A stretch of DNA of 64,000 nt from positions 1 through 64,000 of IMG/VR virus record IMGVR_UViG_3300010413_000015; one strand, 5' to 3'. A program made the position numbers and the translations under genes. Source of the DNA: a virus. The notes below the pieces were generated by a model. That model was not told the DNA's origin. It worked only from the letters and a program-made list of their open reading frames with translations, and ran no database searches. Of this stretch, positions 1-64,000 are shown one piece after another. Each line of letters begins with the position of its first letter. Positions within the stretch are counted from its first letter, which is position 1.

Positions 1-1
1 G

Positions 2-217
2 GGAAGCGAGAGCTCCGGGCGCAAGGAGTCGGATGACAAGCGCCTAATATTGTGGCAGCTCATCAGCTACCGTCATGGGGAAGATTTGCCGACGTTCATC
101 ACGTCAAACATTGGGCCCGATGGTTTGCGCCAGCGTTTTGAGACGCGCATTGTGGACCGCATCGAGGAGATGTCGTTTACCTCCAGGATTGCTGGTCAGA
201 ATCTGAGGGGATTGTGA
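2..217 (+). CDS. DnaC/IstB-like AAA+ helicase loader, C-terminal fragment (truncated by window start)
   Basis: Hand translation of frame 2: ...LWQLISYRHGEDLPTFITSNIG...RIVDRIEEM...AGQNLRGL*; PTxITSN, RxxDR and GxxxR are typical of IstB/DnaC C-termini. Confidence 0.8.
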   Translation, partial: GSESSGRKESDDKRLILWQLISYRHGEDLPTFITSNIGPDGLRQRFETRIVDRIEEMSFTSRIAGQNLRGL

Positions 218-537
218 GCAAGACGCTGAAGAACTTCAACCATTTGGAAGTGGGAAACCTCCAGGATGTCGCAGACCCGTGGGACCGGCTGTTTATTGCC
301 ATGGTTTACCGGTGTCTGCGCGACCTGGAGCCCAGGTACTATCGCGGGCAGGAAGAGTGGAACCTGATATCTATATGGCGAAAGGAGGCCATGGATTTCC
401 TTATGCTCCCTCACTGGGGCAACAAGCTCCGGCTGCGCCCCAGCACAATCAGGCGCATTCGGAAGTTGGCAAAGAAGAGGTATCGACAATGCTCCTACTA
501 CTTCCAGGAAACCCTACGGCTTTCTTACGACACATAG
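214..537 (+). CDS. hypothetical protein
   Basis: 107-aa ORF whose GTG overlaps the upstream stop (GTGA). Confidence 0.55.
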   Translation: MSKTLKNFNHLEVGNLQDVADPWDRLFIAMVYRCLRDLEPRYYRGQEEWNLISIWRKEAMDFLMLPHWGNKLRLRPSTIRRIRKLAKKRYRQCSYYFQETLRLSYDT

Positions 538-1124
538 GAACCTTGAGCCCGGACTACTATGGCCTACTCCTGACACCAAGGAGAACCGCCACAGTGTCCG
601 GGCTTCACGGTCTCAGATATGGGGTGGACAATGAATGCTTTACCAAGCGATTCGAGCCCGAGCGATTCCTTCGAGCGCTGGAACGAATCATTGACGTGCA
701 TGGCACGGGAGATTGCCTCTTTGTCGTTGCTCCCGATGTCGTGGGTAACGCCCAGCAGACCCTCAACTGCTTTGGAGACTGGTCTGAGAGGATTCGCGCT
801 CTCGGGTTTCCAGTTGCTCTTGCAGGACAGGATGGCATGGAGCATCTGGCTGTACCATGGGAACAAATGGATGCTCTCTTTGTGGGGGGCACAACTAAGT
901 GGAAGCTCGGGCCGCACGCGGCAAGACTTACCCTGGAAGCAAGGGAGAGAGGAAAGTGGACACACTACGGAAGAGTGAACAGCACGTACCGGGCGAGCCG
1001 GCTGAGGGCTCACCCAGACAGCGTCGATGGGACTGCATGGGCAAGGCATCCAGAGCGCTACATATTGCAATGGAGCCGCTGGGTCTCTGCTGGCAAGCCA
1101 TCGTTCGTTGGAAATTTGTTGTAA
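489..1124 (+). CDS. TGT/DpdA-like (7-deazaguanine transglycosylase-like) protein
   Basis: Motifs VDNECF, APDVVG, QDG, LFVGG..WK, HYGRVN, SVDGT resemble the phage TGT-fold family; adjacent to a VUT transporter; start placed at ATG 489. Confidence 0.6.
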   Translation: MLLLLPGNPTAFLRHIGTLSPDYYGLLLTPRRTATVSGLHGLRYGVDNECFTKRFEPERFLRALERIIDVHGTGDCLFVVAPDVVGNAQQTLNCFGDWSERIRALGFPVALAGQDGMEHLAVPWEQMDALFVGGTTKWKLGPHAARLTLEARERGKWTHYGRVNSTYRASRLRAHPDSVDGTAWARHPERYILQWSRWVSAGKPSFVGNLL

Positions 1125-1648
1125 TGTACCTCGCTGCCATCGTTGCGGCGAACCTGGGCCTTGCCTGGTTCACCACAGTGTTTGGCACAGAGCCCAAGAC
1201 CCTGGCCATTGCCACTACCTTTAACGCCTTCGCCTGGATTGGGCTGGACCTGACATCTAGGGACAATCTGCACGAGGCATGGCAAGGCAAGCACCTGTGG
1301 TGGAAAATGCTGGTGCTTGTGTACACAGGGTCACTGCTGTCCTATCTGCTAAACCAAGACGCAGGACTGATAGCGGTTGCATCCTTTGTCGCCTTTCTCT
1401 CAGCAGGGGCTACAGACACAGTGGTATACTCTGTAGCCCGGCACTTGGGCTATACAAGATGGGGCCGGGTGCAGGCCAGTAACGCATTCGCAGCGCTAGT
1501 GGACAGCCTTGTGTTTCCCTGGCTAGCCTTCGGGACCGTCAGCCCTGTCGTGGTCCTGCCCATGTTTCTCGCCAAGGTGCTAGGAGGGTGGGCATGGGCC
1601 CTGTTGCTTGTAAGAAGGGCCGGAACGCAAGAGGAAAACCACCCTTGA
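1124..1648 (+). CDS. VUT/YhhQ-family queuosine-precursor transporter
   Basis: Hydrophobic protein with YLAAIVAAN, GLDLTSRD.LHE, IAVASFVAF, D..VY, SN...A.VDS.VF..LAFG motifs; ATG overlaps the upstream TAA. Confidence 0.8.
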   Translation: MYLAAIVAANLGLAWFTTVFGTEPKTLAIATTFNAFAWIGLDLTSRDNLHEAWQGKHLWWKMLVLVYTGSLLSYLLNQDAGLIAVASFVAFLSAGATDTVVYSVARHLGYTRWGRVQASNAFAALVDSLVFPWLAFGTVSPVVVLPMFLAKVLGGWAWALLLVRRAGTQEENHP

Positions 1649-1673
1649 CATGCGTTCTGGTTTGTGGTAGAAT
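1645..1673 (+). promoter_or_regulatory. sigma70-type promoter
   Basis: TTGACA-N17-TAGAAT with TG extension; GGAGG RBS and ATG 1692 follow. Confidence 0.8.
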
Positions 1674-1691
1674 GAACCCATCGGAGGTAAC

Positions 1692-2603
1692 ATGAATCCA
1701 ATTGCACAGGCGCTCTACCTGTACGACCGCCACCTAGACCGTGGCGGGGAACCCGTGACCCTGGACAAGCATGGGCCAGACCGGGGGACCGAATGCTTGC
1801 ACCCAAGCTCTCTGCTGCTTTGCGCTCGCAAGGCAGCCTACGACTTCTGGGCAGACGGAGGAAAGCTCAAGGAAGACCTGCCACATCCCAAGGAGCTCCT
1901 GCTAGACTTTCGTGTAGGATATCTGTTTGAGTGGTTTGTGGCGGAGGCCCTTCACTTTGCCAATGCCCTTATTGACTACCAGCCCTCCTTGAAGGTGGGG
2001 GACTGGTGCGGTAGTCCAGACCTAATTGTAGATGCCAACGTCCTAACCGACCAGAAAGATTCACCATGGTTGGTTGACGTCAAGACCGTTCGGTCTGCAG
2101 ACAGCAGTTTCCTGGCCACTCGAAGCAAGTTCCCCAAGGACCACAACTGTGCTCAGGTGGAGAAGTATGCACGAATGTGGGAGGAGCTGTACGGCACCCG
2201 CCCAAGACCCGTGCTGTTCTACGTGTTGCGCGGGACCATGGCATCGGAGCTATTCACCTGGGACATGCACCCTGAGGGCGACCTGTTGCCCATGGCATGG
2301 GTAGAGAATGAGTGGTGGAGCGGGTGGGACAGCTTTTCCGTCGGAAAAGACCGGTGGAACGAGGGCTTTGACCAGCGCATGCTCGAGTATGAGGGACAGC
2401 TGGAGAAGTTCAAGCGTAGCCAGATTCTTCCCCGAAGGCCTTGGCCCACACCTGACACTCACAATTTTCTGTGTGTGAGTGTGAACAAGGACCGTAAGAG
2501 GAAGATGGCAACGCCAAGGTGCCAGTACTTTGCGCAGTGCTGGGGTGTGGATAGTTGCGAGCCGTTCCAAAGTGGAACGTGGGGAAAGGGTTGGTGGGAG
2601 TGA
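1692..2603 (+). CDS. PD-(D/E)XK / Cas4-like exonuclease
   Basis: HPSSLLLC, GSPDL, LVDVKT, Q...Y motifs and C-terminal C...CQYFAQC cysteines. Confidence 0.75.
   Translation: MNPIAQALYLYDRHLDRGGEPVTLDKHGPDRGTECLHPSSLLLCARKAAYDFWADGGKLKEDLPHPKELLLDFRVGYLFEWFVAEALHFANALIDYQPSLKVGDWCGSPDLIVDANVLTDQKDSPWLVDVKTVRSADSSFLATRSKFPKDHNCAQVEKYARMWEELYGTRPRPVLFYVLRGTMASELFTWDMHPEGDLLPMAWVENEWWSGWDSFSVGKDRWNEGFDQRMLEYEGQLEKFKRSQILPRRPWPTPDTHNFLCVSVNKDRKRKMATPRCQYFAQCWGVDSCEPFQSGTWGKGWWE
2335..2347. repeat. dispersed palindrome TTTCCGWCGGAAA, copy 1
   Basis: TTTCCGTCGGAAA inside the nuclease gene (FSVGK). Confidence 0.95.
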
Positions 2604-3013
2604 TGCAAGTAGAAGAGATGGTGGCTGAAGTCAATGCGTTGCGTGGGGAGATTGCCCAACGCAATGCCATGAACCCCTATGCCTACACGCAAATCACCCA
2701 TGCCCGAGACCGTAGGCGACTGGCTCTACTGTGGGCCACAATCGCACCCGTCTTTCCTAGTGGTGAGTCAGGTCGGCAAGAGCGCCTGGAAGTGTTTTCC
2801 CTTCTGTTGGGCCGAAAGTTAGACACCTTCGTGACCAAGGACGGGGACCCATGCAGGAGCAATGGCCTGACCAATGGTGAGCTGCAGGGCATCCTTAACT
2901 GGCTGAATGGAGGGCGATTTGAAGCACTAAAGGTGCTCTCCTCGCTGCGCGATGCGTCAGATGCGTGGAAGCGGTACATTCCAGAACCAAATGTTGTGGA
3001 GGTGACGTGGTGA
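2603..3013 (+). CDS. hypothetical protein
   Basis: ORF coupled to upstream stop. Confidence 0.6.
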   Translation: MQVEEMVAEVNALRGEIAQRNAMNPYAYTQITHARDRRRLALLWATIAPVFPSGESGRQERLEVFSLLLGRKLDTFVTKDGDPCRSNGLTNGELQGILNWLNGGRFEALKVLSSLRDASDAWKRYIPEPNVVEVTW

Positions 3014-3381
3014 AGAACAAGCATGACCATAAACTGAGCGAGCGGTTGTACCACATGGCCGAGGGGGCTGGAGACACTCAGGCCACACTGCTCCTGATGG
3101 GCGCCGGAAAGCTGATTGAAGTCAGGAAAGATACTGAGTCTTCCCTGGTGCAAAATGCCACCCAGCATCTAGGGGTACTTGCCACCTTTGCATGTGCTTC
3201 TAACCCCGATTTCGTCCATGAGGTTGGTTATGAGTCTGTCTCCCTGGCCTACATGCTGTTACAGATGGACCTGGACTTTCTTAGGGGCCTACTGGGGTGC
3301 ATAGACGGCCTGCTTCTCGTAGCTGCCCTTCAGGAGGAAATGGCCAAAAACAAAGAGGCTGACGAGGACAAGGAATCATGA
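3010..3381 (+). CDS. hypothetical protein
   Basis: GTGA overlap, GGAGG upstream. Confidence 0.6.
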   Translation: MKNKHDHKLSERLYHMAEGAGDTQATLLLMGAGKLIEVRKDTESSLVQNATQHLGVLATFACASNPDFVHEVGYESVSLAYMLLQMDLDFLRGLLGCIDGLLLVAALQEEMAKNKEADEDKES

Positions 3382-4151
3382 AAGAAGCCGCAGATGGAGC
3401 AATGTGGCTGGCGAGAACCTGCTCCTCATGCACGAAAGCGCTGTGGGGCTGGCCCGACTACCACGCGGGCGGCAAGAAGCAAATGGGCATCTGCCTGGGC
3501 ATGTGTGACGGCCTGCCGCCCCCTCGTCCGGCCGAGCCCTACCCGGTTCAGGTGACGGATGGAAAACTCTATGGCTACTTGTATCGCAGGGTGAAGCTAC
3601 CCAACAACCGGCTGTTCAGGACATTCTGGATAGGGACACACAAGACTCTCTATGACGTTGCCAAGGGTGGGGAGCTTCTTACAAAGGCACGATACATGGC
3701 CCAGCTCAGTCTAGACCTGGAGAAATCGTTCAAGTACACAGAGGAGGTCCTAAAAACTGCCTGGGAACACTCGCAGGCAGATTGGGACAAAGCCTGCCAC
3801 GAAAAGGCAGCCTGGGAAGAACGGGCAAGGGAGAAGGGATGGAGTGGCAGATTCCACTCCACCCTGCTTGAGGAATCGTCATCTGTCAAGGAGGTCCAGG
3901 AGAAGCGACTGGCAGAGTTAAACGACTTCCTTGAGAACATCGACGCCATCCGGCTTCGGGTGACAACTGAGGCCTCGGAGTTCTACGATGCCTTCAAGCT
4001 CAATTATGACTGGTGGCAGGAGAACTGGCCCAAGTGCCGGACCTGCCATAGGGTCACTACGTGCAATCTGTACGAAGAGGCCAGCCGGCGTGAGACAGTG
4101 GCAAGAAGTGTGGCCAAGGGCGGTCACAGTCTGCACAAGGACAAATCGTGA
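3378..4151 (+). CDS. hypothetical protein with Cys clusters and coiled coil
   Basis: 257 aa, CxxC at both ends, ATGA overlap. Confidence 0.65.
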   Translation: MKEAADGAMWLARTCSSCTKALWGWPDYHAGGKKQMGICLGMCDGLPPPRPAEPYPVQVTDGKLYGYLYRRVKLPNNRLFRTFWIGTHKTLYDVAKGGELLTKARYMAQLSLDLEKSFKYTEEVLKTAWEHSQADWDKACHEKAAWEERAREKGWSGRFHSTLLEESSSVKEVQEKRLAELNDFLENIDAIRLRVTTEASEFYDAFKLNYDWWQENWPKCRTCHRVTTCNLYEEASRRETVARSVAKGGHSLHKDKS

Positions 4152-4375
4152 TGAAGGTAATCAAAACAGAAGACCCAGAAACGTCAGGCATTAGCATCTG
4201 TGACAACTGCGGAGAACGAAAGCCAGGGCGTCCAGTAGAAGGCAAAGATACGTTTACCATGACGAGCCGGGGTTGGTGGTTCCTATGCTACGACTGCTTT
4301 GGGCCTCGTGTGTTTTGGCGTGCAAGCTGGAATAGCACCAAGGTCTATGAATCGCCTGCCAAACAATATGTCTGA
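4148..4375 (+). CDS. small zinc-finger protein
   Basis: CDNC...CYDC; overlap-coupled start. Confidence 0.55.
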   Translation: MMKVIKTEDPETSGISICDNCGERKPGRPVEGKDTFTMTSRGWWFLCYDCFGPRVFWRASWNSTKVYESPAKQYV

Positions 4376-4438
4376 TATCATAGGACAACGTAGACAAAGG
4401 TGGTTTTAGCTGAATGAGCATGCGGGAAAGGAGCCAGC

Positions 4439-5248
4439 ATGGGGAAAGAGACAAGGATTGAGTACTGCGATTCTACCATCAATCCAGTGGTAGGTTGTCC
4501 GGGCTGTGAGTTGTTCAGCGAGGATGCAGAGAAGAACCACTGCTACGCCGCAACTTTGGTGAGAAGGTGGGCAGGCTGGACCGGCTGGCCAGAGACGTTC
4601 CTCAAGCCTGCAATGTTTCCGGGCAGGTTGGAGAAGGCCATCGCATGGCCAGACCTCAGGGGCCAACCCCGCCCGGATAAGCCGTGGCTTGACGGGAGGA
4701 GGCGGGTCATCTTCGTCAATGACTTGGGGGACGGCTTTAGTCCAGCGTCTCCGCATCCGGATAAGTGGCTGTTGCCAGAGATGCTTGCTATGCGGGGTAC
4801 TCCCCACGTCTGGCTGTTCCTGAGTAAGTGGCCAGTCCACATGATGCGCTTCTTCGAAAAGTATCCAATGCCCCACAGGGCATGGCTTGGCACAACCATT
4901 ACCGGGCAGAACACGATAAACAGGGTATTTCCCTTGCTGATGGACATTACCTCACTCCCTAACCGGTGGTTGAGCATCGAGCCACTTCTTGGGCCAGTGA
5001 CCCTACCTAAGGAGGCCAAGGGCAAAATTGGGTGGGTCGCAGCAGGTGGAGAATCTGGACACAACGCAAGGCCCACCCATCCTGATTGGGCAAGGTCACT
5101 CCGTGACCAGTGCGCAGACATGGAGATCCCCTTCTTCTGGAAGCAATGGGGAGAATGGCACCCCACTGATGGAAAGGTGGGCCAGGCCCTGTCGGGCAAG
5201 GCCATAGATGGAAAAGAGCATACAGAAATGTTCAAGGAGGCAAAATGA
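4439..5248 (+). CDS. phage Gp37/Gp68 (DUF5131) family protein
   Basis: TRIEYCDSTINPVVGC..C....CYA, IFVNDLGD, WLSIEPLLGP, WVAAGGESG, FFWKQWG. Confidence 0.92.
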   Translation: MGKETRIEYCDSTINPVVGCPGCELFSEDAEKNHCYAATLVRRWAGWTGWPETFLKPAMFPGRLEKAIAWPDLRGQPRPDKPWLDGRRRVIFVNDLGDGFSPASPHPDKWLLPEMLAMRGTPHVWLFLSKWPVHMMRFFEKYPMPHRAWLGTTITGQNTINRVFPLLMDITSLPNRWLSIEPLLGPVTLPKEAKGKIGWVAAGGESGHNARPTHPDWARSLRDQCADMEIPFFWKQWGEWHPTDGKVGQALSGKAIDGKEHTEMFKEAK

Positions 5249-5709
5249 GAGAGTGGAGCAGGACAACCGCTGGGCGCATTGTGATTCTGCTGGCAATCCT
5301 GGCCGTGATTGCCCTGGCCTTTGCAGTAGGTGCAAAGGTTGCCCAGCCCTACCATGGGAAGTACGCTGACACCATCATCTATGAGGTTGGCGGAACTCTC
5401 AAGACCGCGAAGCTATTCTGTTATCAGTCTGATTGCAAGTGGCTGATAACCTTCACGGTCAGTGATGTCGTCGTGCTTAAAGAGGGCCTGGGGATTCTGA
5501 ACGAGCCGGTGGTTGGCGCAGACTACACCGTAGATATACGGGACTCCAAGATGAACAACTACGTGGTTACTGCGTACACCGCCGTCACTGAAACCCCCAA
5601 TGTCAAGACCTACGACTACAAAATCTTGAACAAGAATATCCGGGTGGTATTGGCGGAGACCGTCGATACCTCAAGTGGATTGCCGGAGGTTGTGGGGGCA
5701 GTCCGTTAG
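5245..5709 (+). CDS. membrane-anchored/secreted hypothetical protein
   Basis: N-terminal hydrophobic helix; ATGA overlap. Confidence 0.65.
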   Translation: MREWSRTTAGRIVILLAILAVIALAFAVGAKVAQPYHGKYADTIIYEVGGTLKTAKLFCYQSDCKWLITFTVSDVVVLKEGLGILNEPVVGADYTVDIRDSKMNNYVVTAYTAVTETPNVKTYDYKILNKNIRVVLAETVDTSSGLPEVVGAVR

Positions 5710-5722
5710 ACAGGGAGGCAAC

Positions 5723-6424
5723 ATGCTTATTACGGATGAGGTGCTAGGCAACTTTGCTGCATGTAACGAGGCCAGAACCAAGTTCAGGACACGGTACCCA
5801 CTCGGAATTGACATTGGGGACCTGTGGGGAGAGTGGGAAGTTGCCAGCAAACTGTGGAGGAAACTCCTTGAAGACACCTTCCTGCGTGCCTACATACACT
5901 GGGCTATGCAGGCCGGCCTTCTACCAATTAGAGTCCGAGCCAACCTGAATGGCCTCAGCATGGCCCACGCCGACCTTCGACGGGCCAATATGTCCGGATT
6001 AAACATGGATAAGGTTAACCTAATTGCCGCCGCTCTTGGAGGAACGCTTCTGCATGACTCAAGTCTGAGGAATGCAAAGCTCGTCTGGGCCCAACTGTCT
6101 TACGCGAGGCTTATGGCTGCCGACCTGAGTGGGGCTAGCCTGCATGGGGCCAGCCTGGTCCATGCCGACCTGAGTGGGGTCAGTTTGAAGGGGGCCAGCC
6201 TGGTCCATGCCGACCTAAGCCATGCCGAGCTGTACACGGCCAACCTGAGTGGGGCGGACCTGACCGAGGCCAGGCTGTACGGGGCCAACCTGAATTGGGC
6301 CAACCTGGAGGGGGCTAACCTGGAAGGGGCTAACCTGGTCGGTGCCAACCTGCAGGGGGCCAGGACAGAGGGGGCCAAACTGAAGGGTATCATCCTTACT
6401 GGAGCGCAATCTTATGGGAAATGA
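5723..6424 (+). CDS. pentapeptide repeat protein
   Basis: Many A(N/D)LxG repeats; GGAGG RBS before ATG 5723. Confidence 0.92.
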
Positions 6425-6577
6425 ACAAGCGGTTCTGGTCACTGAGACAGTTTGTTGGCTGGGCCTTGCGCTTGGCCAGGTCATATCCGCAGCGCTAGGG
6501 ATAAGTGTGTCACTGCCTGGCGTTCTAGTCCTCCTGGTGTGGGGGGGATTCCTTTACTACAGAAAGGAGCGAGTAAG

Positions 6578-6778
6578 ATGAGCAAGTCGTGTCGGTGCCC
6601 CATGTGCAACGGAAAGAAGCGCCTGAAGGTGAAGACCAGCAAGGGGACTCACTCGGTGACATGTGGCACCTGCGGGGGCACTGGCTGGCAGCCTAGCGAG
6701 ACACAGACTTCTGTAAGCCCTCGTGGAGATGACGCTCGACGCCGGCAGAAGAAGCCGACAGATGGGTACGGGAGCTAG
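6578..6778 (+). CDS. small DnaJ-type zinc-finger protein
   Basis: CPMCNG...CGTCGGTG; AAGGAG RBS. Confidence 0.6.
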   Translation: MSKSCRCPMCNGKKRLKVKTSKGTHSVTCGTCGGTGWQPSETQTSVSPRGDDARRRQKKPTDGYGS

Positions 6779-6779
6779 C

Positions 6780-7115
6780 ATGGACGAGCGAGAGCGTACC
6801 ATCCTTGACTACTTCTTCGTCGGGCTGGGCATCATCATGGCCTTAGCCATAGTCGGGCTGCTGGTATCGTGTGCCGCCAGTCAGGAGGAGGTGCTGTCTG
6901 ATATGGATGGGTCTGGACTTGAGGGCGTGGCATGCAAGACCCTGAACCTGGTAGACGAGGGGGGTTACATCACGAAAGTTCTGCGATGTGTAGACCCCGT
7001 TGCTGGGACCCTCATCTACCTGTGGAACGGGTACGAGAAGGGGGGCCTTGGGGTCCTCTCACTGACAACATCGCTCCGGTGGCCTGCCCGGGACAAACTC
7101 TTGGAGGGGAAATGA
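6780..7115 (+). CDS. putative membrane protein/lipoprotein
   Basis: Hydrophobic segment ending LLVSC. Confidence 0.55.
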   Translation: MDERERTILDYFFVGLGIIMALAIVGLLVSCAASQEEVLSDMDGSGLEGVACKTLNLVDEGGYITKVLRCVDPVAGTLIYLWNGYEKGGLGVLSLTTSLRWPARDKLLEGK

Positions 7116-7426
7116 ATACAGGCAAGGCAAATACGAACGATATCCGCATTATCCACTACTGGCCCGGGCGAGCCTGGAAGGGGCACTGCCCTATTCCGGC
7201 GAACCTCGTGCGCGAAGCCGACCGCATGGGCAGCGAGCGACTGACCGTTGCGGTGCGCTCTGTTGTATCTCCCGGTGGCTACATGACCCTGGAGGCCGGC
7301 GCGGCGTACTGCCGGCATGGCGAGCAGAAGCGCCTCAGCGTGGACTTCGGGCGCAAGCTGGCAACAGCCCGGCTGCTGCGGGATAGCGAAGAGGTGGCAC
7401 GTCTGCTGAAATCTCTGGAGGAATAA
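7112..7426 (+). CDS. hypothetical protein
   Basis: ATGA overlap, GGAGG RBS. Confidence 0.55.
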   Translation: MNTGKANTNDIRIIHYWPGRAWKGHCPIPANLVREADRMGSERLTVAVRSVVSPGGYMTLEAGAAYCRHGEQKRLSVDFGRKLATARLLRDSEEVARLLKSLEE

Positions 7427-7427
7427 C

Positions 7428-7673
7428 ATGCCATTAGATGTTCACCCGACTGAGGCAATAGACAAGCTGACCCACTTGTGCTACACAGGGCGGTCTGTTG
7501 TCGAGGCCCTGGTCAGTGCTCTTGACAATATAACACCTACCTTCTGGGAAGAGCTTCTTTCCGATGAGCTTGTGCATAGGGTGAAAGATTACCTCCACAG
7601 CGTGGGTTCCGAGCACTATGCCCTTGAAGGGTGGGGGGATGAGCCGCCAGAGCCGACAATCAACTTGGGCTGA
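7428..7673 (+). CDS. hypothetical protein
   Basis: GGAGG RBS, 81 aa. Confidence 0.55.
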   Translation: MPLDVHPTEAIDKLTHLCYTGRSVVEALVSALDNITPTFWEELLSDELVHRVKDYLHSVGSEHYALEGWGDEPPEPTINLG

Positions 7674-8016
7674 GAAGTACCGTACCAAACGAAAGCAGAA
7701 TAACCAGGGACAACGGTGTCCCGGTAAGTGTGGTAGGAAACCAACGCAATCACACCACCTATGGGCCCGGCGCCCAGACTGCCTGGAACTGCAGCACCCC
7801 ATCAACATTGTGCAGGCATGTCCTCAATGCCACATGGAGGAGGGGGAAGAGTTCCAGGTCCGGGCCGCGCTCATGAAGCTGTGGGAGTACAAGCCTGACG
7901 TAATAGAGACGTACATCCTGACACTGCCAGGCCGAGCCCAGCGAGGGCTTCCCTCCCACTACCTGCAGGCGTTGAAGCTGTACAATGAGCGAAAGCGGCC
8001 CTTTGAGGACTACTAG
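7639..8016 (+). CDS. HNH-like endonuclease
   Basis: CPGKC...SHHLW...NIVQACPQCH pattern. Confidence 0.6.
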   Translation: MSRQSRQSTWAEKYRTKRKQNNQGQRCPGKCGRKPTQSHHLWARRPDCLELQHPINIVQACPQCHMEEGEEFQVRAALMKLWEYKPDVIETYILTLPGRAQRGLPSHYLQALKLYNERKRPFEDY

Positions 8017-8025
8017 GAGGCAAGC

Positions 8026-8262
8026 ATGGGGCTCATCAAGAAACTGGCAGGGGAGTTCTTTATCAAGTCCTCAGGGGACTACGTGAGTGGCCTGCTTGCA
8101 ATCCTGGCAGGTGGCGAGGACTTGGCCCTTACCCCGGCGCAGGAACGAGAGCTGGAGAAGATGGGATACAAGGTGGATAAGTGGACCTCCATAGATGGGA
8201 GGGACGGCACCATTGTGTCCAAGGTATCCGCATCGTCATCAAACCGGGGCCTGTTCGGGTAG
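8026..8262 (+). CDS. hypothetical protein
   Basis: GGAGG RBS, 78 aa. Confidence 0.55.
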   Translation: MGLIKKLAGEFFIKSSGDYVSGLLAILAGGEDLALTPAQERELEKMGYKVDKWTSIDGRDGTIVSKVSASSSNRGLFG

Positions 8263-8267
8263 TACGA

Positions 8268-8346
8268 GGGGGAACGTGATAGGCGGACTCGCTGTGCCCA
8301 TGAGCACGACGAAAACATAATGGGTGGAAATCCCTACCCCCCACCA
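8268..8346 (+). ncRNA. non-canonical tRNA-like RNA, copy A1 (encoded CCA)
   Basis: GGGGG/CCCCC acceptor + ACCA end, CGTGATAGGCG D-like arm, 9-bp arm with 6-nt loop CCATGA, GGG-TGGAAAT-CCC T-like arm; paralog at 9039. Confidence 0.7.
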
Positions 8347-8349
8347 CAC

Positions 8350-8423
8350 AGGCCAGTAGCTCAATTTGGCAGAGCAACGGTCTCCAAAACCGTAGGTTGC
8401 GGGTTCAAGTCCTGCCTGGCCTG
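8350..8423 (+). tRNA. tRNA-Trp (CCA)
   Basis: AGGCCAG/CTGGCCT acceptor, TAGCTCAA..GG.AGAGC D arm, ACGGT-CTCCAAA-ACCGT anticodon arm, GGTTCAAGTCC T arm. Confidence 0.93.
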
Positions 8424-8460
8424 CTCTACAAATTTCAAACAGAAGCGGAGGGTACTTAGG

Positions 8461-9015
8461 ATGGGTTGTTTCGACGAGACCTGTGCGCTAACACGGGTAG
8501 CGATTCATTGGGGAGACCCGGTGGTTGTGGTCCGGTGGGCAGACCATACGAATCTCCTGAGGGGACAAACGTATACGCCACCACGGAGCACATACGAGCT
8601 TCTGAGGTTGCTGCACAAGGAGCCCAAAATACAAGACTGGGACCTTCCTCTGGAACAGCGGAGGATGGTGTTCTCGGAACGGGCACGAGAGGTACTTAGT
8701 CTGATAGCAGGGGAATACAATGACTACGGCTGGGTTGAAGGAGAGAAGCATCCAGATGTCGAGCGTATCCAGTGGTTCTTCGTGCACCAAGATGTGGTAG
8801 ACACCATTTGCGGCACCATGGGCATCGACACAAGTGGGGACCCGCTTGAAGTAATTCGGGCAATTGCTGACTTCGCCTTTGTTACCAGGACCCCTTTGTT
8901 CGTGCAAGACTGGCTGCTTGGCCAGCAGCACGGAAACCAGCACGAACGGAATGCACAACGCAACCTGATAAAGATAACGCTGTCCGTTCTCCAAGCCAAA
9001 GACGAAGAAGACTAA
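8461..9015 (+). CDS. hypothetical protein
   Basis: GGAGG RBS; begins MGCFDETCALT; 184 aa. Confidence 0.7.
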   Translation: MGCFDETCALTRVAIHWGDPVVVVRWADHTNLLRGQTYTPPRSTYELLRLLHKEPKIQDWDLPLEQRRMVFSERAREVLSLIAGEYNDYGWVEGEKHPDVERIQWFFVHQDVVDTICGTMGIDTSGDPLEVIRAIADFAFVTRTPLFVQDWLLGQQHGNQHERNAQRNLIKITLSVLQAKDEED

Positions 9016-9038
9016 AGTGTACACACATTGGGTAGGAA

Positions 9039-9119
9039 CCGGGAGCGTGATAGGCGCAACTCGGGGGAGTGAGTCCTCCACCGAAAGTCAGAATGGGTGA
9101 AAGTCCCTACCCCGGGCCA
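9039..9119 (+). ncRNA. non-canonical tRNA-like RNA, copy A2 (encoded CCA)
   Basis: CCGGG/CCCGG acceptor + GCCA end, CGTGATAGGCG, 9-bp arm with loop TGAGTC, GGG-TGAAAGT-CCC; covaries with A1. Confidence 0.7.
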
Positions 9120-9122
9120 CAT

Positions 9123-9234
9123 GCAGGTGCACAAGTTCTGTTCAAGGTCCGCTCAAGGAGATCCAAACCAGAATAGAAAGGTGTGCAGCATCCCGAGGAC
9201 GGTGTGCTAGGTGGTTCAAGTCCACCCACCTGCT
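9123..9234 (+). ncRNA. tRNA-like RNA B (canonical acceptor and T arm, atypical long interior)
   Basis: GCAGGTG/CACCTGC 7-bp stem and GGTGG-TTCAAGT-CCACC T arm enclose 80 nt lacking a standard D or anticodon arm. Confidence 0.6.
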
Positions 9235-9239
9235 ACTAC

Positions 9240-9264
9240 AGGTCAGTAGCTCAATCGGAAGGAG
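9240..9264 (+). pseudogene. 5' fragment of a tRNA-Trp-like gene
   Basis: AGGTCAGTAGCTCAATCGGAAGGAG matches the 5' end of the tRNA at 8350; no 3' half follows. Confidence 0.55.
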
Positions 9265-9270
9265 TTTGAA

Positions 9271-9495
9271 GTGTACACGCACATTAACTTTAAGACTAAG
9301 AAGGCCCTCAAGGCAGCAGTGGAAGCATATCTTAACGACCATGGGCCCGGCGTCACCATATTCCAGCCCGGGCCATTTGGCGGCAACGAGCCAAAAAATG
9401 GCATTGTCTATCTAGAGGGACCTCACTACCCAAAGCCGCACCGATGGTACGCTAAGGCCTGGGTAGAAGACGGGTTTGTTGTAAGAGTGCAGTGA
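9271..9495 (+). CDS. small hypothetical phage protein
   Basis: NFKTKKALK...LEGPHYPKPHRWYA; AAGGAG RBS. Confidence 0.7.
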   Translation: MYTHINFKTKKALKAAVEAYLNDHGPGVTIFQPGPFGGNEPKNGIVYLEGPHYPKPHRWYAKAWVEDGFVVRVQ

Positions 9496-9496
9496 A

Positions 9497-9509
9497 TTTC
9501 CGTCGGAAA
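9497..9509. repeat. dispersed palindrome copy 2
   Basis: TTTCCGTCGGAAA, intergenic, abutting the RBS of ORF 9523. Confidence 0.95.
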
Positions 9510-9522
9510 AGGAGAGATATTC

Positions 9523-9723
9523 ATGCTCAAGATGTACTACTATGAGTGGCAAGATACCCGCAGAGGGTATGGCCGGGTGCATGTGTCTTCCTGCCCGTTG
9601 AAGAGGAAGTCCTGCATCTCCAAGCCGTTCTACCGGTGCGAGCACTACAGGCATCGGAGCTTCAACCGTAACAAAATACCCGCAGAGGCAGTCGCGTGCG
9701 CGTATGAAGGAGGGCCGAGGTGA
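9523..9723 (+). CDS. hypothetical protein
   Basis: AAGGAG RBS, 66 aa. Confidence 0.5.
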   Translation: MLKMYYYEWQDTRRGYGRVHVSSCPLKRKSCISKPFYRCEHYRHRSFNRNKIPAEAVACAYEGGPR

Positions 9724-9854
9724 AAGTGTTTACGGCAAAGACAAAGGAGCTGGCCTGTCCCAAGTGTAAGAAGGTCACATTTTCCCCCAGAGATGTACAC
9801 CTCATCAAGACCATAGGGATGTGCCGTAGCTGCAAGATAAGACTGGGCAAGTAG
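9720..9854 (+). CDS. 44-aa zinc-finger protein
   Basis: Hand-translated MKVFTAKTKELACPKC...GMCRSCKIRLGK; GTGA overlap and GGAGG RBS. Confidence 0.55.
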   Translation: MKVFTAKTKELACPKCKKVTFSPRDVHLIKTIGMCRSCKIRLGK

Positions 9855-9885
9855 GATCTACGTCTGTTGCAGAGGGAGGAAACCT

Positions 9886-10038
9886 GTGGTAGAATTAACG
9901 GAGGAGCGGAAGGAAGAGCTCCGAAAAAAGGCAGAGGAGGACTACCTGGAGATGTGTAACAACAGGCGCTCTCGGCCTCCGGCAAAGAAGCGGCCGGCCA
10001 AGAAGAAGTCGCAGCCAGCGAAGAAGAAGAGCAAGTAG
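9886..10038 (+). CDS. 50-aa protein with Lys-rich PAKK-repeat tail
   Basis: GGAGG RBS + GTG; MVELTEERKEELRKKAEEDYLEMCNNRRSRPPAKKRPAKKKSQPAKKKSK. Confidence 0.55.
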   Translation: MVELTEERKEELRKKAEEDYLEMCNNRRSRPPAKKRPAKKKSQPAKKKSK

Positions 10039-10197
10039 CAACCGAACCATGCAGCCAGGCAAAACGAGGATGAGAGCCGGACTGTACGCAAGGGTAAGCA
10101 ACGAGGAGCAAGCGGAAGGATACTCTAGAGGTCGTGCTACCGGTAGGCCACTGAGACCGCTTGCTGATGACACGTGGCAAAACGGGCCTATCGGCCC

Positions 10198-10226
10198 TTG
10201 ACCGCGAACCGAATCCGTGGTAGAAT
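10198..10226 (+). promoter_or_regulatory. sigma70-type promoter
   Basis: TTGACC-N17-TAGAAT with TG extension, intergenic. Confidence 0.7.
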
Positions 10227-10274
10227 CATGAAGGCGCCGCCAGGCGCCTTCGTCATCTTCCACAGGAGAGAACC

Positions 10275-10526
10275 ATGAAAGTACATGCCAACAACGAAGG
10301 GGCCCTTGTCGCCAAGTATCGTGACTGGGATGGAAACGGAGGTGAGATTACCATTAACAACATGATTCAAGAAGTCACACTAAGTGCCATCTGTCTCACA
10401 GAGGAGCAGGTGAACAGCCTAGAGAAGGCCAATGGCCAATCCAACAGGCTGATTTACGAGATGTTCCCCCATCTGCAAGAGGCAGAATGGTTCCGGAGAG
10501 GGGGTGTCATCTATGTGGACGGTTGA
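10275..10526 (+). CDS. hypothetical protein
   Basis: AGGAG RBS, 83 aa. Confidence 0.6.
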   Translation: MKVHANNEGALVAKYRDWDGNGGEITINNMIQEVTLSAICLTEEQVNSLEKANGQSNRLIYEMFPHLQEAEWFRRGGVIYVDG

Positions 10527-10767
10527 CACACACGAAACACTCCAGTCGATTGCGCGAGAGCGTGCGCTGGAGATTTGGGATGGGGCCTACCAGGTAGGAA
10601 TCATCCTCAATTTGCAGACGAGCTTTGCATTGAATCCAGCAGAGGCAAGTCTGCTATTTGACGGGACGCTCACTGTCCCCGAGCTGTTAGAAGGATTTGG
10701 ATGGTGCCGCAAGGGAATGCCCAAGAGGATTATCTTGCCACCCATACTACACGAGGAGACGTTGTAG
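10513..10767 (+). CDS. hypothetical protein
   Basis: Overlapping operon-like ORF. Confidence 0.5.
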   Translation: MWTVDTHETLQSIARERALEIWDGAYQVGIILNLQTSFALNPAEASLLFDGTLTVPELLEGFGWCRKGMPKRIILPPILHEETL

Positions 10768-10934
10768 TGTTTGTATTTGACAGGGAGACCGAACAGAAAA
10801 GCAGGGACCTGCAGCGGGAGCTGCGGAGCTCAAAGCAATCATGGTTCATGGCCATCGATATTCGATGGCTAATCCTGGTTGCCATTAACCTGTCTGTTGG
10901 GATCGCTGTACTTCTAATGCTGGGGAACAGATAG
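10767..10934 (+). CDS. small membrane protein
   Basis: C-terminal hydrophobic helix; GAGGAG RBS. Confidence 0.45.
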   Translation: MFVFDRETEQKSRDLQRELRSSKQSWFMAIDIRWLILVAINLSVGIAVLLMLGNR

Positions 10935-11596
10935 TGAAACGCACCCGTAGATTTGAGGAGAGCCTGGCTCTCCAGTCGAAACTGGAATCGCGGAAGAGGA
11001 CACCAGACTACCTAGGGAACATGTTCGTCATTTTTGGCATTGCCCTAAGTGCCGGCCTGGTCGTCCTCGTCGGCGTGCGCCTGGTCACCTGGGCCCTGAG
11101 TTGGGACGCCTGGGTGCACAAGCTCATGGCCGGCCTTGCAATTCTAGGTACCCTGGCCTGGTGGTCCTGGCGTGCATTTCGGGACAGCCTCATCTTGACT
11201 ATTGAGGAGACCTTCTATGCAGACATGAACAACGATGGTCAGATTGGGGTGTCTCATAACTATGAGGTACACACAGGGCCAACTCGCCAGGTCCGCGTGA
11301 TTGGTCCACCCCCAGAGGTTCTCTTGGAGTGGGCAGATGCCGCAGTGAACGGGGGGTCTTTGGCCTATCGCCTATGGGCGCCCAGGTTCACTACACCTGG
11401 CAGAAACGATGGCGTGGAAATGTACTCCCGGTGGCGGAGTGGCCTGGTCCGTATGGGATACGCCGAGGAAAAGGGCACACACTCTATTTCGCTAACAGAG
11501 GAAGGGATTCGGTTCTTTAGCGGTGTCCTGGAGGCGGGGATTGAAGACCCCACTCCCCTACTGGAAGGACTCGGGCGCAAAATGCTACCTGGATAG
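10934..11596 (+). CDS. two-TM membrane protein with cytoplasmic domain
   Basis: Two hydrophobic helices, DMNNDGQIG loop, wHTH-like C-terminus (LTEEG). Confidence 0.65.
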   Translation: MKRTRRFEESLALQSKLESRKRTPDYLGNMFVIFGIALSAGLVVLVGVRLVTWALSWDAWVHKLMAGLAILGTLAWWSWRAFRDSLILTIEETFYADMNNDGQIGVSHNYEVHTGPTRQVRVIGPPPEVLLEWADAAVNGGSLAYRLWAPRFTTPGRNDGVEMYSRWRSGLVRMGYAEEKGTHSISLTEEGIRFFSGVLEAGIEDPTPLLEGLGRKMLPG

Positions 11597-11869
11597 CACC
11601 AACACACACCGATACACCGGCTACAGTGGTCGATTTAGGACAATCGAGACGGCTACCAGGCCGACTGCAATGAGGACCAGGAGGATAAGGACCCTCCTGG
11701 TTCTTATTGGTTTTGGCACGTACCCGGGCGGCATGAAGCTGGCCCACAGAACGAGAGCCAGCCCCATTGCAAGGAACGGATAGAGGCAAAGTTCCATGAC
11801 GCACCTCCTGGTTGCAGTCTACCTCATTTTCGAACAACTGTCAAAGGGAACAGTCGCCCCCCTGTTCAC

Positions 11870-11898
11870 TTGACAGGTAGCCTGTCCACGACTATAAT
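11870..11898 (+). promoter_or_regulatory. consensus sigma70 promoter
   Basis: TTGACA-N17-TATAAT, perfect consensus. Confidence 0.88.
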
Positions 11899-11935
11899 TA
11901 ACCAGACTCACATAACACACAAGGAGGACGTGAAG

Positions 11936-12910
11936 ATGAGCACGAAAGAAGAGCTGTTCCCCTATCGAATCCCGGTCACGGTTGTTACCGGGGAGATTGA
12001 GAGTGGCAAGACGCTACTCATTTTAACCACTGGCTACCCCCAGGAACGTATCCTGCTGTACGACAATGAGCAATCCTCGGCCGTGTACCAGAAGAACTTT
12101 GGCTTTACGCGAGTGGACCTGGTTCAGGAGATGACCTATCGCCAGGAGGAGAAACTTGCCAAGCTTGGGGACCGGGCCAAGGAGAGCGACAAGACCTGGA
12201 CCAACCAGGAGTTTTACTTGGCATGGTTGGGGCACATGCAGGCCATTAAGCCAGGCACCTACGATGTGATTGGCGTAGACCCCGCCGAGCGCATCGAGAG
12301 CGGCTTGGCAGACTGGGTGTGGGCCCATCCCATTAACGGGCACAACATCACCCAGTACCAGAAGATGTCGGGGATGTACTGGGGGGACGTTAAAGACCTC
12401 TGGGGGCGTCACATTTTGGAGATGACCGGCAAGGCGAAAATGGTGTTCATCACCATGCACATGCGGAACGTTTACGAGGGAAACAAACCCATTCCTGGCA
12501 AGCGAGAGCGCAAGGGCAAGGACACATTGAGCGAGCTCGCCACCCTCGAACTGGAATTGGTCCGCAAGCCCGGCATGGTCCTGCCGGCCGCGAAGGTCAT
12601 CAAGACCCGCCTGGTCTACGGTAGCGACCCCTCAAACCTGAAGCCCATGTTCGACCCGTACATCAATCCCTTCACCTGGGACCGAGTACGGGAGTACATG
12701 CTCAAGGGTGCGGACCCGGAGAACTTGGTGCTGCCCCCTGAGCCGACCGAGGAAGAGAAGCGGTTGCACGAGCTAGAGCTGAAGGCAACCATTGCAGCGG
12801 CAAAGCTAGCCGATGTGGACACATCTGGCGATAGGAACCGGTGCCCGGAGTGTGGAGCCGCTGTGCCGGCCGGGAAACCCGGGCATCGTCCTGGATGTCC
12901 CAACGGCTAG
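11936..12910 (+). CDS. AAA ATPase (Sak4/AAA_24-like recombination protein) with C-terminal zinc finger
   Basis: Walker A GEIESGKT, LYDNE, VIGVD; C-terminal CPEC...H...C. Confidence 0.7.
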   Translation: MSTKEELFPYRIPVTVVTGEIESGKTLLILTTGYPQERILLYDNEQSSAVYQKNFGFTRVDLVQEMTYRQEEKLAKLGDRAKESDKTWTNQEFYLAWLGHMQAIKPGTYDVIGVDPAERIESGLADWVWAHPINGHNITQYQKMSGMYWGDVKDLWGRHILEMTGKAKMVFITMHMRNVYEGNKPIPGKRERKGKDTLSELATLELELVRKPGMVLPAAKVIKTRLVYGSDPSNLKPMFDPYINPFTWDRVREYMLKGADPENLVLPPEPTEEEKRLHELELKATIAAAKLADVDTSGDRNRCPECGAAVPAGKPGHRPGCPNG

Positions 12911-12928
12911 TCTGTCTCCTCCAACGAA

Positions 12929-12962
12929 GGACCCCCTGGGCGGAGGCGTACCCAGGGGGTCC
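12929..12962. terminator. hairpin between convergent gene blocks
   Basis: GGACCCCCTGGG / CCCAGGGGGTCC 12-bp perfect stem, no U tract. Confidence 0.6.
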
Positions 12963-12981
12963 GGGGAGGGGTAGGAGGGGC

Positions 12982-13275
12982 CTATTTGAGGGAGGCCCCA
13001 TTCACTGCAGTAAGGAACTTCTTGAATAGGTCGTAGTACCCCGATACGGCCAGGGCACCACCCAAGCCAATGAGAGTCACCCGAATCCAGGGTAGCGCTA
13101 CCGCAGGAATCAAGCCCTCAATAATGGCCTGGGACAGGCCTACCAGGAGGAACCCCAAAAGAAGGGATTCTAGCAACAGCCAGTTGCCTGCCAGACCAAA
13201 CTTCTTGCTGGTCTCCACAAGCCCTGGCACCAGCAGGAGTATCGCATACTCCCCGAGCACACTCAGGTCAATCAT
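12982..13275 (-). CDS. putative holin
   Basis: 97 aa, three hydrophobic segments, LAVSGYYD motif and basic C-terminus; last gene of the late operon. Confidence 0.6.
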   Translation of the reverse strand: MIDLSVLGEYAILLLVPGLVETSKKFGLAGNWLLLESLLLGFLLVGLSQAIIEGLIPAVALPWIRVTLIGLGGALAVSGYYDLFKKFLTAVNGASLK

Positions 13276-14209
13276 CGTTTACCTCCCTGTCTCTTTTTTT
13301 TCTGAGCTGGACCTCACCGAGCCAGAAATCCCAGTCGGTGAAGTCTATGGGGAACCAGTATTTGTATCCCCTACGGATAACCGCAAATCCCCGAATCCAC
13401 TTGGGGTGAGTGGTTGTCCCATTCACCATCATGTAGTATCTTCGGGTAGGGTCCGTGCCATGGCCAATCTCGCCGGCAACGTGCTTGCCGTCTTTCGTAA
13501 ACGTCATGCTCATGTGGTGGGTATGCCCACTCAGGGTGTCCATGCCCTCGATCTCCGCCCTCTCTTGAGGCAAAGACCCTCGGACCTTGCGGTACTGTGC
13601 CGGGTGTTCTACCAACGTTTCTTTTCCGTCGGAAACTACGTGGCACCATTTGTATTCTGAGACCACCAGCTTCCCGTGCCTCCCCCATAGAAGCTGAAGC
13701 AGCCTCAGAAACTCAAGCTCTTTCTTTCGCGTGGCTCTCTGTTCGTGGTTCCCCTTGATGTAGTAGATGGTGTCAAACCACTCAAACAGGGCCGTAATCA
13801 CCGCCTCTCCACTGACCAGCTCGTCGATGAGTGATGGGTAGTCTTCCTCTCGGGGAAAGGGGCTGAAGGCATCGTTTGCCAGGAAGTCCCCCGCAATTAG
13901 CAGAGACTTGATGCCCAGCTTCATTCCCATGGCCACAGCATAGGAAACTACCTCTTCGTCATGGTATGGCACTTCTAGGTCAGCGATGACTACGACATCT
14001 CCCTCGATGACCAGATGGTCTAGGTACTGCGGTTCCGTGCTCTTGACTCTCATATTAGGCCAGTACTCCAGCTTCCCCTCCCTCCAGAGTTGGAGTCTCC
14101 ACTCTTTCACGGTTGTGTGCGACATACCATACTTCTCTGACAACTGGGGGGTCTCAAGAGTTTCTGCATCCTTGAGAAAGTCGTGCACGAGCTCGCCTGG
14201 TATCGCCAT
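13268..14209 (-). CDS. calcineurin-like metallophosphoesterase with N-terminal HTH
   Basis: ADLEVPYHD, AGDF, GNHE, EH, GHTH motifs. Confidence 0.85.
   Translation of the reverse strand: MAIPGELVHDFLKDAETLETPQLSEKYGMSHTTVKEWRLQLWREGKLEYWPNMRVKSTEPQYLDHLVIEGDVVVIADLEVPYHDEEVVSYAVAMGMKLGIKSLLIAGDFLANDAFSPFPREEDYPSLIDELVSGEAVITALFEWFDTIYYIKGNHEQRATRKKELEFLRLLQLLWGRHGKLVVSEYKWCHVVSDGKETLVEHPAQYRKVRGSLPQERAEIEGMDTLSGHTHHMSMTFTKDGKHVAGEIGHGTDPTRRYYMMVNGTTTHPKWIRGFAVIRRGYKYWFPIDFTDWDFWLGEVQLRKKRDREVNDD
13623..13635. repeat. dispersed palindrome copy 3
   Basis: TTTCCGTCGGAAA inside the phosphoesterase gene (VSDGK). Confidence 0.95.
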
Positions 14210-14212
14210 TTT

Positions 14213-14533
14213 CTACGCCTCCACCTCGAGTTTTTCGCACAGGGCGAATACTTCCTCACGGTTGGCTACTTGCCATCCAGGGTGTTTCTCGACAAGCCCC
14301 TTCAGATAGCTCATGTCCTCTTTCGTGAGTGTGACAGTCCACGTGTTTTCGTGGGGGTCCCAGGCGTAGGTGTTACCAGACTGAAGCAGGCCAATGGACT
14401 TCCCTTCTTCCTCAGTCATCTCCAGGGTGTCAAGGACTCGAGACGCCTTCCTTAACTCCCCGACATTGCCCTGTACCCCATTCAGAATCCCCACGAGAAC
14501 CAGGCGCTGCCATGTTGAAAGTTCTACTTCCAT
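14213..14533 (-). CDS. hypothetical protein (tail-fibre associated)
   Basis: GGAGG RBS before ATG 14533; follows the tail fibre gene. Confidence 0.6.
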   Translation of the reverse strand: MEVELSTWQRLVLVGILNGVQGNVGELRKASRVLDTLEMTEEEGKSIGLLQSGNTYAWDPHENTWTVTLTKEDMSYLKGLVEKHPGWQVANREEVFALCEKLEVEA

Positions 14534-14616
14534 GGTTAACCTCCCTCTGTTATTTGGCCCGACCATGCCAGCATAGCACCTTGCCATAAGAACGTCAAGG
14601 CGCCTATAGGCCCATG

Positions 14617-17600
14617 CTACGTCACGAATATCGCCGGGCACGGTAAGCTGATTGCACCAGGGCTTCCCGTTTTCGCTACTTGAACGTACAGCATAAACTC
14701 CGACGCGGCAGTTAGCGATGTGCTGAGTCCCGTGCTCGAGTACATGTTCCAGGCATCGGCACTCATTGCAGATGTGTCGAAGCTCAACCTATTAGTTCCA
14801 GACCCATTTTTGAGGTTGATGGTCCAGTAGTTGCTAGCGTTGTTTGTTGTATCCACCCAAACGGCCTGGTGCCAAGACCGGATTGTCATATCACGCGAGA
14901 TGGTCCCGGCGTAAGGACGTCCGCCATTCGTGGTCATTTGATACGCAACGAGCGCATAGTTCCCGAAAGGGAACCAACCACTCATTCCCACATTGGACTG
15001 AACCATTCCAGCATCAGGGTCAACGTCAGTTGCGCCAGCATAGATTCCACCATTCAGGATGATGTCATTATCATACCCTGCCCCAAGTGAGCCCACACGG
15101 AGACCTGCCTGAACCAGGGCATAACCTTGAGCAGGGTCCGTTGTCCCACCCACTGTGAGTCCCCCGGCAATCGTGACGTCATTATCTGGCGGGTCATTCG
15201 TGGTGTCGCCAACTCGCAATCCGGCTCCAGCATATAGGTCGGTTGCCGTATGTATCTTTATGGTCGTTTGCTCGACCGCCAAGACGTCAGATGCGCCGAC
15301 CCAGAGTGTGATTCGGTCTGTAGTGCCAGACTCAATCTGGAGATAATTAGAAGTGGCCCCACTAACAGCCCGCAAGAATACTCTGGCATCCCCGGTGGTC
15401 AACGTGCTCTCTAGGTACAGGTCTGCGATGCTAGAGCCATATGCTGTCCAGATGCCACCATAGTAGGTAGCACCGTCGTACCACGTTACCTTGTTTGCCC
15501 TTGCGGTGCCTGTGGCAAAGGTGAGGCCCAACGCATTCAGTTCGATAGCACCAGCGCCACACACTAGAGAACCGTCTGTGTCAATGTATAGTTGAACCGT
15601 ACCAGTCCCTGCCCTAAACTTCAATTGGCCTGTAGACCCACCACCATCAGCATCCCACCACATATTTGCATGACCAGATCCTGTTTGTCCAAAGATGGCA
15701 TCACCAGTTAAGCCTTCCAGCTTTATGATATCCGTACCACCCTTGCGCAAGAGCAGGTCGCCAGGGTCTGCGTCCCAAAAGAGGTTGGCCTTGCTAGCGT
15801 TATACTCGCCAAACCTTACATCTCCATCAGCTTGAAGTACGAGAGTGGCTACGCTGTTGTTGTACAAGCTGATAGTTGTCCCGCTGAGGTCGATGTATGC
15901 ACTGGTCGTAGAGTAAATCTTTAGGCCGCTTCCATCCCACAGGAGTTTACCGGCTGAAGCATTTCCTAGAAATAGGCGGGGTGTCCCGGCGTTGTACTCT
16001 AGCCAGTAGCCCGTGCCGGAATCGTAGGCCGTCGCCCCACATTTGAGGACCGCGCCTGTGGACATCGTAAGTGTGTTGTCCACAGTCAGTGCACCCGTGC
16101 TTGCGCTTACTGCCGCCAGGTTCGTGACGTCGATTTTCTCGGCAGTTACAGCATCAGCGGTCAGTTGGTCCGTGTCTACGGTTCCAGTCTGGATATTGCC
16201 ACCGTTGATGTTCGTCACGCCTGAGCCGTCTCCGGCGATGACCAGGCCGTTTGTCGGGTCATACTTGAGATAGTCGCCACCGGAGTAGTTTCCAATGGCC
16301 ATGCCCCAGGTCTCCGTAGAGTAGGGACCCCATCCATTTAGGTCACCCAGGCGGACAAGTTCTGTCTGCTGGTTGTACGAGGTACCCTGGCGTATCATTG
16401 AGATTCGCGGTCCACCTGTCTGTGCGTCGAGCTCTACCCTGCCGTCCCCATCATAGCCAAGATTCACCCATACATGTCCCTGTGGCCAGGCATTGGCCCC
16501 GCTACCATCCAGGTTCCTGGTCACGGTGTAGATCGTGCCAGAGACAAAGGCCGTGACTTGCATGTATTCCACCTGGTTGTTGCCACGAAGCAGAATGAAA
16601 TCGTTCACGGTGAGTGAGCTACCAAAGTCGATGTCTGTCTCAGTGTCGTCTACATCCTCGGCCAGGGTACCAGATGAGTGCGGAACGATGAACCAGCCAC
16701 CCATAACAGATGCGGTATTTTCCACAAACAGGATAGCTTCCATCTCGGACAACCAGCCTTTCCGCCACAGGAGGGTTGAACTCCCTAGGTCATAGGTATC
16801 CGTTAGTAGGGGAATTAGATGCGAGTCAACTTTTCCGACGGAAAAGTTGCCGGAGACAGTGAGGTGCTGCAGAGTGAGTAGCCCGGCCGCTGTCGTAGCC
16901 AGAATGCTAGCCGTCGCACCGGGGCTGTTGCTGGAGTCGATGGCATGCACATGGGTGGCCCTAGAGAATGACGTGCCAGTGCCCTCAGTGTTAGAACTGC
17001 TCACTGAGAGGTTTGTGCTTGGCGCTGCGGTACCAATTCCGTGTGTGTGGTCCCGACGAGCGGCAACAGAGGCGCTGCCTGTAGCAGACGAAGACGTGCC
17101 GGCAGCTATCGTTGTCGGTAGCGTTGTGTCAAAGACTACGAGTGTAGCATCCGAGCGAATCATGGTCTGGGCAGAACCTTCAGCATAGGCGGTGCCCAGC
17201 GAGATTGTTGGCGCTGCAATCAGGCTATCAATCTGTGTCCAGGCCAGGTCTCCTGTATGGTCAGTGCCAGAGAGGGTGTGCTGCTGGTTATGGTGGTCAT
17301 TGGCCGAGACATCAGCAATGCTGTCATGGCTGATGTTGGCCTGGTTGATAGTGAAGGTCAGTATGTTTGTGCCTGCCACAATGCTGAGAATGTTGTTGGC
17401 ACTTGTAAGTTGTATCCTGTCATCTGCAGCCGGAGTAACTGCCGTTGCGCTTGTGTCTTCAAGGCCTACAAAGCCGGCATGATGCTGGTCAGCGCTCACA
17501 CTCCCAAGGTCAGTGTGCGACAGTTGCTGAAATGCTGCGGTGGTGGCTCCGGTGGCCCTCAGTACCTGTCCGGCCGTCAATCCACTAACAGTGTGGTAGG

Positions 17601-19563
17601 TGCCCAGACCACTAGTAGTGGCCAATACGTGGCTGCCGGTACCTGGCTGCTCATTGACCCACTTGCTGGTACCCGTGTTCCAGACGAGCGCATCCCCATT
17701 ACTAAGGCTGCCCACATTCACATCTGTGTGCACAGCGCCGTCTGTAAGGCTGTGAGTGCCCGTGCCAGCTTCCAGGTCAATGGCAGTGTCTGTGCCATGC
17801 TTGACCTTCAGATGTCCGTCTGCAGTATCTACGTAGAGCTGCGCCCAACCTGTACCAACTCCCGTGGCACTGACCCCGTCCGTCACAAGAAGGCGTTCCA
17901 GGATGGCATTTCTCCATCTGGACTCCAAGTGACCCAGGTCCGTGCTGTTGTCTGTGGTAGGTACCAGGCTAGACCGGAACTTCCCTGTAGCGTCTAGCCA
18001 CATGGTCCCATCCGCAGTCTTGATTCCCGCAATGTCGATTAGGAGCCCCTGTGGGGGACTTCCAAAGCTAGGGATGAGACCTGGTGTCCAGTCCGAGGGC
18101 CCCCATCCTTGCTCCAACATGGGCCGGTCGAAGCTGAAGTTCGTCGTTGAGGCTTGGGGAGCGCCTATGGACATGGTAATTCTCATGGCTGGGTGGTACC
18201 CGTCTGCGCCGGCAGGCGTAGTAACCTGTTGTGAGAGGCGAATCCACCCATCTCCCACGTCGTCCTCTATAACCTCGCCCACCTCCGTTGCGTAAATCTC
18301 ACTCTCGCCCGTCTTGTACCAGAAAACCTGTGGCGTGATGACGCTGTAGAGGTCTTGTCCTATGAGGGCGGGGTCCAACGATTGTAGAAAGTCCGTGCCG
18401 TAGCTAGGCTTTACGAACACAGATGCTGTAAAACGGTGCCCCTCCTTCGCTGCAAGAGTAATGGGCGCGACGTAGTCAGGCCCAAAGACGATGTCACAGG
18501 TCTGAACTTCACCCGAGGGTACCGTATCTAGATAGGGCCCAAACGTGACCTTAATGCCCTTGCCTCCCCCCAACCCAAAGTCACCGTAGCTCCAGGAGGA
18601 ATAGGGGTTGCTCTGAAACCAGTCCTCAACCCACCAAAAGTCAGGGTAGGACCCGACCTTTCGTTCCCAGTCTGCGTTGTAGGCCATCTGTACGCCCTTC
18701 TTCCGTCGGGCAAACCCTCGAATCCAGGGACTGGCTGCGAAGTCGCTCTCGTTGCCTGCCAGGTCCACACTCGTAAGGTTAAAGTACCGGGGCCGGCCGG
18801 GAGTCATTGAGATGAACACGTGAGAGCTGCTTGCCGTAGTGCTGGCCACAAAATCGTAGCCTCCAGTGGCGTATTCATCATCTGCCACGTACAGCATAAA
18901 GCTGTCGAGGTCGGGCGTCCCTGACTTTTTGGGCCCTGTCCATGCAATGCGGAGCCCGTCAGCCACACTCTCGATAGTCAAGTTCATGGGCGGGACAGGG
19001 GCCATGGTGTCTACAAGTAGCTCCGGACAGACAGACCATGGAGAGAAGTTTCCCCAGCGGTCTATCTCACGAACGCGAACCTGCAGCTTCATTGCCGGGA
19101 ATAGGCTGAGATGCTCCTTTGAGGCCTCGAGTACCGGATAGGGTCCATACCCCCAGGCATGGCCAATCCTTCTGGCATCTACCTGGTAGGTGTCCAGGTC
19201 CATACGCTCTGCTGGGGTCCCTCCAAACTCCCAGACGAAGTAAGTGCCCCGGTGCGTCTGCTTGATGGCCAGTTCTTTGGGCGTTGGTGGCTCAGGCCTC
19301 TTTGCCGTTGCAGCATCCCTGGCTCCTGACCATTCAATGATGCCTGTCACATACCACGTGCCGTGTGCGTCTACCCATGTGAGGAGCACTCGGTCGTTGC
19401 GGTGGATATCCTTTGCTGTCAGGGGGGCAGCTACAGGAACATTGCGGACCAATTGCGTCCGGCCGGTCAGAAGCACCGTGACGGTGCTTTCCCCAACGAA
19501 CATGACCCGGCCAACAGTTGTGCCTATGCTTGATGGTGTCTCAAGGAACGCTGCCTTTGCCAT
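14617..19563 (-). CDS. large tail fibre / host-specificity protein
   Basis: 1648 aa, FN3-like N-terminal domains (VDLAGNES), Gly/Ser/Thr-rich repeats, AVTAEKI motif, position in tail module. Confidence 0.8.
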   Translation of the reverse strand: MAKAAFLETPSSIGTTVGRVMFVGESTVTVLLTGRTQLVRNVPVAAPLTAKDIHRNDRVLLTWVDAHGTWYVTGIIEWSGARDAATAKRPEPPTPKELAIKQTHRGTYFVWEFGGTPAERMDLDTYQVDARRIGHAWGYGPYPVLEASKEHLSLFPAMKLQVRVREIDRWGNFSPWSVCPELLVDTMAPVPPMNLTIESVADGLRIAWTGPKKSGTPDLDSFMLYVADDEYATGGYDFVASTTASSSHVFISMTPGRPRYFNLTSVDLAGNESDFAASPWIRGFARRKKGVQMAYNADWERKVGSYPDFWWVEDWFQSNPYSSWSYGDFGLGGGKGIKVTFGPYLDTVPSGEVQTCDIVFGPDYVAPITLAAKEGHRFTASVFVKPSYGTDFLQSLDPALIGQDLYSVITPQVFWYKTGESEIYATEVGEVIEDDVGDGWIRLSQQVTTPAGADGYHPAMRITMSIGAPQASTTNFSFDRPMLEQGWGPSDWTPGLIPSFGSPPQGLLIDIAGIKTADGTMWLDATGKFRSSLVPTTDNSTDLGHLESRWRNAILERLLVTDGVSATGVGTGWAQLYVDTADGHLKVKHGTDTAIDLEAGTGTHSLTDGAVHTDVNVGSLSNGDALVWNTGTSKWVNEQPGTGSHVLATTSGLGTYHTVSGLTAGQVLRATGATTAAFQQLSHTDLGSVSADQHHAGFVGLEDTSATAVTPAADDRIQLTSANNILSIVAGTNILTFTINQANISHDSIADVSANDHHNQQHTLSGTDHTGDLAWTQIDSLIAAPTISLGTAYAEGSAQTMIRSDATLVVFDTTLPTTIAAGTSSSATGSASVAARRDHTHGIGTAAPSTNLSVSSSNTEGTGTSFSRATHVHAIDSSNSPGATASILATTAAGLLTLQHLTVSGNFSVGKVDSHLIPLLTDTYDLGSSTLLWRKGWLSEMEAILFVENTASVMGGWFIVPHSSGTLAEDVDDTETDIDFGSSLTVNDFILLRGNNQVEYMQVTAFVSGTIYTVTRNLDGSGANAWPQGHVWVNLGYDGDGRVELDAQTGGPRISMIRQGTSYNQQTELVRLGDLNGWGPYSTETWGMAIGNYSGGDYLKYDPTNGLVIAGDGSGVTNINGGNIQTGTVDTDQLTADAVTAEKIDVTNLAAVSASTGALTVDNTLTMSTGAVLKCGATAYDSGTGYWLEYNAGTPRLFLGNASAGKLLWDGSGLKIYSTTSAYIDLSGTTISLYNNSVATLVLQADGDVRFGEYNASKANLFWDADPGDLLLRKGGTDIIKLEGLTGDAIFGQTGSGHANMWWDADGGGSTGQLKFRAGTGTVQLYIDTDGSLVCGAGAIELNALGLTFATGTARANKVTWYDGATYYGGIWTAYGSSIADLYLESTLTTGDARVFLRAVSGATSNYLQIESGTTDRITLWVGASDVLAVEQTTIKIHTATDLYAGAGLRVGDTTNDPPDNDVTIAGGLTVGGTTDPAQGYALVQAGLRVGSLGAGYDNDIILNGGIYAGATDVDPDAGMVQSNVGMSGWFPFGNYALVAYQMTTNGGRPYAGTISRDMTIRSWHQAVWVDTTNNASNYWTINLKNGSGTNRLSFDTSAMSADAWNMYSSTGLSTSLTAASEFMLYVQVAKTGSPGAISLPCPAIFVT
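16832..16844. repeat. dispersed palindrome copy 4
   Basis: TTTCCGACGGAAA inside the tail fibre gene; extends to 11-bp arms (16827-16849). Confidence 0.95.
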
Positions 19564-20114
19564 TATTTCACCTTTGTCCCTATTGCCAGGAAATACAGCG
19601 ATGTAGGTACCGTGCCATTGACGATGTAGGTGAAGCTATCCTTGCTGCCGCCAATGGCATTGACGATTGCATGGGACTCGATTGAGGCCGTGTGCTGTAC
19701 CGTAAGGGTCACAGAAACCACCTCGTCGAACGCAAACCCTGGAGATGCCCCATTCTCACTGAAGTAGATGGTGCCCGAGGACCCCGGGCTGCTCTTCTTC
19801 CCACCGAGGATGACAAACTGCCTTGGACTGGACCCTCCTACATACACCGCACTGTTGTGCCCATGAACTCCACGGTCGTAGCCAGGGCTGTCGTCAAAGG
19901 CCTCCTCCGACCCATTCATGTGGGTTTCGATGTTGGAATGTGTGTGATACAGACCAGAGATAGCGCCTGTTTCCCCCAAGCTGGCGTGGTCTATCGCACC
20001 TCCCTCTCCATCGTGGTCATGGCCACCAGCTTGAGTAAGGTCGTTCCAGATAGCATTGAACTTTGCGGCAGTAATCAACTCACCTGCCACTACCGGAGAA
20101 CTTGTGATAGCCAT
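19563..20114 (-). CDS. minor tail protein
   Basis: GELITAAKFN, GHDHDG and C-terminal YFLAIG motifs typical of tail/fibre proteins. Confidence 0.65.
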   Translation of the reverse strand: MAITSSPVVAGELITAAKFNAIWNDLTQAGGHDHDGEGGAIDHASLGETGAISGLYHTHSNIETHMNGSEEAFDDSPGYDRGVHGHNSAVYVGGSSPRQFVILGGKKSSPGSSGTIYFSENGASPGFAFDEVVSVTLTVQHTASIESHAIVNAIGGSKDSFTYIVNGTVPTSLYFLAIGTKVK

Positions 20115-23100
20115 TACGCAAACTCCTTCTCGTCAAACTTGGCACTGGCGTCGTTGAAGGTAGTAGAATCTACTGAGAAGTCCCTAAGCCGGGTGATGAC
20201 CTCGCAGTCAATGGCAGGTTTCCCCTCCTCATCGGTAGACATGGACCATACAAACGCTGCGACCGCCCGGTCTTCGCTTCGGTCTGCATCGGTCCACCAG
20301 TCCTCAAGGAGAAGTGCCGGGTCTGGTGCGTGTAGCTTGTAGGATACCTCAGACGCCTGTTGTGAAACTAGGACCAGGGCCCTTCGTGCCCCCTCCATTG
20401 CCTCCACTTTCCCGCTGACCAGTGCCGGGTTGGAAATCTGGAGCATCCGGAGCGGCTTGCCTACTGCGGCCTCCCGGTCTAGGAGGTACACCCTGTCCTC
20501 CATGACTTCCATTTCAATGATACTTGCCTTGTCCTGTAGGGACATCTTCTCATCTATGGCTGTGAGGTTGGTCGTGTAGTCCCCACTGTAGTACCCCTGG
20601 CTTCCCTCAAAGCGACTGATGCCCAGGTGCCCATTCTCGTTCTCAACCAGTTTTACCTGCTTGCCTTCAAAGAGCCTTCCCAAAGCCATAGACAGGTCCT
20701 CCCCAGAGTCCCAGGCAAAGGAGTCGAGGACCTCAGAGAACTCCGCATGGCTGCAAGAAGTAGTACTTACACCGTTGACTGCCAGGTACCCACTGGGCCA
20801 TACGTGCTCCAGCGGAAACGCACACATAAGTGACCCCGTGGAATAGGCCGCAATGAAGTCCTTATTCCCTATAACGCGAATGAGGATGTCCCGATTGTCA
20901 TTCCCCTGGTCTGGAGGCCGGAGGTATACCTGCTTCCCGAGATGGGTCTCGACGTACTCCGGACTGGGAGAAGTGTCTCCTGTAGAAGTGATCCTGTACA
21001 GGTCGGCCTGGAGCTCTGCAAGTCTCAGCCGGAATCCAGAGTAGTGAGCGGGGCCGGTGGTGTTCTTGTTTGTCAGCCAGAAGTACACGTCAAGGTAGTT
21101 AGGAGAGTTTGTGAGCTGGTCACCTATCCAGGTCATGTCAATGCTGGTGTTCACCATGACACCATTCGAGACTCCGGGAGTGATAGAAACATCCCCCTGC
21201 ACATCCTCGTCTAGCGTGATGCCGGCGAGCTCGAGGGCATTTCGGGCTATGTCCATGGCGGTCCAGACCGTAGTGTTCTCGTAGAACCAGATCCAGTCAA
21301 ACAGGCACTGGGGAGCTAGTTTGCCGGTGCCGAACTGCTTGTAGACCCCATAGGGAGTGCCGGGGACGGGAACAGAAGTGAAGTCTGGAGTGACATATAG
21401 GATTTCCCCACCATTAGTGGTGGCAACCTGTCGCTCCTGGTTGCCACAGATTAACCACTTGCCTCCTAGTGTCTTTGGGAACGTCTGCCCGGTGTCCTGA
21501 ATCCAGCCCGAGGTTGCACTGTCCACATCGCCATACTTGATGGCTCCCTCATAGTCCTCAAAGTCCTCGACCACAAGGCCGAACTGGTAGTTTGCATCTG
21601 GCCAGGTGGGGGGCACCCAGTCCTCGTCGGCAAAGTCTGTAACCTGGACCCACTCATCGTCCGTACTCTCCCGAAGAATGCGCACTTTGATGAATCCCTG
21701 GTCAGCAGCCACCGTCATTTGGTACCACTCATCTGTGTAGAAGTCAGGTCCTGTCCCCCAGGTGATCGGAGCGCTAACTACACCATCAATCACCTTGCGG
21801 AATACAATCCGCACGGGTCCGCTGTAAATGCGCGAGGCCCCGGCCATGTAGTAATTGTCTTCGTCCTTGTACCAGAAGGCCAGGTAAATGCCTTCCGCAG
21901 CAACCAGGGGCTTGAATCGAGTAGTAAAGAGAAAGCCTGGCGTTCCCAGATTGTGGGGAAACAGCGCAAGGCCGGGCTGCTTGCACCAGAGCTGATACCT
22001 GGCTGACTCAGGGGACTTGTGCGTCACCCAGTCCCCTGTCACCTGGCGTACCGTGAGACGAGGCTGACGATTCTCCATGTTGAAGTCACTGTACAGCCTA
22101 TAGGGACTCTCATACATCTTTGTGCCCAGGGGCCTGTAGCTCAGGGACCCGGTAGCCCTGGCGGTTTTGCCAAGGGCAGTGACGTTATAGGCGCTACCAA
22201 GGGAGGTCTCAGTCAACTCGGCATCCACAACATCTGCTGTGCAGAATAGCCCTGTCTCCCCACTGGCGCCTATGACGACAGACAGCTCGTTGCCGGCAAC
22301 GAGAAACGCCTCGATAGCAGCATCCTCCAACCCTGACGCGATGAACTCGGGCGCACTCCCAGGGCCTGAGTAATTGGCAGCGAATGAGGTAATAGTAGGG
22401 ATGGTGTACCTCTCGGAAGAAGGGTCGGCCCCTATGGTAATATTGGCCTTGGCACGGGCGACAGAGGCATTCCCGATAAGGTAGACGTACTCATCTCCAC
22501 TTCTGTAGAACAACTTGCCTCGCAACTCACTTGAGGTGACGAACCCCTCGTCCCGCCAATCTACCATGTTCTGGCTGGAAATGAGCCCAACGTGCCGGGC
22601 ATAGGGCTCGTCATCCATTCCAACGGCCCACCTGGTGACTGTTGCCCAGGCCCGGTCTCCAATTGTATTCACCCCACTGACCTTAGCCCTCATGTTCCCC
22701 CACTGACTAGACGGAAGAACCTCAAAGGGCGCACTGGTGGCCCAGCTCTCGTGAAACAGGATGCTGGCCGAGCTCTCCGGGCCAAGGGCTTGCAGGACCA
22801 CGCCGGCATTCCCGCCCCAGGGCCGCATGTTTGACGTAGTTGCCAGGCCTACCCCGCCCCACTGGGCATCCATGTTGTGGAAGTCAGTCACTGGATTGGC
22901 CAGGGGGTAGCACTTCGTCGTAGGCCTCCAGTAGACAGGCCAGGTATCGTTGTTGTCCACCAGAGACTCAACAGCAAGCCAGGGCCCTACATAGTAAGTG
23001 GCCACTACGACAATCTCGCCGTCTATGAGAATGGCATTCAGCGAAACCGACGATGGGTCGGCATTGAACCGCTGTGCAGACGGATAGTACCCTCCGGTTA

Positions 23101-23593
23101 CTGGGGTGTGCCAGGTGTTGGTGCTAGGGGTGAACTTGTATCTCTTTATCCCCGAATCAGAGTTGCTCCAGTAGTAGACTCTGTATACCTCTGAGGTATA
23201 GGGGTAGTCTTGGTGCACCGCAATCTTGCAGTAGGGCTTGATGGTGAACGGGGCCGTGGTCTGGGTGAAATTCCAGCTCTCGCTTTGCCCCAACTGTGTG
23301 TGCCGGTAGTACAGCTTGTTGGAAGCAGATGTCCCCCACGAAGCTGGCGAGACCATCTGAAACACCTTATAGGGACTTACTGCATTCCGGACAGAGTCTC
23401 CCCATACAGACTTTCCGGTACGGTCAAAGTAGTCATCACTGACGGCAATCCCACTGAGGGTTGCTTGCTCGACGTACAGAAGATTGCCAAAGTCAAGCCC
23501 GGTCTTGCGGATAGTCGCCATTACTGAAGGCTCAACCACTCTGTCTGCCAGGTACAGGTCGCGTAGGGTGCTGCTTATGGATGCACGACTCAT
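20114..23593 (-). CDS. minor tail (hub/baseplate) protein
   Basis: 1159 aa, beta-rich, second gene after the tape measure. Confidence 0.65.
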   Translation of the reverse strand: MSRASISSTLRDLYLADRVVEPSVMATIRKTGLDFGNLLYVEQATLSGIAVSDDYFDRTGKSVWGDSVRNAVSPYKVFQMVSPASWGTSASNKLYYRHTQLGQSESWNFTQTTAPFTIKPYCKIAVHQDYPYTSEVYRVYYWSNSDSGIKRYKFTPSTNTWHTPVTGGYYPSAQRFNADPSSVSLNAILIDGEIVVVATYYVGPWLAVESLVDNNDTWPVYWRPTTKCYPLANPVTDFHNMDAQWGGVGLATTSNMRPWGGNAGVVLQALGPESSASILFHESWATSAPFEVLPSSQWGNMRAKVSGVNTIGDRAWATVTRWAVGMDDEPYARHVGLISSQNMVDWRDEGFVTSSELRGKLFYRSGDEYVYLIGNASVARAKANITIGADPSSERYTIPTITSFAANYSGPGSAPEFIASGLEDAAIEAFLVAGNELSVVIGASGETGLFCTADVVDAELTETSLGSAYNVTALGKTARATGSLSYRPLGTKMYESPYRLYSDFNMENRQPRLTVRQVTGDWVTHKSPESARYQLWCKQPGLALFPHNLGTPGFLFTTRFKPLVAAEGIYLAFWYKDEDNYYMAGASRIYSGPVRIVFRKVIDGVVSAPITWGTGPDFYTDEWYQMTVAADQGFIKVRILRESTDDEWVQVTDFADEDWVPPTWPDANYQFGLVVEDFEDYEGAIKYGDVDSATSGWIQDTGQTFPKTLGGKWLICGNQERQVATTNGGEILYVTPDFTSVPVPGTPYGVYKQFGTGKLAPQCLFDWIWFYENTTVWTAMDIARNALELAGITLDEDVQGDVSITPGVSNGVMVNTSIDMTWIGDQLTNSPNYLDVYFWLTNKNTTGPAHYSGFRLRLAELQADLYRITSTGDTSPSPEYVETHLGKQVYLRPPDQGNDNRDILIRVIGNKDFIAAYSTGSLMCAFPLEHVWPSGYLAVNGVSTTSCSHAEFSEVLDSFAWDSGEDLSMALGRLFEGKQVKLVENENGHLGISRFEGSQGYYSGDYTTNLTAIDEKMSLQDKASIIEMEVMEDRVYLLDREAAVGKPLRMLQISNPALVSGKVEAMEGARRALVLVSQQASEVSYKLHAPDPALLLEDWWTDADRSEDRAVAAFVWSMSTDEEGKPAIDCEVITRLRDFSVDSTTFNDASAKFDEKEFA

Positions 23594-24039
23594 AGCGGCA
23601 ACCTCTGCACAATGCGCACTTCAGCAATAACCCATGTGCCCAAGGGGTCGTACTCAAACTGTAGATTCAGGTCCCCTCGTAGTTGGCCTGGCCAGTATCC
23701 GTCATCTCCAAATGAGAGGACCTCAAGGTCTGTGGCCAGCCATGCGTCCATAAGGTCATTGGCGTCCCCGACATAGATGTCTTCCTGGCCATCGTTCATG
23801 GTGGGATATGTCCCGTCTGGGGCCTGCACGATAAGCCTACCTGCCCATTGTTTGAAACCTCGTCTTGTGCCGACAGAACTCAGGAGGCGTCCATCATACA
23901 GGGATATGCCATAGCTAGTTGCTCCCTCGAAGATGGGCCCAGAGAAACCTTCTACCAAAACAGCGTAACACCGCTTCGAGGAGCCACTGTCCCACTTTAG
24001 GAAAAGTCCGCCCCTGCTGGTTGGAAACTCTATTGCCAC
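23590..24039 (-). CDS. distal tail protein-like
   Basis: 149 aa immediately downstream of the tape measure. Confidence 0.5.
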   Translation of the reverse strand: MAIEFPTSRGGLFLKWDSGSSKRCYAVLVEGFSGPIFEGATSYGISLYDGRLLSSVGTRRGFKQWAGRLIVQAPDGTYPTMNDGQEDIYVGDANDLMDAWLATDLEVLSFGDDGYWPGQLRGDLNLQFEYDPLGTWVIAEVRIVQRLPL

Positions 24040-27000
24040 AATCCCCCCCTCATTCTCTGCCTGGAGGCAGTCTTGTTCAGCTCTGCCTCAAACTTCCTCC
24101 ATATCTCGGCCGCCAGTTGTCTCTCGTCCTGCCTCCCTCCTTCAACCGAGATAGAGACGTTCATATTTCCGACGGAAAATCCGCTTGCGGTCAGCCTGCG
24201 GAGTGCCATGTTGGGGACAATGGTCCCATTCTGGTCTGGAACGAAAATCTCTGGTCCCACTTCACCCACCAGGTAACTACTCCCGGCTGTGACATCCCCC
24301 CCACCAGCCAGGCTGTTCCCGCTTCCACCTCCATCCCCTTGAGACTGGAACATACGGTTCAGGCGGTTCTCGATGCGGTCCAGAAGGTTCTGCCAGGCCT
24401 TGTCAAGGCTCGAATCCCTCTTGACGCTGCTCTCGAAGTGACCAATTAGGGTGTCCCACTTGCCCCAGAGGTCTCCGTCTTTCGAGAAATCGCTGAGCTG
24501 CTGCCTCAGGAAGGCAGCATAGGCATCTTGGGTCAGGTCCTGCAACCGCTGGTGCTCTATCTGGCCAGGGAAGACCACTTCCTCGAAGTACTTCTGTTCC
24601 TGGGTCATTTGGGCCAGGCGATACATCATATCGTCCTCAGCAATCTCTTGCTGTTTCGCGGCAATCGCCTGCTGCATCGCCGCCATAGCCTCTGCTTCTC
24701 CCATTTGCTCCTGGAGGTGCTTCATTTGCAGTGCAAACGACTCATCCATGTGCTTCTTGGAAAGGTCGAAGTTCTCCTGCATGTGTCGCTTCTGGAGCTC
24801 ATAGTTCTGCGTCATGTGCTCCTTCTGCATCTCAAACTGCTCGGTCTCTAGACGCTTGATATCTTCGTAGTGTGATTCCTGGTCTTTGAATGCCTGCGCC
24901 TGTTGGGCCCACAGCTTCTCCTGTCGCCCTTCCTCAACACCCCTACGCTTCTCAGAGACACCATAGTCCTCTTCCATACGTCCCCGCTGGCGGAGAAGCT
25001 CCTGCTTCTCGCGCCCGGAGGCGAAGCGAATGGCCCGGTTGATATCTTCCATCCCACGGGTGTACTGCACCCCAGCCTGTTGCCGGTTGAACGCCATATC
25101 TTCACGGCCCCAGCGCTGGCCCTGCATCATCTGTTGCCATTGAACACCGAACTGCCTTCTCTGGAACTCGGTGTTGACACCCCACATTCTCTGGCCTAGG
25201 GCAAAAGACGCTTGCTGTTGGGCATAGCCCTGCTCCAGGCTCTCCGTCCCTTGCTGGAAACCAAGGTTCAGCCGTTCCTGGCCCTGGCGATACTGAAGGC
25301 GAGCGCTCTCCATGGCTCGCTCAATACCGGCCCTCTGCTGTTGCGCTGCCATTGCCGCAGCCGCAGCCTGCATTCCGTACAGCTCTCGGGACTGTTCTAG
25401 CTTCAGTTCCGCTCGCTGGATTTGGCCTATCATGCCCATCTGGTAGGTTCTGCCACCATAGCTAGAGGTTGCCCACTGGCCAGTGCCCATGCGGTATGCC
25501 TGGCTCTGGCGTAGTTGGTTCCAGGACAGCGCCCTTGAAGCAAGCTGGCCTATGCCGTAGATACCACCACCAGGCCCTATCTCGTGTAAGGGCATAGCCC
25601 CCTCCACCAGGGGCATCCCCATAGCACTACGGAACCCACCTACGGCCCCCTGTGCCTCTGCGCCAAAGACCCCTTGGGCCGCACTGTATCCCAGGGCAGA
25701 GCTGGCAAAGTTGGCCATCTCCCCAAACTGGGCGTACTCGAAGGGAGTCATCTGTCCAGAGGCTAGTGCTGCCTGCAGGCCCTGCTCAAACTGCCCGGCT
25801 ACTGCCCCGGCCATGCCAAACCCTCTGGCCACAGCTCCTTGGCCCATTACAGACTGGGCCCATACCTGGCGAGCTGCAGGAGAAACGCCACGGGCTGCCA
25901 TTGCCTGAACCCGGCCCTGCAGGGCTCGGGCATTTCCGCCGAGGTACTGGTAGATTTGACCCCCAAGGCCGGCCGCAGCCTCATATTGGGCCATTCCCTG
26001 AGCGCTTTGCCATGGAGCATTGGCCATGAACCCTATGGCTTCTGGACTTCCTGCCGCAAAGCCATACTCTTGTGCCGCACCAACGCCAATGGCTGCCTGT
26101 TCCCTCCGAAGCATCTGCTCTGGGGTTACACCCGGAGGGGTATAGATGACTCGCCCGTCAGGGAGCTCAACCATTTGGCCTTCAAGTTCCTGCTGTAGCC
26201 CCTGATAGTATCGGGCCGCAGCCTCTGGACCAAGGCCGCGCATGTCTGCGAATGTGCGATACTGGCTGGCAATCTGTGCCGTGGCTCCACCAACTGCTGC
26301 GGTCTGAGGACCAAGTGTTTGCCCGATTCTCTGAGCTACTGCACTACCAGGTGTATACCCCATGGCAGAGACAATGGGCTGCATGCCATACCGGGCCTCT
26401 TGAAGAGCTGCAAGCTGGGTGGTTGTGACCCCACCAGCAAGCTGGCCCATGTACTGCTGTAGCATTTGTCCTGATACTCCAACTCCTATCTGTTGGAGTT
26501 GTCCTGCAACCCCTGAGGCCATGAGGAAGTTCTGTTGCCCGGCTGCTGTTGTTGGGATGTAGGGAGACAGGGCCCACATCCCTGCGCCCGTCCCGATCCC
26601 CAGATACTGGCTTACTTGCTTTAGGGTAGAGGCCATCCCGGGAAGCTGCCCACTAATGGCTGCTGGCCCGAGCTGCTTGGCCAGCTCATCTACTCTTCCT
26701 TCGTACACGGCCTTTGGCCCGTATCCGAGCTCGGCCAGATAGCTGAAGGTTTCGTACTTCTTTGCTGGGTCTAGACCTGGAATATCCAGGTTTTCGATGT
26801 GGAGGCTGGCCCGGTCAATCTCTATCTGGCCAGACTTCACATACTGCGCAACACCCTCGCGCAGTTGGCCTGCGTAGTCCTTGTCCAGAATCGAGCGCAA
26901 GCCCATGCCAACCCCTGTCCCAAGAGAGAGGTCGCCCTTGGTAGGCGAGCCCCCACCAGCCATGCCCTTGAGCCAGCTAAAGGCACCTCTCTGCGTCTCA

Positions 27001-30000
27001 GGCTCTGTGGCCAGACCGAGAAGCTCCCGGTAGACATTTCCGGGGGCAGCCTGTTCATAGGCCTGCCCAAGGAGAAGCCCCCCGGTCACAACGCCACCTG
27101 CCAGGGCGGCGATTGGGCCCATTCTAGAGCCTATTCCCATCATACCTCGCCCTAGAAGGCTTTCTCCCCCTAGCGTCTTTCCGAATCTGCCGAGCACTGA
27201 CGCGGCAATGCCGGCTTTCGCACCAAACTCGAGTCCCTTGAGAATAGGTCCACCAACTGCACCCAGTCTTTCACCGGCCCCATATGCGCCAGAGGGACCA
27301 CCTAGCGTTGCCAGTATCTCACTGATACCAGCTTGCCCTCGAAGTGTGCCCATACCGAAGCCCTGGGCGAAGGCCTGCTGGCCAGCCTGGGCCTGCATAA
27401 TCCTGCCCATGGGACTATCCATAATGGACTGTGCAGTACCCCCCATCTGTGTAGCAAACCCTATCTGGGCACCAGCAAGCCCCCGTGCCTGTTCCATAGC
27501 ACGGTTCACTGGTCCCCCAAAGATTCGCTCGGCCGCTGTCCAGCGGAAGTATGCACCGCCAAAGGAGAACTCCTGCAGGAGCTGGTCGAGGCCCTGGCCA
27601 AGTGTGCCACGCATGCCCTGTGGTCTCTTGGGAGCCGGCCTGCCCCTTTGTCCACCGGTAGCCTCATAAAGGTCGTACTGGAACTGCAGGGCGTCTCGTG
27701 TTTCCACAGCGCCGATAGTCTCTGTGAGGGCTGGCTCGTTCTCGATCTTCTCCAGTTTCCTGCCAAGACGTTGCATGTTTTGGGTTACTGTCGCAACCAC
27801 ATCTTGGGGGACACCTGCTGCAGTCAGACCCTGTGGACCAACTTTTGCCCATTGCTCCCTAATGTCCTGGGCCTGGCGGAAGGTCTTGGTGAAGGACTGT
27901 GCATCTTTCAGCATCTCCTTCTCGGCCCGAGTCAGGTCTCTCTGTACGGCAATGGTCTCCCTAAGCTCTGGGGTCCACTGCTTCAGATGGTCTGCCACCT
28001 CATCCAGGGTCTTCCTCATCGACCCTGACATCCACAATCCCAACTCCCAGGGCTTCCCGCTTCCGGCTGTCTGCCGGGGGTTCAGGTCACGTTGCTGTTG
28101 CCCCTGAGAGGGCGGTACAATTGGTGCGCCGGGGTCTACACCCGGAGGCACCCAGTTAGGGTCAAAGTTGGGGCCGGGCATCCCCGCCAGGGGGTCTGCC
28201 GGGTCAACTGGTGGCCTGTTGGGAGGCGGGGGAGCACCGGGAGGCGCAGCCACTGTAGGCCTGGCGGCTGCCGGCCGTCGGCCTGCCTGTTGGAGATGTC
28301 TCCTAAGCTGGCCAGGTCGCGTAACTGGGGACTGAGCCATTGCAGGTGCTGCAGTCGCAACCGGAGGCGTAGGCTGTGTGGCTGCTGGTTGAGTCACCTC
28401 AGTTGGTGGTGTAAGATTGGGTTCCGGCCCCATCTCTGGTGGCGCCACAGGGACCCTAGGTGCTCGCTCTGGGTGTGGGCTCTCTGCAACTGGAGGTTCT
28501 GCACCAGGTGTGGCTAGCCAATCTGCCATCCCAGACGCTTCCAGGGCCACTGCTTGTTCCTCAATACTGACCCCTTGTCCGGCCCCCTTCTTCAAAGCAG
28601 TAAGCCTGTCTTGCATCTCTGACTTAAACCTGAGAAGAGTGTCGGCCAAGTCCCGGCCCACGCTCCTGGCCCCAAACTCTCCGTACAGGTTGGCACCGTG
28701 CTTCTCTGCATACCGACTAACGGCTCCTGCCCACTGCCCACCGATTGCCTGTCCAGAGGCGGCCTCCCTTACCCAGTCCTCATGTGTCTGACCAGCCTTC
28801 ATCATTCGGGGAAGAATCTTGTATCGCTGCTCGGGTGCGGAGAATCGCTTGAACATCATCGCAAACTGCTGGGCCTGCTTCTGGTTAGGCCCGGAGAACA
28901 TTGCACCCGCTTCTTCGGGAGACACAACTCCCTGCTGTACAAGCTCGGCAAAAGCGCCGACACTCTCCTTGCGAAGTCCTGCAAGGTTTCGCAAGGTTCC
29001 GGTGCCTACTTTCTCCCATTCCCCGGTGCTGCGCATAAATGCCTTGCCCCAGGTAGTGGTATTCATGAGCGCATGAACACTCATGACGTCCTGGGGGGGG
29101 ATGGCGGGTCTCTGAGTATACCCATAGCTGCGGTTCCAGATAGACTGTACGGCAGACCTGGCTGTTTGGCCTACCTTCCCAGGAATCTGGAGTGCCCTAC
29201 TCATAAGCCTTCGCATGTCCTGGAATCCAGGACCTATTGCATTGTAGAGCTCCCGGTTTTCCTGAACAAGTTCCTCGACCTTGCCCTCATCCATGGTATG
29301 GTAGTCAAGGGCCTTTCTCCTGACAATCTCCATGGCCGCTTGTAGGTCTTGGTCTCCGGGAACCATCTCAGCAGGGAGGCTTCCAGCGCCCTCAGACTGC
29401 ACACGCTTGCGCCCAATCTCACGTACTCGTTCTGGAGAAAGCTCTACACCAGCGGCGTCGTAGAACTTGCTACCTTGCACCTGAGCCCCACCAGTCATCA
29501 GGGCATAGGCAATGTCTGCGTCAAAGTCGCCGCCAGCCATACCCTGTAGGTACTCTGACACTACCATCCGGTTGGGGTCATAACCTAGGCCCTCGATAAG
29601 CTCTCGGGACACAGTAATGCCCTGAGCTGCACGGTCAAAGCTGGACTCTCCCTGAGTGGGGAAGCGAATCATGAAACCTGCTTGCCCGGCCTCACGGTCT
29701 GGCAGGTACATCTCATTGATGCCCAGTGCCTTAGAGCCAAGCACCTTGTACCCCTCCAGGTACCTCCTGCCAGGTGTTACTCCCTGGGCCCGTCGGAGGC
29801 CCTGCTCGGACTCAGAAATCTTGCGTTGCTCCTCCATGACGGTCCTGCGATACTCGACAAACGGCGCCTTCTCCTGATTCAGAAGGGACCGGACCATGCC
29901 AAACTGCCCTCTAAGGTAGCGAGAGACCTCTGTTTGTTCGAGGGCACCTTCTGCTGAGAAGTACTTGCCGGAGCGGAAGGGGGCAGTAAAGAAGCCCTTG

Positions 30001-32099
30001 CCCCATTCGACAAAGTGCTTCCCGTACTTACTGCCCTTTGCCCCCATGATATCGAAGAACTTCCTGGCCACCAGCTCCTGGTCCATACCCTTCTTTGGGT
30101 CCGCTCCCGGAATGACCCTTAGGGATTCAGTAAGCCCCCTCATCCGTTGCACCCCGATGCCGGGTACGTTTGCAAGGTCTCTGATACTCTGGAAGGGCCC
30201 GTGTTGCTCCCGATAGTCAATGATAGACTGTGCCGTTTTTGGGCCAATACCTGCTGCTCTCTGTAGCGCCTTGATATCGGCACGGTTGATGTCCCCAGCC
30301 TCAACCTCGTACTCAGCCTGACCGACAGCCTCCATGAGCGCAGCCTGAAACTCGGGGTCGCTGGCACTGACAACGGGTGCCTGCAGCTCGCGCCGGGAAG
30401 GGCCAGATGCGAGAGTCGCGTTGATGACATCACGATAGGCGCTGCGGGTGCGAGCGCTAGCGCGTTCAAGCCTCCGGGCATACCTTGGATTCGTCGCTCT
30501 AAGGTTCTCCAGGTCCTCGTAGCCCAGGGTCCCAGCCTTTACGTCATACTCCTTCATGAGCTGGGTAAAGTAGTCGCCTACGAGAGCCTGCCGTCTCATA
30601 TTTAGCACGTAACGCCTGGGGTCTGCCTCTCCCGTGACCGGGTTTGTCCAGACCTGCTTCGGTCCCATGGCCGCGCCCATGATGTTGGGCCCGTACTCTG
30701 GGTCCCTGAGATAGTCTTCGTGGTAGACCTCGGGGATGACAATGTCCTGAACCAGGCCAGGAACATTTCTGGCCAGGCGCTGTAGGGGTCGGTCCCCAAG
30801 TTCCGCATAGTTCCTGGGCATGCTCAGGAGGGTGCTGTACCCAAGTTCCCTGGCAATCTGGTTCTTCCTCCGCAGGCCAGCTTGAGACCACTCTGCCTGC
30901 AACATTGAGTAGGTGGCCCCCTGCACGTCCTTCAGGGCAGAGACAAAGTCCAGGTTCATTGGCTGGCCTTGGACATCGGTGATGTTGCTGAGGTCCCTCG
31001 TGCCCATCAGCACCTTCTGGTAGGCCTGTTTTCCGGCGAAGGCTACTTCACTGGCAGGGGCAAACCGTTCCAGAACAAACTTCAGCTCTTCTTCTGTGGC
31101 CTCGCCTTCCTGGTTGGTGGCAGAGGTCCTCCGGGCCACATCCATGACACGGTAGCCCCATTCCCTATCACGAAAACCTGCAAGGCCCTCAGCAAGTTGC
31201 ACATGCTCACCCCGACCCCAGGAAGTGCCTACGGGTACAGGCTGTAGGCCCATGCCCCGCACTGTTCTTACTGTACGCTCTGTAACATTCCCAACACGGG
31301 GGTCCATCAGGCCCATGCCGGCAGGGGCGTGCTCACCACCGATAATGAGGGCGCCCCTTAGGTTCTGGCCCCGCTCCATGCCGTACTGCTCCCCTCCAGC
31401 AGCCAGGCCTGAGGTGACAACTGGCTTGCCACTGAGGAACACTTGCTGGTGGGCACCCAGCATTTGGATGCGCTTCATGAGCTTGCTCGGCTCGAAGGTA
31501 GAGATGAACCTGCCGGCGGCTCGCCCCAGCCAGCTTGACTCTAGGGTGCGCGTTGGGTAACTGAAGGCACCATCCTTGCGATAGATGTGTCCCTCTGGAA
31601 CAATGGGCTGTCCATACTCATCACGTTGTACGGGTACACCCTGAAGTCTGCGCTGCCTGAGCTGGCCAGGGTAGTGTGTCCATTGGGACTCAGACACAGG
31701 AGCATAGGAAATGCGCCGAATCTCCTGCTCGGTCTTGCCTTGCTTTCGGGCCTCTACCCTGGCCAGGTTCTCAAGTTCGGCCAGTCTTTCCTTGTACTGT
31801 GTGTAGTCTGGGGCGACAAAGCGCTCGAGCTCGAGGATTGCCTGTCTTACCCCACCAACTGTAGGTGAGCGAAGGGTAGGAACATACTTGCGAATAGCCT
31901 CCCGTGAGTAGCCATAGTTCATTGCTTGCCACAGGAAGTCTTCGTAGGAAGCAGGGTCACTTTCCCTTGTTCCCTTTGGGCCCTCTCGTCCAGGCCAGTA
32001 GGTCATTGCGTAGGGAGCTTCATCGTCATCCCACCAGTAGTCATCACTGCCGGGGTCCTCTCTGGGTACCCATGGCCCGAACTGTTCCCTATTTGGCAT
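24030..32099 (-). CDS. tape measure protein with N-terminal two-barrel RNA polymerase domain and HhH insert
   Basis: Follows frameshifted chaperone; C-terminal coiled coil and AGGG.V.....YLVGEVGPEIFVP TMP motif; N-terminal RFP (aa ~812) and GGDFDAD (D ~858); ComEA-like HhH at aa ~603-660. Confidence 0.82.
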   Translation of the reverse strand: MPNREQFGPWVPREDPGSDDYWWDDDEAPYAMTYWPGREGPKGTRESDPASYEDFLWQAMNYGYSREAIRKYVPTLRSPTVGGVRQAILELERFVAPDYTQYKERLAELENLARVEARKQGKTEQEIRRISYAPVSESQWTHYPGQLRQRRLQGVPVQRDEYGQPIVPEGHIYRKDGAFSYPTRTLESSWLGRAAGRFISTFEPSKLMKRIQMLGAHQQVFLSGKPVVTSGLAAGGEQYGMERGQNLRGALIIGGEHAPAGMGLMDPRVGNVTERTVRTVRGMGLQPVPVGTSWGRGEHVQLAEGLAGFRDREWGYRVMDVARRTSATNQEGEATEEELKFVLERFAPASEVAFAGKQAYQKVLMGTRDLSNITDVQGQPMNLDFVSALKDVQGATYSMLQAEWSQAGLRRKNQIARELGYSTLLSMPRNYAELGDRPLQRLARNVPGLVQDIVIPEVYHEDYLRDPEYGPNIMGAAMGPKQVWTNPVTGEADPRRYVLNMRRQALVGDYFTQLMKEYDVKAGTLGYEDLENLRATNPRYARRLERASARTRSAYRDVINATLASGPSRRELQAPVVSASDPEFQAALMEAVGQAEYEVEAGDINRADIKALQRAAGIGPKTAQSIIDYREQHGPFQSIRDLANVPGIGVQRMRGLTESLRVIPGADPKKGMDQELVARKFFDIMGAKGSKYGKHFVEWGKGFFTAPFRSGKYFSAEGALEQTEVSRYLRGQFGMVRSLLNQEKAPFVEYRRTVMEEQRKISESEQGLRRAQGVTPGRRYLEGYKVLGSKALGINEMYLPDREAGQAGFMIRFPTQGESSFDRAAQGITVSRELIEGLGYDPNRMVVSEYLQGMAGGDFDADIAYALMTGGAQVQGSKFYDAAGVELSPERVREIGRKRVQSEGAGSLPAEMVPGDQDLQAAMEIVRRKALDYHTMDEGKVEELVQENRELYNAIGPGFQDMRRLMSRALQIPGKVGQTARSAVQSIWNRSYGYTQRPAIPPQDVMSVHALMNTTTWGKAFMRSTGEWEKVGTGTLRNLAGLRKESVGAFAELVQQGVVSPEEAGAMFSGPNQKQAQQFAMMFKRFSAPEQRYKILPRMMKAGQTHEDWVREAASGQAIGGQWAGAVSRYAEKHGANLYGEFGARSVGRDLADTLLRFKSEMQDRLTALKKGAGQGVSIEEQAVALEASGMADWLATPGAEPPVAESPHPERAPRVPVAPPEMGPEPNLTPPTEVTQPAATQPTPPVATAAPAMAQSPVTRPGQLRRHLQQAGRRPAAARPTVAAPPGAPPPPNRPPVDPADPLAGMPGPNFDPNWVPPGVDPGAPIVPPSQGQQQRDLNPRQTAGSGKPWELGLWMSGSMRKTLDEVADHLKQWTPELRETIAVQRDLTRAEKEMLKDAQSFTKTFRQAQDIREQWAKVGPQGLTAAGVPQDVVATVTQNMQRLGRKLEKIENEPALTETIGAVETRDALQFQYDLYEATGGQRGRPAPKRPQGMRGTLGQGLDQLLQEFSFGGAYFRWTAAERIFGGPVNRAMEQARGLAGAQIGFATQMGGTAQSIMDSPMGRIMQAQAGQQAFAQGFGMGTLRGQAGISEILATLGGPSGAYGAGERLGAVGGPILKGLEFGAKAGIAASVLGRFGKTLGGESLLGRGMMGIGSRMGPIAALAGGVVTGGLLLGQAYEQAAPGNVYRELLGLATEPETQRGAFSWLKGMAGGGSPTKGDLSLGTGVGMGLRSILDKDYAGQLREGVAQYVKSGQIEIDRASLHIENLDIPGLDPAKKYETFSYLAELGYGPKAVYEGRVDELAKQLGPAAISGQLPGMASTLKQVSQYLGIGTGAGMWALSPYIPTTAAGQQNFLMASGVAGQLQQIGVGVSGQMLQQYMGQLAGGVTTTQLAALQEARYGMQPIVSAMGYTPGSAVAQRIGQTLGPQTAAVGGATAQIASQYRTFADMRGLGPEAAARYYQGLQQELEGQMVELPDGRVIYTPPGVTPEQMLRREQAAIGVGAAQEYGFAAGSPEAIGFMANAPWQSAQGMAQYEAAAGLGGQIYQYLGGNARALQGRVQAMAARGVSPAARQVWAQSVMGQGAVARGFGMAGAVAGQFEQGLQAALASGQMTPFEYAQFGEMANFASSALGYSAAQGVFGAEAQGAVGGFRSAMGMPLVEGAMPLHEIGPGGGIYGIGQLASRALSWNQLRQSQAYRMGTGQWATSSYGGRTYQMGMIGQIQRAELKLEQSRELYGMQAAAAAMAAQQQRAGIERAMESARLQYRQGQERLNLGFQQGTESLEQGYAQQQASFALGQRMWGVNTEFQRRQFGVQWQQMMQGQRWGREDMAFNRQQAGVQYTRGMEDINRAIRFASGREKQELLRQRGRMEEDYGVSEKRRGVEEGRQEKLWAQQAQAFKDQESHYEDIKRLETEQFEMQKEHMTQNYELQKRHMQENFDLSKKHMDESFALQMKHLQEQMGEAEAMAAMQQAIAAKQQEIAEDDMMYRLAQMTQEQKYFEEVVFPGQIEHQRLQDLTQDAYAAFLRQQLSDFSKDGDLWGKWDTLIGHFESSVKRDSSLDKAWQNLLDRIENRLNRMFQSQGDGGGSGNSLAGGGDVTAGSSYLVGEVGPEIFVPDQNGTIVPNMALRRLTASGFSVGNMNVSISVEGGRQDERQLAAEIWRKFEAELNKTASRQRMRGGLWQ
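24166..24178. repeat. dispersed palindrome copy 5
   Basis: TTTCCGACGGAAA inside the TMP 3' end (FSVGN). Confidence 0.95.
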
Positions 32100-32409
32100 C
32101 TTGCTCTCCAGTTAGAGTGTCAAGCTTTCGCTGGTTCTCATCTAGGATGGCATCGTACAGCCTGCCAGCCAAGTCTACCATGTCCCAGGCCCACTCGGGC
32201 TGGTCCAGCAGCCCACCCGCCACCAAGAGGTGACCTTCCCAACGCTGAAGCTCAAACCATAGTGCCAGCCACTGTGGGGGGGAAGGGGCAACCGGGCGCT
32301 TCTGCAACCCGCCAAACCGCCTCCACGTGACCAGGTCTGCTGCGTACTCCTTGCTCTGTTCAACATAGGAGCGCACCTCTTGTTCAAGCTTCAGCTTTAA
32401 TCTTCCCCC
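32089..32409 (-). CDS. tail assembly chaperone, -1 frameshift extension (gpT-like)
   Basis: Open -1 frame (GGRLKLKLEQ...AGGLLDQPEW) begins at slippery GGGGGAA (32403-32409) and ends overlapping the TMP start. Confidence 0.75.
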   Translation of the reverse strand, partial: GGRLKLKLEQEVRSYVEQSKEYAADLVTWRRFGGLQKRPVAPSPPQWLALWFELQRWEGHLLVAGGLLDQPEWAWDMVDLAGRLYDAILDENQRKLDTLTGEQDAK

Positions 32410-32858
32410 TCGGCGGGGTTCCTCCAGTCGAAAGGCGGATGCCACGCAATGAGCTTCTCGACAATCTCCTCTGCCAGCTCTTCCGGAAAGTCTGGACGGT
32501 ACCAGACCCCATAGAAGCCGGTGCGAACCCTGTCGTTGAAGGGCCCATTTAACTTGCGGCACGTCTTGCCCGGAACGAACACTGGGGTCTCGTTGTCGGG
32601 CTCTGTGATGTTGCACTCGATGAGGGTCATGGCCACCATTTCTGACTCCAACACAGTAAGAGGAACACGTTCCCTCTGTGTCACACGGCCCCGTTCCTCA
32701 GTGCTCCACACCAATTCACTACGGGCCTGCATAGTAGCCAGATTCTCTCCCTCAAGCCGAGAGGGCCGTTGAAACTTGACGTAGGTGCCCCCCGTTTCAT
32801 CCCACCTGGTAAGCGGGATGGCCTCACTTGTAACTACTCCCTCCAATGGCCTTGCCAT
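32397..32858 (-). CDS. tail assembly chaperone (gpG-like)
   Basis: Between tail tube and TMP; GGAGG RBS before ATG 32858; ends GAG GGG GAA GAT TAA. Confidence 0.75.
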   Translation of the reverse strand: MARPLEGVVTSEAIPLTRWDETGGTYVKFQRPSRLEGENLATMQARSELVWSTEERGRVTQRERVPLTVLESEMVAMTLIECNITEPDNETPVFVPGKTCRKLNGPFNDRVRTGFYGVWYRPDFPEELAEEIVEKLIAWHPPFDWRNPAEGED

Positions 32859-32953
32859 TTCTGCTACCTCCCATGTGCGTCTGATTGATTCCCACAGGGG
32901 GGCTTCGTCAAGGACAGTGCCAGGCCTCTGCCCCCCTGTGTGGCTGATAGTTT

Positions 32954-32966
32954 TTTCCGACGGAAA
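32954..32966. repeat. dispersed palindrome copy 6
   Basis: TTTCCGACGGAAA just after the tail tube stop; an 11-bp stem hairpin lies next to it (32893-32940). Confidence 0.95.
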
Positions 32967-32971
32967 CCGGA

Positions 32972-34003
32972 CTACGTTGGCCAATCGTACCCGCTCGTCC
33001 CATTTTGCAGGCGCAGATACCAGTCGGCCCCAGCATCAGCATCCGAGACCGTGCCAGTCATCCGCATCTGGACCAGGCTCGCGCCACGAAGGCCAACGGG
33101 CTCGCAAGTCCAGTCGATGGACCCAGCATAGAACCGGAGCTCATAGGGGGTCGTTCCCGTGACGTTGGTTGCAGACTGCACTGCCACGTCGATACTGGAG
33201 TTGTACACTACCGGACTCCAAGCTGCGGCATTGTAGTGCATGCTTTGGTATAGGTCGGGCTCGTCCCACAGGGCCTGGAACTGCATGGTAATCTGGCGGC
33301 CAAGGACCGGGAAGTCATACGGATAGTAAGACCCACCGACCAGGACCTCCCGCAGGTCTGGCATGATGTTGGTCATATCCAGAACGATGGCGGTTGAGAC
33401 TTCGTTGGGTGTTCCATCTGGAAGCTCGAACACACCCTTGCACGAGATGGGAACTGAGTCCTCATTCTTGGCAGAGAAACTCCACCCTGACCCATCGGGG
33501 TTGGTGGGAACTCGGCCCAAGAAGTCGGCACGTAGGCTGGTAAACTCGCCAGGGGCAAGGTTGAACTGCAGCCTTGCGACCTTGAGGTCTTGGAACTGCT
33601 CGTACAGATGGGTGGTCGTGCCAGGGACCTTCCGGCGGCCAGACAGATACTTCTGCGGAGCTGTCTCATCAAGGCCACCGGACGGGAACACGTGCTGATA
33701 AACGGAAGCGACCGGCACGTCGCTTACGCTAGAAACTGAACCGGCAAAGGCGTACAGCAACCACCCCAGTTGGTCGTCCAGGGGCGGAGGTAGCACCAGG
33801 CCACCCTCAACCCACGCAGCGGTCTTGATTTGACCACCGGGCAGCAACGTCCCACCAACCAGGTTTCCAACACCACGATACATCTGACCTGGTGACAGGT
33901 CAACCACGTTGGCCTTGAACCCATGGAAGGTAGTCGCTGCCGTCCCGCGTGCAGTCTGGGGGCCTAGCCAGAACCGGCCGAGTGAACCGGACTGAAGGCT
34001 CAT
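32972..34003 (-). CDS. major tail tube protein
   Basis: 343 aa; QTARGTAAT, LGWLLYAFAG, YQHVF and terminal LQNGTSGY patterns; position; GGAGG RBS. Confidence 0.75.
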   Translation of the reverse strand: MSLQSGSLGRFWLGPQTARGTAATTFHGFKANVVDLSPGQMYRGVGNLVGGTLLPGGQIKTAAWVEGGLVLPPPLDDQLGWLLYAFAGSVSSVSDVPVASVYQHVFPSGGLDETAPQKYLSGRRKVPGTTTHLYEQFQDLKVARLQFNLAPGEFTSLRADFLGRVPTNPDGSGWSFSAKNEDSVPISCKGVFELPDGTPNEVSTAIVLDMTNIMPDLREVLVGGSYYPYDFPVLGRQITMQFQALWDEPDLYQSMHYNAAAWSPVVYNSSIDVAVQSATNVTGTTPYELRFYAGSIDWTCEPVGLRGASLVQMRMTGTVSDADAGADWYLRLQNGTSGYDWPT

Positions 34004-35190
34004 CTTTTCCTCCTGTTGTGAATTTCCCTGTAAGCGTTCCACCAGAGGGACCAGGTCTGGTCTATGGACCGATTGGTCCTTACCCAACTCTGTCCCTTCC
34101 TTAGCAAGCGCTCACGATAGGGCTTGTCTGTGACCAGTTTGGCGATTGCGTCGCACCACGCGCCCACCTCGTAGTGGGGGACGGTCAGCCCCCGCTTGTT
34201 CTTCCCTGTAACCCGGTTGTAGTAGAAGATATCTGAAGTGACAGGCACTCCACCTGCCGCAAGGCCCTCAATGGCCTTGATGGCAGACTTTCCCAGGTTG
34301 AAGTTGTCATCTGGTCGAACCGGGCAAAGGATGATGTCACCTTGCGCTACAACCTCAGCGTACTGATGGTAAGGTACTGGCTCGTTGTAGTGAACCCTGT
34401 CTGGGAACTGGTCCCTGAGAGGGCTCAGATACTCGGGTTCGTAGGCCCCAATGAGAAGGTGTACTTCCTTATGGTTCTGGAGCACCTTTGGCAGTACACT
34501 TTCCATGATTCTCCAGTCCGTCTCATGAGTTGGGCTTCCCGTTAGGGCCACGACTACCGCATCCTGTGGCCAGATGTCCCACCGACTGTGCCCTTGCCAC
34601 TCGTCCCAATTGACTACATTGGGCAGGATGTACACAGGCACGCCAGGAGCAAACTTCTGGTACAGGCTCCGTAGATATTCAGTGGTCACTGTAACCGCGC
34701 TTACCTTGGCCATCAGCTTGTGAAGAAGGTCGTATTGGTCGTACTTCAGGTCTCTAGAGTTGCTGAAGTAGTCATCGTCATACTCGAGTACAACAGATTG
34801 CTTGGTTCTAAGGATATCCACCAGGTCGATCAGGTGAGACTCCCTGGCCAGTTTGATTCCCAGGGACTGTTCCACCTGGTCAAGCATAGGCTCCAGCTCT
34901 TCCAGGGAAGGTGTCTGGTCTCCTGTTTCGTTCTCGGTTGCGCCATAGGGAATAGGCCGGTGTCTTGGCAGCAGCAACATGTCGTACCTTGTTGGCTTGG
35001 CTCGCACGTTGGGGTCTACCGCCGCTTCCCTGGCCTTGTCTATGGGCATCCAATCCAGAAAGGTGCCCGGCACCCTCCTCCGGATCTCCTCGAAGGGAAT
35101 CCGGAAGCGGTAGTGCTCGCAGCCACCCATGCGCATGTCTGTGCGCAGGTGCATAGCTAGAACTGTTGGATGTTCTACGTTACCAGGCAT
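34000..35190 (-). CDS. glycosyltransferase (GT-B/GT4-like)
   Basis: GCEHYR...P, EYDDD, VTVTT..L, ILPN, GSPTH, FNLGKSAIKAIE motifs. Confidence 0.85.
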   Translation of the reverse strand: MPGNVEHPTVLAMHLRTDMRMGGCEHYRFRIPFEEIRRRVPGTFLDWMPIDKAREAAVDPNVRAKPTRYDMLLLPRHRPIPYGATENETGDQTPSLEELEPMLDQVEQSLGIKLARESHLIDLVDILRTKQSVVLEYDDDYFSNSRDLKYDQYDLLHKLMAKVSAVTVTTEYLRSLYQKFAPGVPVYILPNVVNWDEWQGHSRWDIWPQDAVVVALTGSPTHETDWRIMESVLPKVLQNHKEVHLLIGAYEPEYLSPLRDQFPDRVHYNEPVPYHQYAEVVAQGDIILCPVRPDDNFNLGKSAIKAIEGLAAGGVPVTSDIFYYNRVTGKNKRGLTVPHYEVGAWCDAIAKLVTDKPYRERLLRKGQSWVRTNRSIDQTWSLWWNAYREIHNRRKR

Positions 35191-35743
35191 TTGTGCTCCA
35201 GTTGACGAACGTCTTGTAGCGAATCCGGATGAACTTGCGCACGATTAGGGACTCGCTTTCCTCTGCATCCGCCCAGCTATCTCCAAGAACCGGCCCGTAG
35301 ATGACCGTTTCATTGAAGTCGCCTTGCACGGCCCGACCGGTCCCAATGTTGGGACCAGCGGCGTGGAGGACCGAGATAACCCGGCCCTCCACCACCGATG
35401 CAATTCTGCGAACGGCTTCTCGGTCTGCATCGACATTGGTCATGTACCGCCCAAAGACCTCGACCATGATGGTGAAGGAGCGAAGGTACTCTTTCCCTCC
35501 TCCTATCAACTCGCTGCTCGATGGGCCCGGTACATGAGGCCAGTCCTTGGGAACGTCAGGGTCATTCTCGTGAATGGTCACGGTAATGGCCTCGGGCGCA
35601 GCCTGTCTAGGGCCTGCCTTGATGACTTCCACGTAGGCTGGGTCCCCTGTTCCAATCTCAGTATTGAGTTCTGTGGTAAGAAGCTCAACCATAGCTTCCA
35701 GGATGAGCTCGACCACACCCCTCTCATGCAGACCTTCTACCAT
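35180..35743 (-). CDS. tail terminator / head-tail completion protein
   Basis: Size and position between adaptor and tail tube. Confidence 0.5.
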   Translation of the reverse strand: MVEGLHERGVVELILEAMVELLTTELNTEIGTGDPAYVEVIKAGPRQAAPEAITVTIHENDPDVPKDWPHVPGPSSSELIGGGKEYLRSFTIMVEVFGRYMTNVDADREAVRRIASVVEGRVISVLHAAGPNIGTGRAVQGDFNETVIYGPVLGDSWADAEESESLIVRKFIRIRYKTFVNWSTNAW

Positions 35744-35745
35744 GA

Positions 35746-36438
35746 CTACTTCCTCTCCTGCCTGATGAACTCCCAGGTGATAGGGCTCTCCTCGTGCTCA
35801 GATAGAAGGTTGCGGTACAACCGTAGCCACCGCGCAGCTTCTTCCTCAAGAGGATTGCCTACGTTCTGGTCTGTTCTGCGGTTCCACTGCTCAAGCTGTG
35901 CGCGTCTAGAAGCAGGTGGATTGAAGGCAAGGTGGGCAGCGTAGTACAACACTGCCTGCTCCCCCCAGCGATTGCGACCCAGGTTGAACGTATCCTGGTC
36001 CTCGTCCAGCCAGTCTGCGTGGAACGCCGTGTAGTACAAGGTGAACGTGCTGCTCAACGGCTCTCTGGGAAGGTAAAACTGTCCCTCCTGGGGCCAGTCT
36101 ACGATGAATCCCAGAGGCTCGTTATTTGAGGTCCAGGCACCAGGACGTGGGTAGATTCTCTCTACCGTTTCCAGGACTGCCGTGGTCGTGAAGTTCCCTC
36201 GTACCCACACAGGTGCGACCATGTCTTCCGGAAGCAGATAGGTCCTGCTGTCTGCCTGCTGGTCTGTCTCCACGGTATACACCAGGCCCGTTGGCGAGGG
36301 TACATCCGTTGAGAACTTGATGATCGCATGGTTGAGGAACAGGTTCAGCTCCTCGTCGTTCTGCCACAGCTTCTTGTTGCTGTCACTTAGATAGATACGC
36401 AACCTGGTTCGCAAGTCACTGAGAGTTATTGTCGCCAT
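35746..36438 (-). CDS. head-tail adaptor protein
   Basis: TLSDLRTRLR..L.D....W...EL..FLN.A, Y.LP.D, A.LYYAA motifs; follows capsid gene. Confidence 0.75.
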   Translation of the reverse strand: MATITLSDLRTRLRIYLSDSNKKLWQNDEELNLFLNHAIIKFSTDVPSPTGLVYTVETDQQADSRTYLLPEDMVAPVWVRGNFTTTAVLETVERIYPRPGAWTSNNEPLGFIVDWPQEGQFYLPREPLSSTFTLYYTAFHADWLDEDQDTFNLGRNRWGEQAVLYYAAHLAFNPPASRRAQLEQWNRRTDQNVGNPLEEEAARWLRLYRNLLSEHEESPITWEFIRQERK

Positions 36439-37847
36439 TACAGGTCATTCCCCCTGGACTTCTTGGCGCCGAACGAGGCATAGCCAGCGCTGAAGATGAC
36501 ACAGGCCGCTTCCGTGCGGAAGAGGTCGTAGTCATAGTATCCATCCCAGGACAGACGCCAGACGCTTTCCAGGTCGTCAATCATGGGCGGGGTGTGAAGC
36601 TGCGGAACCTGGCCAAAGCCACCGACCACAGCACCAGGTGCGGCCGCCACCACGGCCATGTGAACGTGCTGGCCCTTGGTGATGAACGCATACTCGCCAG
36701 CGCTACAGTCATTGGCAGCCTCGGTCACATATTCGCGCAGGATGGGCTTGTGGAGCGTGAGCCGACCATTGCCACTGTCCACGCTTACCACCTGCCGCCA
36801 GGTGAAGGTGTCATCGGTCGGGAGGGGAGCGCCCACAACGTCGAACGGAGCCGTAGCCCCATCGCTCTTGCGGGTGTGAATGGTGATGATGTCACCAGGC
36901 TTGATGCTGGCGATAGAGCCCGTGGTGAAGCTGCCCAACTGGATGTAGTGAGTCTGACTCCCGGCCGCCTGGCCAACCTCGTAGCTACCGAACACCTTGG
37001 TGTTTCCCGGGTCGGGAGCGCCGTCACCAGCGGTGATAGCCGCCGAGACTGGTGCCTGAGCCACGATGTTGCCGCAGTTCCACAGGGTGTTGATGGGGTG
37101 ATTCAAGTATCGGATGCCCTTGTATGCGCCCATCTCGTACCGCATGATCTGGCGCATCCCTTCACCCGAGTACTTAATCTTGTCGATGAAGTTGGAGTCC
37201 TTCTGGGCCGCGTTGATAATGCCCGGCGAGGCATACGCCACAGCCGTCAACCCACCCGGCGCGTTCGGGTCTACAACCTCATGGTAGGCAAAGTTGAGCT
37301 GCAGGTCCATGGCAATCTCGGGGTCCCATAGGTCCGAATCGCCCAGGCCACTGAAGCCCGTGCTGCCATCAACGAAGTACCGCATGGGGAGGGAGATGAA
37401 CTTGTTGCGGATCTGGTACTCCATAGTGTCCACAATGGCATTGCCCAAGAGCTCACGTGCAAGGCCGACAAAGCCGCTAGCACCACGTCCCCCGGTCGTG
37501 AAGAAAGTGACCATGGGGTCATACTTGTGGAAAGCGAGCTTGTCGCCATAGTGGCTCATGGTAATGCGCATGCGCCAGCCATCGGTGTAGTTGCTATTCA
37601 GCCAGATGTCGCGTAGGCCGATAGAACCGATAGCAGGTTCCAAGTCATAGAGACCGGTCCAGATGATGGTGCCGGTATCCACAGCGTTGAAGTCCACCTT
37701 GACTGGAACCATCTGGCCATAGTTGGACTTCGTGCGGTACGCACGCTGCAACAGCGGAACGTACCACGGTCGTTGGTTTAGGTCCCAGGCACTCCACGGC
37801 TCATCGCCGTAATAGGTGTCAAGACCAGTTGTCGCTGACCTAGCCAT
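36438..37847 (-). CDS. major capsid protein with insertion domain
   Basis: 469 aa after scaffold; YEMGAYKGIRY and DDLE...RLSWDGY motifs of HK97-fold (N4 gp56-like) capsids; strong RBS. Confidence 0.75.
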   Translation of the reverse strand: MARSATTGLDTYYGDEPWSAWDLNQRPWYVPLLQRAYRTKSNYGQMVPVKVDFNAVDTGTIIWTGLYDLEPAIGSIGLRDIWLNSNYTDGWRMRITMSHYGDKLAFHKYDPMVTFFTTGGRGASGFVGLARELLGNAIVDTMEYQIRNKFISLPMRYFVDGSTGFSGLGDSDLWDPEIAMDLQLNFAYHEVVDPNAPGGLTAVAYASPGIINAAQKDSNFIDKIKYSGEGMRQIMRYEMGAYKGIRYLNHPINTLWNCGNIVAQAPVSAAITAGDGAPDPGNTKVFGSYEVGQAAGSQTHYIQLGSFTTGSIASIKPGDIITIHTRKSDGATAPFDVVGAPLPTDDTFTWRQVVSVDSGNGRLTLHKPILREYVTEAANDCSAGEYAFITKGQHVHMAVVAAAPGAVVGGFGQVPQLHTPPMIDDLESVWRLSWDGYYDYDLFRTEAACVIFSAGYASFGAKKSRGNDL

Positions 37848-37871
37848 TGTTTCCTCCTAGTGTTAGTTTGG

Positions 37872-38828
37872 CTAGCCCATTGTCGCTGGCATCTTAAAGT
37901 TGTCCATGCGTCGTGTGAGCTCTCGGATCTGGTCGTACATGTCGTTCACACTCGGCGTGGGCTGGAGCTGGCCTCCATGCTGTCGCTGGACATCTGGGTC
38001 GTTCAGGAGCCGGAAATACGTAGCCTCGATTTCCGTTTGCTCGTTCAGGGGAAGCTCGTCAAAGGCCTTAGACCCCATAGCCTCCATTGCTTTCAGGAAC
38101 TCCTGATACACACCTTGCGCACCTCCTGGTGCACCGGGTGGCAAAGCACTCCCTGGACCTGTACCTTCCAGCAGGCGCGTTTGCGCCTCATCCTGGGCCT
38201 GCCCCTTCAGCGTGGCAAGCTTCTCGATGACTGCCTCTATCTCTGCCCGTTGGGCCTGGTCGTTCACGGTATTGTCGGGGTTGATGGATGGCTTGATGAC
38301 CTTGATACGGTCAGCAAATAGGTTAAGGGGCAACCCGTGTCCCTTGGCCCCGGGCTTTGTGTACTCCTCAAGAAGCATGTCTCGATACTGCTCTGCTCGC
38401 TTCTGTTCAAGTGCCACTGTCAAAGGGTCTAGCGATTGTCCTTGTGCATTTCCGTCGGAAACTGGGGCCGGGGCCGGGGCCTGCGGAGTTTTTCCTCCCC
38501 CCTCCGGGGCCGGGGCCTGCGGTGCGGCAAGCTTGCTAAGAATCTCGCCTACTTGCTGTTTGAGCGTAGCGAACTCGCCATCCAGCACCTGTCGGGCCTG
38601 CGTCATTTCGTTGACCTTCCGGTCAAGACCCTGGCGCCGAGCCTCAGATTGCTCGTACAGGGCCTTGTAGTCCGGCTGTCCGGGCCCACTGCCTATGGCT
38701 TCGCCAAGGGTGGGCAACGTCCTAGTGTCCGGACCATGCGGTTGGGCCGAGGTCGCCTGCGGGGCCTGTTGTGGCACCCCGGAGCTATCCCCGGAACCTG
38801 CTGGCTGCGGAACTGTGTCTGGCATCAT
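37872..38828 (-). CDS. capsid scaffolding protein
   Basis: Pro/Ala/Gln-rich with coiled coil (DYKALYEQ...RQGLDRK), directly upstream of capsid gene. Confidence 0.65.
   Translation of the reverse strand: MMPDTVPQPAGSGDSSGVPQQAPQATSAQPHGPDTRTLPTLGEAIGSGPGQPDYKALYEQSEARRQGLDRKVNEMTQARQVLDGEFATLKQQVGEILSKLAAPQAPAPEGGGKTPQAPAPAPVSDGNAQGQSLDPLTVALEQKRAEQYRDMLLEEYTKPGAKGHGLPLNLFADRIKVIKPSINPDNTVNDQAQRAEIEAVIEKLATLKGQAQDEAQTRLLEGTGPGSALPPGAPGGAQGVYQEFLKAMEAMGSKAFDELPLNEQTEIEATYFRLLNDPDVQRQHGGQLQPTPSVNDMYDQIRELTRRMDNFKMPATMG
38449..38461. repeat. dispersed palindrome copy 7
   Basis: TTTCCGTCGGAAA inside the scaffold gene (VSDGN). Confidence 0.95.
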
Positions 38829-38837
38829 ATCCTCCCG

Positions 38838-39113
38838 TTATCTGTCTTGTACAACAATCAAAAAGCTTCGGACCCCGGTTCGAGAACCGTTGGTTGTGAC
38901 AGTGTCCTCGATTCTGTAGGTGCTGCCGGCTGTGCCACCCGAGAGCCAGACTGTGGTTGTCGTGTCTGTTTTAGAGTCGGCACCCTTGGTAATGCCGGCT
39001 TCTGCAGTCCAGGTGCTGGTCGAGATGGTCTCGCCGTCTCCCAACCAGTCTGACCAGTCGATGCGATAGTCCAGGGTTTCCCCGGGGTCCTTCTTGAAAC
39101 TCGTGGTGGCCAT
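38838..39113 (-). CDS. fibre adaptor protein
   Basis: FKKDPGETLDYRIDWSDWL...VWLSGG...Y motif. Confidence 0.75.
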   Translation of the reverse strand: MATTSFKKDPGETLDYRIDWSDWLGDGETISTSTWTAEAGITKGADSKTDTTTTVWLSGGTAGSTYRIEDTVTTNGSRTGVRSFLIVVQDR

Positions 39114-39123
39114 GCTACACTCC

Positions 39124-39498
39124 TTAGTCCAGGGTCACATCCAGGTCCCCAAGGGGAATCCTGAACGTGTCGCCAGAGTTGACCGACTTGGCTCCACCGG
39201 TAACTGCCCCACTCCAGAGACAGTTGCCACTTGACTCGGCATCCCAGCAGCACACGTAACTCACAGAGCATGCAGGCATGTTTGTGAAGTCAATGTTGCT
39301 CTCGTTGGACACGGCCCCGCCAGAGGAAGTAGTGAAAGTGTCAGTCTTCCGGATGTAGGACCCGCCGCTAATCTCGGCTGCCCCAGTTTCGCCCGGGTCC
39401 CCACTGTGCAGGGAGACGTAGACCGTGGCTACAGAGTACGACGTGGCGTTGAAGACCGCATCAAGCAACTTGTCCTCACAGTAGTTACTAATTGACAT
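39124..39498 (-). CDS. fibre-associated structural protein
   Basis: SNY.EDKLLD, YVSLH..DPGE, EISGGSY.R, WDA...GN.L motifs. Confidence 0.75.
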   Translation of the reverse strand: MSISNYCEDKLLDAVFNATSYSVATVYVSLHSGDPGETGAAEISGGSYIRKTDTFTTSSGGAVSNESNIDFTNMPACSVSYVCCWDAESSGNCLWSGAVTGGAKSVNSGDTFRIPLGDLDVTLD

Positions 39499-39506
39499 GG
39501 TTCCTC

Positions 39507-41324
39507 CTATATAGTTCTGTCTTCATAGAGGACCTCATGTTTGCGGTCCTCGTCGATGATGGGAGTAACCCGCTGCTCTGGAATCACCAGGTATATCCTG
39601 ATTGCCGGCGTCTCAGAAAGCATGATGGTTAGTCCCGCTGCAGACAATCCACCCTGACCGGACAGAGTGGCGGAAACGGGGACAATGAGGCTGGCGGCAG
39701 CATCCAACCCGCCCAGTCCTGCCAACTGGGCATCCCCTAAGATGATAAGCAAGGTGTCGCTGGCAAGGCTTCCCGTCCCGGTCATTGCGGATTGCCCTAG
39801 AACGAATCTCGTCAGGTCTGCGGTCAGGTCCCCAGACCCCGCCAGCTCAGCCTGCCCTATTACGTACACAGTGGCGAGTGCATCGAGCGCTCCAGCGCCT
39901 GACAGGATGGCTCCACCAGTTACCATCCCACTGACATCCCCCGCCGCAGTGAGTGTGCCTAGGCCTGAGAGAATTGCCTGGGCGGAAATGGTCAGCATTG
40001 CGCCACTGACAAGGTTCCCGCTACCCGCCATAGATATCTGTGCGGGTATTTGCAGGTACCCACTTGTGGTGAGAGCGCCAAGGCCCGACATTGCGACCTG
40101 GGCCGAGACCATTCCTGCTACCCCACCATCTGCGACAAGTGCACCTAGACCCTGCATTAGGACCTGGGAGGGAATAGTCAGGTATGCTAAGGCCGTAAGG
40201 CCCCCGGCACCAGTCATCAGCACAGGTCCCAGGACAATGCCATGACCGTCAGATGTTAAGGTTCCTAGCCCACCCATCTCCACCTGAAGCGGGACGATTC
40301 TGTAGGTGCTTGCCGTGAGGTCTCCGGCCCCAACCATGCTCGAGGTCAGGATAACCACATTGACCCCTGCTGCATCGAGGGTGCCCGTCCCCGACATATC
40401 CACTTGGGCCGGGATAGTCAGGAAGGCACTGGCGGCAATATCCCCTGTTCCATCCATGGCCACTGCACCAGTGACCGTCGCCAGGGCTGCTCCATCTACT
40501 GTTAAGGTTCCAAGTCCCTCAAGAAGAGATTGGGCCAGGACAAAGAGGTTTGCGTCTGCTGTTAAGTCCCCTGCCCCAGATAGGTCTACTTGGCCCATGA
40601 CAAGGGAGTATCCAACAGCATCTAGTGTCCCTGTCCCTGACATCTCGACCTGCGCAGGGACTAAGACCAGGGTCGTTGCATCGAGAGCGCCAGTTCCTGA
40701 TAGCTCCGCTGCCAGGAGGGCCATTTGGTAGCCTAGTGCATCTAGGCTGCCCGTCCCGCTCATGGCGCTTTGGCCAAGAACGAAAAGGTTTGCGGACCCC
40801 GTAAGCGTGCCTGTTCCCGACATGGCCACAGCGCCGGTTACTGTTTGGGTCCCACTTGGGACCTCAAACTCCGCCCACGAGACCTGAGCCTGGTTGTTAC
40901 CCCCGGCGTTCACCGTGACATTAAATCTTAGGCGGAGGGCCGAGTAGTCGGAAATACTATTGGCCTGACTCTCAGAGAGCGTCTGTGCAGCAAGAGTAAA
41001 TGTCGTTGATGGATTCGCGTGCGTCCATGCGGCGATCTCCGTATCGGCTCCTTGCCGCAGGCTGACTATCAGGGTAAGGTCCTTGTTGCTTACCGTCCTT
41101 CTGTAGGTGTACCGAACTACATGCCCCGTGCTGCTAAGTGGGTCGGCAACGGATGATAAAGCGATCTCACCTTGCCCCGTCATGTTAGACTGGGAGTAGA
41201 TGTAATCGCTATCACTTCGGGTCAGCTCGTCAATGGCAGTGTAGATGTTTGTCTGGCTGCTACCTGCACTCTCCCACCAGATTCCTACACTGATATCGCT
41301 CGAGGGCCTGGCATAGTTCGGCAT
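39507..41324 (-). CDS. repeat-rich fibre protein 2
   Basis: ~20 (M/L)SGxGxLxA repeats with ~21-23 aa period; C-terminal TP..RI...EDR repeats. Confidence 0.7.
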   Translation of the reverse strand: MPNYARPSSDISVGIWWESAGSSQTNIYTAIDELTRSDSDYIYSQSNMTGQGEIALSSVADPLSSTGHVVRYTYRRTVSNKDLTLIVSLRQGADTEIAAWTHANPSTTFTLAAQTLSESQANSISDYSALRLRFNVTVNAGGNNQAQVSWAEFEVPSGTQTVTGAVAMSGTGTLTGSANLFVLGQSAMSGTGSLDALGYQMALLAAELSGTGALDATTLVLVPAQVEMSGTGTLDAVGYSLVMGQVDLSGAGDLTADANLFVLAQSLLEGLGTLTVDGAALATVTGAVAMDGTGDIAASAFLTIPAQVDMSGTGTLDAAGVNVVILTSSMVGAGDLTASTYRIVPLQVEMGGLGTLTSDGHGIVLGPVLMTGAGGLTALAYLTIPSQVLMQGLGALVADGGVAGMVSAQVAMSGLGALTTSGYLQIPAQISMAGSGNLVSGAMLTISAQAILSGLGTLTAAGDVSGMVTGGAILSGAGALDALATVYVIGQAELAGSGDLTADLTRFVLGQSAMTGTGSLASDTLLIILGDAQLAGLGGLDAAASLIVPVSATLSGQGGLSAAGLTIMLSETPAIRIYLVIPEQRVTPIIDEDRKHEVLYEDRTI

Positions 41325-43060
41325 TAGTCCACCTGCCCATTCTGAGGGGCAAAAAGCCTTGTTTCCGGCTGAATGGCCCTCATGCGCTGCTCCACCATAA
41401 TCATGACCTGTCTCAGGTCCTCTCTTTCCTCCGGGCCCCTGTCCTCTAGGGCAACCTGCAGTTCTTTCAGGTCAAACCGCACGGCTACGATTCTCTCTGG
41501 TGGGGTAACTGACCCCGGAGGTGGAACCACATACCCGCCAGGGGTCATTGTTCCCAGACCAGAGAGGGCTGCCTGTGCTAGAATGGTAAGGACCGCATCT
41601 GCCGTCAGGGCACCTGTCCCGCTCATGGCCACCTGAGCTGTGACGGCCCCTATGACATCCCCGCCAGAGACTAGGGACCCTGTCCCCGACAGGGTTGACT
41701 GAGCCAAGATTGTCAGCAGGGCGTCTGCCGACAAGGCTCCGGCCCCAGTCATGGCCACAGACCCAGAGACAATGCCTAGGACGTCTGCCGACACGGTCAT
41801 GACACCAGCGCCAGAGAGAGGGGCCGAGGCCAGGACATACACCATTGTGTCTGAGGACAGAGAACCTGTTCCTGATAGCGGTGCGACCGCGTACACATAG
41901 ACCAAGCTACTTGCTGTAAGTGCCCCCGATCCGGTCATTGTGGTGGACCCAGATACAATGGGGACGAGTTTGTCTCCGGCGGCGGTCAGGGCCCCCTGCC
42001 CACTTAGGGCCGCAGGGCCAAGCACATAGAGGAAGGCGTTTGCAGTCAGGCTCCCGGTCCCGGACATCGGCACCACACCTACACGGAACAGGTGTGACCC
42101 AGAGGTAAGAGCCCCTGCTCCAGACATGGCACTCTGCCCAAGGGCAACCATGTAGGCATCTGCATCCAGCGTCCCTGCGCCAGACATTGGCACGGCGCCT
42201 GTCACGTAGTTGACCAGTGTGTCGCCTGCGGCAGTGAGTGCGCCTACTCCCGACATGGCAGACTGGGCAAGGACAAACAGGTTGGCGCTTGCTGTCAGGG
42301 CGCCTGTCCCTGACATAGCTGTGGCCCCGGTGACTGTACCACTGCCAGCCCCCTTGAACGTCGCAACACACGCAGCCCAGTCGCGGTCGGTGATGCCTGT
42401 TTTCGCGGCAGTCTGCGCCGTGGTCGCGCTGACAATCTCCGCAGCACTGCTAATGCAGACATTCGCCGTTGCACCATTCGCGTTAGTGCCAGCCCATAGC
42501 TCGTTGCCTGAAACGTATCCGGCCCCCGTCGTCCAGGTGCCTTGCGTATCGTCGTTTGGCCCCTCTGTGCCAATCGCGCCAATGGCTAGCTCGTCAGCTT
42601 GGCTTAGCGTGTCCGTTGCACCGGAGGAAGGGCTGGTGCCGCTGCCCGTACTGCCGGCAGCCTTGTCTAGTGGGCTAGAATCAAGACCTTTGGCGTGGTA
42701 AAAGCTGACCGCCGTGGCATAGGACGATGCGCAGGAGATTCTTATGTAGAGGTCTGAGCCGCTAGCAGTTGCTTCCGCTGCGTCATATATAGCTTGCGTG
42801 ATGACAAGATAGCGGATCACCGCTGTGACATTGCCTGAACTGGATGCGGAAGCCCCCAGGGTGGCGGCCTGGGCCTGTGTCCAACTGGAACCATCGCGGG
42901 AGAAGTAAATACTATCAGGAGCCCCGCTGTCTCCAGCATAGGATGAGATTGCTACATCGCCCACCTCAAAGGTTGACCAGGGGATCGGCGTGTCGGAGTC
43001 CATATAGGCTTGGGCCTTATACTGTGCTCCTTTGCCCCAAGAGGCTACAGAGATCGCCAC
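41324..43060 (-). CDS. repeat-rich fibre protein 1
   Basis: Same repeats and C-terminal motif as the neighbour, different N-terminal domain. Confidence 0.7.
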   Translation of the reverse strand: MAISVASWGKGAQYKAQAYMDSDTPIPWSTFEVGDVAISSYAGDSGAPDSIYFSRDGSSWTQAQAATLGASASSSGNVTAVIRYLVITQAIYDAAEATASGSDLYIRISCASSYATAVSFYHAKGLDSSPLDKAAGSTGSGTSPSSGATDTLSQADELAIGAIGTEGPNDDTQGTWTTGAGYVSGNELWAGTNANGATANVCISSAAEIVSATTAQTAAKTGITDRDWAACVATFKGAGSGTVTGATAMSGTGALTASANLFVLAQSAMSGVGALTAAGDTLVNYVTGAVPMSGAGTLDADAYMVALGQSAMSGAGALTSGSHLFRVGVVPMSGTGSLTANAFLYVLGPAALSGQGALTAAGDKLVPIVSGSTTMTGSGALTASSLVYVYAVAPLSGTGSLSSDTMVYVLASAPLSGAGVMTVSADVLGIVSGSVAMTGAGALSADALLTILAQSTLSGTGSLVSGGDVIGAVTAQVAMSGTGALTADAVLTILAQAALSGLGTMTPGGYVVPPPGSVTPPERIVAVRFDLKELQVALEDRGPEEREDLRQVMIMVEQRMRAIQPETRLFAPQNGQVD

Positions 43061-43062
43061 GG

Positions 43063-43386
43063 CTACACCTCACCTGGCCACTGAGCAGAGAACTCGTAGG
43101 TACCCATCTCGATGCCGCTCGGTTCCCACTGTTGCGTCAGGTCGTTCCAGTAATCAGGTTGCCAGCCAAGCTGTATGCCAGATACTGGCCATTCTGTGGT
43201 CTCCCCTGCAGGGCCTACGGCCGTGAAGACAAGCTCGCCGTTGTCGTATATACGCCCCACGGCATCGTGGAGACTATTGTTAATGCACCGTATGCGTGAG
43301 ACTCGCCAGTTGGCGTTGCTCACGTCGTACTCCACCGTCACTGCGCCGTCGCCAAGTGTTGCGTACTGAAAAGTGACAGTTGCCAT
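43063..43386 (-). CDS. hypothetical protein
   Basis: 107 aa, GGAG RBS. Confidence 0.6.
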   Translation of the reverse strand: MATVTFQYATLGDGAVTVEYDVSNANWRVSRIRCINNSLHDAVGRIYDNGELVFTAVGPAGETTEWPVSGIQLGWQPDYWNDLTQQWEPSGIEMGTYEFSAQWPGEV

Positions 43387-43464
43387 GCTGTCTCCCTATG
43401 AGTTCAGGCGCATCAGCCGCAATCAAGGCAAACATGACGCCGACTTATTTAAGAGCCAGAGAGG

Positions 43465-43734
43465 TCACACTGGACTGACAGCAAGCCAGGTCAGCTTGTC
43501 TCCACTGGTAGCAGCGTCTACATACAATTCAGACAGTCTGCCAATGTAGTCAGTGGGGCCGTCACTCTTAGACAGCACTAGGGCCGTAGACATGGTCACG
43601 CCCTTCTTCCCGATGCCCACATGGCCCGTGTTGTCCGGGTGTGCCCTTACTACATAGTGCTTGACAGCCGTGTCTGTGCCTGCTAGTACGGCAGTACCAG
43701 CAGAGGCTACTGTTACCTGTCCACTATCAACCAT
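43465..43734 (-). CDS. small beta-rich structural protein
   Basis: GQVTVASAGTAV, AHPDNTG.V.IG, LSELYVDA. Confidence 0.6.
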   Translation of the reverse strand: MVDSGQVTVASAGTAVLAGTDTAVKHYVVRAHPDNTGHVGIGKKGVTMSTALVLSKSDGPTDYIGRLSELYVDAATSGDKLTWLAVSPV

Positions 43735-44143
43735 TTCGTTCCTCCAGCTTCCGCTCTAGCCTCTCAGTAGATTTGCACTGGTCGGCAACCATTGTGACTA
43801 AGCCACGTAGCACCTCAGTTTGCGTATTGATGTTCTCTGCCAGGCGGTCAATTGCTTTAGTTAACGCACTGGGTACGTACCACACAAAGACACCATCCGC
43901 GTTCTTTTGGTTGTGCCAGTCGTATAGGTCGCTGACTTGCCTGGCTACAGGTTTCATTTCTTCCGTCGCCCTCTGCAGCTCCAGAAGGAGCTGCTCTCCA
44001 ATGGACCGCTCCTGATGCTTCCCGTTTCCCGTGAACTTCTCTACGAGTGGCTTTAGCCACTCGAGAATTATCCGGACTAGCAAGATTGCAAAAATGCCCC
44101 CCACCCCCACTTGTAGAAGAAGATTGGTGTCAACGCCTTCCAT
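43727..44143 (-). CDS. membrane protein with coiled coil (holin-like)
   Basis: N-terminal TM (QVGVGGIFAILLV) followed by coiled coil. Confidence 0.55.
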   Translation of the reverse strand: MEGVDTNLLLQVGVGGIFAILLVRIILEWLKPLVEKFTGNGKHQERSIGEQLLLELQRATEEMKPVARQVSDLYDWHNQKNADGVFVWYVPSALTKAIDRLAENINTQTEVLRGLVTMVADQCKSTERLERKLEERNG

Positions 44144-45904
44144 TTAGCTGCTCCTTGTAGTAGATGTAGTAGGCTTTGCAGGGGCCATCCCCTGAGGCTG
44201 CTTAGCCGGTTGAGTAGGGCCCGGTTCCATAGTCTGTCCGCTGATCTGGGGCAGCGCCAGCTTCGCATTCTTCGGGTTCTCCGTCTTTGTGACCTTAATG
44301 GCACGTCCTGCTACGGCTGCCTCTGATTCTGCTTTCCATGCAAGGTATTCAAAGAGCTGTTCCAGCTCCTCGTCGATGTCCTCAATGTCTCCCAGCCGGC
44401 CGAGCCACTCCTTAGGACTAATGGCATCTGCCGTGACCAGCCGGGTAACTTCGTCGATAATCTCTATGCGGTCCCTTGGAACCACCGGCCGGAACTCCAT
44501 GTTCTGCCTGAGGTGAAACATGGAATCGGAAATGGCCGGGACAAAGTTGGTGCCCCGTTTGCGCCACCAGATGACCAGGGCCATCTCATTCAGGCCGCCC
44601 CTTCCTGCAATGGACTGCGACCAGTGACTGCGCTCCCAGTCAACCAGATTGGTGGTGGGAAGCATCTCAAGGGCAATGGCCAAGCCCGATTTGGCCCCTT
44701 CAGACAGACCTCGCGCAGCAGGGGTAAGGCCGGCAACGCTCTCAGAGAGGGCCAGAAGCCGGTCGGAAAACTCGCCAGTCTGCTCAGGGACCTTTGGAAG
44801 AGGGAACTCGTGGACTTTCGGTGGGTTTACGCTGCGCGTTAGGCCCATGTTCAAGGCGCCATGGCGGGGGATGGGAATGGTTCCCGACTTCGAGCCGGGA
44901 CCTGTATAGTCTGATATGCCGAAGGGAGGATGTGCTCCCCTGGTAAGGGCATCCCCATAGTCGGCAAGGGTCTTGTTCAGCTCATTCTGCAGGCCTTCCA
45001 GGTGATAGGCCAGGCTGTCTCCCATGAACCGCCCAACCCGGATTCTGGGAATGTACTGAAAGGGAATAATCCCGCGCCCGGTGATGGGGTGTTTCCATGG
45101 GTTGTCACCCTCCAAGGCAACCCCGTCCGAGGGGCGTCGGGCAACAATCCCGTTCTTGTTGTTCCGTCCAGCGAAGACACGGATGGAATACCTCTCGGCA
45201 TCCCAGTATTCGACGACAGGGACTTCATCGTGGTCACGGTAGTCTCGCAGGTCTGTCTCGGTCATGCCATACTTGGTAATGGCCACTGCCTTAGGCACGC
45301 CGAACTTGAGCTTTACGGCCAGCAGGTCTTCATACCTGGTGGGGTCCCAGATGGGGTAGAAATACTCAGGCTGGATGGTCTCAAGCTGGATACCATACAC
45401 CGCACTCGGAGACCAGGGGTTCCATGACATCTTAACAATGGTACCACCGGCCCATTGCTGAATGGATGCGAGAGGGCGGAGTAAGTGGGATTGGTAGAAC
45501 CAAAAGTACTGCATGATGTCCTGCAGCTTACTGGCAGCCTCTTTGGCATCTGGACCAGGGCGACCAGGAACGCCAGGGTCTACATGAATGGTAAACAGGT
45601 CGTTTGGGTTTGAGGAGGTCTGTCCCCGCCCCCACAACATGCCGGCGTGCAGGTTGCAATACGCAGCCACAAGATTGTAGCGGACTGGCCACCTGTAATT
45701 CTTCTCTTCGTCACTTGAGGGGTCTGTACTAGAAGAGACCGTTTCCTCAAGCCTGGACCCCTCGAACAATCCCCTCCACTCAGGGTACCGTTCCATGTAC
45801 CAGTCGAGCTCGGGCTGTCTTGCCAGGTCGGGGTCCTTGTCTCCAACGGCCCGGACATCAGCGTAACCTGAGAGGGGAATGCTTAAACCTGGTATGTAGG
45901 GCAT
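44144..45904 (-). CDS. portal protein
   Basis: VRYNLV..YC, VEYW, GIIPFQYIP, G.S....LQNELN..L, EELEQL motifs; between terminase and scaffold. Confidence 0.82.
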   Translation of the reverse strand: MPYIPGLSIPLSGYADVRAVGDKDPDLARQPELDWYMERYPEWRGLFEGSRLEETVSSSTDPSSDEEKNYRWPVRYNLVAAYCNLHAGMLWGRGQTSSNPNDLFTIHVDPGVPGRPGPDAKEAASKLQDIMQYFWFYQSHLLRPLASIQQWAGGTIVKMSWNPWSPSAVYGIQLETIQPEYFYPIWDPTRYEDLLAVKLKFGVPKAVAITKYGMTETDLRDYRDHDEVPVVEYWDAERYSIRVFAGRNNKNGIVARRPSDGVALEGDNPWKHPITGRGIIPFQYIPRIRVGRFMGDSLAYHLEGLQNELNKTLADYGDALTRGAHPPFGISDYTGPGSKSGTIPIPRHGALNMGLTRSVNPPKVHEFPLPKVPEQTGEFSDRLLALSESVAGLTPAARGLSEGAKSGLAIALEMLPTTNLVDWERSHWSQSIAGRGGLNEMALVIWWRKRGTNFVPAISDSMFHLRQNMEFRPVVPRDRIEIIDEVTRLVTADAISPKEWLGRLGDIEDIDEELEQLFEYLAWKAESEAAVAGRAIKVTKTENPKNAKLALPQISGQTMEPGPTQPAKQPQGMAPAKPTTSTTRSS

Positions 45905-45913
45905 ATTCACTCC

Positions 45914-45950
45914 AAAAACAAAAAGAGCTGGAGCACATGGCTCCAGCTCT
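45914..45950 (-). terminator. intrinsic terminator directly upstream of the portal RBS
   Basis: 11-bp perfect stem AGAGCTGGAGC/GCTCCAGCTCT followed on the - strand by TTTTGTTTTT. Confidence 0.8.
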
Positions 45951-45969
45951 AGCTGCAAACTCCTTAAAC

Positions 45970-46200
45970 TTATTGTAAGGACTTGGCTTTACGCTCTGCC
46001 TTTTTCTGGTCGGCTTCTCTCATGACACATATCAGGTCATCGAGAGAGATAGGCCATTCTAGCTTGTCCCACCCCCACCAAACGTGGAGGGTAAACCCCT
46101 CTGGCCTGCCAATGATTTCCTTCTGCTTCCCCCTGCGGAGGAGGATGAAGCCCGAGACCTCGTCGTACTCGAGCTGTGGAACTTCCTTGTCTGTGGCCAA
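45970..46200 (-). CDS. hypothetical protein
   Basis: 76 aa, TTG start. Confidence 0.45.
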   Translation of the reverse strand: MATDKEVPQLEYDEVSGFILLRRGKQKEIIGRPEGFTLHVWWGWDKLEWPISLDDLICVMREADQKKAERKAKSLQ

Positions 46201-46229
46201 TTATACCATACCCTTGTCCGCAATGTCAA
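46200..46229 (-). promoter_or_regulatory. sigma70-type promoter
   Basis: TTGACA-N18-TATAAT with TG extension on the - strand. Confidence 0.75.
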
Positions 46230-46260
46230 ATAGGCATTCACAAAGACGGTAGATGCGCAA

Positions 46261-46527
46261 CTAGCGATTATCACGGACTTCACGTGGGCCCCTTTCCTCT
46301 CTAGCGGCTTCTTGCACTGGCAGAATCCCGTCGTAGAAGAGCACTTTCACCGTACTCATCCCTAAATCTGAGTGCCCCAGCTCAATAAGCCGCATTTTGA
46401 CCAACAGCCACCAGTGTTGGTCCCAGTATTCCATGACTTCCGGTCCCAGGTGTTTCCCTGACCACCGATAGATGGCCAGCCAGAATTTCCGACGGAAACG
46501 GACCCAGGTTTCACGCATCCTTTCCAT
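46261..46527 (-). CDS. hypothetical protein
   Basis: 88 aa, GGAG RBS. Confidence 0.5.
   Translation of the reverse strand: MERMRETWVRFRRKFWLAIYRWSGKHLGPEVMEYWDQHWWLLVKMRLIELGHSDLGMSTVKVLFYDGILPVQEAAREERGPREVRDNR
46486..46498. repeat. dispersed palindrome copy 8
   Basis: TTTCCGACGGAAA, read FRRK in the 88-aa ORF. Confidence 0.95.
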
Positions 46528-46538
46528 TGCAAAGCTCC

Positions 46539-47603
46539 CTATGTGAAGAGAAGCGCCCAGTTGACAATGCCGGCAGCATAAGCTGCCAGGATTTTGTCAA
46601 ACTCGCCTGGTACAAAGCTGTCACTGCCATCTAGGATATTCAGCATGGCTCGTCCTAGCCGGTGGGCCTGGTCGGCCACAGTGCCAGGACCGACCTCCCC
46701 CTTGGCCTCATCAACGAGTCTAACCAAGTAGGGCTGGACTAGGTTGGTGAGATGCTCAGAAAGCATCTCCTTGTGCATGTCGCCTTCCTTGACGTGGTGT
46801 ACAAGGGGGGCACCTACCGTAGCAACCATGCCCCTTATGTCCATGATGGTCTTGAGGATGTACATGCTCCACACATCATCATGCCGGCGGACACGGAACC
46901 CGGAAGGGGTGAAGTAGTCGGGGGGCTGCCAGAATGCTGGAACCAGGGAGGCAACCATTTGCACGTTCATGATGGACAGCGGCAACTTCTGTCCATAGGC
47001 CAATGCCACGTACTCTTGGGAAAGCTTTCGGTCGGCGGTAGCCTCGTCTCCGTTTAACTTGTCGATGCCATTGATGTCGGCTGTGCCAGTCCACAGCCCC
47101 TCGTTGAATGAGGGGGCTACAATCTTCTGAAGGCCCTTGTAGGCCTCCTCGCCACGGTACTCATAGGGATACCCTCGTGCCCACATCCTCTTCTCACCGA
47201 GCTGTCCCAGTGGGTTGTACCAGCCGGACAGTGTGTAAAACGTGTCAGCTGCTACTTCCCTGCCTATGGGGATTTTGTCTATGAAGTCGGGGGTGACTCG
47301 AGTATCGCAATCATCGTCCAAGAGGATGATGATATCATGCTTCTCCTTGGCTGCGTAGTACAAGCCGAATGCCTTACACGAGGGGTTGCGTCGTGCAATC
47401 CACATGCCTGCATTTGGCAAGTATGCCTCCTGGTCGCTATGGGTGAATAGCTTCATGTTCTTTGGCATGGGCCCCCTCTCCGCCATGCCATTCGAGTCAT
47501 CCACCACAATGATTTCAGCGACTCTGTCCAGCAATGGGTCAAGATACTCAACCGGAAATGCCCTCACGCTGGGAATCACCACACAGTACGTAGGGTCCCT
47601 CAT
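46539..47603 (-). CDS. GT75 / reversibly glycosylated polypeptide-like (UDP-sugar mutase-like) protein
   Basis: VVIPS.R, C..FG, LDDDC, RGYPYEYR, GLW.G..D..G, MNV, R.DDVW, GAPLVHH motifs. Confidence 0.75.
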   Translation of the reverse strand: MRDPTYCVVIPSVRAFPVEYLDPLLDRVAEIIVVDDSNGMAERGPMPKNMKLFTHSDQEAYLPNAGMWIARRNPSCKAFGLYYAAKEKHDIIILLDDDCDTRVTPDFIDKIPIGREVAADTFYTLSGWYNPLGQLGEKRMWARGYPYEYRGEEAYKGLQKIVAPSFNEGLWTGTADINGIDKLNGDEATADRKLSQEYVALAYGQKLPLSIMNVQMVASLVPAFWQPPDYFTPSGFRVRRHDDVWSMYILKTIMDIRGMVATVGAPLVHHVKEGDMHKEMLSEHLTNLVQPYLVRLVDEAKGEVGPGTVADQAHRLGRAMLNILDGSDSFVPGEFDKILAAYAAGIVNWALLFT

Positions 47604-48298
47604 TGTCTCGCGCATCCTTCCCTCCTTGTCCATAGTGGGGCCTTAAACTGGACTTCGTAGTAAAGCTCCATGTCTGCCTCGTTCAATGCCAGAATCCTCT
47701 TCTGGAGGTCCCGGTTCCCAACAAGCTCTCGCAGCCTGTCCGTGTATGTTGGTGATGGTGAAAGGTTGGTCCTGGGTAGTACGAAGGTCGGCCAGTGCAG
47801 CTTGTTTGCCAGCATGCAGATCCCCTGCTCCAGGAACTCGTAGGAGATTGCAGCGTCTACATCTTCTAGGTTGCCCACCATCTCTGTCTGGATGTTCTGC
47901 CTGGGTCTCTGCTCAATGAAGTCATCGACTGTCTCAAAGTTCACCATGTAGGGATGCGACTTCTCCCAGAGGTACCACGAGAAGATGAGAGACATTGGGT
48001 GCCTGACAATAGTCACTACAGGCATGTTGTCAACCAGGTTCTTTGGATAGAGAAATAGTGGGGTGTGCCCGTGGTAAGCAGGCATGGGCACGAACTCTTC
48101 CAAGAGACGGGCCCTGTGCCAGGCGGCCAGAAACGCCGGCCGGTCAGTCCAATACCTGGAGTCCTGGTCACGGACGTAGATTCCCATAAGACTCTTTTCG
48201 GGGCCAGGAAAGTACCCAATGTTCTCTGCCCCGTACACCTGGTTCATGACTTGTTTAAGGGTAGTCCCCCCAGTTCTAGGAATGTGAATGTGAATCAT
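47600..48298 (-). CDS. sulfotransferase family protein
   Basis: HIPRTGGTTL (5'-PSB loop), T.VRHP....SWY (3'-PB), N..D.ELY. Confidence 0.85.
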   Translation of the reverse strand: MIHIHIPRTGGTTLKQVMNQVYGAENIGYFPGPEKSLMGIYVRDQDSRYWTDRPAFLAAWHRARLLEEFVPMPAYHGHTPLFLYPKNLVDNMPVVTIVRHPMSLIFSWYLWEKSHPYMVNFETVDDFIEQRPRQNIQTEMVGNLEDVDAAISYEFLEQGICMLANKLHWPTFVLPRTNLSPSPTYTDRLRELVGNRDLQKRILALNEADMELYYEVQFKAPLWTRREGCARQ

Positions 48299-48764
48299 TC
48301 TTCTGCCTCACACACAGGAACGCCAGTGTTTCCTGGTTATGTGTCCATGGCCTGTCGAACTGTATGCAGGTGAGCCGAGACTTGGACAGGTAATTTGCCA
48401 TGATTGGTATATTGAATCCCGTCTTGTGGAACTCGCCCTCGTGCTCCTGATTGCCGAAAATGATGTCCAGCCACCAGTCGCTGCTTCCCATTTCTAGCCA
48501 CCTGGTGACACACCATTCCAGACTCGGGACACGGATATCTGCGAAGCCGTCCGGATGAAGAACTCGGGCAATCTCCTTGAGGGCCGGAACCACGCAGGCC
48601 TTAGGAAGATGTTCCAAGACATGTGAGCAGTATAGGTCTTCCACAGACCCGCTGAGGAGGGGAAGCCGCAGCAAGTCTGCGCGGACGTCCCCTCCTACAA
48701 AGCGGTCTATCCCGAAGTAGCCTTGTAGCTTGTTCCTGCCGCACCCAAGGTCAACTTTTATCAC
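48276..48764 (-). CDS. class I SAM-dependent methyltransferase
   Basis: DLGCG, GID, SHVLEH, RVL.P.G...I.VP. Confidence 0.85.
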   Translation of the reverse strand: MIKVDLGCGRNKLQGYFGIDRFVGGDVRADLLRLPLLSGSVEDLYCSHVLEHLPKACVVPALKEIARVLHPDGFADIRVPSLEWCVTRWLEMGSSDWWLDIIFGNQEHEGEFHKTGFNIPIMANYLSKSRLTCIQFDRPWTHNQETLAFLCVRQKNDSHSHS

Positions 48765-48960
48765 TGGCACCCTCCACAGGCAACATGCTATCCGGGCTCC
48801 AGGCGCTAGAATCCATTGGCACCCAAGAATCATCCCCACCAATGGTTATTGTGTACCCTGGCTTCGCTATGTACCTTGGGACCGATTCTTCTAGCAATCG
48901 GTTCAGCTTCTTGAGCTCCCGCAGAATGTCTTCCAGAATCTGGTGTTCTAGTCTAGCCAT
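48751..48960 (-). CDS. hypothetical protein
   Basis: 69 aa, overlap-coupled on both sides. Confidence 0.45.
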   Translation of the reverse strand: MARLEHQILEDILRELKKLNRLLEESVPRYIAKPGYTITIGGDDSWVPMDSSAWSPDSMLPVEGASDKS

Positions 48961-50401
48961 CTTTTACCACCGTCCCTCCCAGAATCATGATCTGGGCATC
49001 TGCCGGGGGTGGCCCCGCTTCTACCGGGCTTGACCCATAGCTCATCTGGTAGAACCAGTCTAGGTTTGTCCACCGGTCCCCCATGAACAGTTGGTCAAGT
49101 TCCTCCAGGGTCAGCATGTACAGGTCCCACGCAGTCCCGGGGGTGGCCTCTTTCTGTGGGGTGGAGAAGACAAAGTTTCCGCCAGGCTTGAGTACCCGGT
49201 ACACCTCGTTTAGGAACGCTTCCTTGTCTTTGATGTGCTCCAGGACCTCGAAACACAGCACTTGGTCAACGGTGTTGTCCCCCACAATCAGCATCTTGGT
49301 TGCATCGCTGGTTGCGAAGGTAACATTCGATGCCTCGTAGAACTTCTTGGCATGCTCGATGCTTTCCTCATCGATGTCTACACCAATGTACTCCTTGGCG
49401 TTGACCACAACGGCAGCACCATACCCGGTGCCACAGCCAATGTCCAGAACGACATCGTCATGGGTAAAGTTGGCGGCCCACTCGTATCGCTGAACGTGGT
49501 CACGGAGGATTCCACCGGTCCCACCACCCTCTGCACGCTCCCGAGGGCCATGGTTGTAGATAGGATACAGGCCCCCATGCTGGCGCATGGCCTGCACGCT
49601 GGAGTAGTCACGGCCGGCTATCGCCTTCATAGCCTCTTCCATATTTCTGGGGCTCTCTCCGTGCCATTGATGGTACACCATTAGGTTTCCAGAGGGGGCC
49701 GGGCTTATAGGGCTCTTGACGATGATGGTCGAGATCCCCCCAATGCGCCTGCGGTCCAGGAAGTCCATGTCCACACTGCCCCACACGTCAAACTCTCGAA
49801 AACCACCCAGCCAGCGCCACTTGTCCATCTTCATGGCCCAGAAGACCTCGGAGTCCCAAGTGTTGCGCTTCTCCTGGTTGTTGTTGGTGTAGTCGATTCC
49901 CTTCACCACACCATCAGCCCAGTTCTCCATGTAGAAGCCATCCATGGTCCTCAGATTGTGCAGGTCCCTCTTCCAGGCCGGCATGGGCCCCTGAGGCAGC
50001 CAGTAGGGGATAGCGGTGGCCCAGGAGCCCGGGTTGGCCATGATGGTCTCGTACATAAGCTCCAGCGCATCAGGGGGAACCATAATCTCCGGGTGGGTGG
50101 CTACCAGAACCTGGCCGGTGGCATGGGTTGAGACCGCGTTGCGCACCTTGCACCCATCCCTCCACTTGCCCGGTTCCTTCGGAAGGTTCAGGTCCTCAGG
50201 GGCAGAGAAGTACCGCAGGGGCAACCCCGCCTCCTGCCACTTCTCTACAACCTCTCGGGTATTATCCTGGCTGGCATCGTCGGCAATCAGGTACTCCCAT
50301 TCATCAAAGGGGAGCGTCTGTTTTGAGTACGTGTACAGGGCATTGTCTAGCATCTCGGCCCTGTTAAACGTTGCGGAAATCACGGAAATCTTCATCATCA
50401 A
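48953..50401 (-). CDS. GT2 glycosyltransferase fused to a SAM methyltransferase
   Basis: ISATFNRA, ADDASQD, GGF.E...WG..D.DF..R; C-terminal VLDIGCGTGYG, FEVLEH, RVLKPGG. Confidence 0.88.
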   Translation of the reverse strand: MMMKISVISATFNRAEMLDNALYTYSKQTLPFDEWEYLIADDASQDNTREVVEKWQEAGLPLRYFSAPEDLNLPKEPGKWRDGCKVRNAVSTHATGQVLVATHPEIMVPPDALELMYETIMANPGSWATAIPYWLPQGPMPAWKRDLHNLRTMDGFYMENWADGVVKGIDYTNNNQEKRNTWDSEVFWAMKMDKWRWLGGFREFDVWGSVDMDFLDRRRIGGISTIIVKSPISPAPSGNLMVYHQWHGESPRNMEEAMKAIAGRDYSSVQAMRQHGGLYPIYNHGPRERAEGGGTGGILRDHVQRYEWAANFTHDDVVLDIGCGTGYGAAVVVNAKEYIGVDIDEESIEHAKKFYEASNVTFATSDATKMLIVGDNTVDQVLCFEVLEHIKDKEAFLNEVYRVLKPGGNFVFSTPQKEATPGTAWDLYMLTLEELDQLFMGDRWTNLDWFYQMSYGSSPVEAGPPPADAQIMILGGTVVKDG

Positions 50402-50410
50402 CCTCCAAGA

Positions 50411-50779
50411 TTATGGGATGAACAACTTGTCCATCCATGTGGGTTCTGAATCGGGAGTAACCTGCCAGGACCGTGGTTCCAGTGGGTGAATCCGGATGTA
50501 AAAGTCCCCGGGCCCTACATGAACAACCTGGCCCGCATGGACAGTCTTTGCTCCATCAGGCAAGAGGGCAATATATAGAGGGTCTGTGGTCTCCTGAGTC
50601 TCGTACACTGCCATGCCGTCAATCATGGCATCCTGCTCAAAAAGGAATGAGACCGGGTTCAGGTTCGTAAGTCCTCCCTCTACAAACTTGATGACCAATG
50701 GCTGGGACCGTACCTCCGGAAGGGCACAGCCCTCGAACTGGAGGCGTACCCATCCTGCACATCCATAACCCTCTGGCAT
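50411..50779 (-). CDS. hypothetical protein
   Basis: 122 aa, GGAGG RBS. Confidence 0.55.
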   Translation of the reverse strand: MPEGYGCAGWVRLQFEGCALPEVRSQPLVIKFVEGGLTNLNPVSFLFEQDAMIDGMAVYETQETTDPLYIALLPDGAKTVHAGQVVHVGPGDFYIRIHPLEPRSWQVTPDSEPTWMDKLFIP

Positions 50780-50995
50780 CTAGCCATCCCTCCCCGGCTT
50801 GCCGGCATCATGGTCCATCATCCTGGCATGCCACTGTGGTCCCCTCTGGAAGACACCAGGTACAGATACCCGGAATATCGCTGGCTGGCCACATAACGGA
50901 CATGTGGCCCCCTCCTTCCGGGCAGCCATCCTCCGAATCAGGGAGAAGTTGTACTGGCATTCTTCTGAGGTGCACTGGTAGGTATAAACTGGCAT
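50780..50995 (-). CDS. FmdB-family zinc ribbon protein
   Basis: MPVYTYQC....C...F...CPLCG. Confidence 0.8.
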   Translation of the reverse strand: MPVYTYQCTSEECQYNFSLIRRMAARKEGATCPLCGQPAIFRVSVPGVFQRGPQWHARMMDHDAGKPGRDG

Positions 50996-51003
50996 GGTCC
51001 CTC

Positions 51004-51216
51004 CTAGTACCGAATGTTGAAAGAGGTTGGGTGCCCACGGACACACACACCCTTAATGGCTTCTGCCCCTCTACTGACCTTCAACCGGGCAACTTGGGTT
51101 GGGTGCACGGGTAGCAGAACAGGATACGTCTCCCTGATGACCTTGGCCTTCTCCAACAACTTACACACCGGGCAGGGGATGGCATTCACCCCACTGCGTA
51201 CCGGAAATCCCTCCAT
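51004..51216 (-). CDS. small hypothetical protein
   Basis: 70 aa, CPVC...C..H, GGAGG RBS. Confidence 0.5.
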   Translation of the reverse strand: MEGFPVRSGVNAIPCPVCKLLEKAKVIRETYPVLLPVHPTQVARLKVSRGAEAIKGVCVRGHPTSFNIRY

Positions 51217-51224
51217 TTCCCCTC

Positions 51225-53102
51225 CTAGCGATAGCGCACTTCCCTTCGAGAGTCCCGAGACTCGCGGAAGAACTCGAAGGTTTTGATTATGTCGTCATCA
51301 TCCTCAACTGGAGCTGGTTTCTCAAACTCACTTGCAACCCACCGGTAGGTCCGGTTGGCTAGGCACAACATGGCCATTACCACGTCCTGGGGCCGGTCTT
51401 TGGGCAGCTTCAGCTTGAACTCCGCCATCTCCAGTTCCATCATGGCAATCCCTGGCGCATGGAACATGCACCCATAGCGGTTACTACCACGTAGCATCCT
51501 CTGTAGCTTCATGACCTCCGTTGCCACATCAGATCCCATGTTCAGGGGAAACACGAACAGGTCGTCGGGCCAGACTACTGTATGTACGTGTTTCTGCGTT
51601 CCACCAGACTCTACAGCGAAATCGCCTTCCAGCATAGGGTACTTCGACAGAGCATCTTTCGCGGCCGCAATCCAGGGGTCAATGGACCCATGCTGTCCCG
51701 GAATGTTCCCCGTGCGGAAGTACACGATTTCAAAGGGAGGGCCTAGGTCAATTCGCGCCCCAACAATCACCCACTTGTTGCGGTCGGGAATTTTCCCTGC
51801 CCCCGGGTCAGACCCAAAAGCGTAGACCCCGCCAGGCTCGGCCGGTTTTTCGTAGTGCCACAGACCCCAATCCGGGTGCGTTTCGTATACGAAACCTGGC
51901 TCTTCGTTTTCTACCGCCTCTACAGCCAGCTCATCAAGCTGGCCAACAAACAGGTCTTCCAGATAGGGGAATACGTCTCCGGAGGCTGCAGGCTTGACCG
52001 CCTCCAACTCCACGGCCAGGGCGTTCGGGTCGGTAAACTGTTGGGACCAGAAGGCGATCTGGCCAGAGGTCAGGTATAGGTTCATGGTGCTGGTCCACCG
52101 TGCCGACCACCGCAGGGTGGGGTCTGCCTTACCCTTTTCCCACCGGTTCCACCAGGCCAGATGGTAAGGAGCATTCCCAATCATGGTCAACTCCGTCCGC
52201 TTGGCCAGGTTCTCTCCTTCTACCCAGCGCTCGAGCTTCTCCTGCATCATCTTGCGTTTGAAGGGGTTCATTTCCCATTCAATGTCACGGACACGACGGG
52301 CATACTCCTCCTTCAGTTCAGGATGCGAGTTGAGGATGTACTCATTCACGCCTCGGGCCGTTCCCGTTAGCACGCCCACGTACCAATCTGTGACAAAGAG
52401 CCGGAATCCTTCATCTACACTGACCAGGCCCACCCGCTCCCCACGAACACGCTCAAGGTTCTCGCCAATGGTTCGGAACAGCCAGCGAGTACCCGGGTCG
52501 TGCTCATTCCAGGAGTGAAGAAAGACTTCAGGCAGGGGGTTGGTATGGTAGTCTTTGACAAACAGGTCCCAAAACTTCCCTACACGAGCCTGCTTCAGGA
52601 GGAAATAGTACACGAGCTTGGCCTGGTCCAGAGTGGGTCCTACGTGCAACCAATCATGACCAGGCCACAGCACGCTTCTTAGCGCCTTGGAGACCCCAAC
52701 GGTCTCTGACTTTCCACAACCACGTCCCCCCATGACCATCTGGTCTCGAATTGGGCAGTAGTGCAGTTCTGCCTGATACCGCTGGAACTCCCAGCCAAAC
52801 AACCAGCGCGAGACCAGGTTCACATGCAGGATACTGTCAATGTGCTTCACCTGCACGTCGCAGTCTGGACAGATGGGCACTAGACCTACGCCGGCTGGGT
52901 CATACTCAGCCGAGTACATCTGCCCACAGCTTCGACACTCATATCGCTCAATGCGCGGCAGGTGGTTGGGCCAGTCTTCCCTGTATTTCTTCCATCCATA
53001 CAGAAGAAACTGCTCTCCCCGTGCCGCAATCTTGATGAGCTCGATTTCGTCCTCGGTCAGGCGGTCATCCACATATGCCTGGACCGGCTCTCGTTTGGCC
53101 AC
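51225..53102 (-). CDS. terL: terminase large subunit
   Basis: YQ adenine-binding motif, Walker A GGRGCGKS, PTLDQAK, RGE, Walker B VSVDE, nuclease GSDP and D.VMA. Confidence 0.88.
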   Translation of the reverse strand: MAKREPVQAYVDDRLTEDEIELIKIAARGEQFLLYGWKKYREDWPNHLPRIERYECRSCGQMYSAEYDPAGVGLVPICPDCDVQVKHIDSILHVNLVSRWLFGWEFQRYQAELHYCPIRDQMVMGGRGCGKSETVGVSKALRSVLWPGHDWLHVGPTLDQAKLVYYFLLKQARVGKFWDLFVKDYHTNPLPEVFLHSWNEHDPGTRWLFRTIGENLERVRGERVGLVSVDEGFRLFVTDWYVGVLTGTARGVNEYILNSHPELKEEYARRVRDIEWEMNPFKRKMMQEKLERWVEGENLAKRTELTMIGNAPYHLAWWNRWEKGKADPTLRWSARWTSTMNLYLTSGQIAFWSQQFTDPNALAVELEAVKPAASGDVFPYLEDLFVGQLDELAVEAVENEEPGFVYETHPDWGLWHYEKPAEPGGVYAFGSDPGAGKIPDRNKWVIVGARIDLGPPFEIVYFRTGNIPGQHGSIDPWIAAAKDALSKYPMLEGDFAVESGGTQKHVHTVVWPDDLFVFPLNMGSDVATEVMKLQRMLRGSNRYGCMFHAPGIAMMELEMAEFKLKLPKDRPQDVVMAMLCLANRTYRWVASEFEKPAPVEDDDDIIKTFEFFRESRDSRREVRYR

Positions 53103-53359
53103 TACTTCTTCCTTTTCCCTGCTGTGCGAGGGGCCCAGCGTGTGTCCAGCCCCTCCTTCCAGGTCTCTTCGTCCATCCAGTGAGGTTGAAACAGCGGCTC
53201 ACTCTCTGACCAGGTGCAGGAAAGGCAGGCACCTGCCCAGGTGCCGGACTCACTCCCGCAGTTAGGGCAGGTGACAAACCCCTGGTCGTTGGTGAAGAAC
53301 TTAGGCTTGGCTCTCTTTTTTTCCGACGGAAACCCTAGAGTCATACAGAAACGCTCCAC
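53102..53359 (-). CDS. zinc-ribbon protein
   Basis: CPNCG...CLSC. Confidence 0.5.
   Translation of the reverse strand: MERFCMTLGFPSEKKRAKPKFFTNDQGFVTCPNCGSESGTWAGACLSCTWSESEPLFQPHWMDEETWKEGLDTRWAPRTAGKRKK
53320..53332. repeat. dispersed palindrome copy 9
   Basis: TTTCCGACGGAAA, read FPSEK. Confidence 0.95.
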
Positions 53360-53419
53360 TCATATCGTCTGCCCACACTACCGCCTTCTGTCATTCCCCC
53401 GCCCTCCCTGAACGATATG

Positions 53420-54628
53420 CTACCGCACAATCCTGCGGAGCTGCTTCACTTGTGTCTTTACCCCGCCCCACAGCATGCTCGTTTGACTCGGGGCAGGCTC
53501 ATCGGGTGGGGGGTTATTCTGCAGAATACGAATCACAGGCATTTCCAGCCAGTAGCTAGGCCCCCCGTGCCGCCAGGAGCCTGTTGCCCAGGAGTCCCCA
53601 TCCCAGGCACCGGACCCCCCACCACAACTATCCAGGCCTAGCCAGAATCCATACCACCGTACCGGGGTGGAGATGCGATTCACTACATGCTCTGTCCATA
53701 CAGCCACTGTGTCCGGCGTGGGCCTAAGAAACCGCAAATCACGATTTTCGCCAGACCCCGCAACGGCACCAGGGGTCCAGCCCCCCTCTGTCATACAGAG
53801 GTACAGCACCTTCCCGAAGTGCCTCTGCATGTAGAATGCCACTCGCTCCCAACCCCGCCAGCAGGTATCGTCTACAATGGCTGTCAGGCCCGGCTGCTTC
53901 CCGGCCTTGCGTGCTGCATTCACCATTTCAAGGGGAACATCATTGAGCCCCCGGTCACTGAGGAAGGGACCAAACCATTGCTCGATATCCTTCTCAGTCA
54001 GAAGGGGACTTCCTAGCTGTGTTACTGAATCATAGGGGAAATCAGGGGGGCGGTTCAGGCCGTACCAGTGACCGGCAAAGCCCATCCAGCCGGCCTCCCA
54101 GTGATGCCACACGGGCTCGATGCTCGGGAAGAAGTCATAGGGCCAGCTTGGCCCATCGGCAAACAACGCAACCCCGCCTTCGGATACCACGCCCGACCCA
54201 TGCTTCATGTAGTAATCTAGGTACCGGAGGTCCCAGTCCTTAGGAGTACCGTCTCCTGCCCATTCCCGGCCGTCACCGGGCTCATTCCCGATTAGGACCA
54301 GGGGGGTCAGACCATAGGCGGCGAACTGGCGGACCAGCTCTCTCACATGGTCCATTACGGGCCAGCCGCGATTGAGGAGTACCTTGAACCGCACTACGGG
54401 GACAATACCATTGTCCAAGAACAACTGCACCACACTCCGGCCCCCAAGAGCATCCATGGGCCGGGTGACAGAATCTCCCTCTGCCAGGAGAATCACGTAC
54501 CCGATTCGCATGTTCTTCAGGAGCTCAATCCAGTACTCCCACTTCTCTACCCATACGTCATGGTACCCAAAGGGCAGCCAGTGCAGCCCCCTGTTTGTGG
54601 TGTGGTCAAACGAGGTCTTTGGCTCCAT
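53420..54628 (-). CDS. GH-A-like (TIM-barrel) glycoside hydrolase
   Basis: PVVR, GNEP, GHWY, MTEGGW motifs. Confidence 0.65.
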   Translation of the reverse strand: MEPKTSFDHTTNRGLHWLPFGYHDVWVEKWEYWIELLKNMRIGYVILLAEGDSVTRPMDALGGRSVVQLFLDNGIVPVVRFKVLLNRGWPVMDHVRELVRQFAAYGLTPLVLIGNEPGDGREWAGDGTPKDWDLRYLDYYMKHGSGVVSEGGVALFADGPSWPYDFFPSIEPVWHHWEAGWMGFAGHWYGLNRPPDFPYDSVTQLGSPLLTEKDIEQWFGPFLSDRGLNDVPLEMVNAARKAGKQPGLTAIVDDTCWRGWERVAFYMQRHFGKVLYLCMTEGGWTPGAVAGSGENRDLRFLRPTPDTVAVWTEHVVNRISTPVRWYGFWLGLDSCGGGSGAWDGDSWATGSWRHGGPSYWLEMPVIRILQNNPPPDEPAPSQTSMLWGGVKTQVKQLRRIVR

Positions 54629-55536
54629 TAGGGCACCGTCCCCGTGCGGATGGCATACGCATAGACCTCCGCATCTGCCTCGTAGATGCCATAGGTGTCC
54701 CACTCCCAACCAGGGGAAGCTGTGTACAAGTAGATGGCTTCCACCGATGGAGATTTCTGGCATTCCCATTGGTAGCCCAGGAGCTGGCGGACATACTGCT
54801 TGGGGTCCTTATCAACTACACGCCAGCCTCCCCGAGGGCCCACGAGTAACCGGTCAATCCCGGCCTCTGTGATGTGCAGCCGTGGTAGCTCGTACTCTGG
54901 CCATGCAGGTGCCAATGCCCTGATAATCCTCCGGTGGCGCAACGTCAGATGGGTTTCCAGACGCACAGCCCCTATCGCCGGGTCTAGCTTCGTCGTGAGA
55001 ACTGTGGGCCAGTTGTACTCGTGCATCGACCAGATGCCCTTGTACTTCAGGAGCGCTGCAATCCCCTGGCCGAAGAGCTCTGGAACATGCTCCGGCTCTG
55101 GATGGCCTACCCCAAAGCAGTACCCACAGGACCGGATGCCAAACTCCTCGTACAGGAGGCGCGTATACTCTGCCGTGAAGTAGTCCAGGGCCTGGCGCCC
55201 AGCCCGGTCCTTCAGGATGAGCGCATTCGAGGGCTCGTTCATGTGCTCCACATAGAACCTGGGCTTGGACAACCATGGGCGCTTCTGTAGCTCTCCACGA
55301 ACCCGGTCCAGGCGAGGCTTGGCCCCCGCCTTCCCCATGAGCACTTCCCGCTTTGCCGTCCCCTCGTCCTCAAAGAACCGGACAATCCAATTGAGACTGG
55401 GGAAGTCGTAGGCAAATGGCTCCTGGTCCCCAGGGTCCATGCACTTCATCCACCGCACGCCCGAAAGTGCAATGAATGCCTTGATCCAATGAGGCATCCC
55501 CAACTGAATGTGCAACGTCAGGAGCGAGTCCGTCAT
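54628..55536 (-). CDS. GH-A-like (TIM-barrel) glycoside hydrolase
   Basis: IVR, MNEP, F.VGHP, MHEY, ITEAGID motifs. Confidence 0.65.
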   Translation of the reverse strand: MTDSLLTLHIQLGMPHWIKAFIALSGVRWMKCMDPGDQEPFAYDFPSLNWIVRFFEDEGTAKREVLMGKAGAKPRLDRVRGELQKRPWLSKPRFYVEHMNEPSNALILKDRAGRQALDYFTAEYTRLLYEEFGIRSCGYCFGVGHPEPEHVPELFGQGIAALLKYKGIWSMHEYNWPTVLTTKLDPAIGAVRLETHLTLRHRRIIRALAPAWPEYELPRLHITEAGIDRLLVGPRGGWRVVDKDPKQYVRQLLGYQWECQKSPSVEAIYLYTASPGWEWDTYGIYEADAEVYAYAIRTGTVP

Positions 55537-56189
55537 GCTGTATTCTCCTCGATAGCCGTGAGGAGCGCGATAATCTTGTTCAGCTTCCTCAACACCTTGA
55601 GCTGGAAGTCTGGGTCCGGGACAGGGTCCGTCTCTTCAGCCAGCGCTTCAACTTCCTCAAACTCTACGTCGAAATGGTCGTGGTTCGTCCCTACTATCAT
55701 GCCTAACCCCCGTATCACGTCAGAATGTGTTTCGTGCCCGTAGGCCCACATGCCGTGAGGCCCTCTCTCACCTTTTGCAGGGTCGTAGTACGCACCCCGC
55801 CCCATGTCGCCCGTGACAGTGCCATCATTCTTGGTTACGAGCTCTACCGCCCGACCTGGCACCATGCCTGTGACAAGCCCATCCGCAGGCCCTGCCCAAA
55901 TGTCAATCGGTGCATCTGGCCAGTACCAGGCCACTCTCGTCAACGGCCGGTTGCCATACTTGTCCGACATCGTCACCTGAATACTGGAATTGGTGTCCAC
56001 CCTCTCCACCAAACGCACAATCCGCCAGACCTTCGTCCCCTCAGGTACAACCGGCCGGTATATCTGGTACGGCCCGTACTTGGCTAGCAAGTATACCTCA
56101 TCCCTCGTATTCCCATTCGCATCCACAACCTCAATGGTCATAGTGCTGCCATCTCCTTTCTTGAAGCCGTACGGCACCCTCGTCTCCAC
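55533..56189 (-). CDS. hypothetical protein (first gene of the - strand late operon)
   Basis: 218 aa; WPDAP, MG.GAYY.P..GE.GPH, GLGM...TNH.H; GGAGG RBS. Confidence 0.7.
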   Translation of the reverse strand: METRVPYGFKKGDGSTMTIEVVDANGNTRDEVYLLAKYGPYQIYRPVVPEGTKVWRIVRLVERVDTNSSIQVTMSDKYGNRPLTRVAWYWPDAPIDIWAGPADGLVTGMVPGRAVELVTKNDGTVTGDMGRGAYYDPAKGERGPHGMWAYGHETHSDVIRGLGMIVGTNHDHFDVEFEEVEALAEETDPVPDPDFQLKVLRKLNKIIALLTAIEENTA

Positions 56190-56218
56190 TTACACCTCCA
56201 AGATTCCCAGATGGGGTC

Positions 56219-56247
56219 ATTCTACCACGATTGGGGTTATTCGTCAA
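56219..56247 (-). promoter_or_regulatory. sigma70-type promoter of the late operon
   Basis: TTGACG-N17-TAGAAT with TG extension, 30 nt upstream of the 56189 start. Confidence 0.75.
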
Positions 56248-56305
56248 TGCAACCATAGATGCGTAGACGTAGACAATGCCTGTGCCTGCCTGCAGTTGCG
56301 GGAGT

Positions 56306-56364
56306 GCGCATCGCTTGACACTCCATCATAGGGGGAGTACTTGATGGAGTGTCAAGTTATGCGC
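56306..56364. repeat. long inverted repeat at the strand-divergence point
   Basis: CTTGACACTCCATCA (56314-28) / TGATGGAGTGTCAAG (56342-56), extended by GCGCAT/ATGCGC. Confidence 0.9.
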
Positions 56365-56437
56365 TCGCACATTGAGAGGGGGGTCACACTTTGGAAAGCC
56401 GTATTAGTAGTATAGGGTGAGTCCGGGACTGTTGCTT

Positions 56438-56456
56438 GGGGGGGGATACCCCCCCC
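56438..56456. repeat. G8-ATA-C8 hairpin
   Basis: GGGGGGGGATACCCCCCCC. Confidence 0.85.
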
Positions 56457-56506
56457 TCCGCACCCCTATCCCGGGCTTAAATCTTTCCCTATACCAGGAG
56501 GCAGCG

Positions 56507-56851
56507 ATGGCCAGAATCGAGGGCCATGCGCGGGGCAAGCTCGCAGAGCTGCAGCTCCGACGGTGCGTCTCCCCACAGGTTGCCAGTGACCTGGAGAAAT
56601 ACCTCCACCGACTGGTGACCCACAGTGATACAGCCATTGTCGTGCAGTTGGACGAGGCTGTATCAGATCAGACTAGGGACGCCTGGTCCGAGCAAGACCT
56701 CTTGGTTGCAGTGGTACGCCGGGGCACGGTGTATACCGTGTTCTTGAGCCGCTGTGACTATGGGGACCCCACCAGGGCGTGGGCCATTGGCAAGTTCAGG
56801 GTGGCACGCGCCATAATTCTTGGAAAGGAGGTGCTCGATGGATTGTCCTAA
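56507..56851 (+). CDS. hypothetical protein
   Basis: GGAGG RBS before ATG 56507. Confidence 0.6.
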   Translation: MARIEGHARGKLAELQLRRCVSPQVASDLEKYLHRLVTHSDTAIVVQLDEAVSDQTRDAWSEQDLLVAVVRRGTVYTVFLSRCDYGDPTRAWAIGKFRVARAIILGKEVLDGLS

Positions 56852-57161
56852 CCTTGAGCACAGACTTGGGTACTGGGTGAACAACCCGGCCACCCTCGCA
56901 GTACAGGTCCTGCCTGACAGCAGGGCCACCTTCCCTATGGTGCAGGTCCTCTTCCGTACAGAGCCATGGCCTGGCTTCACGGAAGAGCGCCTGACCAAGG
57001 TGCACGACAGTGTGGTGGAAGCACGCGCCACACTGCAGGCCCTTGGATGGGCCGTGGCCAGGGTAGGCGTGTATGATGTCTATACACCCACCGAGCCCAC
57101 ACCCTCCTGGCTGAAGGGCATGGAGGATGCCTACGAGAACAGGGAGCATCCCTGGTTCTAG
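56838..57161 (+). CDS. hypothetical protein
   Basis: AAGGAGG RBS before ATG 56838. Confidence 0.6.
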   Translation: MDCPNLEHRLGYWVNNPATLAVQVLPDSRATFPMVQVLFRTEPWPGFTEERLTKVHDSVVEARATLQALGWAVARVGVYDVYTPTEPTPSWLKGMEDAYENREHPWF

Positions 57162-57170
57162 CATCCTCCC

Positions 57171-57182
57171 TACAACTGAATA
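57171..57182 (+). promoter_or_regulatory. intergenic motif TACARCYRAATA copy 1
   Basis: TACAACTGAATA. Confidence 0.5.
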
Positions 57183-57302
57183 CCTCGCAGAGGGCACGCA
57201 TGCGCCTTAATTGCCATGCGTGTAATGCGCCAGCGCCAGTCCCAAGCCTGGGCACAGTACCCTTCAGAGGACAAGAGCCTCAGGGGTGCGGAAAGGGCCA
57301 CC

Positions 57303-57698
57303 ATGAACAAGACAGTTCATGCGGACCTGAAGAATCTGAACGCCGGCAAGATCATTGAGGCATACCGCACGGTGTGCAAGAATGACTCTTTCACAGACCA
57401 TGCTGTGGTGTGGTCTGTGGCGGCCAGCCTTGTGCGGTACGCAAAGGCCGGCAGCCCCGACATCAGCCTCTACTACCAGTCGGTTGCTCAGTACAGGGCA
57501 GCAGAGGGTAGGAACCAGGCAGAGGTTGCAGTGGCAGTGCGTTGGTCCCAGTGGCTTACTCAGCACATGGACAGGAATGACTGCCCTCGCACTATCCAAG
57601 CCCAAGAGATTCTAGTCTCTAGAGTTTGGATGGGCCTACAAGTACAGCGCAATCCTGAGCTGTACCAAGAAGCCCTAGACCGCATCTACCCAATGTAG
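57303..57698 (+). CDS. hypothetical protein
   Basis: 131-aa ORF from ATG 57303. Confidence 0.6.
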   Translation: MNKTVHADLKNLNAGKIIEAYRTVCKNDSFTDHAVVWSVAASLVRYAKAGSPDISLYYQSVAQYRAAEGRNQAEVAVAVRWSQWLTQHMDRNDCPRTIQAQEILVSRVWMGLQVQRNPELYQEALDRIYPM

Positions 57699-57706
57699 TA
57701 GATGCG

Positions 57707-57718
57707 TACAACTGAATA
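57707..57718 (+). promoter_or_regulatory. intergenic motif TACARCYRAATA copy 2
   Basis: TACAACTGAATA. Confidence 0.5.
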
Positions 57719-58033
57719 ATTCCCTACTGTGCCCTAATTGCCAGTGGGGTGAAACCAGCGTATAACACACCCAGAGTCAAGTCCCGAGGGGTGGGCCCAG
57801 TACTGGGCAGGGCTGGAGGGCAGGCCGGCAGCAGCAGACAGGTGGCTGCCGGCGATCTTGGGAATCCCCGAATGGGGTAATATTTCCAACCCAAATCCTG
57901 TTCCCAAGCTATGGGCTATGGCCTAACCGGTAACAAGTGAGGCCCCGGGCACGCAGCTTACCTTACCCCTGAACTATGTGCCCGGGGGTACCGCTGTTTC
58001 TATGCTGGCGAGGCTTCCAGGAGTAGGCAAGAT

Positions 58034-58046
58034 TTTCCGACGGAAA
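58034..58046. repeat. dispersed palindrome copy 10
   Basis: TTTCCGACGGAAA, intergenic downstream of putative terS. Confidence 0.95.
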
Positions 58047-58066
58047 CCTTCTGGAGAGTGGGGGGA

Positions 58067-58594
58067 TTACTGGACATTGACGACAATCTCCCCATCCTCT
58101 ACCTCTATCTCCTGAGTGACTTGGCGCAACTTCAGGCGTTTCCCCTGATGCCCCATGACCGCATCAATAATCCGACGAGCATCAGAACTCCCCCCCACCC
58201 CGCTAGACTGACTATCTCGTTCTAGGTCCATCTTCACATCACGGAGAAACCTCGCCGCCTGAACCGCTTCCTTACTATCGCCAGACGTGGCGATATTCGA
58301 CATGTTCACAAGGACCCGTACCCACCAGGTAGATAGGACCTCCGATGCTATCGCATCAAGGCCACGCATTTCGGAAAGAATTGCCTCCTGGATAAGAGGG
58401 TTCTTGATGCTGTCATAGAACACCTGGCGAGAGACATTCGCCTTCTCGCAGGCTGCCTTGATGTTCGTTGCCCCCTCCTGAAAGGCAGCACGCACCGCTA
58501 AGACACGGTCCCAGTCACGTTGGTCCTTTGGAGTGAGCAGGACGGTCTCCTTCTCTACTGCCTCTGCTGGGATGATTTCCACACTCTTGTTCAT
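58067..58594 (-). CDS. putative terminase small subunit (HTH protein)
   Basis: NIKAACEKANVSRQVFY HTH followed by NP and A..GD...V.AARF helical motif typical of TerS-like proteins. Confidence 0.6.
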   Translation of the reverse strand: MNKSVEIIPAEAVEKETVLLTPKDQRDWDRVLAVRAAFQEGATNIKAACEKANVSRQVFYDSIKNPLIQEAILSEMRGLDAIASEVLSTWWVRVLVNMSNIATSGDSKEAVQAARFLRDVKMDLERDSQSSGVGGSSDARRIIDAVMGHQGKRLKLRQVTQEIEVEDGEIVVNVQ

Positions 58595-58632
58595 AGTTCA
58601 GCCCTTTGTCAGTTAGTGTCACCGTGACGCTA

Positions 58633-58661
58633 AGTATAGCACAGGGGGCGAGCCAGGGCAA
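58633..58661 (-). promoter_or_regulatory. sigma70-type promoter for putative terS
   Basis: TTGCCC-N17-TATACT with TG extension. Confidence 0.55.
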
Positions 58662-58685
58662 GTTGCCCTAGAAAGGAAATATCCA

Positions 58686-58979
58686 ATGTCTGACGCCATT
58701 GAGCGCAATATCATCATGAGGGCTCGTGGTCTCATCCCGATGATAGCCGTCACCCTGAGCGGCATGGTGGGATATTCGGCATCCTCCTATCGGCCTGACC
58801 GGTTGCGCTATGACTCTTACGAAAGTGTGGTTTGGGGCAACCTCTACGCGCAGAGCGTGTACATTTGCCAGATGACCATTAGCCCCGATTCCATCAAGCT
58901 GTTTGACTTCCGTAAAAGCCTGGGGATTGACTCTCCTATCGTCATCCCCATAAAGGAGTCGTGCAATGGAATGGAATAG
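58686..58979 (+). CDS. hypothetical protein
   Basis: AAAGGA RBS, 97 aa. Confidence 0.5.
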   Translation: MSDAIERNIIMRARGLIPMIAVTLSGMVGYSASSYRPDRLRYDSYESVVWGNLYAQSVYICQMTISPDSIKLFDFRKSLGIDSPIVIPIKESCNGME

Positions 58980-59211
58980 TGGTCGGGAGTGTTGGGAGTC
59001 CAAGACCCATCCGCCCTACATATCGGTGTACTTGAGCATAGGGGGGTGGAAGCCTCAGTTGCTTGTGTGGGTCAGCTACAGCAACTCAAGCCTGGAGACG
59101 CCCGGCCACTATGAGCCCTGGCAGACGGGCTGGGGCTGCAACACGAGGGAGTCCGCCATTTCCCAGGGCAAGGATTGGGCAGAGGCAGAGGAACTCGAGT
59201 TCCGCGAGTAG
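58966..59211 (+). CDS. hypothetical protein
   Basis: AAGGAG RBS, 81 aa. Confidence 0.6.
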   Translation: MEWNSGRECWESKTHPPYISVYLSIGGWKPQLLVWVSYSNSSLETPGHYEPWQTGWGCNTRESAISQGKDWAEAEELEFRE

Positions 59212-59236
59212 TCCCTGCCATCTCGCCGTAGAGGAA

Positions 59237-59249
59237 TTTCCGACGGAAA
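59237..59249. repeat. dispersed palindrome copy 11
   Basis: TTTCCGACGGAAA, intergenic. Confidence 0.95.
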
Positions 59250-59280
59250 CTGAGAGGGGTCATTCCCCCAAGGAGGGAAG

Positions 59281-59472
59281 ATGAAGCTGGGACGGAAAGT
59301 GATTACCACGCAGGTTGACGCGCCCGGCAAGACGTTGGAGGACATTGGGGTCCAGAAGCAGGCCATAAGGAAATGCGGGAGCCGGTGCAGCTCCTGCAAC
59401 AGGGTCTGCAACTTCCGGGACCCCAGCCAGCCCCTGCCCAAGGGGGGCACAGGGTTCGGCTTCCGGCTCTAG
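59281..59472 (+). CDS. small Cys-rich protein
   Basis: AAGGAGG RBS; C...C..C...C. Confidence 0.55.
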   Translation: MKLGRKVITTQVDAPGKTLEDIGVQKQAIRKCGSRCSSCNRVCNFRDPSQPLPKGGTGFGFRL

Positions 59473-59493
59473 TCGAACCCCGCAGTACAGAAA

Positions 59494-59505
59494 TACAACC
59501 GAATA
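59494..59505 (+). promoter_or_regulatory. intergenic motif TACARCYRAATA copy 3
   Basis: TACAACCGAATA followed by CAGCCCCCCGGCCAG. Confidence 0.5.
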
Positions 59506-59588
59506 CAGCCCCCCGGCCAGCCTTCATTGCTGACCACCAGGGGGTGATCGGGTAGAGGACGAAAGGGCCTCGCCCATTGGAGGGCTTG

Positions 59589-59855
59589 ATGCTACACTTC
59601 CACTACTCGCTTCATGCAGTGCTGTGGGACGCAGAAGGATATCACGTGGATACCCGTGACTTCCTGAACTTCCATGAAGCCATGAAGGCTCACAGGCGCA
59701 ACGTCCAGCGCCAGGCCTGTGTGCTTTCTAGGCTAGAGACGCCAAAATCGACATGGCTTGCCGAGCGGATGGGGGACGGCAACTGGTCCTTCCATGTCAC
59801 TCCCGTCCCAGCCTGGAAGAAGGACTGGGTCCAGAATGCGTTCTCTAACGACTAG
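59589..59855 (+). CDS. hypothetical protein
   Basis: GGAGG RBS. Confidence 0.55.
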   Translation: MLHFHYSLHAVLWDAEGYHVDTRDFLNFHEAMKAHRRNVQRQACVLSRLETPKSTWLAERMGDGNWSFHVTPVPAWKKDWVQNAFSND

Positions 59856-59903
59856 GGCCTATCGGCCTAGACCGTGAATCTTGACTCTTGAAAGGAGAGT
59901 ACA

Positions 59904-60140
59904 ATGGCAGCGACAAAGGTGTATTTCGACGGAACGTCCACAAAGGTCCAGCCAGAGGACCGGTTGGTTCTGGTGGTCGAGAACGGGAAAGGGCGCAAGC
60001 CCAAGGAGGCCATGACCTGGGCCGAGTTCAAGTCCCTGCAGGAGCAGGGCATCACCCTGTCCGAGAAGAAAAGTCGGCGCCGGGTGAATCGGCGCTATCG
60101 GCATGGCTACGAGGTGGTAGTTGAGGTCCCTGTGGCCTAA
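59904..60140 (+). CDS. hypothetical protein
   Basis: AAGGAG RBS, 78 aa. Confidence 0.6.
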   Translation: MAATKVYFDGTSTKVQPEDRLVLVVENGKGRKPKEAMTWAEFKSLQEQGITLSEKKSRRRVNRRYRHGYEVVVEVPVA

Positions 60141-60159
60141 TCACTGCCTGTCGGCGCCT

Positions 60160-60171
60160 TACAGCTAAATA
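60160..60171 (+). promoter_or_regulatory. intergenic motif TACARCYRAATA copy 4
   Basis: TACAGCTAAATA followed by CATGGCCCCCCGCCCAG. Confidence 0.45.
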
Positions 60172-60241
60172 CATGGCCCCCCGCCCAGGGGCCAGATCGG
60201 GGTGAGACCACAATAGGGGGTCCCCCAATTCGGAGGCTGGT

Positions 60242-60724
60242 ATGAACGGCTCAATAAGGCTAGTTTTCGAGATTGAGGGCACGCCACCTGACAATCAAGG
60301 TGGCATCTGCTACATTGACAATGATGTCAGCGATTGGGCCTCGGTAGATGAGGCCCTGTTCGAGCTCGAACTCGAGCCCGGGGTTGTGGAAGCCGGCGCC
60401 CAAATCATGTGTGGGGTACATGGTTGGGCCCCAGCCCCGTTCGAGGTGTGTGAGTACTGCCGTAGCGAGGAAGCCGAGAGGCGGATGGAGTATATACATA
60501 CCCTATCTGCTGATGCCCTTGCTCAGGCACATGCGGAAGAGGAAGCCCGGTACTGGGGCTACAGCCTGTATACAACCCGTGAGCAGGAACAAGCCTGGGA
60601 CGCCCAGGCCCGTTATGAGGCCGAGGCACAAGCTGAAGAAGCCGCTAACTGGCGGCTCCAGACCGAGGAAGAAATCTCCGCTATCGCGGAAGACCACGAG
60701 CGGTTCGCCGCTCGTTTCTTGTAA
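60242..60724 (+). CDS. acidic hypothetical protein
   Basis: GGAGG RBS; C..H...C..C motif; Glu/Ala-rich C-terminus. Confidence 0.6.
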   Translation: MNGSIRLVFEIEGTPPDNQGGICYIDNDVSDWASVDEALFELELEPGVVEAGAQIMCGVHGWAPAPFEVCEYCRSEEAERRMEYIHTLSADALAQAHAEEEARYWGYSLYTTREQEQAWDAQARYEAEAQAEEAANWRLQTEEEISAIAEDHERFAARFL

Positions 60725-61175
60725 GCCTCACCACGAACAGAGTGGTGTAGCCGCTCCACAGGAGCGCAAGGGGGAGGCCTGCCTGGTTCCTTCCCCTGTT
60801 TCTGAAAATCCAGGAGAGGGTAGGACGTTGAAAACGGCTGGGGCACAGGGCCGTGAGTAGACGTATGTGTGCTGTGCCCAAGGTAATGGAGGGTCCCCTT
60901 GTCGCAAATTGGCCCTGTGTAGGCAGCATGCCGCCTAACCAAGCATGCCGAGCCAGGGACTGGTATCCCCTTGGTCGTGTACGAGTATGATACCACGCAG
61001 ATGACCTAGACTGCTCGTGTACCCCAGCACTGAGCAGATGAACACAGGGGAGGTAACACCCGCCACCTGTAGTGAGTGCGGGACATGGGTACCCAGGGGG
61101 AGGCAGGCCACCTCCCCCGATCTTATCTTATTTCTAAGGGCTAGGCCCACGGCGTGGGCAGAAAGGTGGTGTATC

Positions 61176-61589
61176 GTGGCAGACTACCTCATCAGGTTTG
61201 ACGGTGGTTCTAGGGGAAACGGAACCGACAACGCTGAGGGCTATGGCTCCTACAGCATCGAGGCGGCTGATGGCCGCAAGGTCCTGCAACGCCTTGATTT
61301 CGGGACCGGCGTGACCAACAACGAGGCCGAGTACCGGGCGCTCCAGGCAGCCGTGGTAGACCTCCACGGCCGCATCAGCAAGGTGTCTAGCCCGGCCAAC
61401 TTCTCCCTGGTTATTCAGGGAGACTCGAGCCTGGTCATCAACCAGCTTCAGGTGACCAAGCCGTGGAAGTGCAAGGCCCCAAACCTCATCCAGTACCGCA
61501 ATTTCGTGCGGGACCTTCTGGCCACCTTTGGCAGCGTCTCCCTTCAGCATGTGGGAAGGGACGCAATGGTTGCAGAGTTCGGTCATTAG
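61176..61589 (+). CDS. ribonuclease HI-family protein
   Basis: FDGGSRGN, TNNEAEYRAL, GDSSLVINQ, WKCK. Confidence 0.88.
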   Translation: MADYLIRFDGGSRGNGTDNAEGYGSYSIEAADGRKVLQRLDFGTGVTNNEAEYRALQAAVVDLHGRISKVSSPANFSLVIQGDSSLVINQLQVTKPWKCKAPNLIQYRNFVRDLLATFGSVSLQHVGRDAMVAEFGH

Positions 61590-61613
61590 AGAGGGCTGTG
61601 GCTCTCTCTTTTT
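61588..61613 (+). terminator. intrinsic terminator
   Basis: AGAGAGGGC-TGTG-GCTCTCTCT followed by a T run. Confidence 0.65.
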
Positions 61614-61718
61614 CTGTCCCCCCTGTAGGGGGACGATCCTTACCGGGTACCTCCATACCCGGGCGCGACAGGACGCCTTCCTGTCAGAGAACTAAGCTTC
61701 AAATGGAAGGAGGGCCAG

Positions 61719-63917
61719 ATGAAGCTCGCCGTTCTCGCAATTCTCACCCTGGTGTGGGAGGGGACCGTGCCGTACCTCCACACACTCTACGAGGCTCTCG
61801 TGGGAGAGCCTCTGGCAGTAGTCCAGGTCAGCACCAAGCCCAAGCACCGCCAGTGGATGACACGCCTGCTGGTAGGGCTTCAGGACAAGGGGTGGCACCT
61901 GGACTTTGCCACAAGTGCCAGAAAGAGCGGACAGGCCATCATTTCCCAGACTGGGAAAGTGTCCTCGCTCTTCTGGCGCACGGCTGAGGAGGCCATTGCC
62001 TATGGCAGTATCCTTCTCACGCCGTGCTGGGGTGCGTACCCCCAGTCCATGACCCTGAAGGTTCGGGTGGTGGAGGATGGGGAGTACGACACCGGGGATT
62101 GCCACGGCAAGGCGAGCCGGGCAGTCTATGCCGCCCTTGGTGGTGTTGTGCAACAGGCCGCACAGTTCCGCCTAGGGGTCCTGGCCGGTGGCTTGCTGGC
62201 CAAGGGCACATTCTGCATCCCAGATGTGTCCCTCGCCTGGCCAGACGGGGTAGACCTGATTCTGCCCCGGAGCTGCTTCAAGAGCAGCAACAAGCCTGGC
62301 CCTGGCACGTATACCTGGGACCTGGTCCTGGGTGTCGTGAACTGGAGCAAGCCCACCCCGACCAAGATGGGCTGGCAGATGCTCCAGTGGTTCAGTTGGG
62401 CAGCGGTAGAGGCCGACATCCTTCCCAGGGTCAAGGAGGGAGCAGCCCAACTGGTTGCCGCCCTGGCAGATGTCAGGGCACTTGCCGAGCTTCTCCGGCT
62501 ATACTCTGTGCCCAGCATCGACACAGAGGACGGGGAAGATGACCAGGCCGAGGTCTTGCTCATCGACGTTCTCCGAGCAGACCACAGTGGCTACCTGTCC
62601 CGGCACCCACACGTAGTTCGGCGGGTGAGCGACATGCTGCGCCGACGGTGGCAGCACCTCGCAACCGGTGGTGGGCAGTTCCTGACCGGCCTTATGGGGC
62701 TACCGGATGACACCCTGCCATTCGGGGTGGTGGCCACCAGCGACATCCCTGTCGGAGATGTCCTTGTGACCCGGTATCCCATCAGGTTCTGGGGTGACGT
62801 TCGGAAATGGGTCAACGTCGCGCCCGTCCAGAGCCTCAAGGGCACCATCTGGATGTCCCATGAGACCGCTGCCGTGCTGGGTGGCGATTTCGACGGGGAC
62901 TACTTCCAGGTGGTTCCGTCAGCCACCTATCCCGCCCTGTCCCAGGACATGGAGAACTGGGCCGACCGCCCCACTGTGAATGTGGTCAAGGTCAAGGATA
63001 GGAGGGCCACCCCCCTGAGTGCCCAGGGGCTGGCCGAGGTCTTTATGAGCAATGTGGACAACATGGTGGGTAATGTGGCCCTGCTCATTGCCCGTGCTGG
63101 CGCTGCCGGCAACCATAACGCAGTTGTCCAACTTGCCCAGGAGTTGCAGGTCGCCGTTGACAAGTTCAAGTTCAACGTAGACAACGACACCGACTTCATT
63201 GATGCCTGCAACACGTCCATTCCAGACCTCACATGGGCATGGGACCGTGAACACCGCGATGCCTACCATGCCCGGCCGATGAAAGTGCACGAGCGGGATA
63301 TGGACACCATATCCTGCCTCATCCGGGAGGTCAATGCCCTGTGGGTTCCTTACCAGGGTATGGCCCTTCCCCTATGGCACTTCACCGGCCTGTTCTCCAA
63401 GCCCGACCAGCACATGGATGCAGCTCGTGGGCTGGCAGTGAGGTATGCTGCCAATGTGCGCACGGCTCTCCGTGCCGGGGACAAGAAGGCCATCTCTAAG
63501 CTCTTCAAATCCCTGGAGGCGTGGTCGCGGCAGGTGGAGAATCCGACCGAGTGGGCTGCTGCCATCTGGCATGCGGTTCACGCGGAGAATGCCAAGGGCA
63601 CCGGCTCGCTGGCCTTTGCTGCGTTTCCGACGGAAATTGCAGAGAGGGTGGCCAGCCTGCCGTCCACCCCCGAGGCACCGCGCAATGCCACCATTGTTGG
63701 CCTGGAGAAGAACGAGTGGGCCAACAACGCGAACGACCTGGTAGGTGAGCAGCAGGTGATGTTCGATATCACCACGTTGCATGGCCAGGTCCGGTTCTCC
63801 GCCGTGGTAGACGGGCGGGTGGTCGGCATTGTCTCCAAAGAGACCCCTGTCCCCCAGGGGACATTCACCATGGGTCTCACGGTAAAGGGCGCTTGCGTGT
63901 ACGCGAGTGCCTCCTAG
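61719..63917 (+). CDS. single-subunit two-barrel RNA polymerase (YonO / cellular RdRP-like)
   Basis: TGDCHGK, QFR...AKGT, LILPRSCFK, RYP (aa ~352), GGDFDGD (aa ~390), QVAVDKFK. Confidence 0.85.
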   Translation: MKLAVLAILTLVWEGTVPYLHTLYEALVGEPLAVVQVSTKPKHRQWMTRLLVGLQDKGWHLDFATSARKSGQAIISQTGKVSSLFWRTAEEAIAYGSILLTPCWGAYPQSMTLKVRVVEDGEYDTGDCHGKASRAVYAALGGVVQQAAQFRLGVLAGGLLAKGTFCIPDVSLAWPDGVDLILPRSCFKSSNKPGPGTYTWDLVLGVVNWSKPTPTKMGWQMLQWFSWAAVEADILPRVKEGAAQLVAALADVRALAELLRLYSVPSIDTEDGEDDQAEVLLIDVLRADHSGYLSRHPHVVRRVSDMLRRRWQHLATGGGQFLTGLMGLPDDTLPFGVVATSDIPVGDVLVTRYPIRFWGDVRKWVNVAPVQSLKGTIWMSHETAAVLGGDFDGDYFQVVPSATYPALSQDMENWADRPTVNVVKVKDRRATPLSAQGLAEVFMSNVDNMVGNVALLIARAGAAGNHNAVVQLAQELQVAVDKFKFNVDNDTDFIDACNTSIPDLTWAWDREHRDAYHARPMKVHERDMDTISCLIREVNALWVPYQGMALPLWHFTGLFSKPDQHMDAARGLAVRYAANVRTALRAGDKKAISKLFKSLEAWSRQVENPTEWAAAIWHAVHAENAKGTGSLAFAAFPTEIAERVASLPSTPEAPRNATIVGLEKNEWANNANDLVGEQQVMFDITTLHGQVRFSAVVDGRVVGIVSKETPVPQGTFTMGLTVKGACVYASAS
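63624..63636. repeat. dispersed palindrome copy 12
   Basis: TTTCCGACGGAAA inside the RNAP gene (FPTEI). Confidence 0.95.
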
Positions 63918-63926
63918 CTGTGTCCG

Positions 63927-63959
63927 GGTCTCCCCTGATATCCCCTATCGGGGGAGACC
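63927..63959 (+). promoter_or_regulatory. 14-bp hairpin sequestering the RBS of the next gene (ATG 63960)
   Basis: GGTCTCCCCTGATA / TATCGGGGGAGACC. Confidence 0.55.
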
Positions 63960-64000
63960 ATGAGTACACAGTTCTTGCTTGGCAAACTCCAGAGTCTGTC

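Follow-up and report, generated by a model that had tools for sequence, protein, structure and literature searches.

The DNA examined belongs to IMG/VR record IMGVR_UViG_3300010413_000015 (G0), an uncultured tailed phage of temperate type within a siphovirus clade. The complete record is 74,951 bp, and the window discussed here is the stretch from position 1 to 64,000. Distributed along it, within and between genes, are exact copies of a 13-bp palindrome, TTTCCGWCGGAAA (Table 1). An earlier note on this sequence had reported 12 copies in the window, and every one was recovered at the same coordinates. The full record adds two more, at 68408 and 72736, giving 14 exact sites; at 68408 the preceding base is C, which had been thought never to occur.

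Table 1. Copies of TTTCCGWCGGAAA in the 64-kb window and the gene of the candidate reader
Feature	Centre	Position	Setting	Reading or neighbouring feature
Site 1	T	2335..2347	inside Cas4-like PD-(D/E)xK nuclease gene 1692-2603 (+)	FSVGK
Site 2	T	9497..9509	intergenic	adjoins Shine-Dalgarno (AAAAGGAGA); ATG at 9523 is 13 nt downstream
Site 3	T	13623..13635	inside metallophosphoesterase gene 13268-14209 (-)	VSDGK
Site 4	A	16832..16844	middle of 1648-aa structural gene 14617-19563 (-)	FSVGK; adjoins indel
Site 5	A	24166..24178	inside giant 2689-aa gene, 133 nt before stop	FSVGN
Site 6	A	32954..32966	intergenic, 6 nt downstream of stop of tail-tube gene 32972-34003 (-)	
Site 7	T	38449..38461	inside 317-aa gene 37872-38825 (-)	VSDGN, in Pro/Ala-rich linker
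Site 8	A	46486..46498	gene boundary, 41 nt downstream of stop of glycosyltransferase-like gene 46539-47615 (-)	also within first 42 nt of small ORF
Site 9	A	53320..53332	gene boundary, immediately before or within start of small zinc-ribbon gene	zinc-ribbon gene precedes putative large terminase gene 51225-53102 (-)
Site 10	A	58034..58046	intergenic, convergent junction	21 nt downstream of stop of 175-aa HTH gene
Site 11	A	59237..59249	intergenic	ATG at 59281 lies 31 nt downstream
Site 12	A	63624..63636	inside YonO-like RNA polymerase gene 61719-63917 (+)	FPTEI, frame 0
Candidate reader		58067..58594 (-)	175-aa protein	N-terminal helix-turn-helix, then long helices

Number, spacing and setting of the sites

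No 1-mismatch variant of TTTCCGWCGGAAA was found in a scan of G0, and the single 2-mismatch match, at 12471, is at chance level; half-sites at any spacer length other than 1 nt are likewise absent from G0. Dinucleotide shuffles of the sequence contained 0 copies, and Markov models of orders 1–5 predicted 0.0007–0.014 sites when the sites were kept in the training data and <0.001 when they were masked, so that a higher-order Markov model, raised earlier as a possible refutation, does not at these orders account for the observed count. The centre base is A or T in 60/60 copies (14 in G0 and 46 in a relative, G1), and a comparison of flanks revealed no directional one. The word itself is two-fold symmetric, in line with the earlier note.

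The sites cover the entire genome, as had been claimed, and their spacing is more even than random in both G0 (CV 0.38, P=0.0005) and G1 (CV 0.69, P=0.005). Gene boundaries hold 6 of the 14 sites in G0 (2.5 expected, P=0.02) and 25 of the 46 in G1 (10.1 expected, P<0.0002), an enrichment that can be explained by tolerance alone. Three convergent junctions are occupied, and giant genes, which offer no available junction, retain sites internally. Deep intragenic sites number 29 in the two genomes together, lie in both orientations and often fall in variable protein loops; 21 of them share the frame xTT-TCC-GWC-GGA-AAx, read as x-S-(D/V)-G-(N/K). The earlier view that the constraint lies on the DNA and not on the protein stands, but the even use of reading frames attached to it does not. 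Sites are found in coding as well as non-coding DNA and remain intact where their surroundings diverge, two G1 sites being perfectly retained in the relatives L051 and L044 between flanks that are 74–80% identical.

Related phages and their dialects

G1 is a complete 87-kb relative with 46 exact copies of TTTCCGWCGGAAA, where fewer than 0.02 would be expected, and no 1-mismatch forms, in which the word widens to a 15-bp palindrome, A-TTTCCGWCGGAAA-T. Other relatives carry dialects of it, namely TTTCCG-S-CGGAAA, TTTCCG-GG-CGGAAA, GGTCCCCATGGGGACC and single TTTCC…GGAAA variants. Spacers of 1 nt and 2 nt occur side by side in L064, and in G2-type variants one half-site varies independently of the other, as would suit a dimer that reads each half separately. 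Conservation in relatives had been set beforehand as a test of the motif, and the presence there of the same word or its dialect forms suggests that a DNA-binding protein probably uses these tags to read the genome as a whole. Orthologous positions are held across dialects at two sites; the position of site 7 reads VSDGN in G1 and L044, and VSGGK, the S dialect, in L063 and L079. The G1 ortholog of the giant gene with site 5 has a site 30 nt before its stop codon. Even spacing, together with orthologous retention through dialect switching, argues for selection at each site and for a specific reader. The analysis shows that the sites are genuine, under selection as DNA, conserved and regularly spread, and that they switch dialect.

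Words at junctions might also serve as recombination linkers that promote cassette exchange, or biased repair or copying might spread a self-propagating word that has no function at each site, as with HIP1. The pattern is all-or-none, with no decaying copies, and indels or variable loops coincide with sites in ~10/13 ortholog comparisons; site 1 lies in a C-terminal part of the nuclease that is absent from the G1 ortholog, and site 3 within a 4-aa insertion relative to its G1 ortholog. Recombination between the repeats of Cluster O mycobacteriophages has created indels (PMC4351075). In the phages studied here, small G1 genes are flanked on both sides by sites, and Sak4-like, SSB and Cas4-like recombination genes are among the conserved core. 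However, a 13-bp word offers little length for homologous exchange, and the even spacing and the orthologous sites kept across deep divergence with dialect switching speak against this explanation, which we consider very unlikely.

A second possibility is that a host protein reads the sites, or that the word is a signal of the host genome (for uptake, Chi-like, or a regulator site), in which case unrelated phages of one host would converge on it and dialects would track hosts. This would be consistent with an identical word in G0 and G1, which have only ~20 genes in common at 26–55% amino-acid identity, with the differing G+C content of dialect groups, and with the finding that no phage HTH among those compared has a conspicuously conserved reading head. 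By their portal proteins, W-type phages (A/T centre) split into two distinct clades with other dialects interspersed, a distribution compatible with a host-encoded reader and to that extent unfavourable to the phage silencer considered below. Against host reading, and bearing also on the earlier idea of a mimicked host self-mark, the 15-mer gave only single, chance-level matches to bacterial genomes among the at least 120 matches listed, although this objection is weak, and a phage reader would account just as well for the in situ switching of dialects at orthologous positions. The Cluster O repeat, moreover, is absent from the host genome (PMC4351075). We consider a host reader unlikely.

G1 encodes a large serine recombinase, G2 its N-terminus and G0 a 37-aa remnant, a distribution that points to a temperate lineage. 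The loss of the integrase makes a plasmid-like prophage conceivable for G0, and the earlier note had linked the sites to the ParB/KorB/Noc family. On that view they would be loading sites for a spreading or sliding protein of that type (or SlmA-like), for partition, condensation or silencing from a distance. The KorB operators of plasmid RK2, parS and the Noc NBS are palindromes of 13–16 bp with at least a dozen dispersed copies, and the KorB clamp silences over kilobase distances (PMC11790492). The resemblance lies in short, dispersed, distance-acting palindromes, here also evenly spaced, with a similar TTT…AAA outline, the KorB operator being, as noted earlier, likewise 13 bp with such ends. 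However, six-frame HMM searches of G0, the complete G1 and G2 gave no match to ParB_N, KorB or ParA (AAA_31), so the proposed family link is not upheld, and the lack of a recognisable ParB gene in the window extends to the full G0 record. The word here, moreover, belongs to phages and to no plasmid or chromosome. With an integrase present in G1, loading sites of this kind seem very unlikely.

The candidate reader and other possible roles of the sites

The best candidate for a reader is a clade-wide 175-aa HTH protein, found in 4/4 lineages examined (G0, G1, G2 and L064). A sigma-70-like site precedes its gene in G0, and the local dialect is present at the 3' end of the gene in G0, G1 and L064, the motif itself closing the orthologous genes of G1 and L064 (ISDGN; FPGGN-stop). 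The recognition helix of the protein bears Y-D in the two W-type phages, with Y-H as the S-type and R-T as the G2-type counterpart. When the two W-type proteins are compared, the HTH domain is conserved no better than the remainder, an observation unfavourable to a role in silencing.

The same protein shows repeated weak similarities to small terminases, which also speak against a silencer: a PHROG match to terminase small subunit (E 0.02), several terminase-small-subunit rows in BFVD, a Z of 5.5 with T4-type gp16, and ESM neighbours carrying HTH_Tnp_1_2 and Terminase_5, every one of them below significance. The sites could accordingly be 'self' tags recognised by a small-terminase-like HTH or other packaging protein, the conserved copy that closes the HTH gene being the canonical pac-type site and the dispersed copies tagging replicated phage DNA and excluding host DNA. 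The HTH gene shares a strand with the putative large terminase gene in four lineages and is the upstream one of the two; in three lineages a site lies at or in the 3' end of the HTH gene. In both G0 and G1 a further site shortly precedes the zinc-ribbon/terminase pair (in G1 at a distance of 10 nt from the equivalent small gene), and even spacing fits a rule that each fragment carries a tag. However, oppositely oriented genes part the HTH gene from the putative large terminase gene in every lineage examined, the terminase operon of L064 has its own promoter, and the 6-1-6 palindrome would fit a dimer and not neighbouring subunits of a terminase ring. The large terminase is itself a putative assignment, made from its Walker motifs, its position and the presence of an intein in the G2 ortholog. 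Dozens of pac sites would, as far as we know, be without precedent, and a packaging role appears unlikely.

G0 encodes a YonO-like two-barrel RNA polymerase and, like G1, a giant protein bearing the motifs RxPT and GDxDxD. The sites may be signals for such unusual polymerases (promoters or pause sites, like the hairpin promoters of N4), or RNA-level hairpins acting in mRNA processing or as translation operators 5' of ribosome-binding sites. Many sites in G1, G2, L064 and L066 adjoin a Shine-Dalgarno 9–22 nt before the start codon, and a loop would easily tolerate the coexisting spacers of L064. However, such adjacency is expected where intergenic spacers just fit the word and a Shine-Dalgarno, the symmetric word has no directional flank, sites deep in genes lie in either orientation, and convergent junctions bear sites. 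The YonO-like gene is absent from G1, the genome richest in sites. These readings are further weakened by the poor hairpin (~-2 kcal/mol, z ~0) and by the fact that operon starts are marked otherwise, by a distinct extended -10 word that is itself over-represented and by sigma-70-like promoters, and we give them little credence.

The classical CI/Cro-like XRE gene is served by an operator of another kind, TGTCAA…TTGACA, placed over a sigma-70 promoter. The recognition helix of its product does not track the dialects, and silencing through the 13-mers would therefore call for a second silencing protein. The divergent promoter regions beside the HTH and XRE genes contain no site, which also sits poorly with silencing.

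A possible silencer array and its parallels

The reading we favour, tentatively and short of even confidence, is that the 13-mers form a high-affinity array for a two-fold symmetric phage DNA-binding protein, acting as genome-wide roadblocks or silencers in the manner of mycobacteriophage stoperators. A dimeric, sequence-specific protein would bind them on double-stranded DNA, and the evenly spaced array would be maintained over the whole genome across the temperate-type siphovirus clade. Sites and reader would co-evolve to give lineage dialects, much as stoperator motifs co-vary with their repressors (PMC6550527). The bound protein, perhaps the 175-aa HTH protein with a site in or beside the end of its own gene, would halt or insulate transcription at intervals of 2–5 kb, at gene junctions and inside giant late genes, and the symmetry of the site could make the block effective in both directions, unlike in Cluster A stoperators. 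Coverage logic supports the roadblock reading, in that spacing is even and sites occupy giant genes and convergent junctions.

Cluster A stoperators (L5 gp71 and relatives) are 13 bp long, number 20–30 or more per genome, and are bound by a repressor that also binds an early promoter operator (PMC6550527, PMC9283540). They too are dispersed, mostly at gene junctions, in temperate phages, with a lineage-specific motif that co-varies with its reader and with sites at the repressor locus (PMC6550527, PMC9283540). They differ from the palindromic word described here in that each lacks symmetry, follows the direction of transcription and binds a monomer, a difference unfavourable to a silencer reading (PMC9283540, PMC6550527), and also in that the divergent promoter regions here are site-free and the XRE candidate uses another operator.

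The nearest parallel in the literature is a dyad repeat of 17 bp in Cluster O mycobacteriophages, TGTTCGG-N3-CCGAACA, present in >30 copies in siphoviruses of ~70 kb (PMC4351075). Its function and reader are not established; the authors propose a dimeric binding protein and judge a transcriptional role unlikely, an opinion that tells against silencing (PMC4351075). Both repeats have invariant inverted arms, an A/T-rich centre and no meaningful orientation, and are found within genes, close to gene starts and in the short gaps between genes; methyl-/glycosyltransferase genes lie among the structural genes there too (PMC4351075). The word here is 13 bp with a 1-nt centre, whereas that of Cluster O is 17 bp with a 3-nt centre, and tblastn searches with the portal and putative large terminase against 50,697 phage records gave no match, and no relation to the Cluster O phages was detectable. 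The present analysis additionally shows dialects particular to lineages, dialect switching in situ, evenly spaced copies and a marked bias in coding frame.

HIP1 of cyanobacteria, the uptake sequences DUS/USS and Chi are also exact short words far over expectation, genic and intergenic, with tolerated frames, even spacing and lineage dialects. They are cellular, chromosome-wide words of 8–12 bp and much denser, whereas the word here, so far found solely in phage contigs, is 13 bp long and occurs once per 2–5 kb.

Abundance and placement of the palindrome

All twelve exact copies of TTTCCGWCGGAAA that the earlier note had located in the window were recovered at their positions, and the whole IMG/VR record of the phage (G0; 74,951 bp, estimated to be 86% complete), which begins with the 64-kb window, carries 14. 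No one-mismatch variant occurs in the window and only one two-mismatch variant, which is the chance level, and contigs from four sequencing runs show no variant within the five sites covered. Half-sites by themselves are not enriched in G0, and spacer lengths other than that of the word are absent. Markov models of order 1–5, trained on data still containing the sites, predict 0.0007–0.014 sites, so the copy count is not explained by a higher-order model; such an explanation was among the outcomes that the earlier note had named as refuting its reading. The word was not found in the published literature, and scans of other viral contigs, relatives excepted, gave single chance matches only.

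Sites are spaced more evenly than random both in G0 (CV 0.38, P = 0.0005) and in its complete relative G1 (CV 0.69, P = 0.005). They lie in or near gene boundaries in 25 of 46 cases in G1 (10.1 expected) and 6 of 14 in G0 (2.5 expected), many of them between a stop codon and the following Shine-Dalgarno sequence, and three convergent junctions are occupied; the giant late genes, which have no junctions, nonetheless carry sites every few kb. Deep inside genes, 21 of 29 sites use the single frame x-S-(D/V)-G-(N/K). The sequence flanking the word is not conserved. The central A/T was rejected as a strand mark, there being no consistent rule, and the excess of A on the sense strand arises because Asp is preferred over Val in the favoured frame. 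These data show that the word is a DNA-level, symmetric and perfectly kept element, the copies of which are selected for even genome coverage. About 10 of the 13 deep sites with comparable orthologs fall at indels or variable segments, the kind of placement that recombination linkers or a self-propagating word might take; this rival has to be set beside the even spacing and the retention of orthologous sites with switched dialects.

Another rival, in which the word forms a hairpin in RNA or is a signal read by the unusual RNA polymerases of the phage, is addressed by its folding and context. As RNA or single-stranded DNA it folds weakly (about -2 kcal/mol, z about 0), as shuffled sequences do, and a hairpin or terminator identity was rejected on this ground. 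An intrinsic terminator was likewise rejected, as the stem TTTCC/GGAAA has no T run and a terminator scan lists other sites. The variants in the relative G2 lend no support to an RNA hairpin because the results of G·T wobble tests contradict one another. Nor does the word resemble a T7-type or N4 hairpin promoter, being symmetric, with non-directional flanks, a weak hairpin and 29 sites deep in genes. It is also unnecessary as a promoter, because sigma-70-like promoters with an extended -10 word mark the operon starts. The extended -10-like 10-mer, GTGGTAGAAT, is over-represented (four copies versus 0.06 expected), and its minus-strand copy, together with a TTGACG at 17-nt spacing, stands directly upstream of the 43-kb late operon.

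Variant words in related phages

Megablast and tblastn searches of 50,697 isolated phage records gave no match to 20 kb of G0 DNA, to the 175-aa helix-turn-helix (HTH) protein discussed below, or to the portal and putative large terminase, and a portal profile detected no prophage relatives in the bacterial genomes searched. Portal homologs (41–62% identity) were found in metagenomes. Among the relatives, G1 is a complete genome of 87,059 bp, with a portal 55% identical to that of G0, and the two have only about 20 detectable genes in common (26–55% identity). It carries 46 exact copies of the word, no one-mismatch and three two-mismatch variants, and most copies are the core of a longer, 15-bp palindrome, A-TTTCCGWCGGAAA-T. 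In short contigs related to G1, the intragenic G1 sites are perfectly kept within flanks of 74–80% identity. The sites are conserved in relatives; a lack of such conservation would, by the earlier note, have refuted its reading.

Other relatives use variant words, or dialects. Contigs L063 and L064 carry TTTCCG-G-CGGAAA and TTTCCG-GG-CGGAAA, G2 has seven copies of GGTCCCCATGGGGACC and four half-site variants, and TTTCCA-C-TGGAAA, TTTCCC-A-GGGAAA, TTTCCA-TGGAAA and TTTCTT-A-AAGAAA are found singly in short contigs; scans with two dialect words found nothing new. Two orthologous site positions could be followed across dialects. One, in the Pro/Ala-rich linker of a 317-aa protein, reads APAP-VSDGN in G0, G1 and L044; in L063 and L079 it reads APAP-VSGGK. 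The other is at the 3' end of the HTH gene: the site lies 21 nt beyond the stop codon in G0, the end of the ORF reads …ISDGN… in G1, and in L064 the final codons (F-P-G-G-N-stop) are the 14-mer dialect itself. In a quick portal tree, phages with an A/T centre (W-type) form two separate clades, with other dialects interleaved. These data show that the array predates the divergence of these phages and that its dialect changes in place. A pattern that is DNA-level, even and dialect-switching therefore points to a sequence-specific reader co-evolving with the sites.

Candidate readers and known systems

The earlier note had proposed loading sites for a dimeric protein, with the KorB and Noc sites of ParB-family clamps as analogies, and a ParB-like clamp would account for dispersed short palindromes on a replicon, present here in 14 and 46 exact 13-bp copies. 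Six-frame searches of G0, complete G1 and G2 with PF02195 and PF08535 (ParB_N/KorB) returned nothing at E ≤ 1, with matches in control genomes, and PF13614 (AAA_31, the sole model used for a ParA partner) found nothing in the same three genomes. The ParB/KorB/ParA reading was rejected on these empty searches: with the defining ParB_N/KorB protein missing from all three genomes, the proposal was not borne out, and membership of the array in this family, as judged from these searches, fails.

The only clade-wide DNA-binding candidate with a fitting pattern is the 175-aa protein, which has about 95 homologs and in G0 a sigma-70-like site of its own preceding the gene. In its model (mean pLDDT 83), long helices extend from an HTH head of three helices; fold searches gave no significant match (Foldseek best E 0.28 in PDB, to TetR-like entries, and 0.03 in BFVD; VIA Z ≤ 5.9), and neither did a profile searched against PDB sequences. 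In its recognition helix, both W-type phages have Y-D, the S-type (G/C centre) has Y-H and G2 has R-T, a first hint that this helix tracks the centre of the word; the HTH head is no more conserved than the remainder of the protein.

Weak small-terminase-like signals in the 175-aa protein bear on a further rival, in which the sites are a packaging or self tag and the reader is a terminase-associated protein; in every lineage examined, oppositely oriented genes separate the HTH gene from that of the putative large terminase. The latter assignment is based on Walker A (GGRGxGKT) and Walker B (ADEA) motifs in the alignment consensus and on an intein in the G2 ortholog; the predicted fold (mean pLDDT 42) is unusable. 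The intein (Intein_splicing/HINT, aa ~120–260) lies near the Walker A position of intein-free orthologs (aa ~122–131). In three lineages, a gene for a Cys-rich zinc-ribbon protein directly precedes the putative large terminase gene and overlaps it; judged by position, the protein is a candidate small terminase or packaging accessory.

In G0, G1 and G2, an XRE-type HTH gene is divergent from an early promoter. At the G0 and G1 loci tabulated below, the inverted repeat TGTCAA…TTGACA overlaps a strong sigma-70 promoter (TTGACA…TGGTAATCT), an arrangement resembling a classical switch apart from the 13-mer array. The XRE protein was rejected as the reader because it has this inverted repeat of its own and because its recognition helix places G0 beside G2 rather than G1. 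The divergent regions adjoining the HTH and XRE genes have no copy of the word, and one divergent region in G1 has a copy (28671).

A reader encoded by the host is also conceivable. Host chromosome words (USS/DUS, HIP1, Chi) are defined by abundance in the host chromosome; bacterial genomes scanned with the 15-mer gave at least 120 hits, single hits among the matches listed. The ESM Atlas gave no hint of a host.

Temperate siphoviruses of Cluster A carry stoperators, dozens of exact 13-bp sites that covary with lineage (PMC6550527, PMC9283540). The array resembles them in its dispersed sites of about 13 bp, numbering dozens, and in its lineage-specific motifs. Stoperators are asymmetric, whereas the present word is a perfect palindrome, so the array is not a member of that family, although it may work alike. 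There, the immunity repressor binds and blocks elongation, and it also acts on the early lytic promoter, which it represses at a further copy of the site. By analogy, the reader may be a DNA-binding dimer that serves the prophage as a roadblock or silencer throughout the genome: it would bind the dispersed palindromes across the prophage genome and, once bound, would block or silence transcription genome-wide. This role was chosen because stoperators represent the only experimentally established function for such sites, and we favour it tentatively, with more doubt than confidence, because we infer that the sites are bound, which protein reads them and how this affects transcription. If it is correct, another phage lineage would have its own counterpart of stoperators, with sites that are symmetric and work in both directions.

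In the literature, the nearest parallel is a 17-bp dyad repeat of Cluster O mycobacteriophages, which has more than 30 intergenic and intragenic copies with invariant arms and an A/T centre, and is missing from the host genome; its function is unknown, and its authors doubted a transcriptional role (PMC4351075). In both systems the copies are many, lie between and within genes, and combine inverted arms that never vary with a centre that is free or A/T, but the word differs and no kinship was detected (no portal or putative large terminase match by tblastn among the 50,697 phage records). The array is a new instance, unrelated to Cluster O, and brings in dialects, their switching in situ, even spacing and a frame preference. 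Dispersed invariant phage palindromes have been in print since the 2015 description of Cluster O, without a reader or function. For experiment and covariation analysis, the present clade supplies elements that had been lacking: several dialects of one word, orthologous sites switched in place, statistics for even-coverage selection and a few candidate DNA-binding proteins present throughout the clade.

A bolder and rather improbable reading is a co-evolving 'genome identity code', in which an even array of one perfect palindrome, imposed on coding loops of proteins as well, changes dialect in situ with a phage-encoded reader and distinguishes self from host or rival-phage DNA. It would serve packaging, protection or exclusion, would explain the Cluster O repeats too, and would be a self-recognition principle undescribed for phages; a packaging or self-recognition tag would likewise be a new principle. 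Whichever role holds, the dialects likely mark out groups of these uncultured phages that share immunity or compatibility.

Lifestyle and accessory genes

Positions of predicted features (G0 unless another genome or contig is named)
Feature	Position (strand)	Remarks
YhhQ/Vut_1-like transporter	956-1648 (+)	early region; E 3e-08
GTGGTAGAAT copies	1664, 9886, 10217 (+); 56219 (-)	extended -10-like
DUF5131 (Gp37/Gp68) protein	4439-5248 (+)	early region; E 2e-53
Pentapeptide-repeat proteins (two)	5723-6424 (+); L012 9958-10977 (G0 69958-70977)	Pfam E 1e-37, 6e-48
Serine recombinase remnant	10070-10180 (+)	first 37 residues only
Giant tail-region protein	24030-32099 (-)	2689 aa
Glycosyltransferase, tail region	34000-35190 (-)	
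Glycosyltransferase-like (RGP family), sulfotransferase-like and SAM-methyltransferase genes	46539-50395 (-)	between portal and putative large terminase
Zinc-ribbon protein	53102-53344 (-); G1 ~16393-16619 (-); L064 3992-4201	70-80 aa
HTH protein	58067-58594 (-)	175 aa
RNase H-like gene	61176-61589	precedes the YonO-like gene
YonO-like protein	in 61176-63917 (+)	732 aa; Pfam RdRP PF05183, E 9.5e-10 (above cut-off)
XRE-type HTH gene region	L012 5560-5760 (G0 65560-65760); G1 37430-37610	adjoins SSB gene
Putative large terminase, G2 ortholog	L010 8942-11188	contains intein

G1 encodes a large serine recombinase, a DnaB-type helicase and a WYL regulator. The lineage is considered temperate because of this recombinase, the recombinase N-terminus kept in G2 and the remnant in G0, which is 49% identical to the intact 472-aa integrase of G1 and in syntenic position. 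G0 itself seems to descend from a temperate lineage by deletion of the integrase.

The 732-aa protein is assigned as a YonO-like single-subunit RNA polymerase because of its PF05183 match and GGDFDGD motif; a homolog is present in L064 and there is none in complete G1. In the giant tail-region protein, the motif MIRFPT…GGDFDAD (about aa 812–864) is kept as VVRYPT…QGDADGD in the 2638-aa ortholog of G1; the protein also has a Pfam HHH_3 domain (aa 603–653) that is not visible in that ortholog by pairwise alignment. A DNA transglycosylase (TGT/DpdA), suggested by the YhhQ-like gene, was rejected, as PF01702 found nothing. G1 has UDP-glucose dehydrogenase and epimerase genes. Together with the G0 cluster of glycosyltransferase-like, sulfotransferase-like and methyltransferase genes and the tail-region glycosyltransferase, these genes probably reflect virion glycosylation, as in Cluster O phages. 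The two pentapeptide-repeat proteins may be DNA mimics or function in anti-defence.

Follow-up and report, generated by a model that had tools for sequence, protein, structure and literature searches.

Small stable RNAs of unknown function have long been known in phage tRNA clusters (T4 species 1 and 2), and bacterial defences that target tRNAs, together with the phage tRNAs that evade them, form an active field. The window analysed here, 64,000 nucleotides of a viral genome (positions 1 to 64,000 of IMG/VR record IMGVR_UViG_3300010413_000015), holds two elements that belong to a rare, uncatalogued family of phage RNAs. The family is a clean, testable case: a short RNA with about 30 near-invariant nucleotides, tRNA-style ends and no anticodon. 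With a confidence a little above even, we read the two elements as paralogues within a rare phage gene family whose RNAs mimic the top half of a tRNA without decoding.

All the features that the initial annotation ascribed to the two ~80-nt elements are present in the sequence, namely a common core, a closing stem (P1), a 9-position central arm with a 6-nt loop, and a terminal NCCA (Table 1). The core of copy 1 is CGTGATAGGCG (8275-8285), and the core common to both copies occurs exactly twice in the window vs. never in 100 shuffles. The central arms of the copies are unrelated in sequence and equal in shape (a 9-position hairpin, running in copy 1 as 3 bp, a C.A mismatch and 5 bp). As annotated, CCA is encoded in both copies and absent from the true tRNA-Trp (8350-8424), which a 3-nt spacer, CAC, separates from the ACCA of copy 1. 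The TAG of the GGGTAG leading into copy 1 is the stop codon of the open reading frame at 8026-8262.

Table 1. Features of the two-copy locus, in window coordinates.
Feature	Position	Strand	Details
Leader of copy 1	8257..8267	+	GGGTAG then TACGA
Copy 1, whole element	8268-8346	+	~80 nt, encoded ACCA 3' end
Copy 1 P1 5' strand, acceptor-like	8268..8272	+	GGGGG, pairs with CCCCC 8338-8342
Copy 1 junction A(A), D-like mini hairpin, junction GA	8273..8287	+	hairpin CGTGATAGGCG
Copy 1 central (anticodon-position) arm	8289..8312	+	8 bp and a C.A mismatch, 6-nt loop CCATGA
Copy 1 T-loop hairpin with conserved flanks	8319..8337	+	AAU-GGG-UGGAAAU-CCC-UAC = AATGGGTGGAAATCCCTAC
Copy 1 P1 3' strand and tail	8338..8346	+	CCCCC and ACCA (8343-8346)
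tRNA-Trp, anticodon CCA	8350..8424	+	ARAGORN; Rfam tRNA 67.9 bits
Leader of copy 2	9030..9038	+	GGGTAGGAA, complementary to CCTACCC; GGGTAG at 9030
Copy 2, whole element	9039..9119	+	67.5 bits vs. family covariance model R1
Copy 2 P1	9039-9043 / 9111-9115	+	CCGGG / CCCGG, paired
Copy 2 D-like hairpin	9045-9057	+	core 9046-9056
Copy 2 central arm	9061-9084	+	4 bp, G.A mismatch, 4 bp; loop TGAGTC
Copy 2 T-loop hairpin block	9092-9110	+	AATGGGTGAAAGTCCCTAC
Copy 2 tail	9116-9119	+	GCCA, then spacer CAT
tRNA-shaped RNA downstream of copy 2	9123..9246	+	124 nt; fold z-score -2.9; outside the family

Standard tools recognise neither element, in line with the annotated view of a structured, tRNA-like family new to them. 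ARAGORN called neither copy nor any family member as a tRNA, reported tRNA-Trp alone at the two-copy locus, and made no tmRNA call on the copies, whose third P1 pair is G-C (the tmRNA criterion is G3.U70). No Rfam model matched either copy, even at E ≤ 10, in the region 8150-9350; searches at gathering cut-offs and at E ≤ 10 yielded nothing relevant in the window, the 1.2-kb region or four other members, and the tRNA model specifically had no match at E ≤ 10 in 8150-9350 or in four other members. The hammerhead, twister, twister-sister, pistol, hatchet, HDV and hairpin ribozyme models gave no match at E ≤ 10 over the elements, the sole ribozyme match in the window being twister-P5 at 57186, and the Rfam plant-virus tRNA-like structure (TLS) and Y RNA families did not match them either. 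The FMN riboswitch model reached 15.1 bits over part of member L131 (E = 10; cut-off 66.2), because of the shared T-loop hairpin. Judged by eye, the helix order also misfits hammerhead types I-III and an HDV-like nested pseudoknot, as well as pistol (also when circularly permuted), the SRP Alu domain and the tRNA-like domain of tmRNA, all of which we rejected.

The annotated tRNA-type gene 3 nt downstream of each element is real for copy 1, which tRNA-Trp follows; the RNA past copy 2 was called as a tRNA by neither ARAGORN nor Rfam. The latter combines a 7-bp acceptor stem (GCAGGTG/CACCTGC) with a T arm carrying GGTTCAAGTCC, identical in tRNA-Trp, and it is involved in a repeat (D5) in the repeat analysis. 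Copy 2 lies within a 254-bp cassette that has an imperfect direct repeat on both flanks and includes a truncated 5' fragment of tRNA-Trp, from which we conclude that a duplication took place at the locus. Between the copies is encoded a 184-aa protein with no relative in IMG/VR and only four distant protein matches.

Pattern scans and a covariance model, the latter as proposed in the initial annotation, brought the family to 19 members: the two window copies and 17 more with a covarying P1, which score 42-75 bits and come from unrelated uncultured phages plus two MAG contigs. The first IMG/VR patterns (CGTGATAGGCG...AATGGGTG, then TGATAGG...AATGGGTG...CCCTAC) returned chance matches in coding DNA only, and a first pattern scan of genome contigs returned nothing. 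A 20-nt 3' motif matched genome contigs nine times; seven of these matches score just 18-29 bits and are doubtful as members. One such doubtful match sits at the 5' end of a group II intron. A scan for 3'-motif variants, anchored solely on the 5' motif, recovered known members and chance matches in coding DNA, and no member with an altered 3' motif. There was no further real match in 120 relatives of the L135-bearing MAG, nor any real BLAST match to one family member in GenBank phages, BLAST being weak for such RNAs. Full-text literature searches, both on tRNA-like RNAs of phages and on the motif strings, returned no account of the family; it may be among the 10,006 candidate RNAs of viruses catalogued in 2023 (PMC10690425).

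The 19 members define a compact consensus. P1 (5-8 bp) is followed by one A and a small D-like hairpin, GCGU-N2-4-AGGCG, of which ...CGU-N2-4-AGGCG is invariant; then by the central arm, 0 to about 100 nt long, without a conserved loop, and absent in L125; and then by a T-loop hairpin block, AAU-GGG-UGNAANU-CCC-UAC, before the 3' strand of P1. In all, about 30 nucleotides that are not those of tRNA are nearly invariant. The annotated covariation of the acceptor-like stem is strong and holds across the family: 98% of cells in the P1 alignment are paired, 6-8 pairs have changed on both sides, the covariation score was reached by 0 of 500 shuffles, and slid controls collapse. P2 and P4 do not covary because they are invariant, and DNA contigs from four runs show no differences from the window, so there is no population variation from which to score covariation. 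Directly 3' of P1, (N)CCA occurs in 8 of 19 members, or 9 if L114 is counted with one mismatch (binomial P ~5e-8). According to a by-eye table of seven CCA-bearing members, the base before P1 is U in four and A in three, and the first base of P1 is G in six.

This wider view bears on two functional suggestions in the initial annotation. GGGTAG does lie upstream of both window copies (8257 and 9030) and is complementary to CTACCC (8332-8337 in copy 1), but the complement is found in just these two paralogues and one degenerate member of the 19, and thus is not a family trait on which a switchable precursor could be based. The dispensability of the central arm makes a decoy for anticodon nucleases unlikely.

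In three phages the element occupies a tRNA slot, on the tRNA strand and with 3-6 nt spacers: window copy 1 directly before tRNA-Trp, L107 between tRNA-Gly and tRNA-Thr, and L114 downstream of tRNA-Cys, with UCCA and a trailer, AATTTTGT, identical to that of the tRNA. This placement in phage tRNA arrays supports the reading as a tRNA-like family. A tRNA downstream is no defining trait, since most members have no tRNA nearby. Outside tRNA slots, the element lies shortly past a stop codon, and genes for replication and recombination are often around it. At five sites (copy 1, copy 2, L039, L093 and L111) it starts 4-24 nt past the stop of a co-oriented gene, and in L123 the end of the gene overlaps it. 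Downstream come a tRNA, a ribosome-binding site at 15-150 nt, or nothing, without a consistent expression platform. The other phages checked carry a single copy. The carriers range from 34 to 60% GC; no protein is common to 11 of them genome-wide, and the genes within 4 kb of 14 loci include no conserved neighbour, which points to a host partner or to an RNA that acts alone. As for the window phage itself, two relatives of its portal protein (~52% identity) lie on 10-kb contigs, and a 74-aa gene is widespread without synteny. A phage with the 74-aa gene bears seven hammerhead type II ribozymes at equivalent intergenic spots.

We therefore weighed several accounts of what the RNA does. In the mimic reading, the conserved parts would form a cloverleaf-like junction in which P1, free in sequence yet always paired, stands for the acceptor stem and bears N-CCA in about half of members, while the near-invariant D-like hairpin and 3-bp T-loop hairpin presumably dock together like a tRNA elbow; the arm where a tRNA has its anticodon would be a spacer only, which may be absent. 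Lacking an anticodon, these RNAs cannot read codons. The element would be co-transcribed with the upstream gene or tRNA array, and RNase P would cleave at the 5' end of P1. In the window phage, an RNase P cut at the tRNA 3 nt downstream, followed by exonuclease trimming, would expose the encoded CCA; more generally, maturation would fall to RNase P, 3' trimming and CCA enzymes. The resulting RNA of ~75-110 nt would then act in trans by tying up, as a competitor or decoy, a conserved piece of host machinery for which the acceptor end and elbow of tRNAs are the recognition features, and as a by-product its excision would separate the upstream mRNA from the RNA that follows. Engagement of a conserved host tRNA-binding machine is the most likely activity, and a decoy for factors acting on the acceptor end or elbow is possible.

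Several observations count against the mimic reading. With a P1 of 5-8 bp, the spacing between elbow and 3' end differs among members, contrary to what RNase P or a CCA enzyme would want if it measured strictly. The elbow is unfaithful to tRNA: the tRNA-type U55 and C56 are missing from the T-loop, and a true D-loop is much larger than the D-like loop. About half of the members have neither CCA nor a tRNA nearby. Nor do P2 and P4, which do not vary, lend any support from covariation. Finally, ~30 near-invariant nucleotides are more than expected for RNase P recognition and resemble a catalytic or ligand-binding core, which should also weigh against a mimic.

An unlikely alternative is tRNA-style punctuation, in which the fold is a cis-acting signal whose sole role is to bring RNase P and 3' processing enzymes to the operon transcript, for cutting past the upstream gene or between tRNAs. 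The excised RNA would have no job, and a stable 3' cap might be left on the upstream mRNA. The positions just past gene ends fit such a role, as do the hammerheads of the related phage and the twister-P5 of the window, which make intergenic RNA cutting a theme. Encoded CCA aids substrate binding by bacterial RNase P, and its presence here would also suit a processing signal. However, many junctions would need such a signal and the other phages have one copy; inside tRNA arrays, an extra cutting signal would be superfluous; and RNase P tolerates very diverse substrates, whereas here ~30 nt stay near-invariant across phages of unrelated hosts.

That same conserved block leads to an improbable reading, in which the tRNA-like ends are packaging and the ~30-nt junction is the active centre of a catalytic RNA or a protein-free small-molecule sponge. 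If so, a new self-cleaving or otherwise catalytic RNA would be among the options; a sponge would bind a universal small molecule, for example a defence signalling nucleotide, and be a single-copy counter-defence gene in diverse phages. We give slightly less credence still to a new class of self-cleaving ribozyme with a variable closing stem, like hammerhead, twister, pistol and hatchet. The small, strongly conserved core, free-sequence closing stem and dispensable peripheral hairpin would all suit a ribozyme, as would the location between phage genes and beside tRNAs, the known ribozymes in the window phage and a related phage, and the lack of a conserved protein partner. Cleavage chemistry nevertheless leaves unexplained the (N)CCA past P1 in about half of members and the tRNA trailer of L114, and the Rfam ribozyme models were silent. 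It is very improbable that the element is a stand-alone ligand aptamer, whether an orphan riboswitch or a small-molecule RNA sponge. A junction with two probably docking hairpins and about nine conserved junction nucleotides (A, UA, AAU, UAC) has the layout of a purine-type aptamer, and the T-loop hairpin recalls the FMN riboswitch (15 bits, E = 10); that match is far under cut-off, at noise level, and neither the CCA tails and tRNA-slot placement nor the inconsistent downstream regions suit an aptamer. That the elements are tRNA pseudogenes in decay, or products of a local duplication without meaning, as the cassette around copy 2 might suggest, can hardly be credited, given a core found in 17 other unrelated contigs with compensatory P1 changes and scores that make chance implausible, central arms that differ in sequence and keep one shape, and ~30 nt that decay would not have preserved across phages of such different GC.

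Phages without common proteins, in hosts of very different GC, all keep the family. Conservation without a phage protein partner implies contact with a universal host machine, or an activity of the RNA itself; candidate machines include RNase P, the CCA-adding enzyme, the ribosome, an elongation factor and a toxin that targets the acceptor end. Whichever is right, phage non-coding RNAs would gain a new functional class and the tRNA elbow a new natural form. Annotators currently miss the family, which merits a covariance model in RNA databases.

Among described RNAs, T4 species 1 and 2 (rnaC and rnaD) are likewise non-decoding small RNAs among same-strand phage tRNA genes, and we know of no function for them either. 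They are longer (119-139 nt) and unrelated to the family in sequence or structure: with filters off, model R1 found nothing on the transcribed strand of rnaC/rnaD in T4 68000-76000, where the best score anywhere was 8.2 bits, which is noise. The TLSs of plant RNA viruses (tymovirus TLS-Val type) are viral copies of acceptor and elbow that end in CCA, and the tymovirus-type T-loop is also of the UGNAANU type. In contrast to the family, a gene inside a DNA phage with a plain helix for P1 and no anticodon, they form the 3' ends of RNA genomes, build the acceptor arm with a pseudoknot and retain an anticodon-like arm that serves in charging. Y RNAs (YrlA; PMC4201824) are non-coding, non-decoding mimics of the D/T elbow, some of them phage-encoded, but their ends form a Ro-binding stem, their tRNA-like module is internal and offers no free CCA end, and their genes lie beside rsr (Ro), whereas the family has no conserved neighbour gene within 4 kb. 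The intergenic ribozymes of phages (hammerhead II, twister, pistol, hatchet and HDV-like) share its niche between co-oriented genes or beside tRNAs, its approximate size, a variable closing stem and the absence of a known protein partner. They differ in that none of their models matches the family and a ribozyme would not explain its CCA tails; on inspection, the junction topology does not thread onto hammerhead or HDV folds.

Canonical tRNA (RF00005) remains the reference point. Unlike tRNA, the family escapes ARAGORN and the tRNA covariance model even at E ≤ 10. In place of a 5-bp anticodon stem and 7-nt loop with U33 and purine 37, it has a dispensable arm with 6-nt loops (CCAUGA/UGAGUC in the window); in place of a 5-bp T stem, 3 Watson-Crick bp between invariant AAU and UAC flanks; and in place of T54-Psi55-C56, a UGNAANU loop with G at 55 and a variable base at 56. 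Its D-loop has just 4-7 nt, and one nucleotide, not two, separates acceptor and D stems. What it shares with tRNA is the four-way cloverleaf layout, a closing stem followed by N-CCA (in 8-9 of the 19 members, among them both window copies), a T-loop hairpin whose 7-nt loop has U first and A fifth, a hairpin at the D position that bears GG, and a place in tRNA arrays, where its spacers and trailers resemble those of tRNAs.

Two paralogous tRNA-like elements of about 80 nt lie between positions 8268 and 9119, and reading of 7900-9500 confirmed what the initial annotation had described: a shared core, a pairing acceptor-like closing stem (P1), a central arm of the same shape at the anticodon position, and an encoded NCCA end in both copies. 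The window contains exactly two instances of the two-part core; 0 of 100 shuffles contain any. The flanks of the copies are ~90% identical, while the inner 17 nt of the central arms are essentially unrelated and fold alike; this conserved shape with diverged arm sequence marks a structured RNA, as opposed to a recent meaningless duplication. Neither copy was recognized by the standard tools, as had been anticipated: ARAGORN called only tRNA-Trp in the region of both copies, Rfam reported only this tRNA and a remote twister-P5 ribozyme in the window, and the copies gave no Rfam match even at E ≤ 10. A tRNA-type gene had been placed 3 nt downstream of each copy. This holds for copy 1, which precedes tRNA-Trp, but copy 2 precedes a 124-nt RNA that neither ARAGORN nor Rfam calls. 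The twister ribozyme (type P5, 57186-57251) scores 57.3 bits, well above the Rfam cut-off.

Positions and sequences of the parts of the two tRNA-like elements
Feature	Sequence and position	Strand	Remarks
Copy 1 P1	GGGGG 8268-8272 : CCCCC 8338-8342	+	pairing read from sequence
Copy 1 5' core	AA, then CGTGATAGGCG at 8275-8285	+	
Copy 1 central hairpin	8289-8312	+	3 bp, C.A mismatch, 5 bp; loop CCATGA
Copy 1 3' block	AATGGGTGGAAATCCCTAC at 8319-8337	+	
Copy 1 3' end	ACCA 8343-8346, spacer CAC, tRNA-Trp from 8350	+	
Copy 2 P1	CCGGG 9039-9043 : CCCGG 9111-9115	+	pairing read from sequence
Copy 2 5' core	9046-9056	+	identical to copy 1 core
Copy 2 central hairpin	9061-9084	+	4 bp, G.A mismatch, 4 bp; loop TGAGTC
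Copy 2 3' block	AATGGGTGAAAGTCCCTAC at 9092-9110	+	
Copy 2 3' end	GCCA 9116-9119, spacer CAT, 124-nt tRNA-shaped RNA from 9123	+	

The family alignment was built from pattern-anchored searches. Strict two-block patterns returned only chance matches in IMG/VR. A two-block pattern run on JGI metagenomes gave one true match, L039, an AT-rich contig with the same core, an 8-bp P1 of unrelated sequence, and neither CCA nor a tRNA; another locus (L093) was recovered once the stems were relaxed. The 3' block AATGGNTGNAANTCCCTAC alone matched 25 stretches in IMG/VR (24 of them new loci), among which about a dozen distinct elements are clear homologues, and two MAG contigs, L131 and L135, came from a scan of genomes. 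With a covariance model of the family (R1), 19 distinct members were gathered. Clear members score 42-75 bits, the two window copies 63.9 and 67.5 bits, which is the level of full members, and the weak L116 29 bits. Members are rare, being present in about 17 of 2.9 million contigs; a sequence look-up with copy 2 gave look-alikes in the window phage alone, and full-text literature searches found no published description of the family. On the minus strand of another contig (L132, 2356-2409), the 20-nt T-loop block (AATGGGTGTAAGTCCCTACC) recurs where a group II intron has its extreme 5' end, with Rfam matches to D1-D4 and domain V downstream; the contig end cuts it, and it could reflect chance or a reused structural module.

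From 5' to 3', the consensus comprises P1a (5-8 nt), A, GCGU-N2-4-AGGCG followed by Y-A, a central region, AAU-GGG-UGNAANU-CCC-UAC, and P1b. The central region measures 5 to ~100 nt and is mostly a hairpin; L125 lacks the arm, and in L135 it is predicted to be weak or missing. Of the P1 cells, 98% are paired; 6-8 pairs of this stem have changes in both partners, and up to five pair types occur at one position. The P1 covariation score was matched by 0 of 500 column shuffles, and sliding the partner by 1-3 columns lowered pairing to 40-59%. Thus, the covarying acceptor stem first seen in two copies extends to the 19-member family, whose members were selected by two sequence blocks and not by P1 pairing (pair extension set only the outer limit of P1). 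The small D-like (P2) and T-loop (P4) hairpins show no variation among members, so covariation neither supports nor contradicts them, and they are unproven candidate helices. P4 is also partly fixed by the search pattern. As a check on this bias, a scan anchored solely on the 5' block and AATGGNTG returned the known members and, beyond these, chance coding matches; since it yielded no new variants, the 3' block is truly near-invariant over its final 11 nt in IMG/VR.

Each other phage checked carries a single copy, and the window phage carries two. The carriers range from 34 to 60% GC and have essentially no proteins in common: the widest BLAST protein cluster reached at most 3 of the 11 genomes compared, and no conserved gene was found within 4 kb of the element. 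Frequent neighbours are replication/recombination genes (PD-(D/E)XK nuclease, gp32-like SSB, endonuclease VII, RecT, and 5'-3' exonuclease), and an AAA_24 gene lies near the element in the window. A search of 120 relatives of the one MAG with the element found no further instance, which makes it phage cargo and not a housekeeping RNA of bacteria.

The phage itself (74,951 bp, of which the window covers the first 64 kb) is very isolated. The majority of its genes have no Pfam family, its portal protein has just two IMG/VR relatives (~52% identity), and the gene between the two copies has no relative in IMG/VR; its known homologues (at least three) are distant. Copy 2 lies in a 254-bp cassette with the 124-nt RNA and an 18-nt tRNA-Trp fragment; an imperfect direct repeat of 24 nt (9004-9027 and 9258-9281; 79% identity) borders the cassette on both sides. 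This repeat spans the start codon region of gene 9271, whose first codons (GTG TAC AC. CA.) are duplicated upstream of copy 2; at the cassette end (9238-9255), the 18-nt copy of the tRNA-Trp leader and 5' end runs into the RBS of the same gene. The cassette likely arose by duplication and later remodelling of an element-plus-tRNA-Trp unit.

Several further features were seen in this phage. The 124-nt RNA (9123-9246; fold z-score −2.9) has a perfect 7-bp acceptor stem (GCAGGTG/CACCTGC), a T arm with GGTTCAAGTCC in common with tRNA-Trp, and ~85 nt of rearranged interior between them. Gene 9271-9495 encodes a 74-aa protein (MYTHINFKTKK...) without a Pfam family, whose homologues, spread over at least 27 highly dissimilar IMG/VR phages, always start near M-Y-T/V-x-x-N-F/Y; in one such phage (L011, 2663-7529), the small genes are interspersed with seven hammerhead type II ribozymes, two of which directly flank the homologue. 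Beyond the window, at genome positions 74720-74860 (L007 ~1440-1570), lies a tRNA-shaped gene whose acceptor, D, and T arms are normal. It has a ~59-nt insert in the 5' side of its anticodon stem, scores only 17.5 bits with the tRNA model, and is immediately preceded by a sigma-70-like promoter. Contig pieces with 0 differences over 8035-9500 occur in four runs from four studies (labels: soil, sludge, 'metagenome', and a coded organism); the window phage itself probably comes from a marine sediment sample.

Ties to tRNA recur across the family. (N)CCA directly follows P1 in 8 of 19 members, or 9 with L114, where P1 contains a single mismatch (chance expectation ~0.6; binomial P ~5e-8). In three phages (L107, L114, and the window phage with copy 1), the element stands in a tRNA slot, on the same strand as the tRNAs. 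The order in L107 is tRNA-Gly-CCA, GAA, the element with a UCCA end, 30 nt, and tRNA-Thr; in L114 the element lies within a 22-tRNA array, where it and tRNA-Cys both end in UCCA plus AATTTTGT. Between the L114 member and tRNA-Ile is a further tRNA-shaped gene without an ARAGORN call (3895-3975, minus strand), with acceptor stem GGATGGTT/AACCATCC, T arm GATGG-TTCAAAT-CCATC, and no obvious D arm. In seven CCA-bearing members tabulated by eye, the base preceding P1 is U (four) or A (three), and P1 begins with G in six; these features match bacterial RNase P preferences.

That the elements form a family of tRNA-like RNA genes is well supported. On balance, we lean towards an RNA that does not decode and mimics the top half of a tRNA: we infer that host tRNA-processing enzymes would mature the RNA, which would then use its acceptor end and elbow to act in trans on a conserved host component. 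Phages that are unrelated and have no protein in common keep about 30 non-tRNA nucleotides almost unchanged, which points to either a universal partner in the host or an activity intrinsic to the RNA. A purely cis role as punctuation is rather unlikely. The element is typically co-oriented with the upstream gene and starts 4-24 nt past a stop codon at five sites (in L123 it overlaps the gene end), and hammerhead ribozymes sit at equivalent places in another phage, but the single copy per genome and the sequence invariance speak against punctuation. Mainly because the ~30-nt invariance is compatible with intrinsic activity, a self-cleaving ribozyme is still entertained, as a long shot, and a ligand-binding aptamer as a yet longer one. 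The anticodon-nuclease decoy proposed initially is unlikely, because the arm at the anticodon position, dispensable across the family, is the one part without importance. An alternative GGGTAG/CTACCC pairing, also proposed, is present in the two paralogues and one degenerate member but is not a family property; it may matter locally, because the alternative fold is computed to be energetically competitive in the precursor.

Models of tRNA, tmRNA, TLS, Y-RNA, and ribozymes did not match the elements, and the sole echo in Rfam was a 15-bit partial FMN-riboswitch match via the T-loop hairpin. The classic stable RNAs of the T4 tRNA cluster, rnaC and rnaD, are unrelated to the family. Like canonical tRNA, the element has a cloverleaf layout, a 7-nt T-loop hairpin (P4) with U at position 1 and A at position 5, and a 5' hairpin at the D-arm position with an invariant AGG. 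Unlike canonical tRNA, it has no anticodon loop and can dispense with the central arm; its T stem is 3 bp, set between invariant AAU and UAC that could stack as three non-Watson-Crick pairs; its T-loop has G at 55 and any base at 56; its D-like loop is tiny; and its P1 varies from 5 to 8 bp.

Follow-up and report, generated by a model that had tools for sequence, protein, structure and literature searches.

A predicted single-chain RNA polymerase fused to the tape measure protein of a sediment phage

The DNA analysed here, a stretch of 64,000 nucleotides from IMG/VR virus record IMGVR_UViG_3300010413_000015 (in the following, the window), raises the question whether a tail gene of this phage also encodes an RNA polymerase that is carried into the host cell. 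A preliminary description made from the sequence alone had read one long gene (24030..32099, minus strand) as a tape measure protein fused to a virion RNA polymerase. In our view it is quite probable that an N-terminal two-barrel RNA polymerase is indeed fused to the tape measure, built into the tail, injected, and transcribes the first genes.

The fusion gene, its surroundings and its tape-measure part

The reading frame of 2,689 amino acids is open throughout, as had been claimed. GGAG is located 6 nt upstream of the ATG, and the gene start and the stop of the preceding ORF overlap; the gene is part of a late structural operon, with translational coupling to the adjacent genes. Indel-free contigs at least 99% identical to the fusion gene were detected in metagenome runs of three studies, and one contig from another sample bridges the linker without gaps (27914-29251), which shows that the fusion is not an assembly artefact. 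The metagenomes carrying matching contigs derive from marine sediment and soil.

The tape-measure position is confirmed by the gene two slots upstream, encoding the tail tube protein (32972..34087, minus strand; Pfam Phage_tube_2, E 5.9e-12, 46 bits vs. a cut-off of 27). At the position of the tail chaperone there are two overlapping ORFs (32397-32984 and 32089-32616, together 32089..32984, minus strand). Their interpretation as a frameshifted chaperone is borne out insofar as the second ORF lies in the -1 frame relative to the first, but a search of the overlap for a canonical in-phase slippery heptamer was negative, and the ORFs gave no family match. The order glycosyltransferase, tube, chaperone-position ORF and fusion gene is common to the complete phage G001, where the tube protein beside a homologous fusion is 56% identical to the one in the window.

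The two parts of the protein are separated by the Pro/Ala-rich linker already noticed earlier (aa ~1197-1340, 28080..28511, minus strand), with 28% Pro and 14% Ala in aa 1201-1350 and AF2 pLDDT values below 50 from residue 1125 onward. The tape-measure part (aa ~1341-2689, 24033..28079, minus strand) contains a long Gly/Ala/Gln-rich and coiled-coil-like stretch; aa 1500-2250 are Gly/Ala/Gln-rich and aa 2250-2550 Gln/Glu/Arg-rich. The sole hydrophobic, membrane-span-like segment of the fusion protein is located at aa 1659-1681 (27057..27125, minus strand; Kyte-Doolittle maximum 1.62 in a 19-residue window). For the conserved, tail-protein-like C-terminal domain (aa 2566-2680, 24060..24404, minus strand), previously called tape-measure-like, the matches to the phage tail protein NF047706 (E 8.5e-5, under its cut-off) and to the tape measure family phrog_5062 (E 0.006) are weak; phrog_30701 matched with E 4.1e-6. 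The tape-measure identity is supported by position, composition and sub-threshold matches.

An exhaustive HMMER search revealed about 26 distant relatives with 25-35% identity, most of them 2,100-3,200 aa long; none was found among 50,697 GenBank phage records. Since the C-terminal tape-measure half is homologous in 23 of the 26, the fusion itself is conserved.

Polymerase fold, catalytic motifs and a DNA-binding module

The N-terminal 1,190 residues were modelled with AF2 using an alignment of 31 rows (pLDDT 81.3, pTM 0.78; a single-sequence run gave 38), and aa 49-1124 (28728..31955, minus strand) form a confidently folded region. Foldseek against the PDB gave 149 matches at E<=1e-3, and among the matches listed all were beta or second-largest subunits of RNA polymerases (probability 0.97-1.00). 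VIA-align against 48,161 representative chains gave Z 9.9 for QDE-1 (388 residues aligned, 134-959), 9.6 for P74-26 gp62 (rmsd 3.8), and 7.6 and 7.1 for gp96 (model 141-883 vs. gp96 327-793). In a second look with VIA-align, 139 chains reached Z>=8 and the best 50 of these 139 were all RNA polymerases; taken together, the two comparisons gave Z up to 10.3 for QDE-1 and 9.6-10.0 for P74-26 gp62 and P23-45 gp64 (rmsd 3.8-3.9). A Z of about 10 is moderate for a model of 1,190 residues, and the tool itself warns that unrelated models commonly reach Z 7-8; what counts is the uniformity of the matches and the placement of the motifs, not Z alone.

The beta-type half with the first barrel (aa 139-522, 30534..31685, minus strand) aligns to the beta or second-largest subunits of Pol I, Pol II, vaccinia and ASFV (Z 8.3-10.2) and includes a flap-like element (aa 272-346) matched by beta-flap domains at Z 5.5. 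A beta-prime-type catalytic double-psi beta-barrel (DPBB) is predicted at aa 773-910 (29370..29783, minus strand): this segment matches residues 434-632 of human Pol I A with Z 6.8 (rmsd 3.0 over 104 aligned residues), residues 419-574 of beta-prime from M. tuberculosis with Z 6.5, Pol V with Z 5.8 at 19% identity, and designed DPBB proteins with Z 5.0-5.2. The DFDAD motif lies inside this barrel, where the preliminary description had proposed to look for such a fold. Altogether, the polymerase matches span about 800 residues comprising two barrels, flap and connector, and the whole model matches single-chain two-barrel enzymes over both barrels, in support of the earlier polymerase reading. 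Significant sequence or profile similarity of the fusion protein to any solved RNA polymerase was not found. With high confidence, aa ~50-1125 are predicted to be a two-barrel RNA polymerase in a single chain, of the type represented by QDE-1, YonO, gp64 and gp96.

The putative Mg-binding loop D858-F-D860-A-D862 (29514..29528, minus strand) follows the [RK]xP element R812-F-P814 (29658..29666, minus strand) with the previously noted spacing of 46 aa between R812 and D858. MIRFP (aa 810-814, 29658-29672) and GKQAYQK are present as described, but the coordinates 29514-29528 formerly assigned to GGDFDAD (aa 856-862, 29514-29534) cover DFDAD alone. In an hhalign comparison with gp96, R812-x-P814 was paired with RNP and DFDAD with DFDGD 779-783. 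The pattern [RK]xPx{20,100}DxDxD, present in the fusion protein, served Chaban et al. (2024) as a filter to call viral two-barrel RNA polymerases (PMC10770324). By itself it is weak evidence, because it arose in 227 of 5,000 shuffles of the protein (4.5%; DxDxD alone in 606 of 5,000). It is more than chance, however, because it is near-invariant in relatives at 25-35% identity: D858, D860 and D862 are each kept in 26-27 of 27, so that conservation in homologues, without which the earlier reading was to be refuted, was confirmed. DxDxD occurs at the equivalent place in each long relative (a few have an extra one elsewhere), its fourth position being G in 20, A in 5 and S in 1. P814 is kept in 28/28, R812 in 18/27 with Gly in 7/27.

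K357 and K362, both within GKQAYQK (aa 356-362, 31014..31034, minus strand), are candidates for the basic residues that a beta-type barrel carries. In bacterial beta, two conserved lysines directly follow the beta-flap, and K357/K362 are plausible counterparts in the model, located directly after the flap-like element. Judged by the alignment, K362 (26/26) and K390 (30930..30932, minus strand; 26/27) are a better conserved pair than one including K357 (22/26). K209-R210 (27/28) and the family-invariant motif Q996-R997-P998 (29106..29114, minus strand; 24-25 of 25) are conserved, too.

Between the barrels lies a ComEA-type (HhH)2 DNA-binding module (aa 603-653, 30141..30293, minus strand), detected by Pfam HHH_3 (E 5.2e-16, 58.9 bits vs. 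a cut-off of 27) and by comparison with ComEA in the PDB (E 1.3e-8; structural match Z 7.0, rmsd 2.5, 46% identity). None of the 26 relatives has such a module at the equivalent place; relative P0003 carries one elsewhere (1469-1526).

Relation to known polymerases

The closest parallel is gp96 of Thermus phage P23-45 (also of P74-26, G20c and TSP4), a tape-measure-fused virion two-barrel RNA polymerase (PMC10770324; PDB 8H2M, 8H2N). In both proteins an N-terminal single-chain two-barrel polymerase, predicted in our case, of about 1,100-1,200 aa shares its polypeptide chain with the tape measure, and RxP...DxDxD is similarly placed (DFDGD 779-783 in gp96, DFDAD 858-862 here). The apparently different lineage assumed earlier holds at the sequence level: phmmer and profile searches gave no match between gp96 in the PDB and the fusion protein, and hhalign aligned the RxP...DxDxD stretch only (E 0.19). 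Furthermore, gp96 is much longer (5,002 vs. 2,689 aa), its metallopeptidase domain was not found here with Pfam, and the HhH module between the barrels is a difference, too. The Thermus phages inhabit hot springs, in contrast to the marine sediment and soil origin of our sequences.

Like P23-45 with its vRNAP/nvRNAP pair, the phage has a second, free-standing single-chain RNA polymerase gene (61719..63917, plus strand; 732 aa, TRYPIRF...GGDFDGD). Unlike in P23-45, this enzyme is a member of the Pfam RdRP family (PF05183, E 9.5e-10, 38.2 bits vs. a cut-off of 23.8), as confirmed by a six-frame search of the genome. A second polymerase was not detectable in the complete relative G001, again unlike P23-45, and a two-polymerase cascade is therefore not general in the family.

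P23-45 gp64 and P74-26 gp62 (PDB 8F72, 8F5M) align with 276-281 residues across both barrels (model 139-998, 13% identity), but are free-standing proteins of about 600 aa absent from virions. The highest Z values (9.4-10.3; 355-388 aligned across 104-1001) were obtained for QDE-1 and RDR2 (PDB 7Y7P, 5FSW, 7W82, 7ROZ), which belong to the same major two-barrel clade as the phage single-subunit enzymes, but are RNA-templated eukaryotic RNA-silencing enzymes not present in virions (10-14% identity). Injected polymerases within very large virion proteins are also known from crAss-like phi14:2 (gp66) and N4-like phages, and a link between genome entry and the onset of transcription has been proposed for them; these phages, however, have short tails and no tape measure. 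The N4 vRNAP is a T7-like enzyme and not of the two-barrel type, and gp66 was not among the structural matches listed. Among the predicted structures of viral proteins in BFVD, the best matches were two uncharacterised proteins, A0A075BUT7 of Microcystis phage MaMV-DC (E 1.3e-7, TM 0.41 on target) and, with E 6.4e-7, A0A8S5SD80 of Siphoviridae sp. ctnpt50, which is annotated as a 'minor tail protein'; sequence-level similarity to these two proteins was not found in the GenBank phage collection.

Alternative readings and a possible role in infection

A joining of separate polymerase and tape-measure genes by assembly or gene calling has a negligible probability: the source is a metagenome assembly with low-complexity sequence between the halves, but the same two-part build of 2,100-3,200 aa occurs in relatives of many assemblies, and the near-identical contigs from other samples and studies, one across the linker, are free of indels. 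It is very improbable that the likeness is spurious and the protein carries a cell-wall-degrading double-psi barrel (RlpA/MltA/expansin-like), with DxDxD as a chance or unrelated metal-binding motif. Tape measures often carry muralytic domains, non-polymerase DPBBs (kiwellin, a chitosanase, the Cdc48 N domain) match at Z 4.7-5.9, and the shuffles yielded the motif, too. Yet the polymerase matches score well higher (Z 8-10) and extend beyond a single barrel, the Foldseek matches listed are all RNA polymerase subunits, and profile searches gave no lysozyme, peptidase or transglycosylase family match in the fusion protein.

We consider it quite unlikely that fold and metal site serve a job other than the DNA-templated transcription of phage genes, e.g. 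making replication primers, copying RNA as QDE-1 does, or mainly drawing the genome in as a DNA-binding pilot. The fold does not reveal template or product, the best structural matches QDE-1 and plant RDR2 are RNA-dependent enzymes, and ComEA-type modules are familiar from DNA-uptake proteins. However, the tested members of the phage clade, gp96 and gp64, are DNA-dependent transcriptases, as are YonO and crAss gp66, and a purely structural role is hard to reconcile with a catalytic Asp triad and lysines that are fully conserved. Unlikely, too, is that a true two-barrel polymerase is not delivered by the virion but released by cleavage at the linker, either ahead of tail assembly or in its course, to serve the infected cell as a middle or late enzyme, the fusion merely securing co-expression with the tail genes. 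A protease could plausibly act on the long disordered Pro-rich linker, proteolytic processing of the tape measure occurs in several phages, and a domain of about 120 kDa cannot fit folded inside the tail-tube lumen. Against this, an enzyme encoded in a translationally coupled late structural operon would appear at the very end and bring little benefit if it did not travel on to the next cell, the fusion is retained in 23 of 26 distant relatives, and in P23-45, the one tested case, the polymerase part is present in virions (Western blot).

Packaging and injection of the polymerase are suggested by analogy with P23-45; that the folded domain is too large for the tail-tube lumen counts against this reading. 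Like gp96, the fusion protein would be built into the tail as the ruler. At infection it would be expelled before the DNA, its polymerase end leaving last and thus adjoining the entering genome, where the membrane segment of the tape measure may hold it in place and the HhH module may grip the DNA. The polymerase could then transcribe the first-entering genes without the host RNA polymerase; these may include the second polymerase gene, whose product would take over early transcription. A tape-measure-fused injected polymerase has so far been proven only in Thermus phages; since its front 1,100 residues are predicted to be a one-chain RNA polymerase, the sediment phage described here, unrelated to these, probably injects its own transcription enzyme, too.

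The fusion ORF and its place in the tail operon

ORF calling gave a minus-strand reading frame of 2,689 codons without internal stop (24030-32099), in a source record of an uncultured phage that has 74,951 bp, is rated 86% complete in IMG/VR and is covered by the window from base 1 to 64000. A GGAG is found 6 nt 5' of its ATG. Since its start and stop overlap, respectively, with the stop of the ORF upstream and the start of the ORF downstream, the giant ORF belongs to a translationally coupled operon. The tail tube gene (32972-34087, minus strand; Pfam Phage_tube_2, E 5.9e-12) is located two slots upstream, and between the two genes lie two overlapping ORFs, the second one in the -1 frame, where a tail assembly chaperone pair is usually encoded. 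A frameshifted chaperone had been claimed here in the preliminary description. The overlapping pair in -1 relation at this position bears out one part of that claim; for the rest no backing was obtained, as family searches with these ORFs gave no match and a scan of their overlap for a canonical in-phase X XXY YYZ slippery heptamer found none. Downstream of the giant ORF follow ORFs of 149, 1159, 183 and 1648 aa, for which there was no family match, and further upstream of the tube gene are a portal-like gene and a cluster of sugar-modifying enzymes. From these neighbouring genes it follows that the giant ORF stands where a long-tailed phage has its tape-measure gene, as proposed before; the same gene order is repeated in a complete related phage.

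Sugar-modifying enzymes are encoded inside the structural operon (46539-50401 and 34000-35190, minus strand). The set comprises an RGP-like protein (Pfam RGP, E 3.9e-12), a methyltransferase fusion and a glycosyltransferase adjoining the tube gene. The ORF at the terminase position had no match among GenBank phages in tblastn.

Near-identical DNA was present in sequencing runs of several studies, labelled marine sediment, soil and other metagenomes. Contigs on the fusion ORF from four runs of three studies showed at least 99% identity with zero insertions or deletions. Polymerase and tape measure form a single ORF with the polymerase at the N-terminus, in agreement with a contig that comes from another sample of the probable source study and spans the linker (27914-29251). 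Among the runs listed with near-identical DNA there was no RNA run, a result that has no bearing on expression.

The two parts of the protein are separated by the proline-rich linker already described (28% proline in residues 1201-1350). The C-terminal half is rich in Gly, Ala and Gln at residues 1500-2250 and in Gln, Glu and Arg at residues 2250-2550, and its sole hydrophobic segment comprises residues 1659-1681. Among tape-measure and tail families, the C-terminal domain gave weak matches to phrog_5062 (E 0.006) and NF047706 (E 8.5e-5, with 21 bits against a cut-off of 480). This half of the protein fits a tape measure.

Predicted polymerase fold and conserved residues

For residues 1-1190, AF2 reached a pLDDT of 38 with the single sequence. 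With a 31-row alignment, pLDDT was 81.3 and pTM 0.78, low confidence being limited to residues 1-48, a few loops and the region from 1125 onward. Foldseek against the PDB gave 149 matches at E<=1e-3 (best E 1.4e-5), and every one listed was a beta or second-largest subunit of an RNA polymerase (probability 0.97-1.00). When the model was compared with 48,161 representative chains in VIA-align, the top match was QDE-1 (Z 9.9, 388 residues aligned, model 134-959), accompanied by the P74-26 non-virion polymerase gp62 (Z 9.6, rmsd 3.8), the second-largest subunits of vaccinia, Pol I, Pol IV and ASFV (Z 8.3-9.2) and gp96, the tape-measure-fused virion polymerase of Thermus phage P23-45 (Z 7.6 and 7.1; model 141-883 against gp96 327-793), values that are moderate for a model so large, VIA-align itself warning that Z 7-8 is common among unrelated models. 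A second pass on the top 1,000 Foldseek matches yielded 139 chains with Z>=8, including QDE-1 (10.3) and gp62 and the P23-45 non-virion polymerase gp64 (9.9-10.0); the 50 chains listed of these 139 were all RNA polymerases. In a search of predicted viral structures, the leading matches were two uncharacterised proteins, one from a Microcystis and one from an Acinetobacter phage, and a 'minor tail protein' from an uncultured siphovirus; poxvirus and giant-virus polymerase subunits ranked next. The crAss phi14:2 protein gp66 and YonO were not among the structural matches listed, which is uninformative either way. Sequence searches against solved structures (phmmer and profile) returned HhH and coiled-coil noise only and no polymerase.

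Around DFDAD, AF2 and VIA-align point to a double-psi barrel of the beta-prime type (residues 773-910). This region was aligned with the catalytic barrels of Pol I A and archaeal A' (Z 6.8 each), M. tuberculosis beta-prime 419-574 (Z 6.5) and Pol V (Z 5.8, 19% identity), as well as with designed double-psi barrels (Z 5.0-5.2). The second, beta-type barrel of the predicted model is covered by residues 139-522, aligning with beta or second-largest subunits (Z 8.3-10.2), and residues 272-346 align with beta-flap domains (Z 5.5). Because the matches are uniform, both barrels and the flap are covered and the beta-prime-type barrel carries an invariant Asp triad, we regard the assignment of the predicted structure as a two-barrel RNA polymerase as secure at the level of the fold.

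ORF and motif mapping confirmed what the preliminary description had observed of the ORF, the linker and the motifs MIRFP (810-814), GGDFDAD (856-862) and GKQAYQK (356-362), except that the range 29514-29528 spans DFDAD only and not the whole GGDFDAD. Chaban et al. used as a filter an [RK]xP located 20-100 residues before DxDxD (Supplementary Data 4, PMC10770324). In the fusion protein this element is R812-F-P814, with 43 residues separating P814 and D858. On its own the motif carries little weight, since [RK]xPx{20,100}DxDxD was contained in 4.5% and DxDxD alone in 12% of shuffles of the protein.

An exhaustive HMMER search of 1.84 billion representatives detected about 26 true relatives (25-35% identity, mostly 2,100-3,200 aa) amid many irrelevant HhH matches; word-indexed homologue searches gave 1 and 4 matches only. 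In every long relative the corresponding position is occupied by a DxDxD, in the variants DFDGD, DYDGD, DADGD, DTDGD, DVDGD, DLDGD, DYDAD, DTDAD, DLDAD and DTDSD; a few have one more elsewhere. As Ala is found at position 4 in five relatives, DFDAD is a normal variant of the family. In the alignment, the three Asp of DFDAD (858-862) are kept in 26-27 of 27 relatives, P814 in 28 of 28 and R812 in 18 of 27, seven having Gly instead. Conserved lysines are K362 (26/26), K390 (26/27) and K357 (22/26), all located after the flap-like element of the predicted model and candidates for the basic active-site residues of the beta-type barrel. K209-R210 is present in 27 of 28 and Q996-R997-P998 in 24-25 of 25 relatives. 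Homology extends to the C-terminal half in 23 of 26 relatives. The fusion is therefore a conserved architecture and not a one-off, with at least 23 fused members drawn from a 50%-identity library.

This family has no representative in 50,697 GenBank phage records. In tblastn against GenBank phages, the whole fusion protein gave HhH matches only and each polymerase half none at E<=0.1. A related-locus search of viral contigs detected no locus with the single-protein query and two with the family alignment. Genome contigs searched with two NCBI-sourced relatives contained no related locus and consequently gave no clue to the host.

The only match of the fusion protein in the Pfam scan was a ComEA-type (HhH)2 DNA-binding module (HHH_3, residues 603-653; 58.9 bits against a cut-off of 27, E 5.2e-16). 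The same residues matched ComEA structures by sequence (E 1.3e-8), and model residues 604-662 were aligned with ComEA in VIA-align (Z 7.0, 46% identity). Among the sampled relatives, this protein alone has the HhH module between the barrels; in the relative P0003 it is placed after the polymerase part.

A second polymerase and the complete related phage

A DxDxD scan of all ORFs of the genome, confirmed by a six-frame genome search, detected a gene for a second, free-standing single-chain polymerase of 732 aa (P0152; 61719-63917, plus strand) with the motifs TRYPIRF...GGDFDGD and a match to Pfam RdRP (PF05183, E 9.5e-10, 38 bits against a cut-off of 23.8). The phage is thus a two-polymerase phage, and the pair of fusion protein and P0152 parallels the virion and non-virion polymerases of P23-45. 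P0152 had no match among GenBank phages (tblastn) or PDB sequences. In hhalign of the fusion family with P0152, the catalytic stretch alone was aligned, without significance, an outcome that speaks neither for nor against a common origin of the two polymerases by duplication.

The related phage G001 (also L002; IMGVR_UViG_3300009081_000001) is complete, with 87,059 bp and a 103-bp terminal repeat. Its homologous fusion protein of 2,638 aa carries DADGD and has the HhH module after the polymerase part, and its tube protein is 56% identical to that of the window phage. Both phages share the order glycosyltransferase, tube, chaperone-position ORF and fusion, the pairing of glycosyltransferase and tube gene being retained. 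Searches of G001 for a second polymerase, by RdRP family, by P0152 and by motif, gave no match and no ORF with a convincing motif, an absence that falls short of proof. As none was detected, the two-polymerase cascade is assigned to the window phage and not to the family.

The P0152 gene belongs to a plus-strand block, and this block and the minus-strand structural operon diverge at about 56.2-56.4 kb. The gap between the two contains a long inverted repeat that is nearly perfect (56290-56365; TTGACACTCCATCA ... TGATGGAGTGTCAA), has TTGACA on both strands and may be a bidirectional promoter or operator. In the gaps between small ORFs upstream of the P0152 gene there are four plus-strand copies of the AT-rich 12-mer TACAACTGAATA, variants included (57171-57182, 57707-57718, 59494-59505 and 60160-60171), a number reached in none of 100 shuffles. 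A fifth copy with one mismatch lies at genome position 64958, after the ORF that follows the P0152 gene. The stretches following three of the copies share a GCCYTAATTGC-like sequence. These 12-mers are candidate promoters or terminators of a phage polymerase. Directly after the first copy we detected a type-P5 twister ribozyme (57186-57251, plus strand; Rfam RF02684, 57.3 bits against a gathering score of 37.6). A tRNA-Trp with CCA anticodon is encoded in a plus-strand block at 8350-8424.

Relation to P23-45 and possible role during infection

In P23-45, the tape measure gp96 has 5,002 aa, of which the first approximately 1,200 form a two-barrel polymerase with DFDGD at 779-783 (PMC10770324). 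This polymerase was found in virions and transcribes the pre-early genes, including the gene for the second, non-virion polymerase gp64 (PMC10770324). Its authors termed the fusion with a tape measure a previously unsuspected association (PMC10770324), and in the searchable literature a tape-measure-fused polymerase is described only for P23-45 and close Thermus-phage relatives. The protein described here resembles gp96 in combining an N-terminal polymerase and a tape measure in a single polypeptide, but differs in having no detectable sequence similarity to it. Neither phmmer nor the family profile matched 8H2M or 8H2N at E<=10, and hhalign against gp96 1-1200 gave an E of 0.19 and a probability of 0.3%, aligning only residues 803-864 with 732-785, where FMIRFP is paired with FTFRNP and GGDFDAD with GVDFDGD of gp96. 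Two-barrel families have no significant mutual sequence similarity outside the DxDxD region (Chaban et al., PMC10770324). As no significant sequence match was obtained, the fusion protein is like gp96 in architecture and stands outside its sequence family. The suggested different lineage therefore holds at the sequence level, and by these comparisons the fusion is a sequence-unrelated variant of a build known from one phage group.

The predicted fold, the conserved motifs, the conserved fusion and the gene position all support the proposed polymerase-fused tape measure, and we consider it very probable that a two-barrel polymerase fold is fused to a tape measure. That this is an active transcriptase injected into the host appears moderately probable. 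The reading that combines both, a polymerase-tape measure fusion with injection and early transcription by analogy with gp96, is rated as likely, because its second half is put forward as inferred and not as shown.

The C-terminal part would set tail length. Tape measures account for roughly 1.5 Å of tail per residue, and about 1,350 tape-measure residues would correspond to a tail near 200 nm. At infection the fusion protein would be expelled, its hydrophobic segment aiding the formation of a channel through the envelope. The N-terminal polymerase, a domain of about 120 kDa, would exit last and meet the DNA at its leading end, the HhH module might grip duplex DNA non-specifically, and the polymerase would transcribe the first genes with no need for the host polymerase. 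A further-reaching reading, which we regard as rather unlikely, is that this second, sequence-unrelated lineage arose independently and is widespread in sediment and soil phages, and that the ComEA clamp lets a membrane-anchored injected polymerase grip the incoming DNA and pull the genome in by transcribing. Genome entry, first transcription and hand-over to P0152 in the window phage would then be one coupled machine.

The finding places the build of gp96 in a sequence-unrelated family from metagenomes of marine sediment and soil. Should the enzyme prove active, injected tail proteins that carry out the first transcription without the host would recur in long-tailed phages and be no thermophile oddity, and polymerases would be concealed in many giant 'tape measures' whose annotation reads hypothetical or minor tail protein. 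The ComEA module and the variable second polymerase offer handles on the coupling of DNA entry and first transcription.
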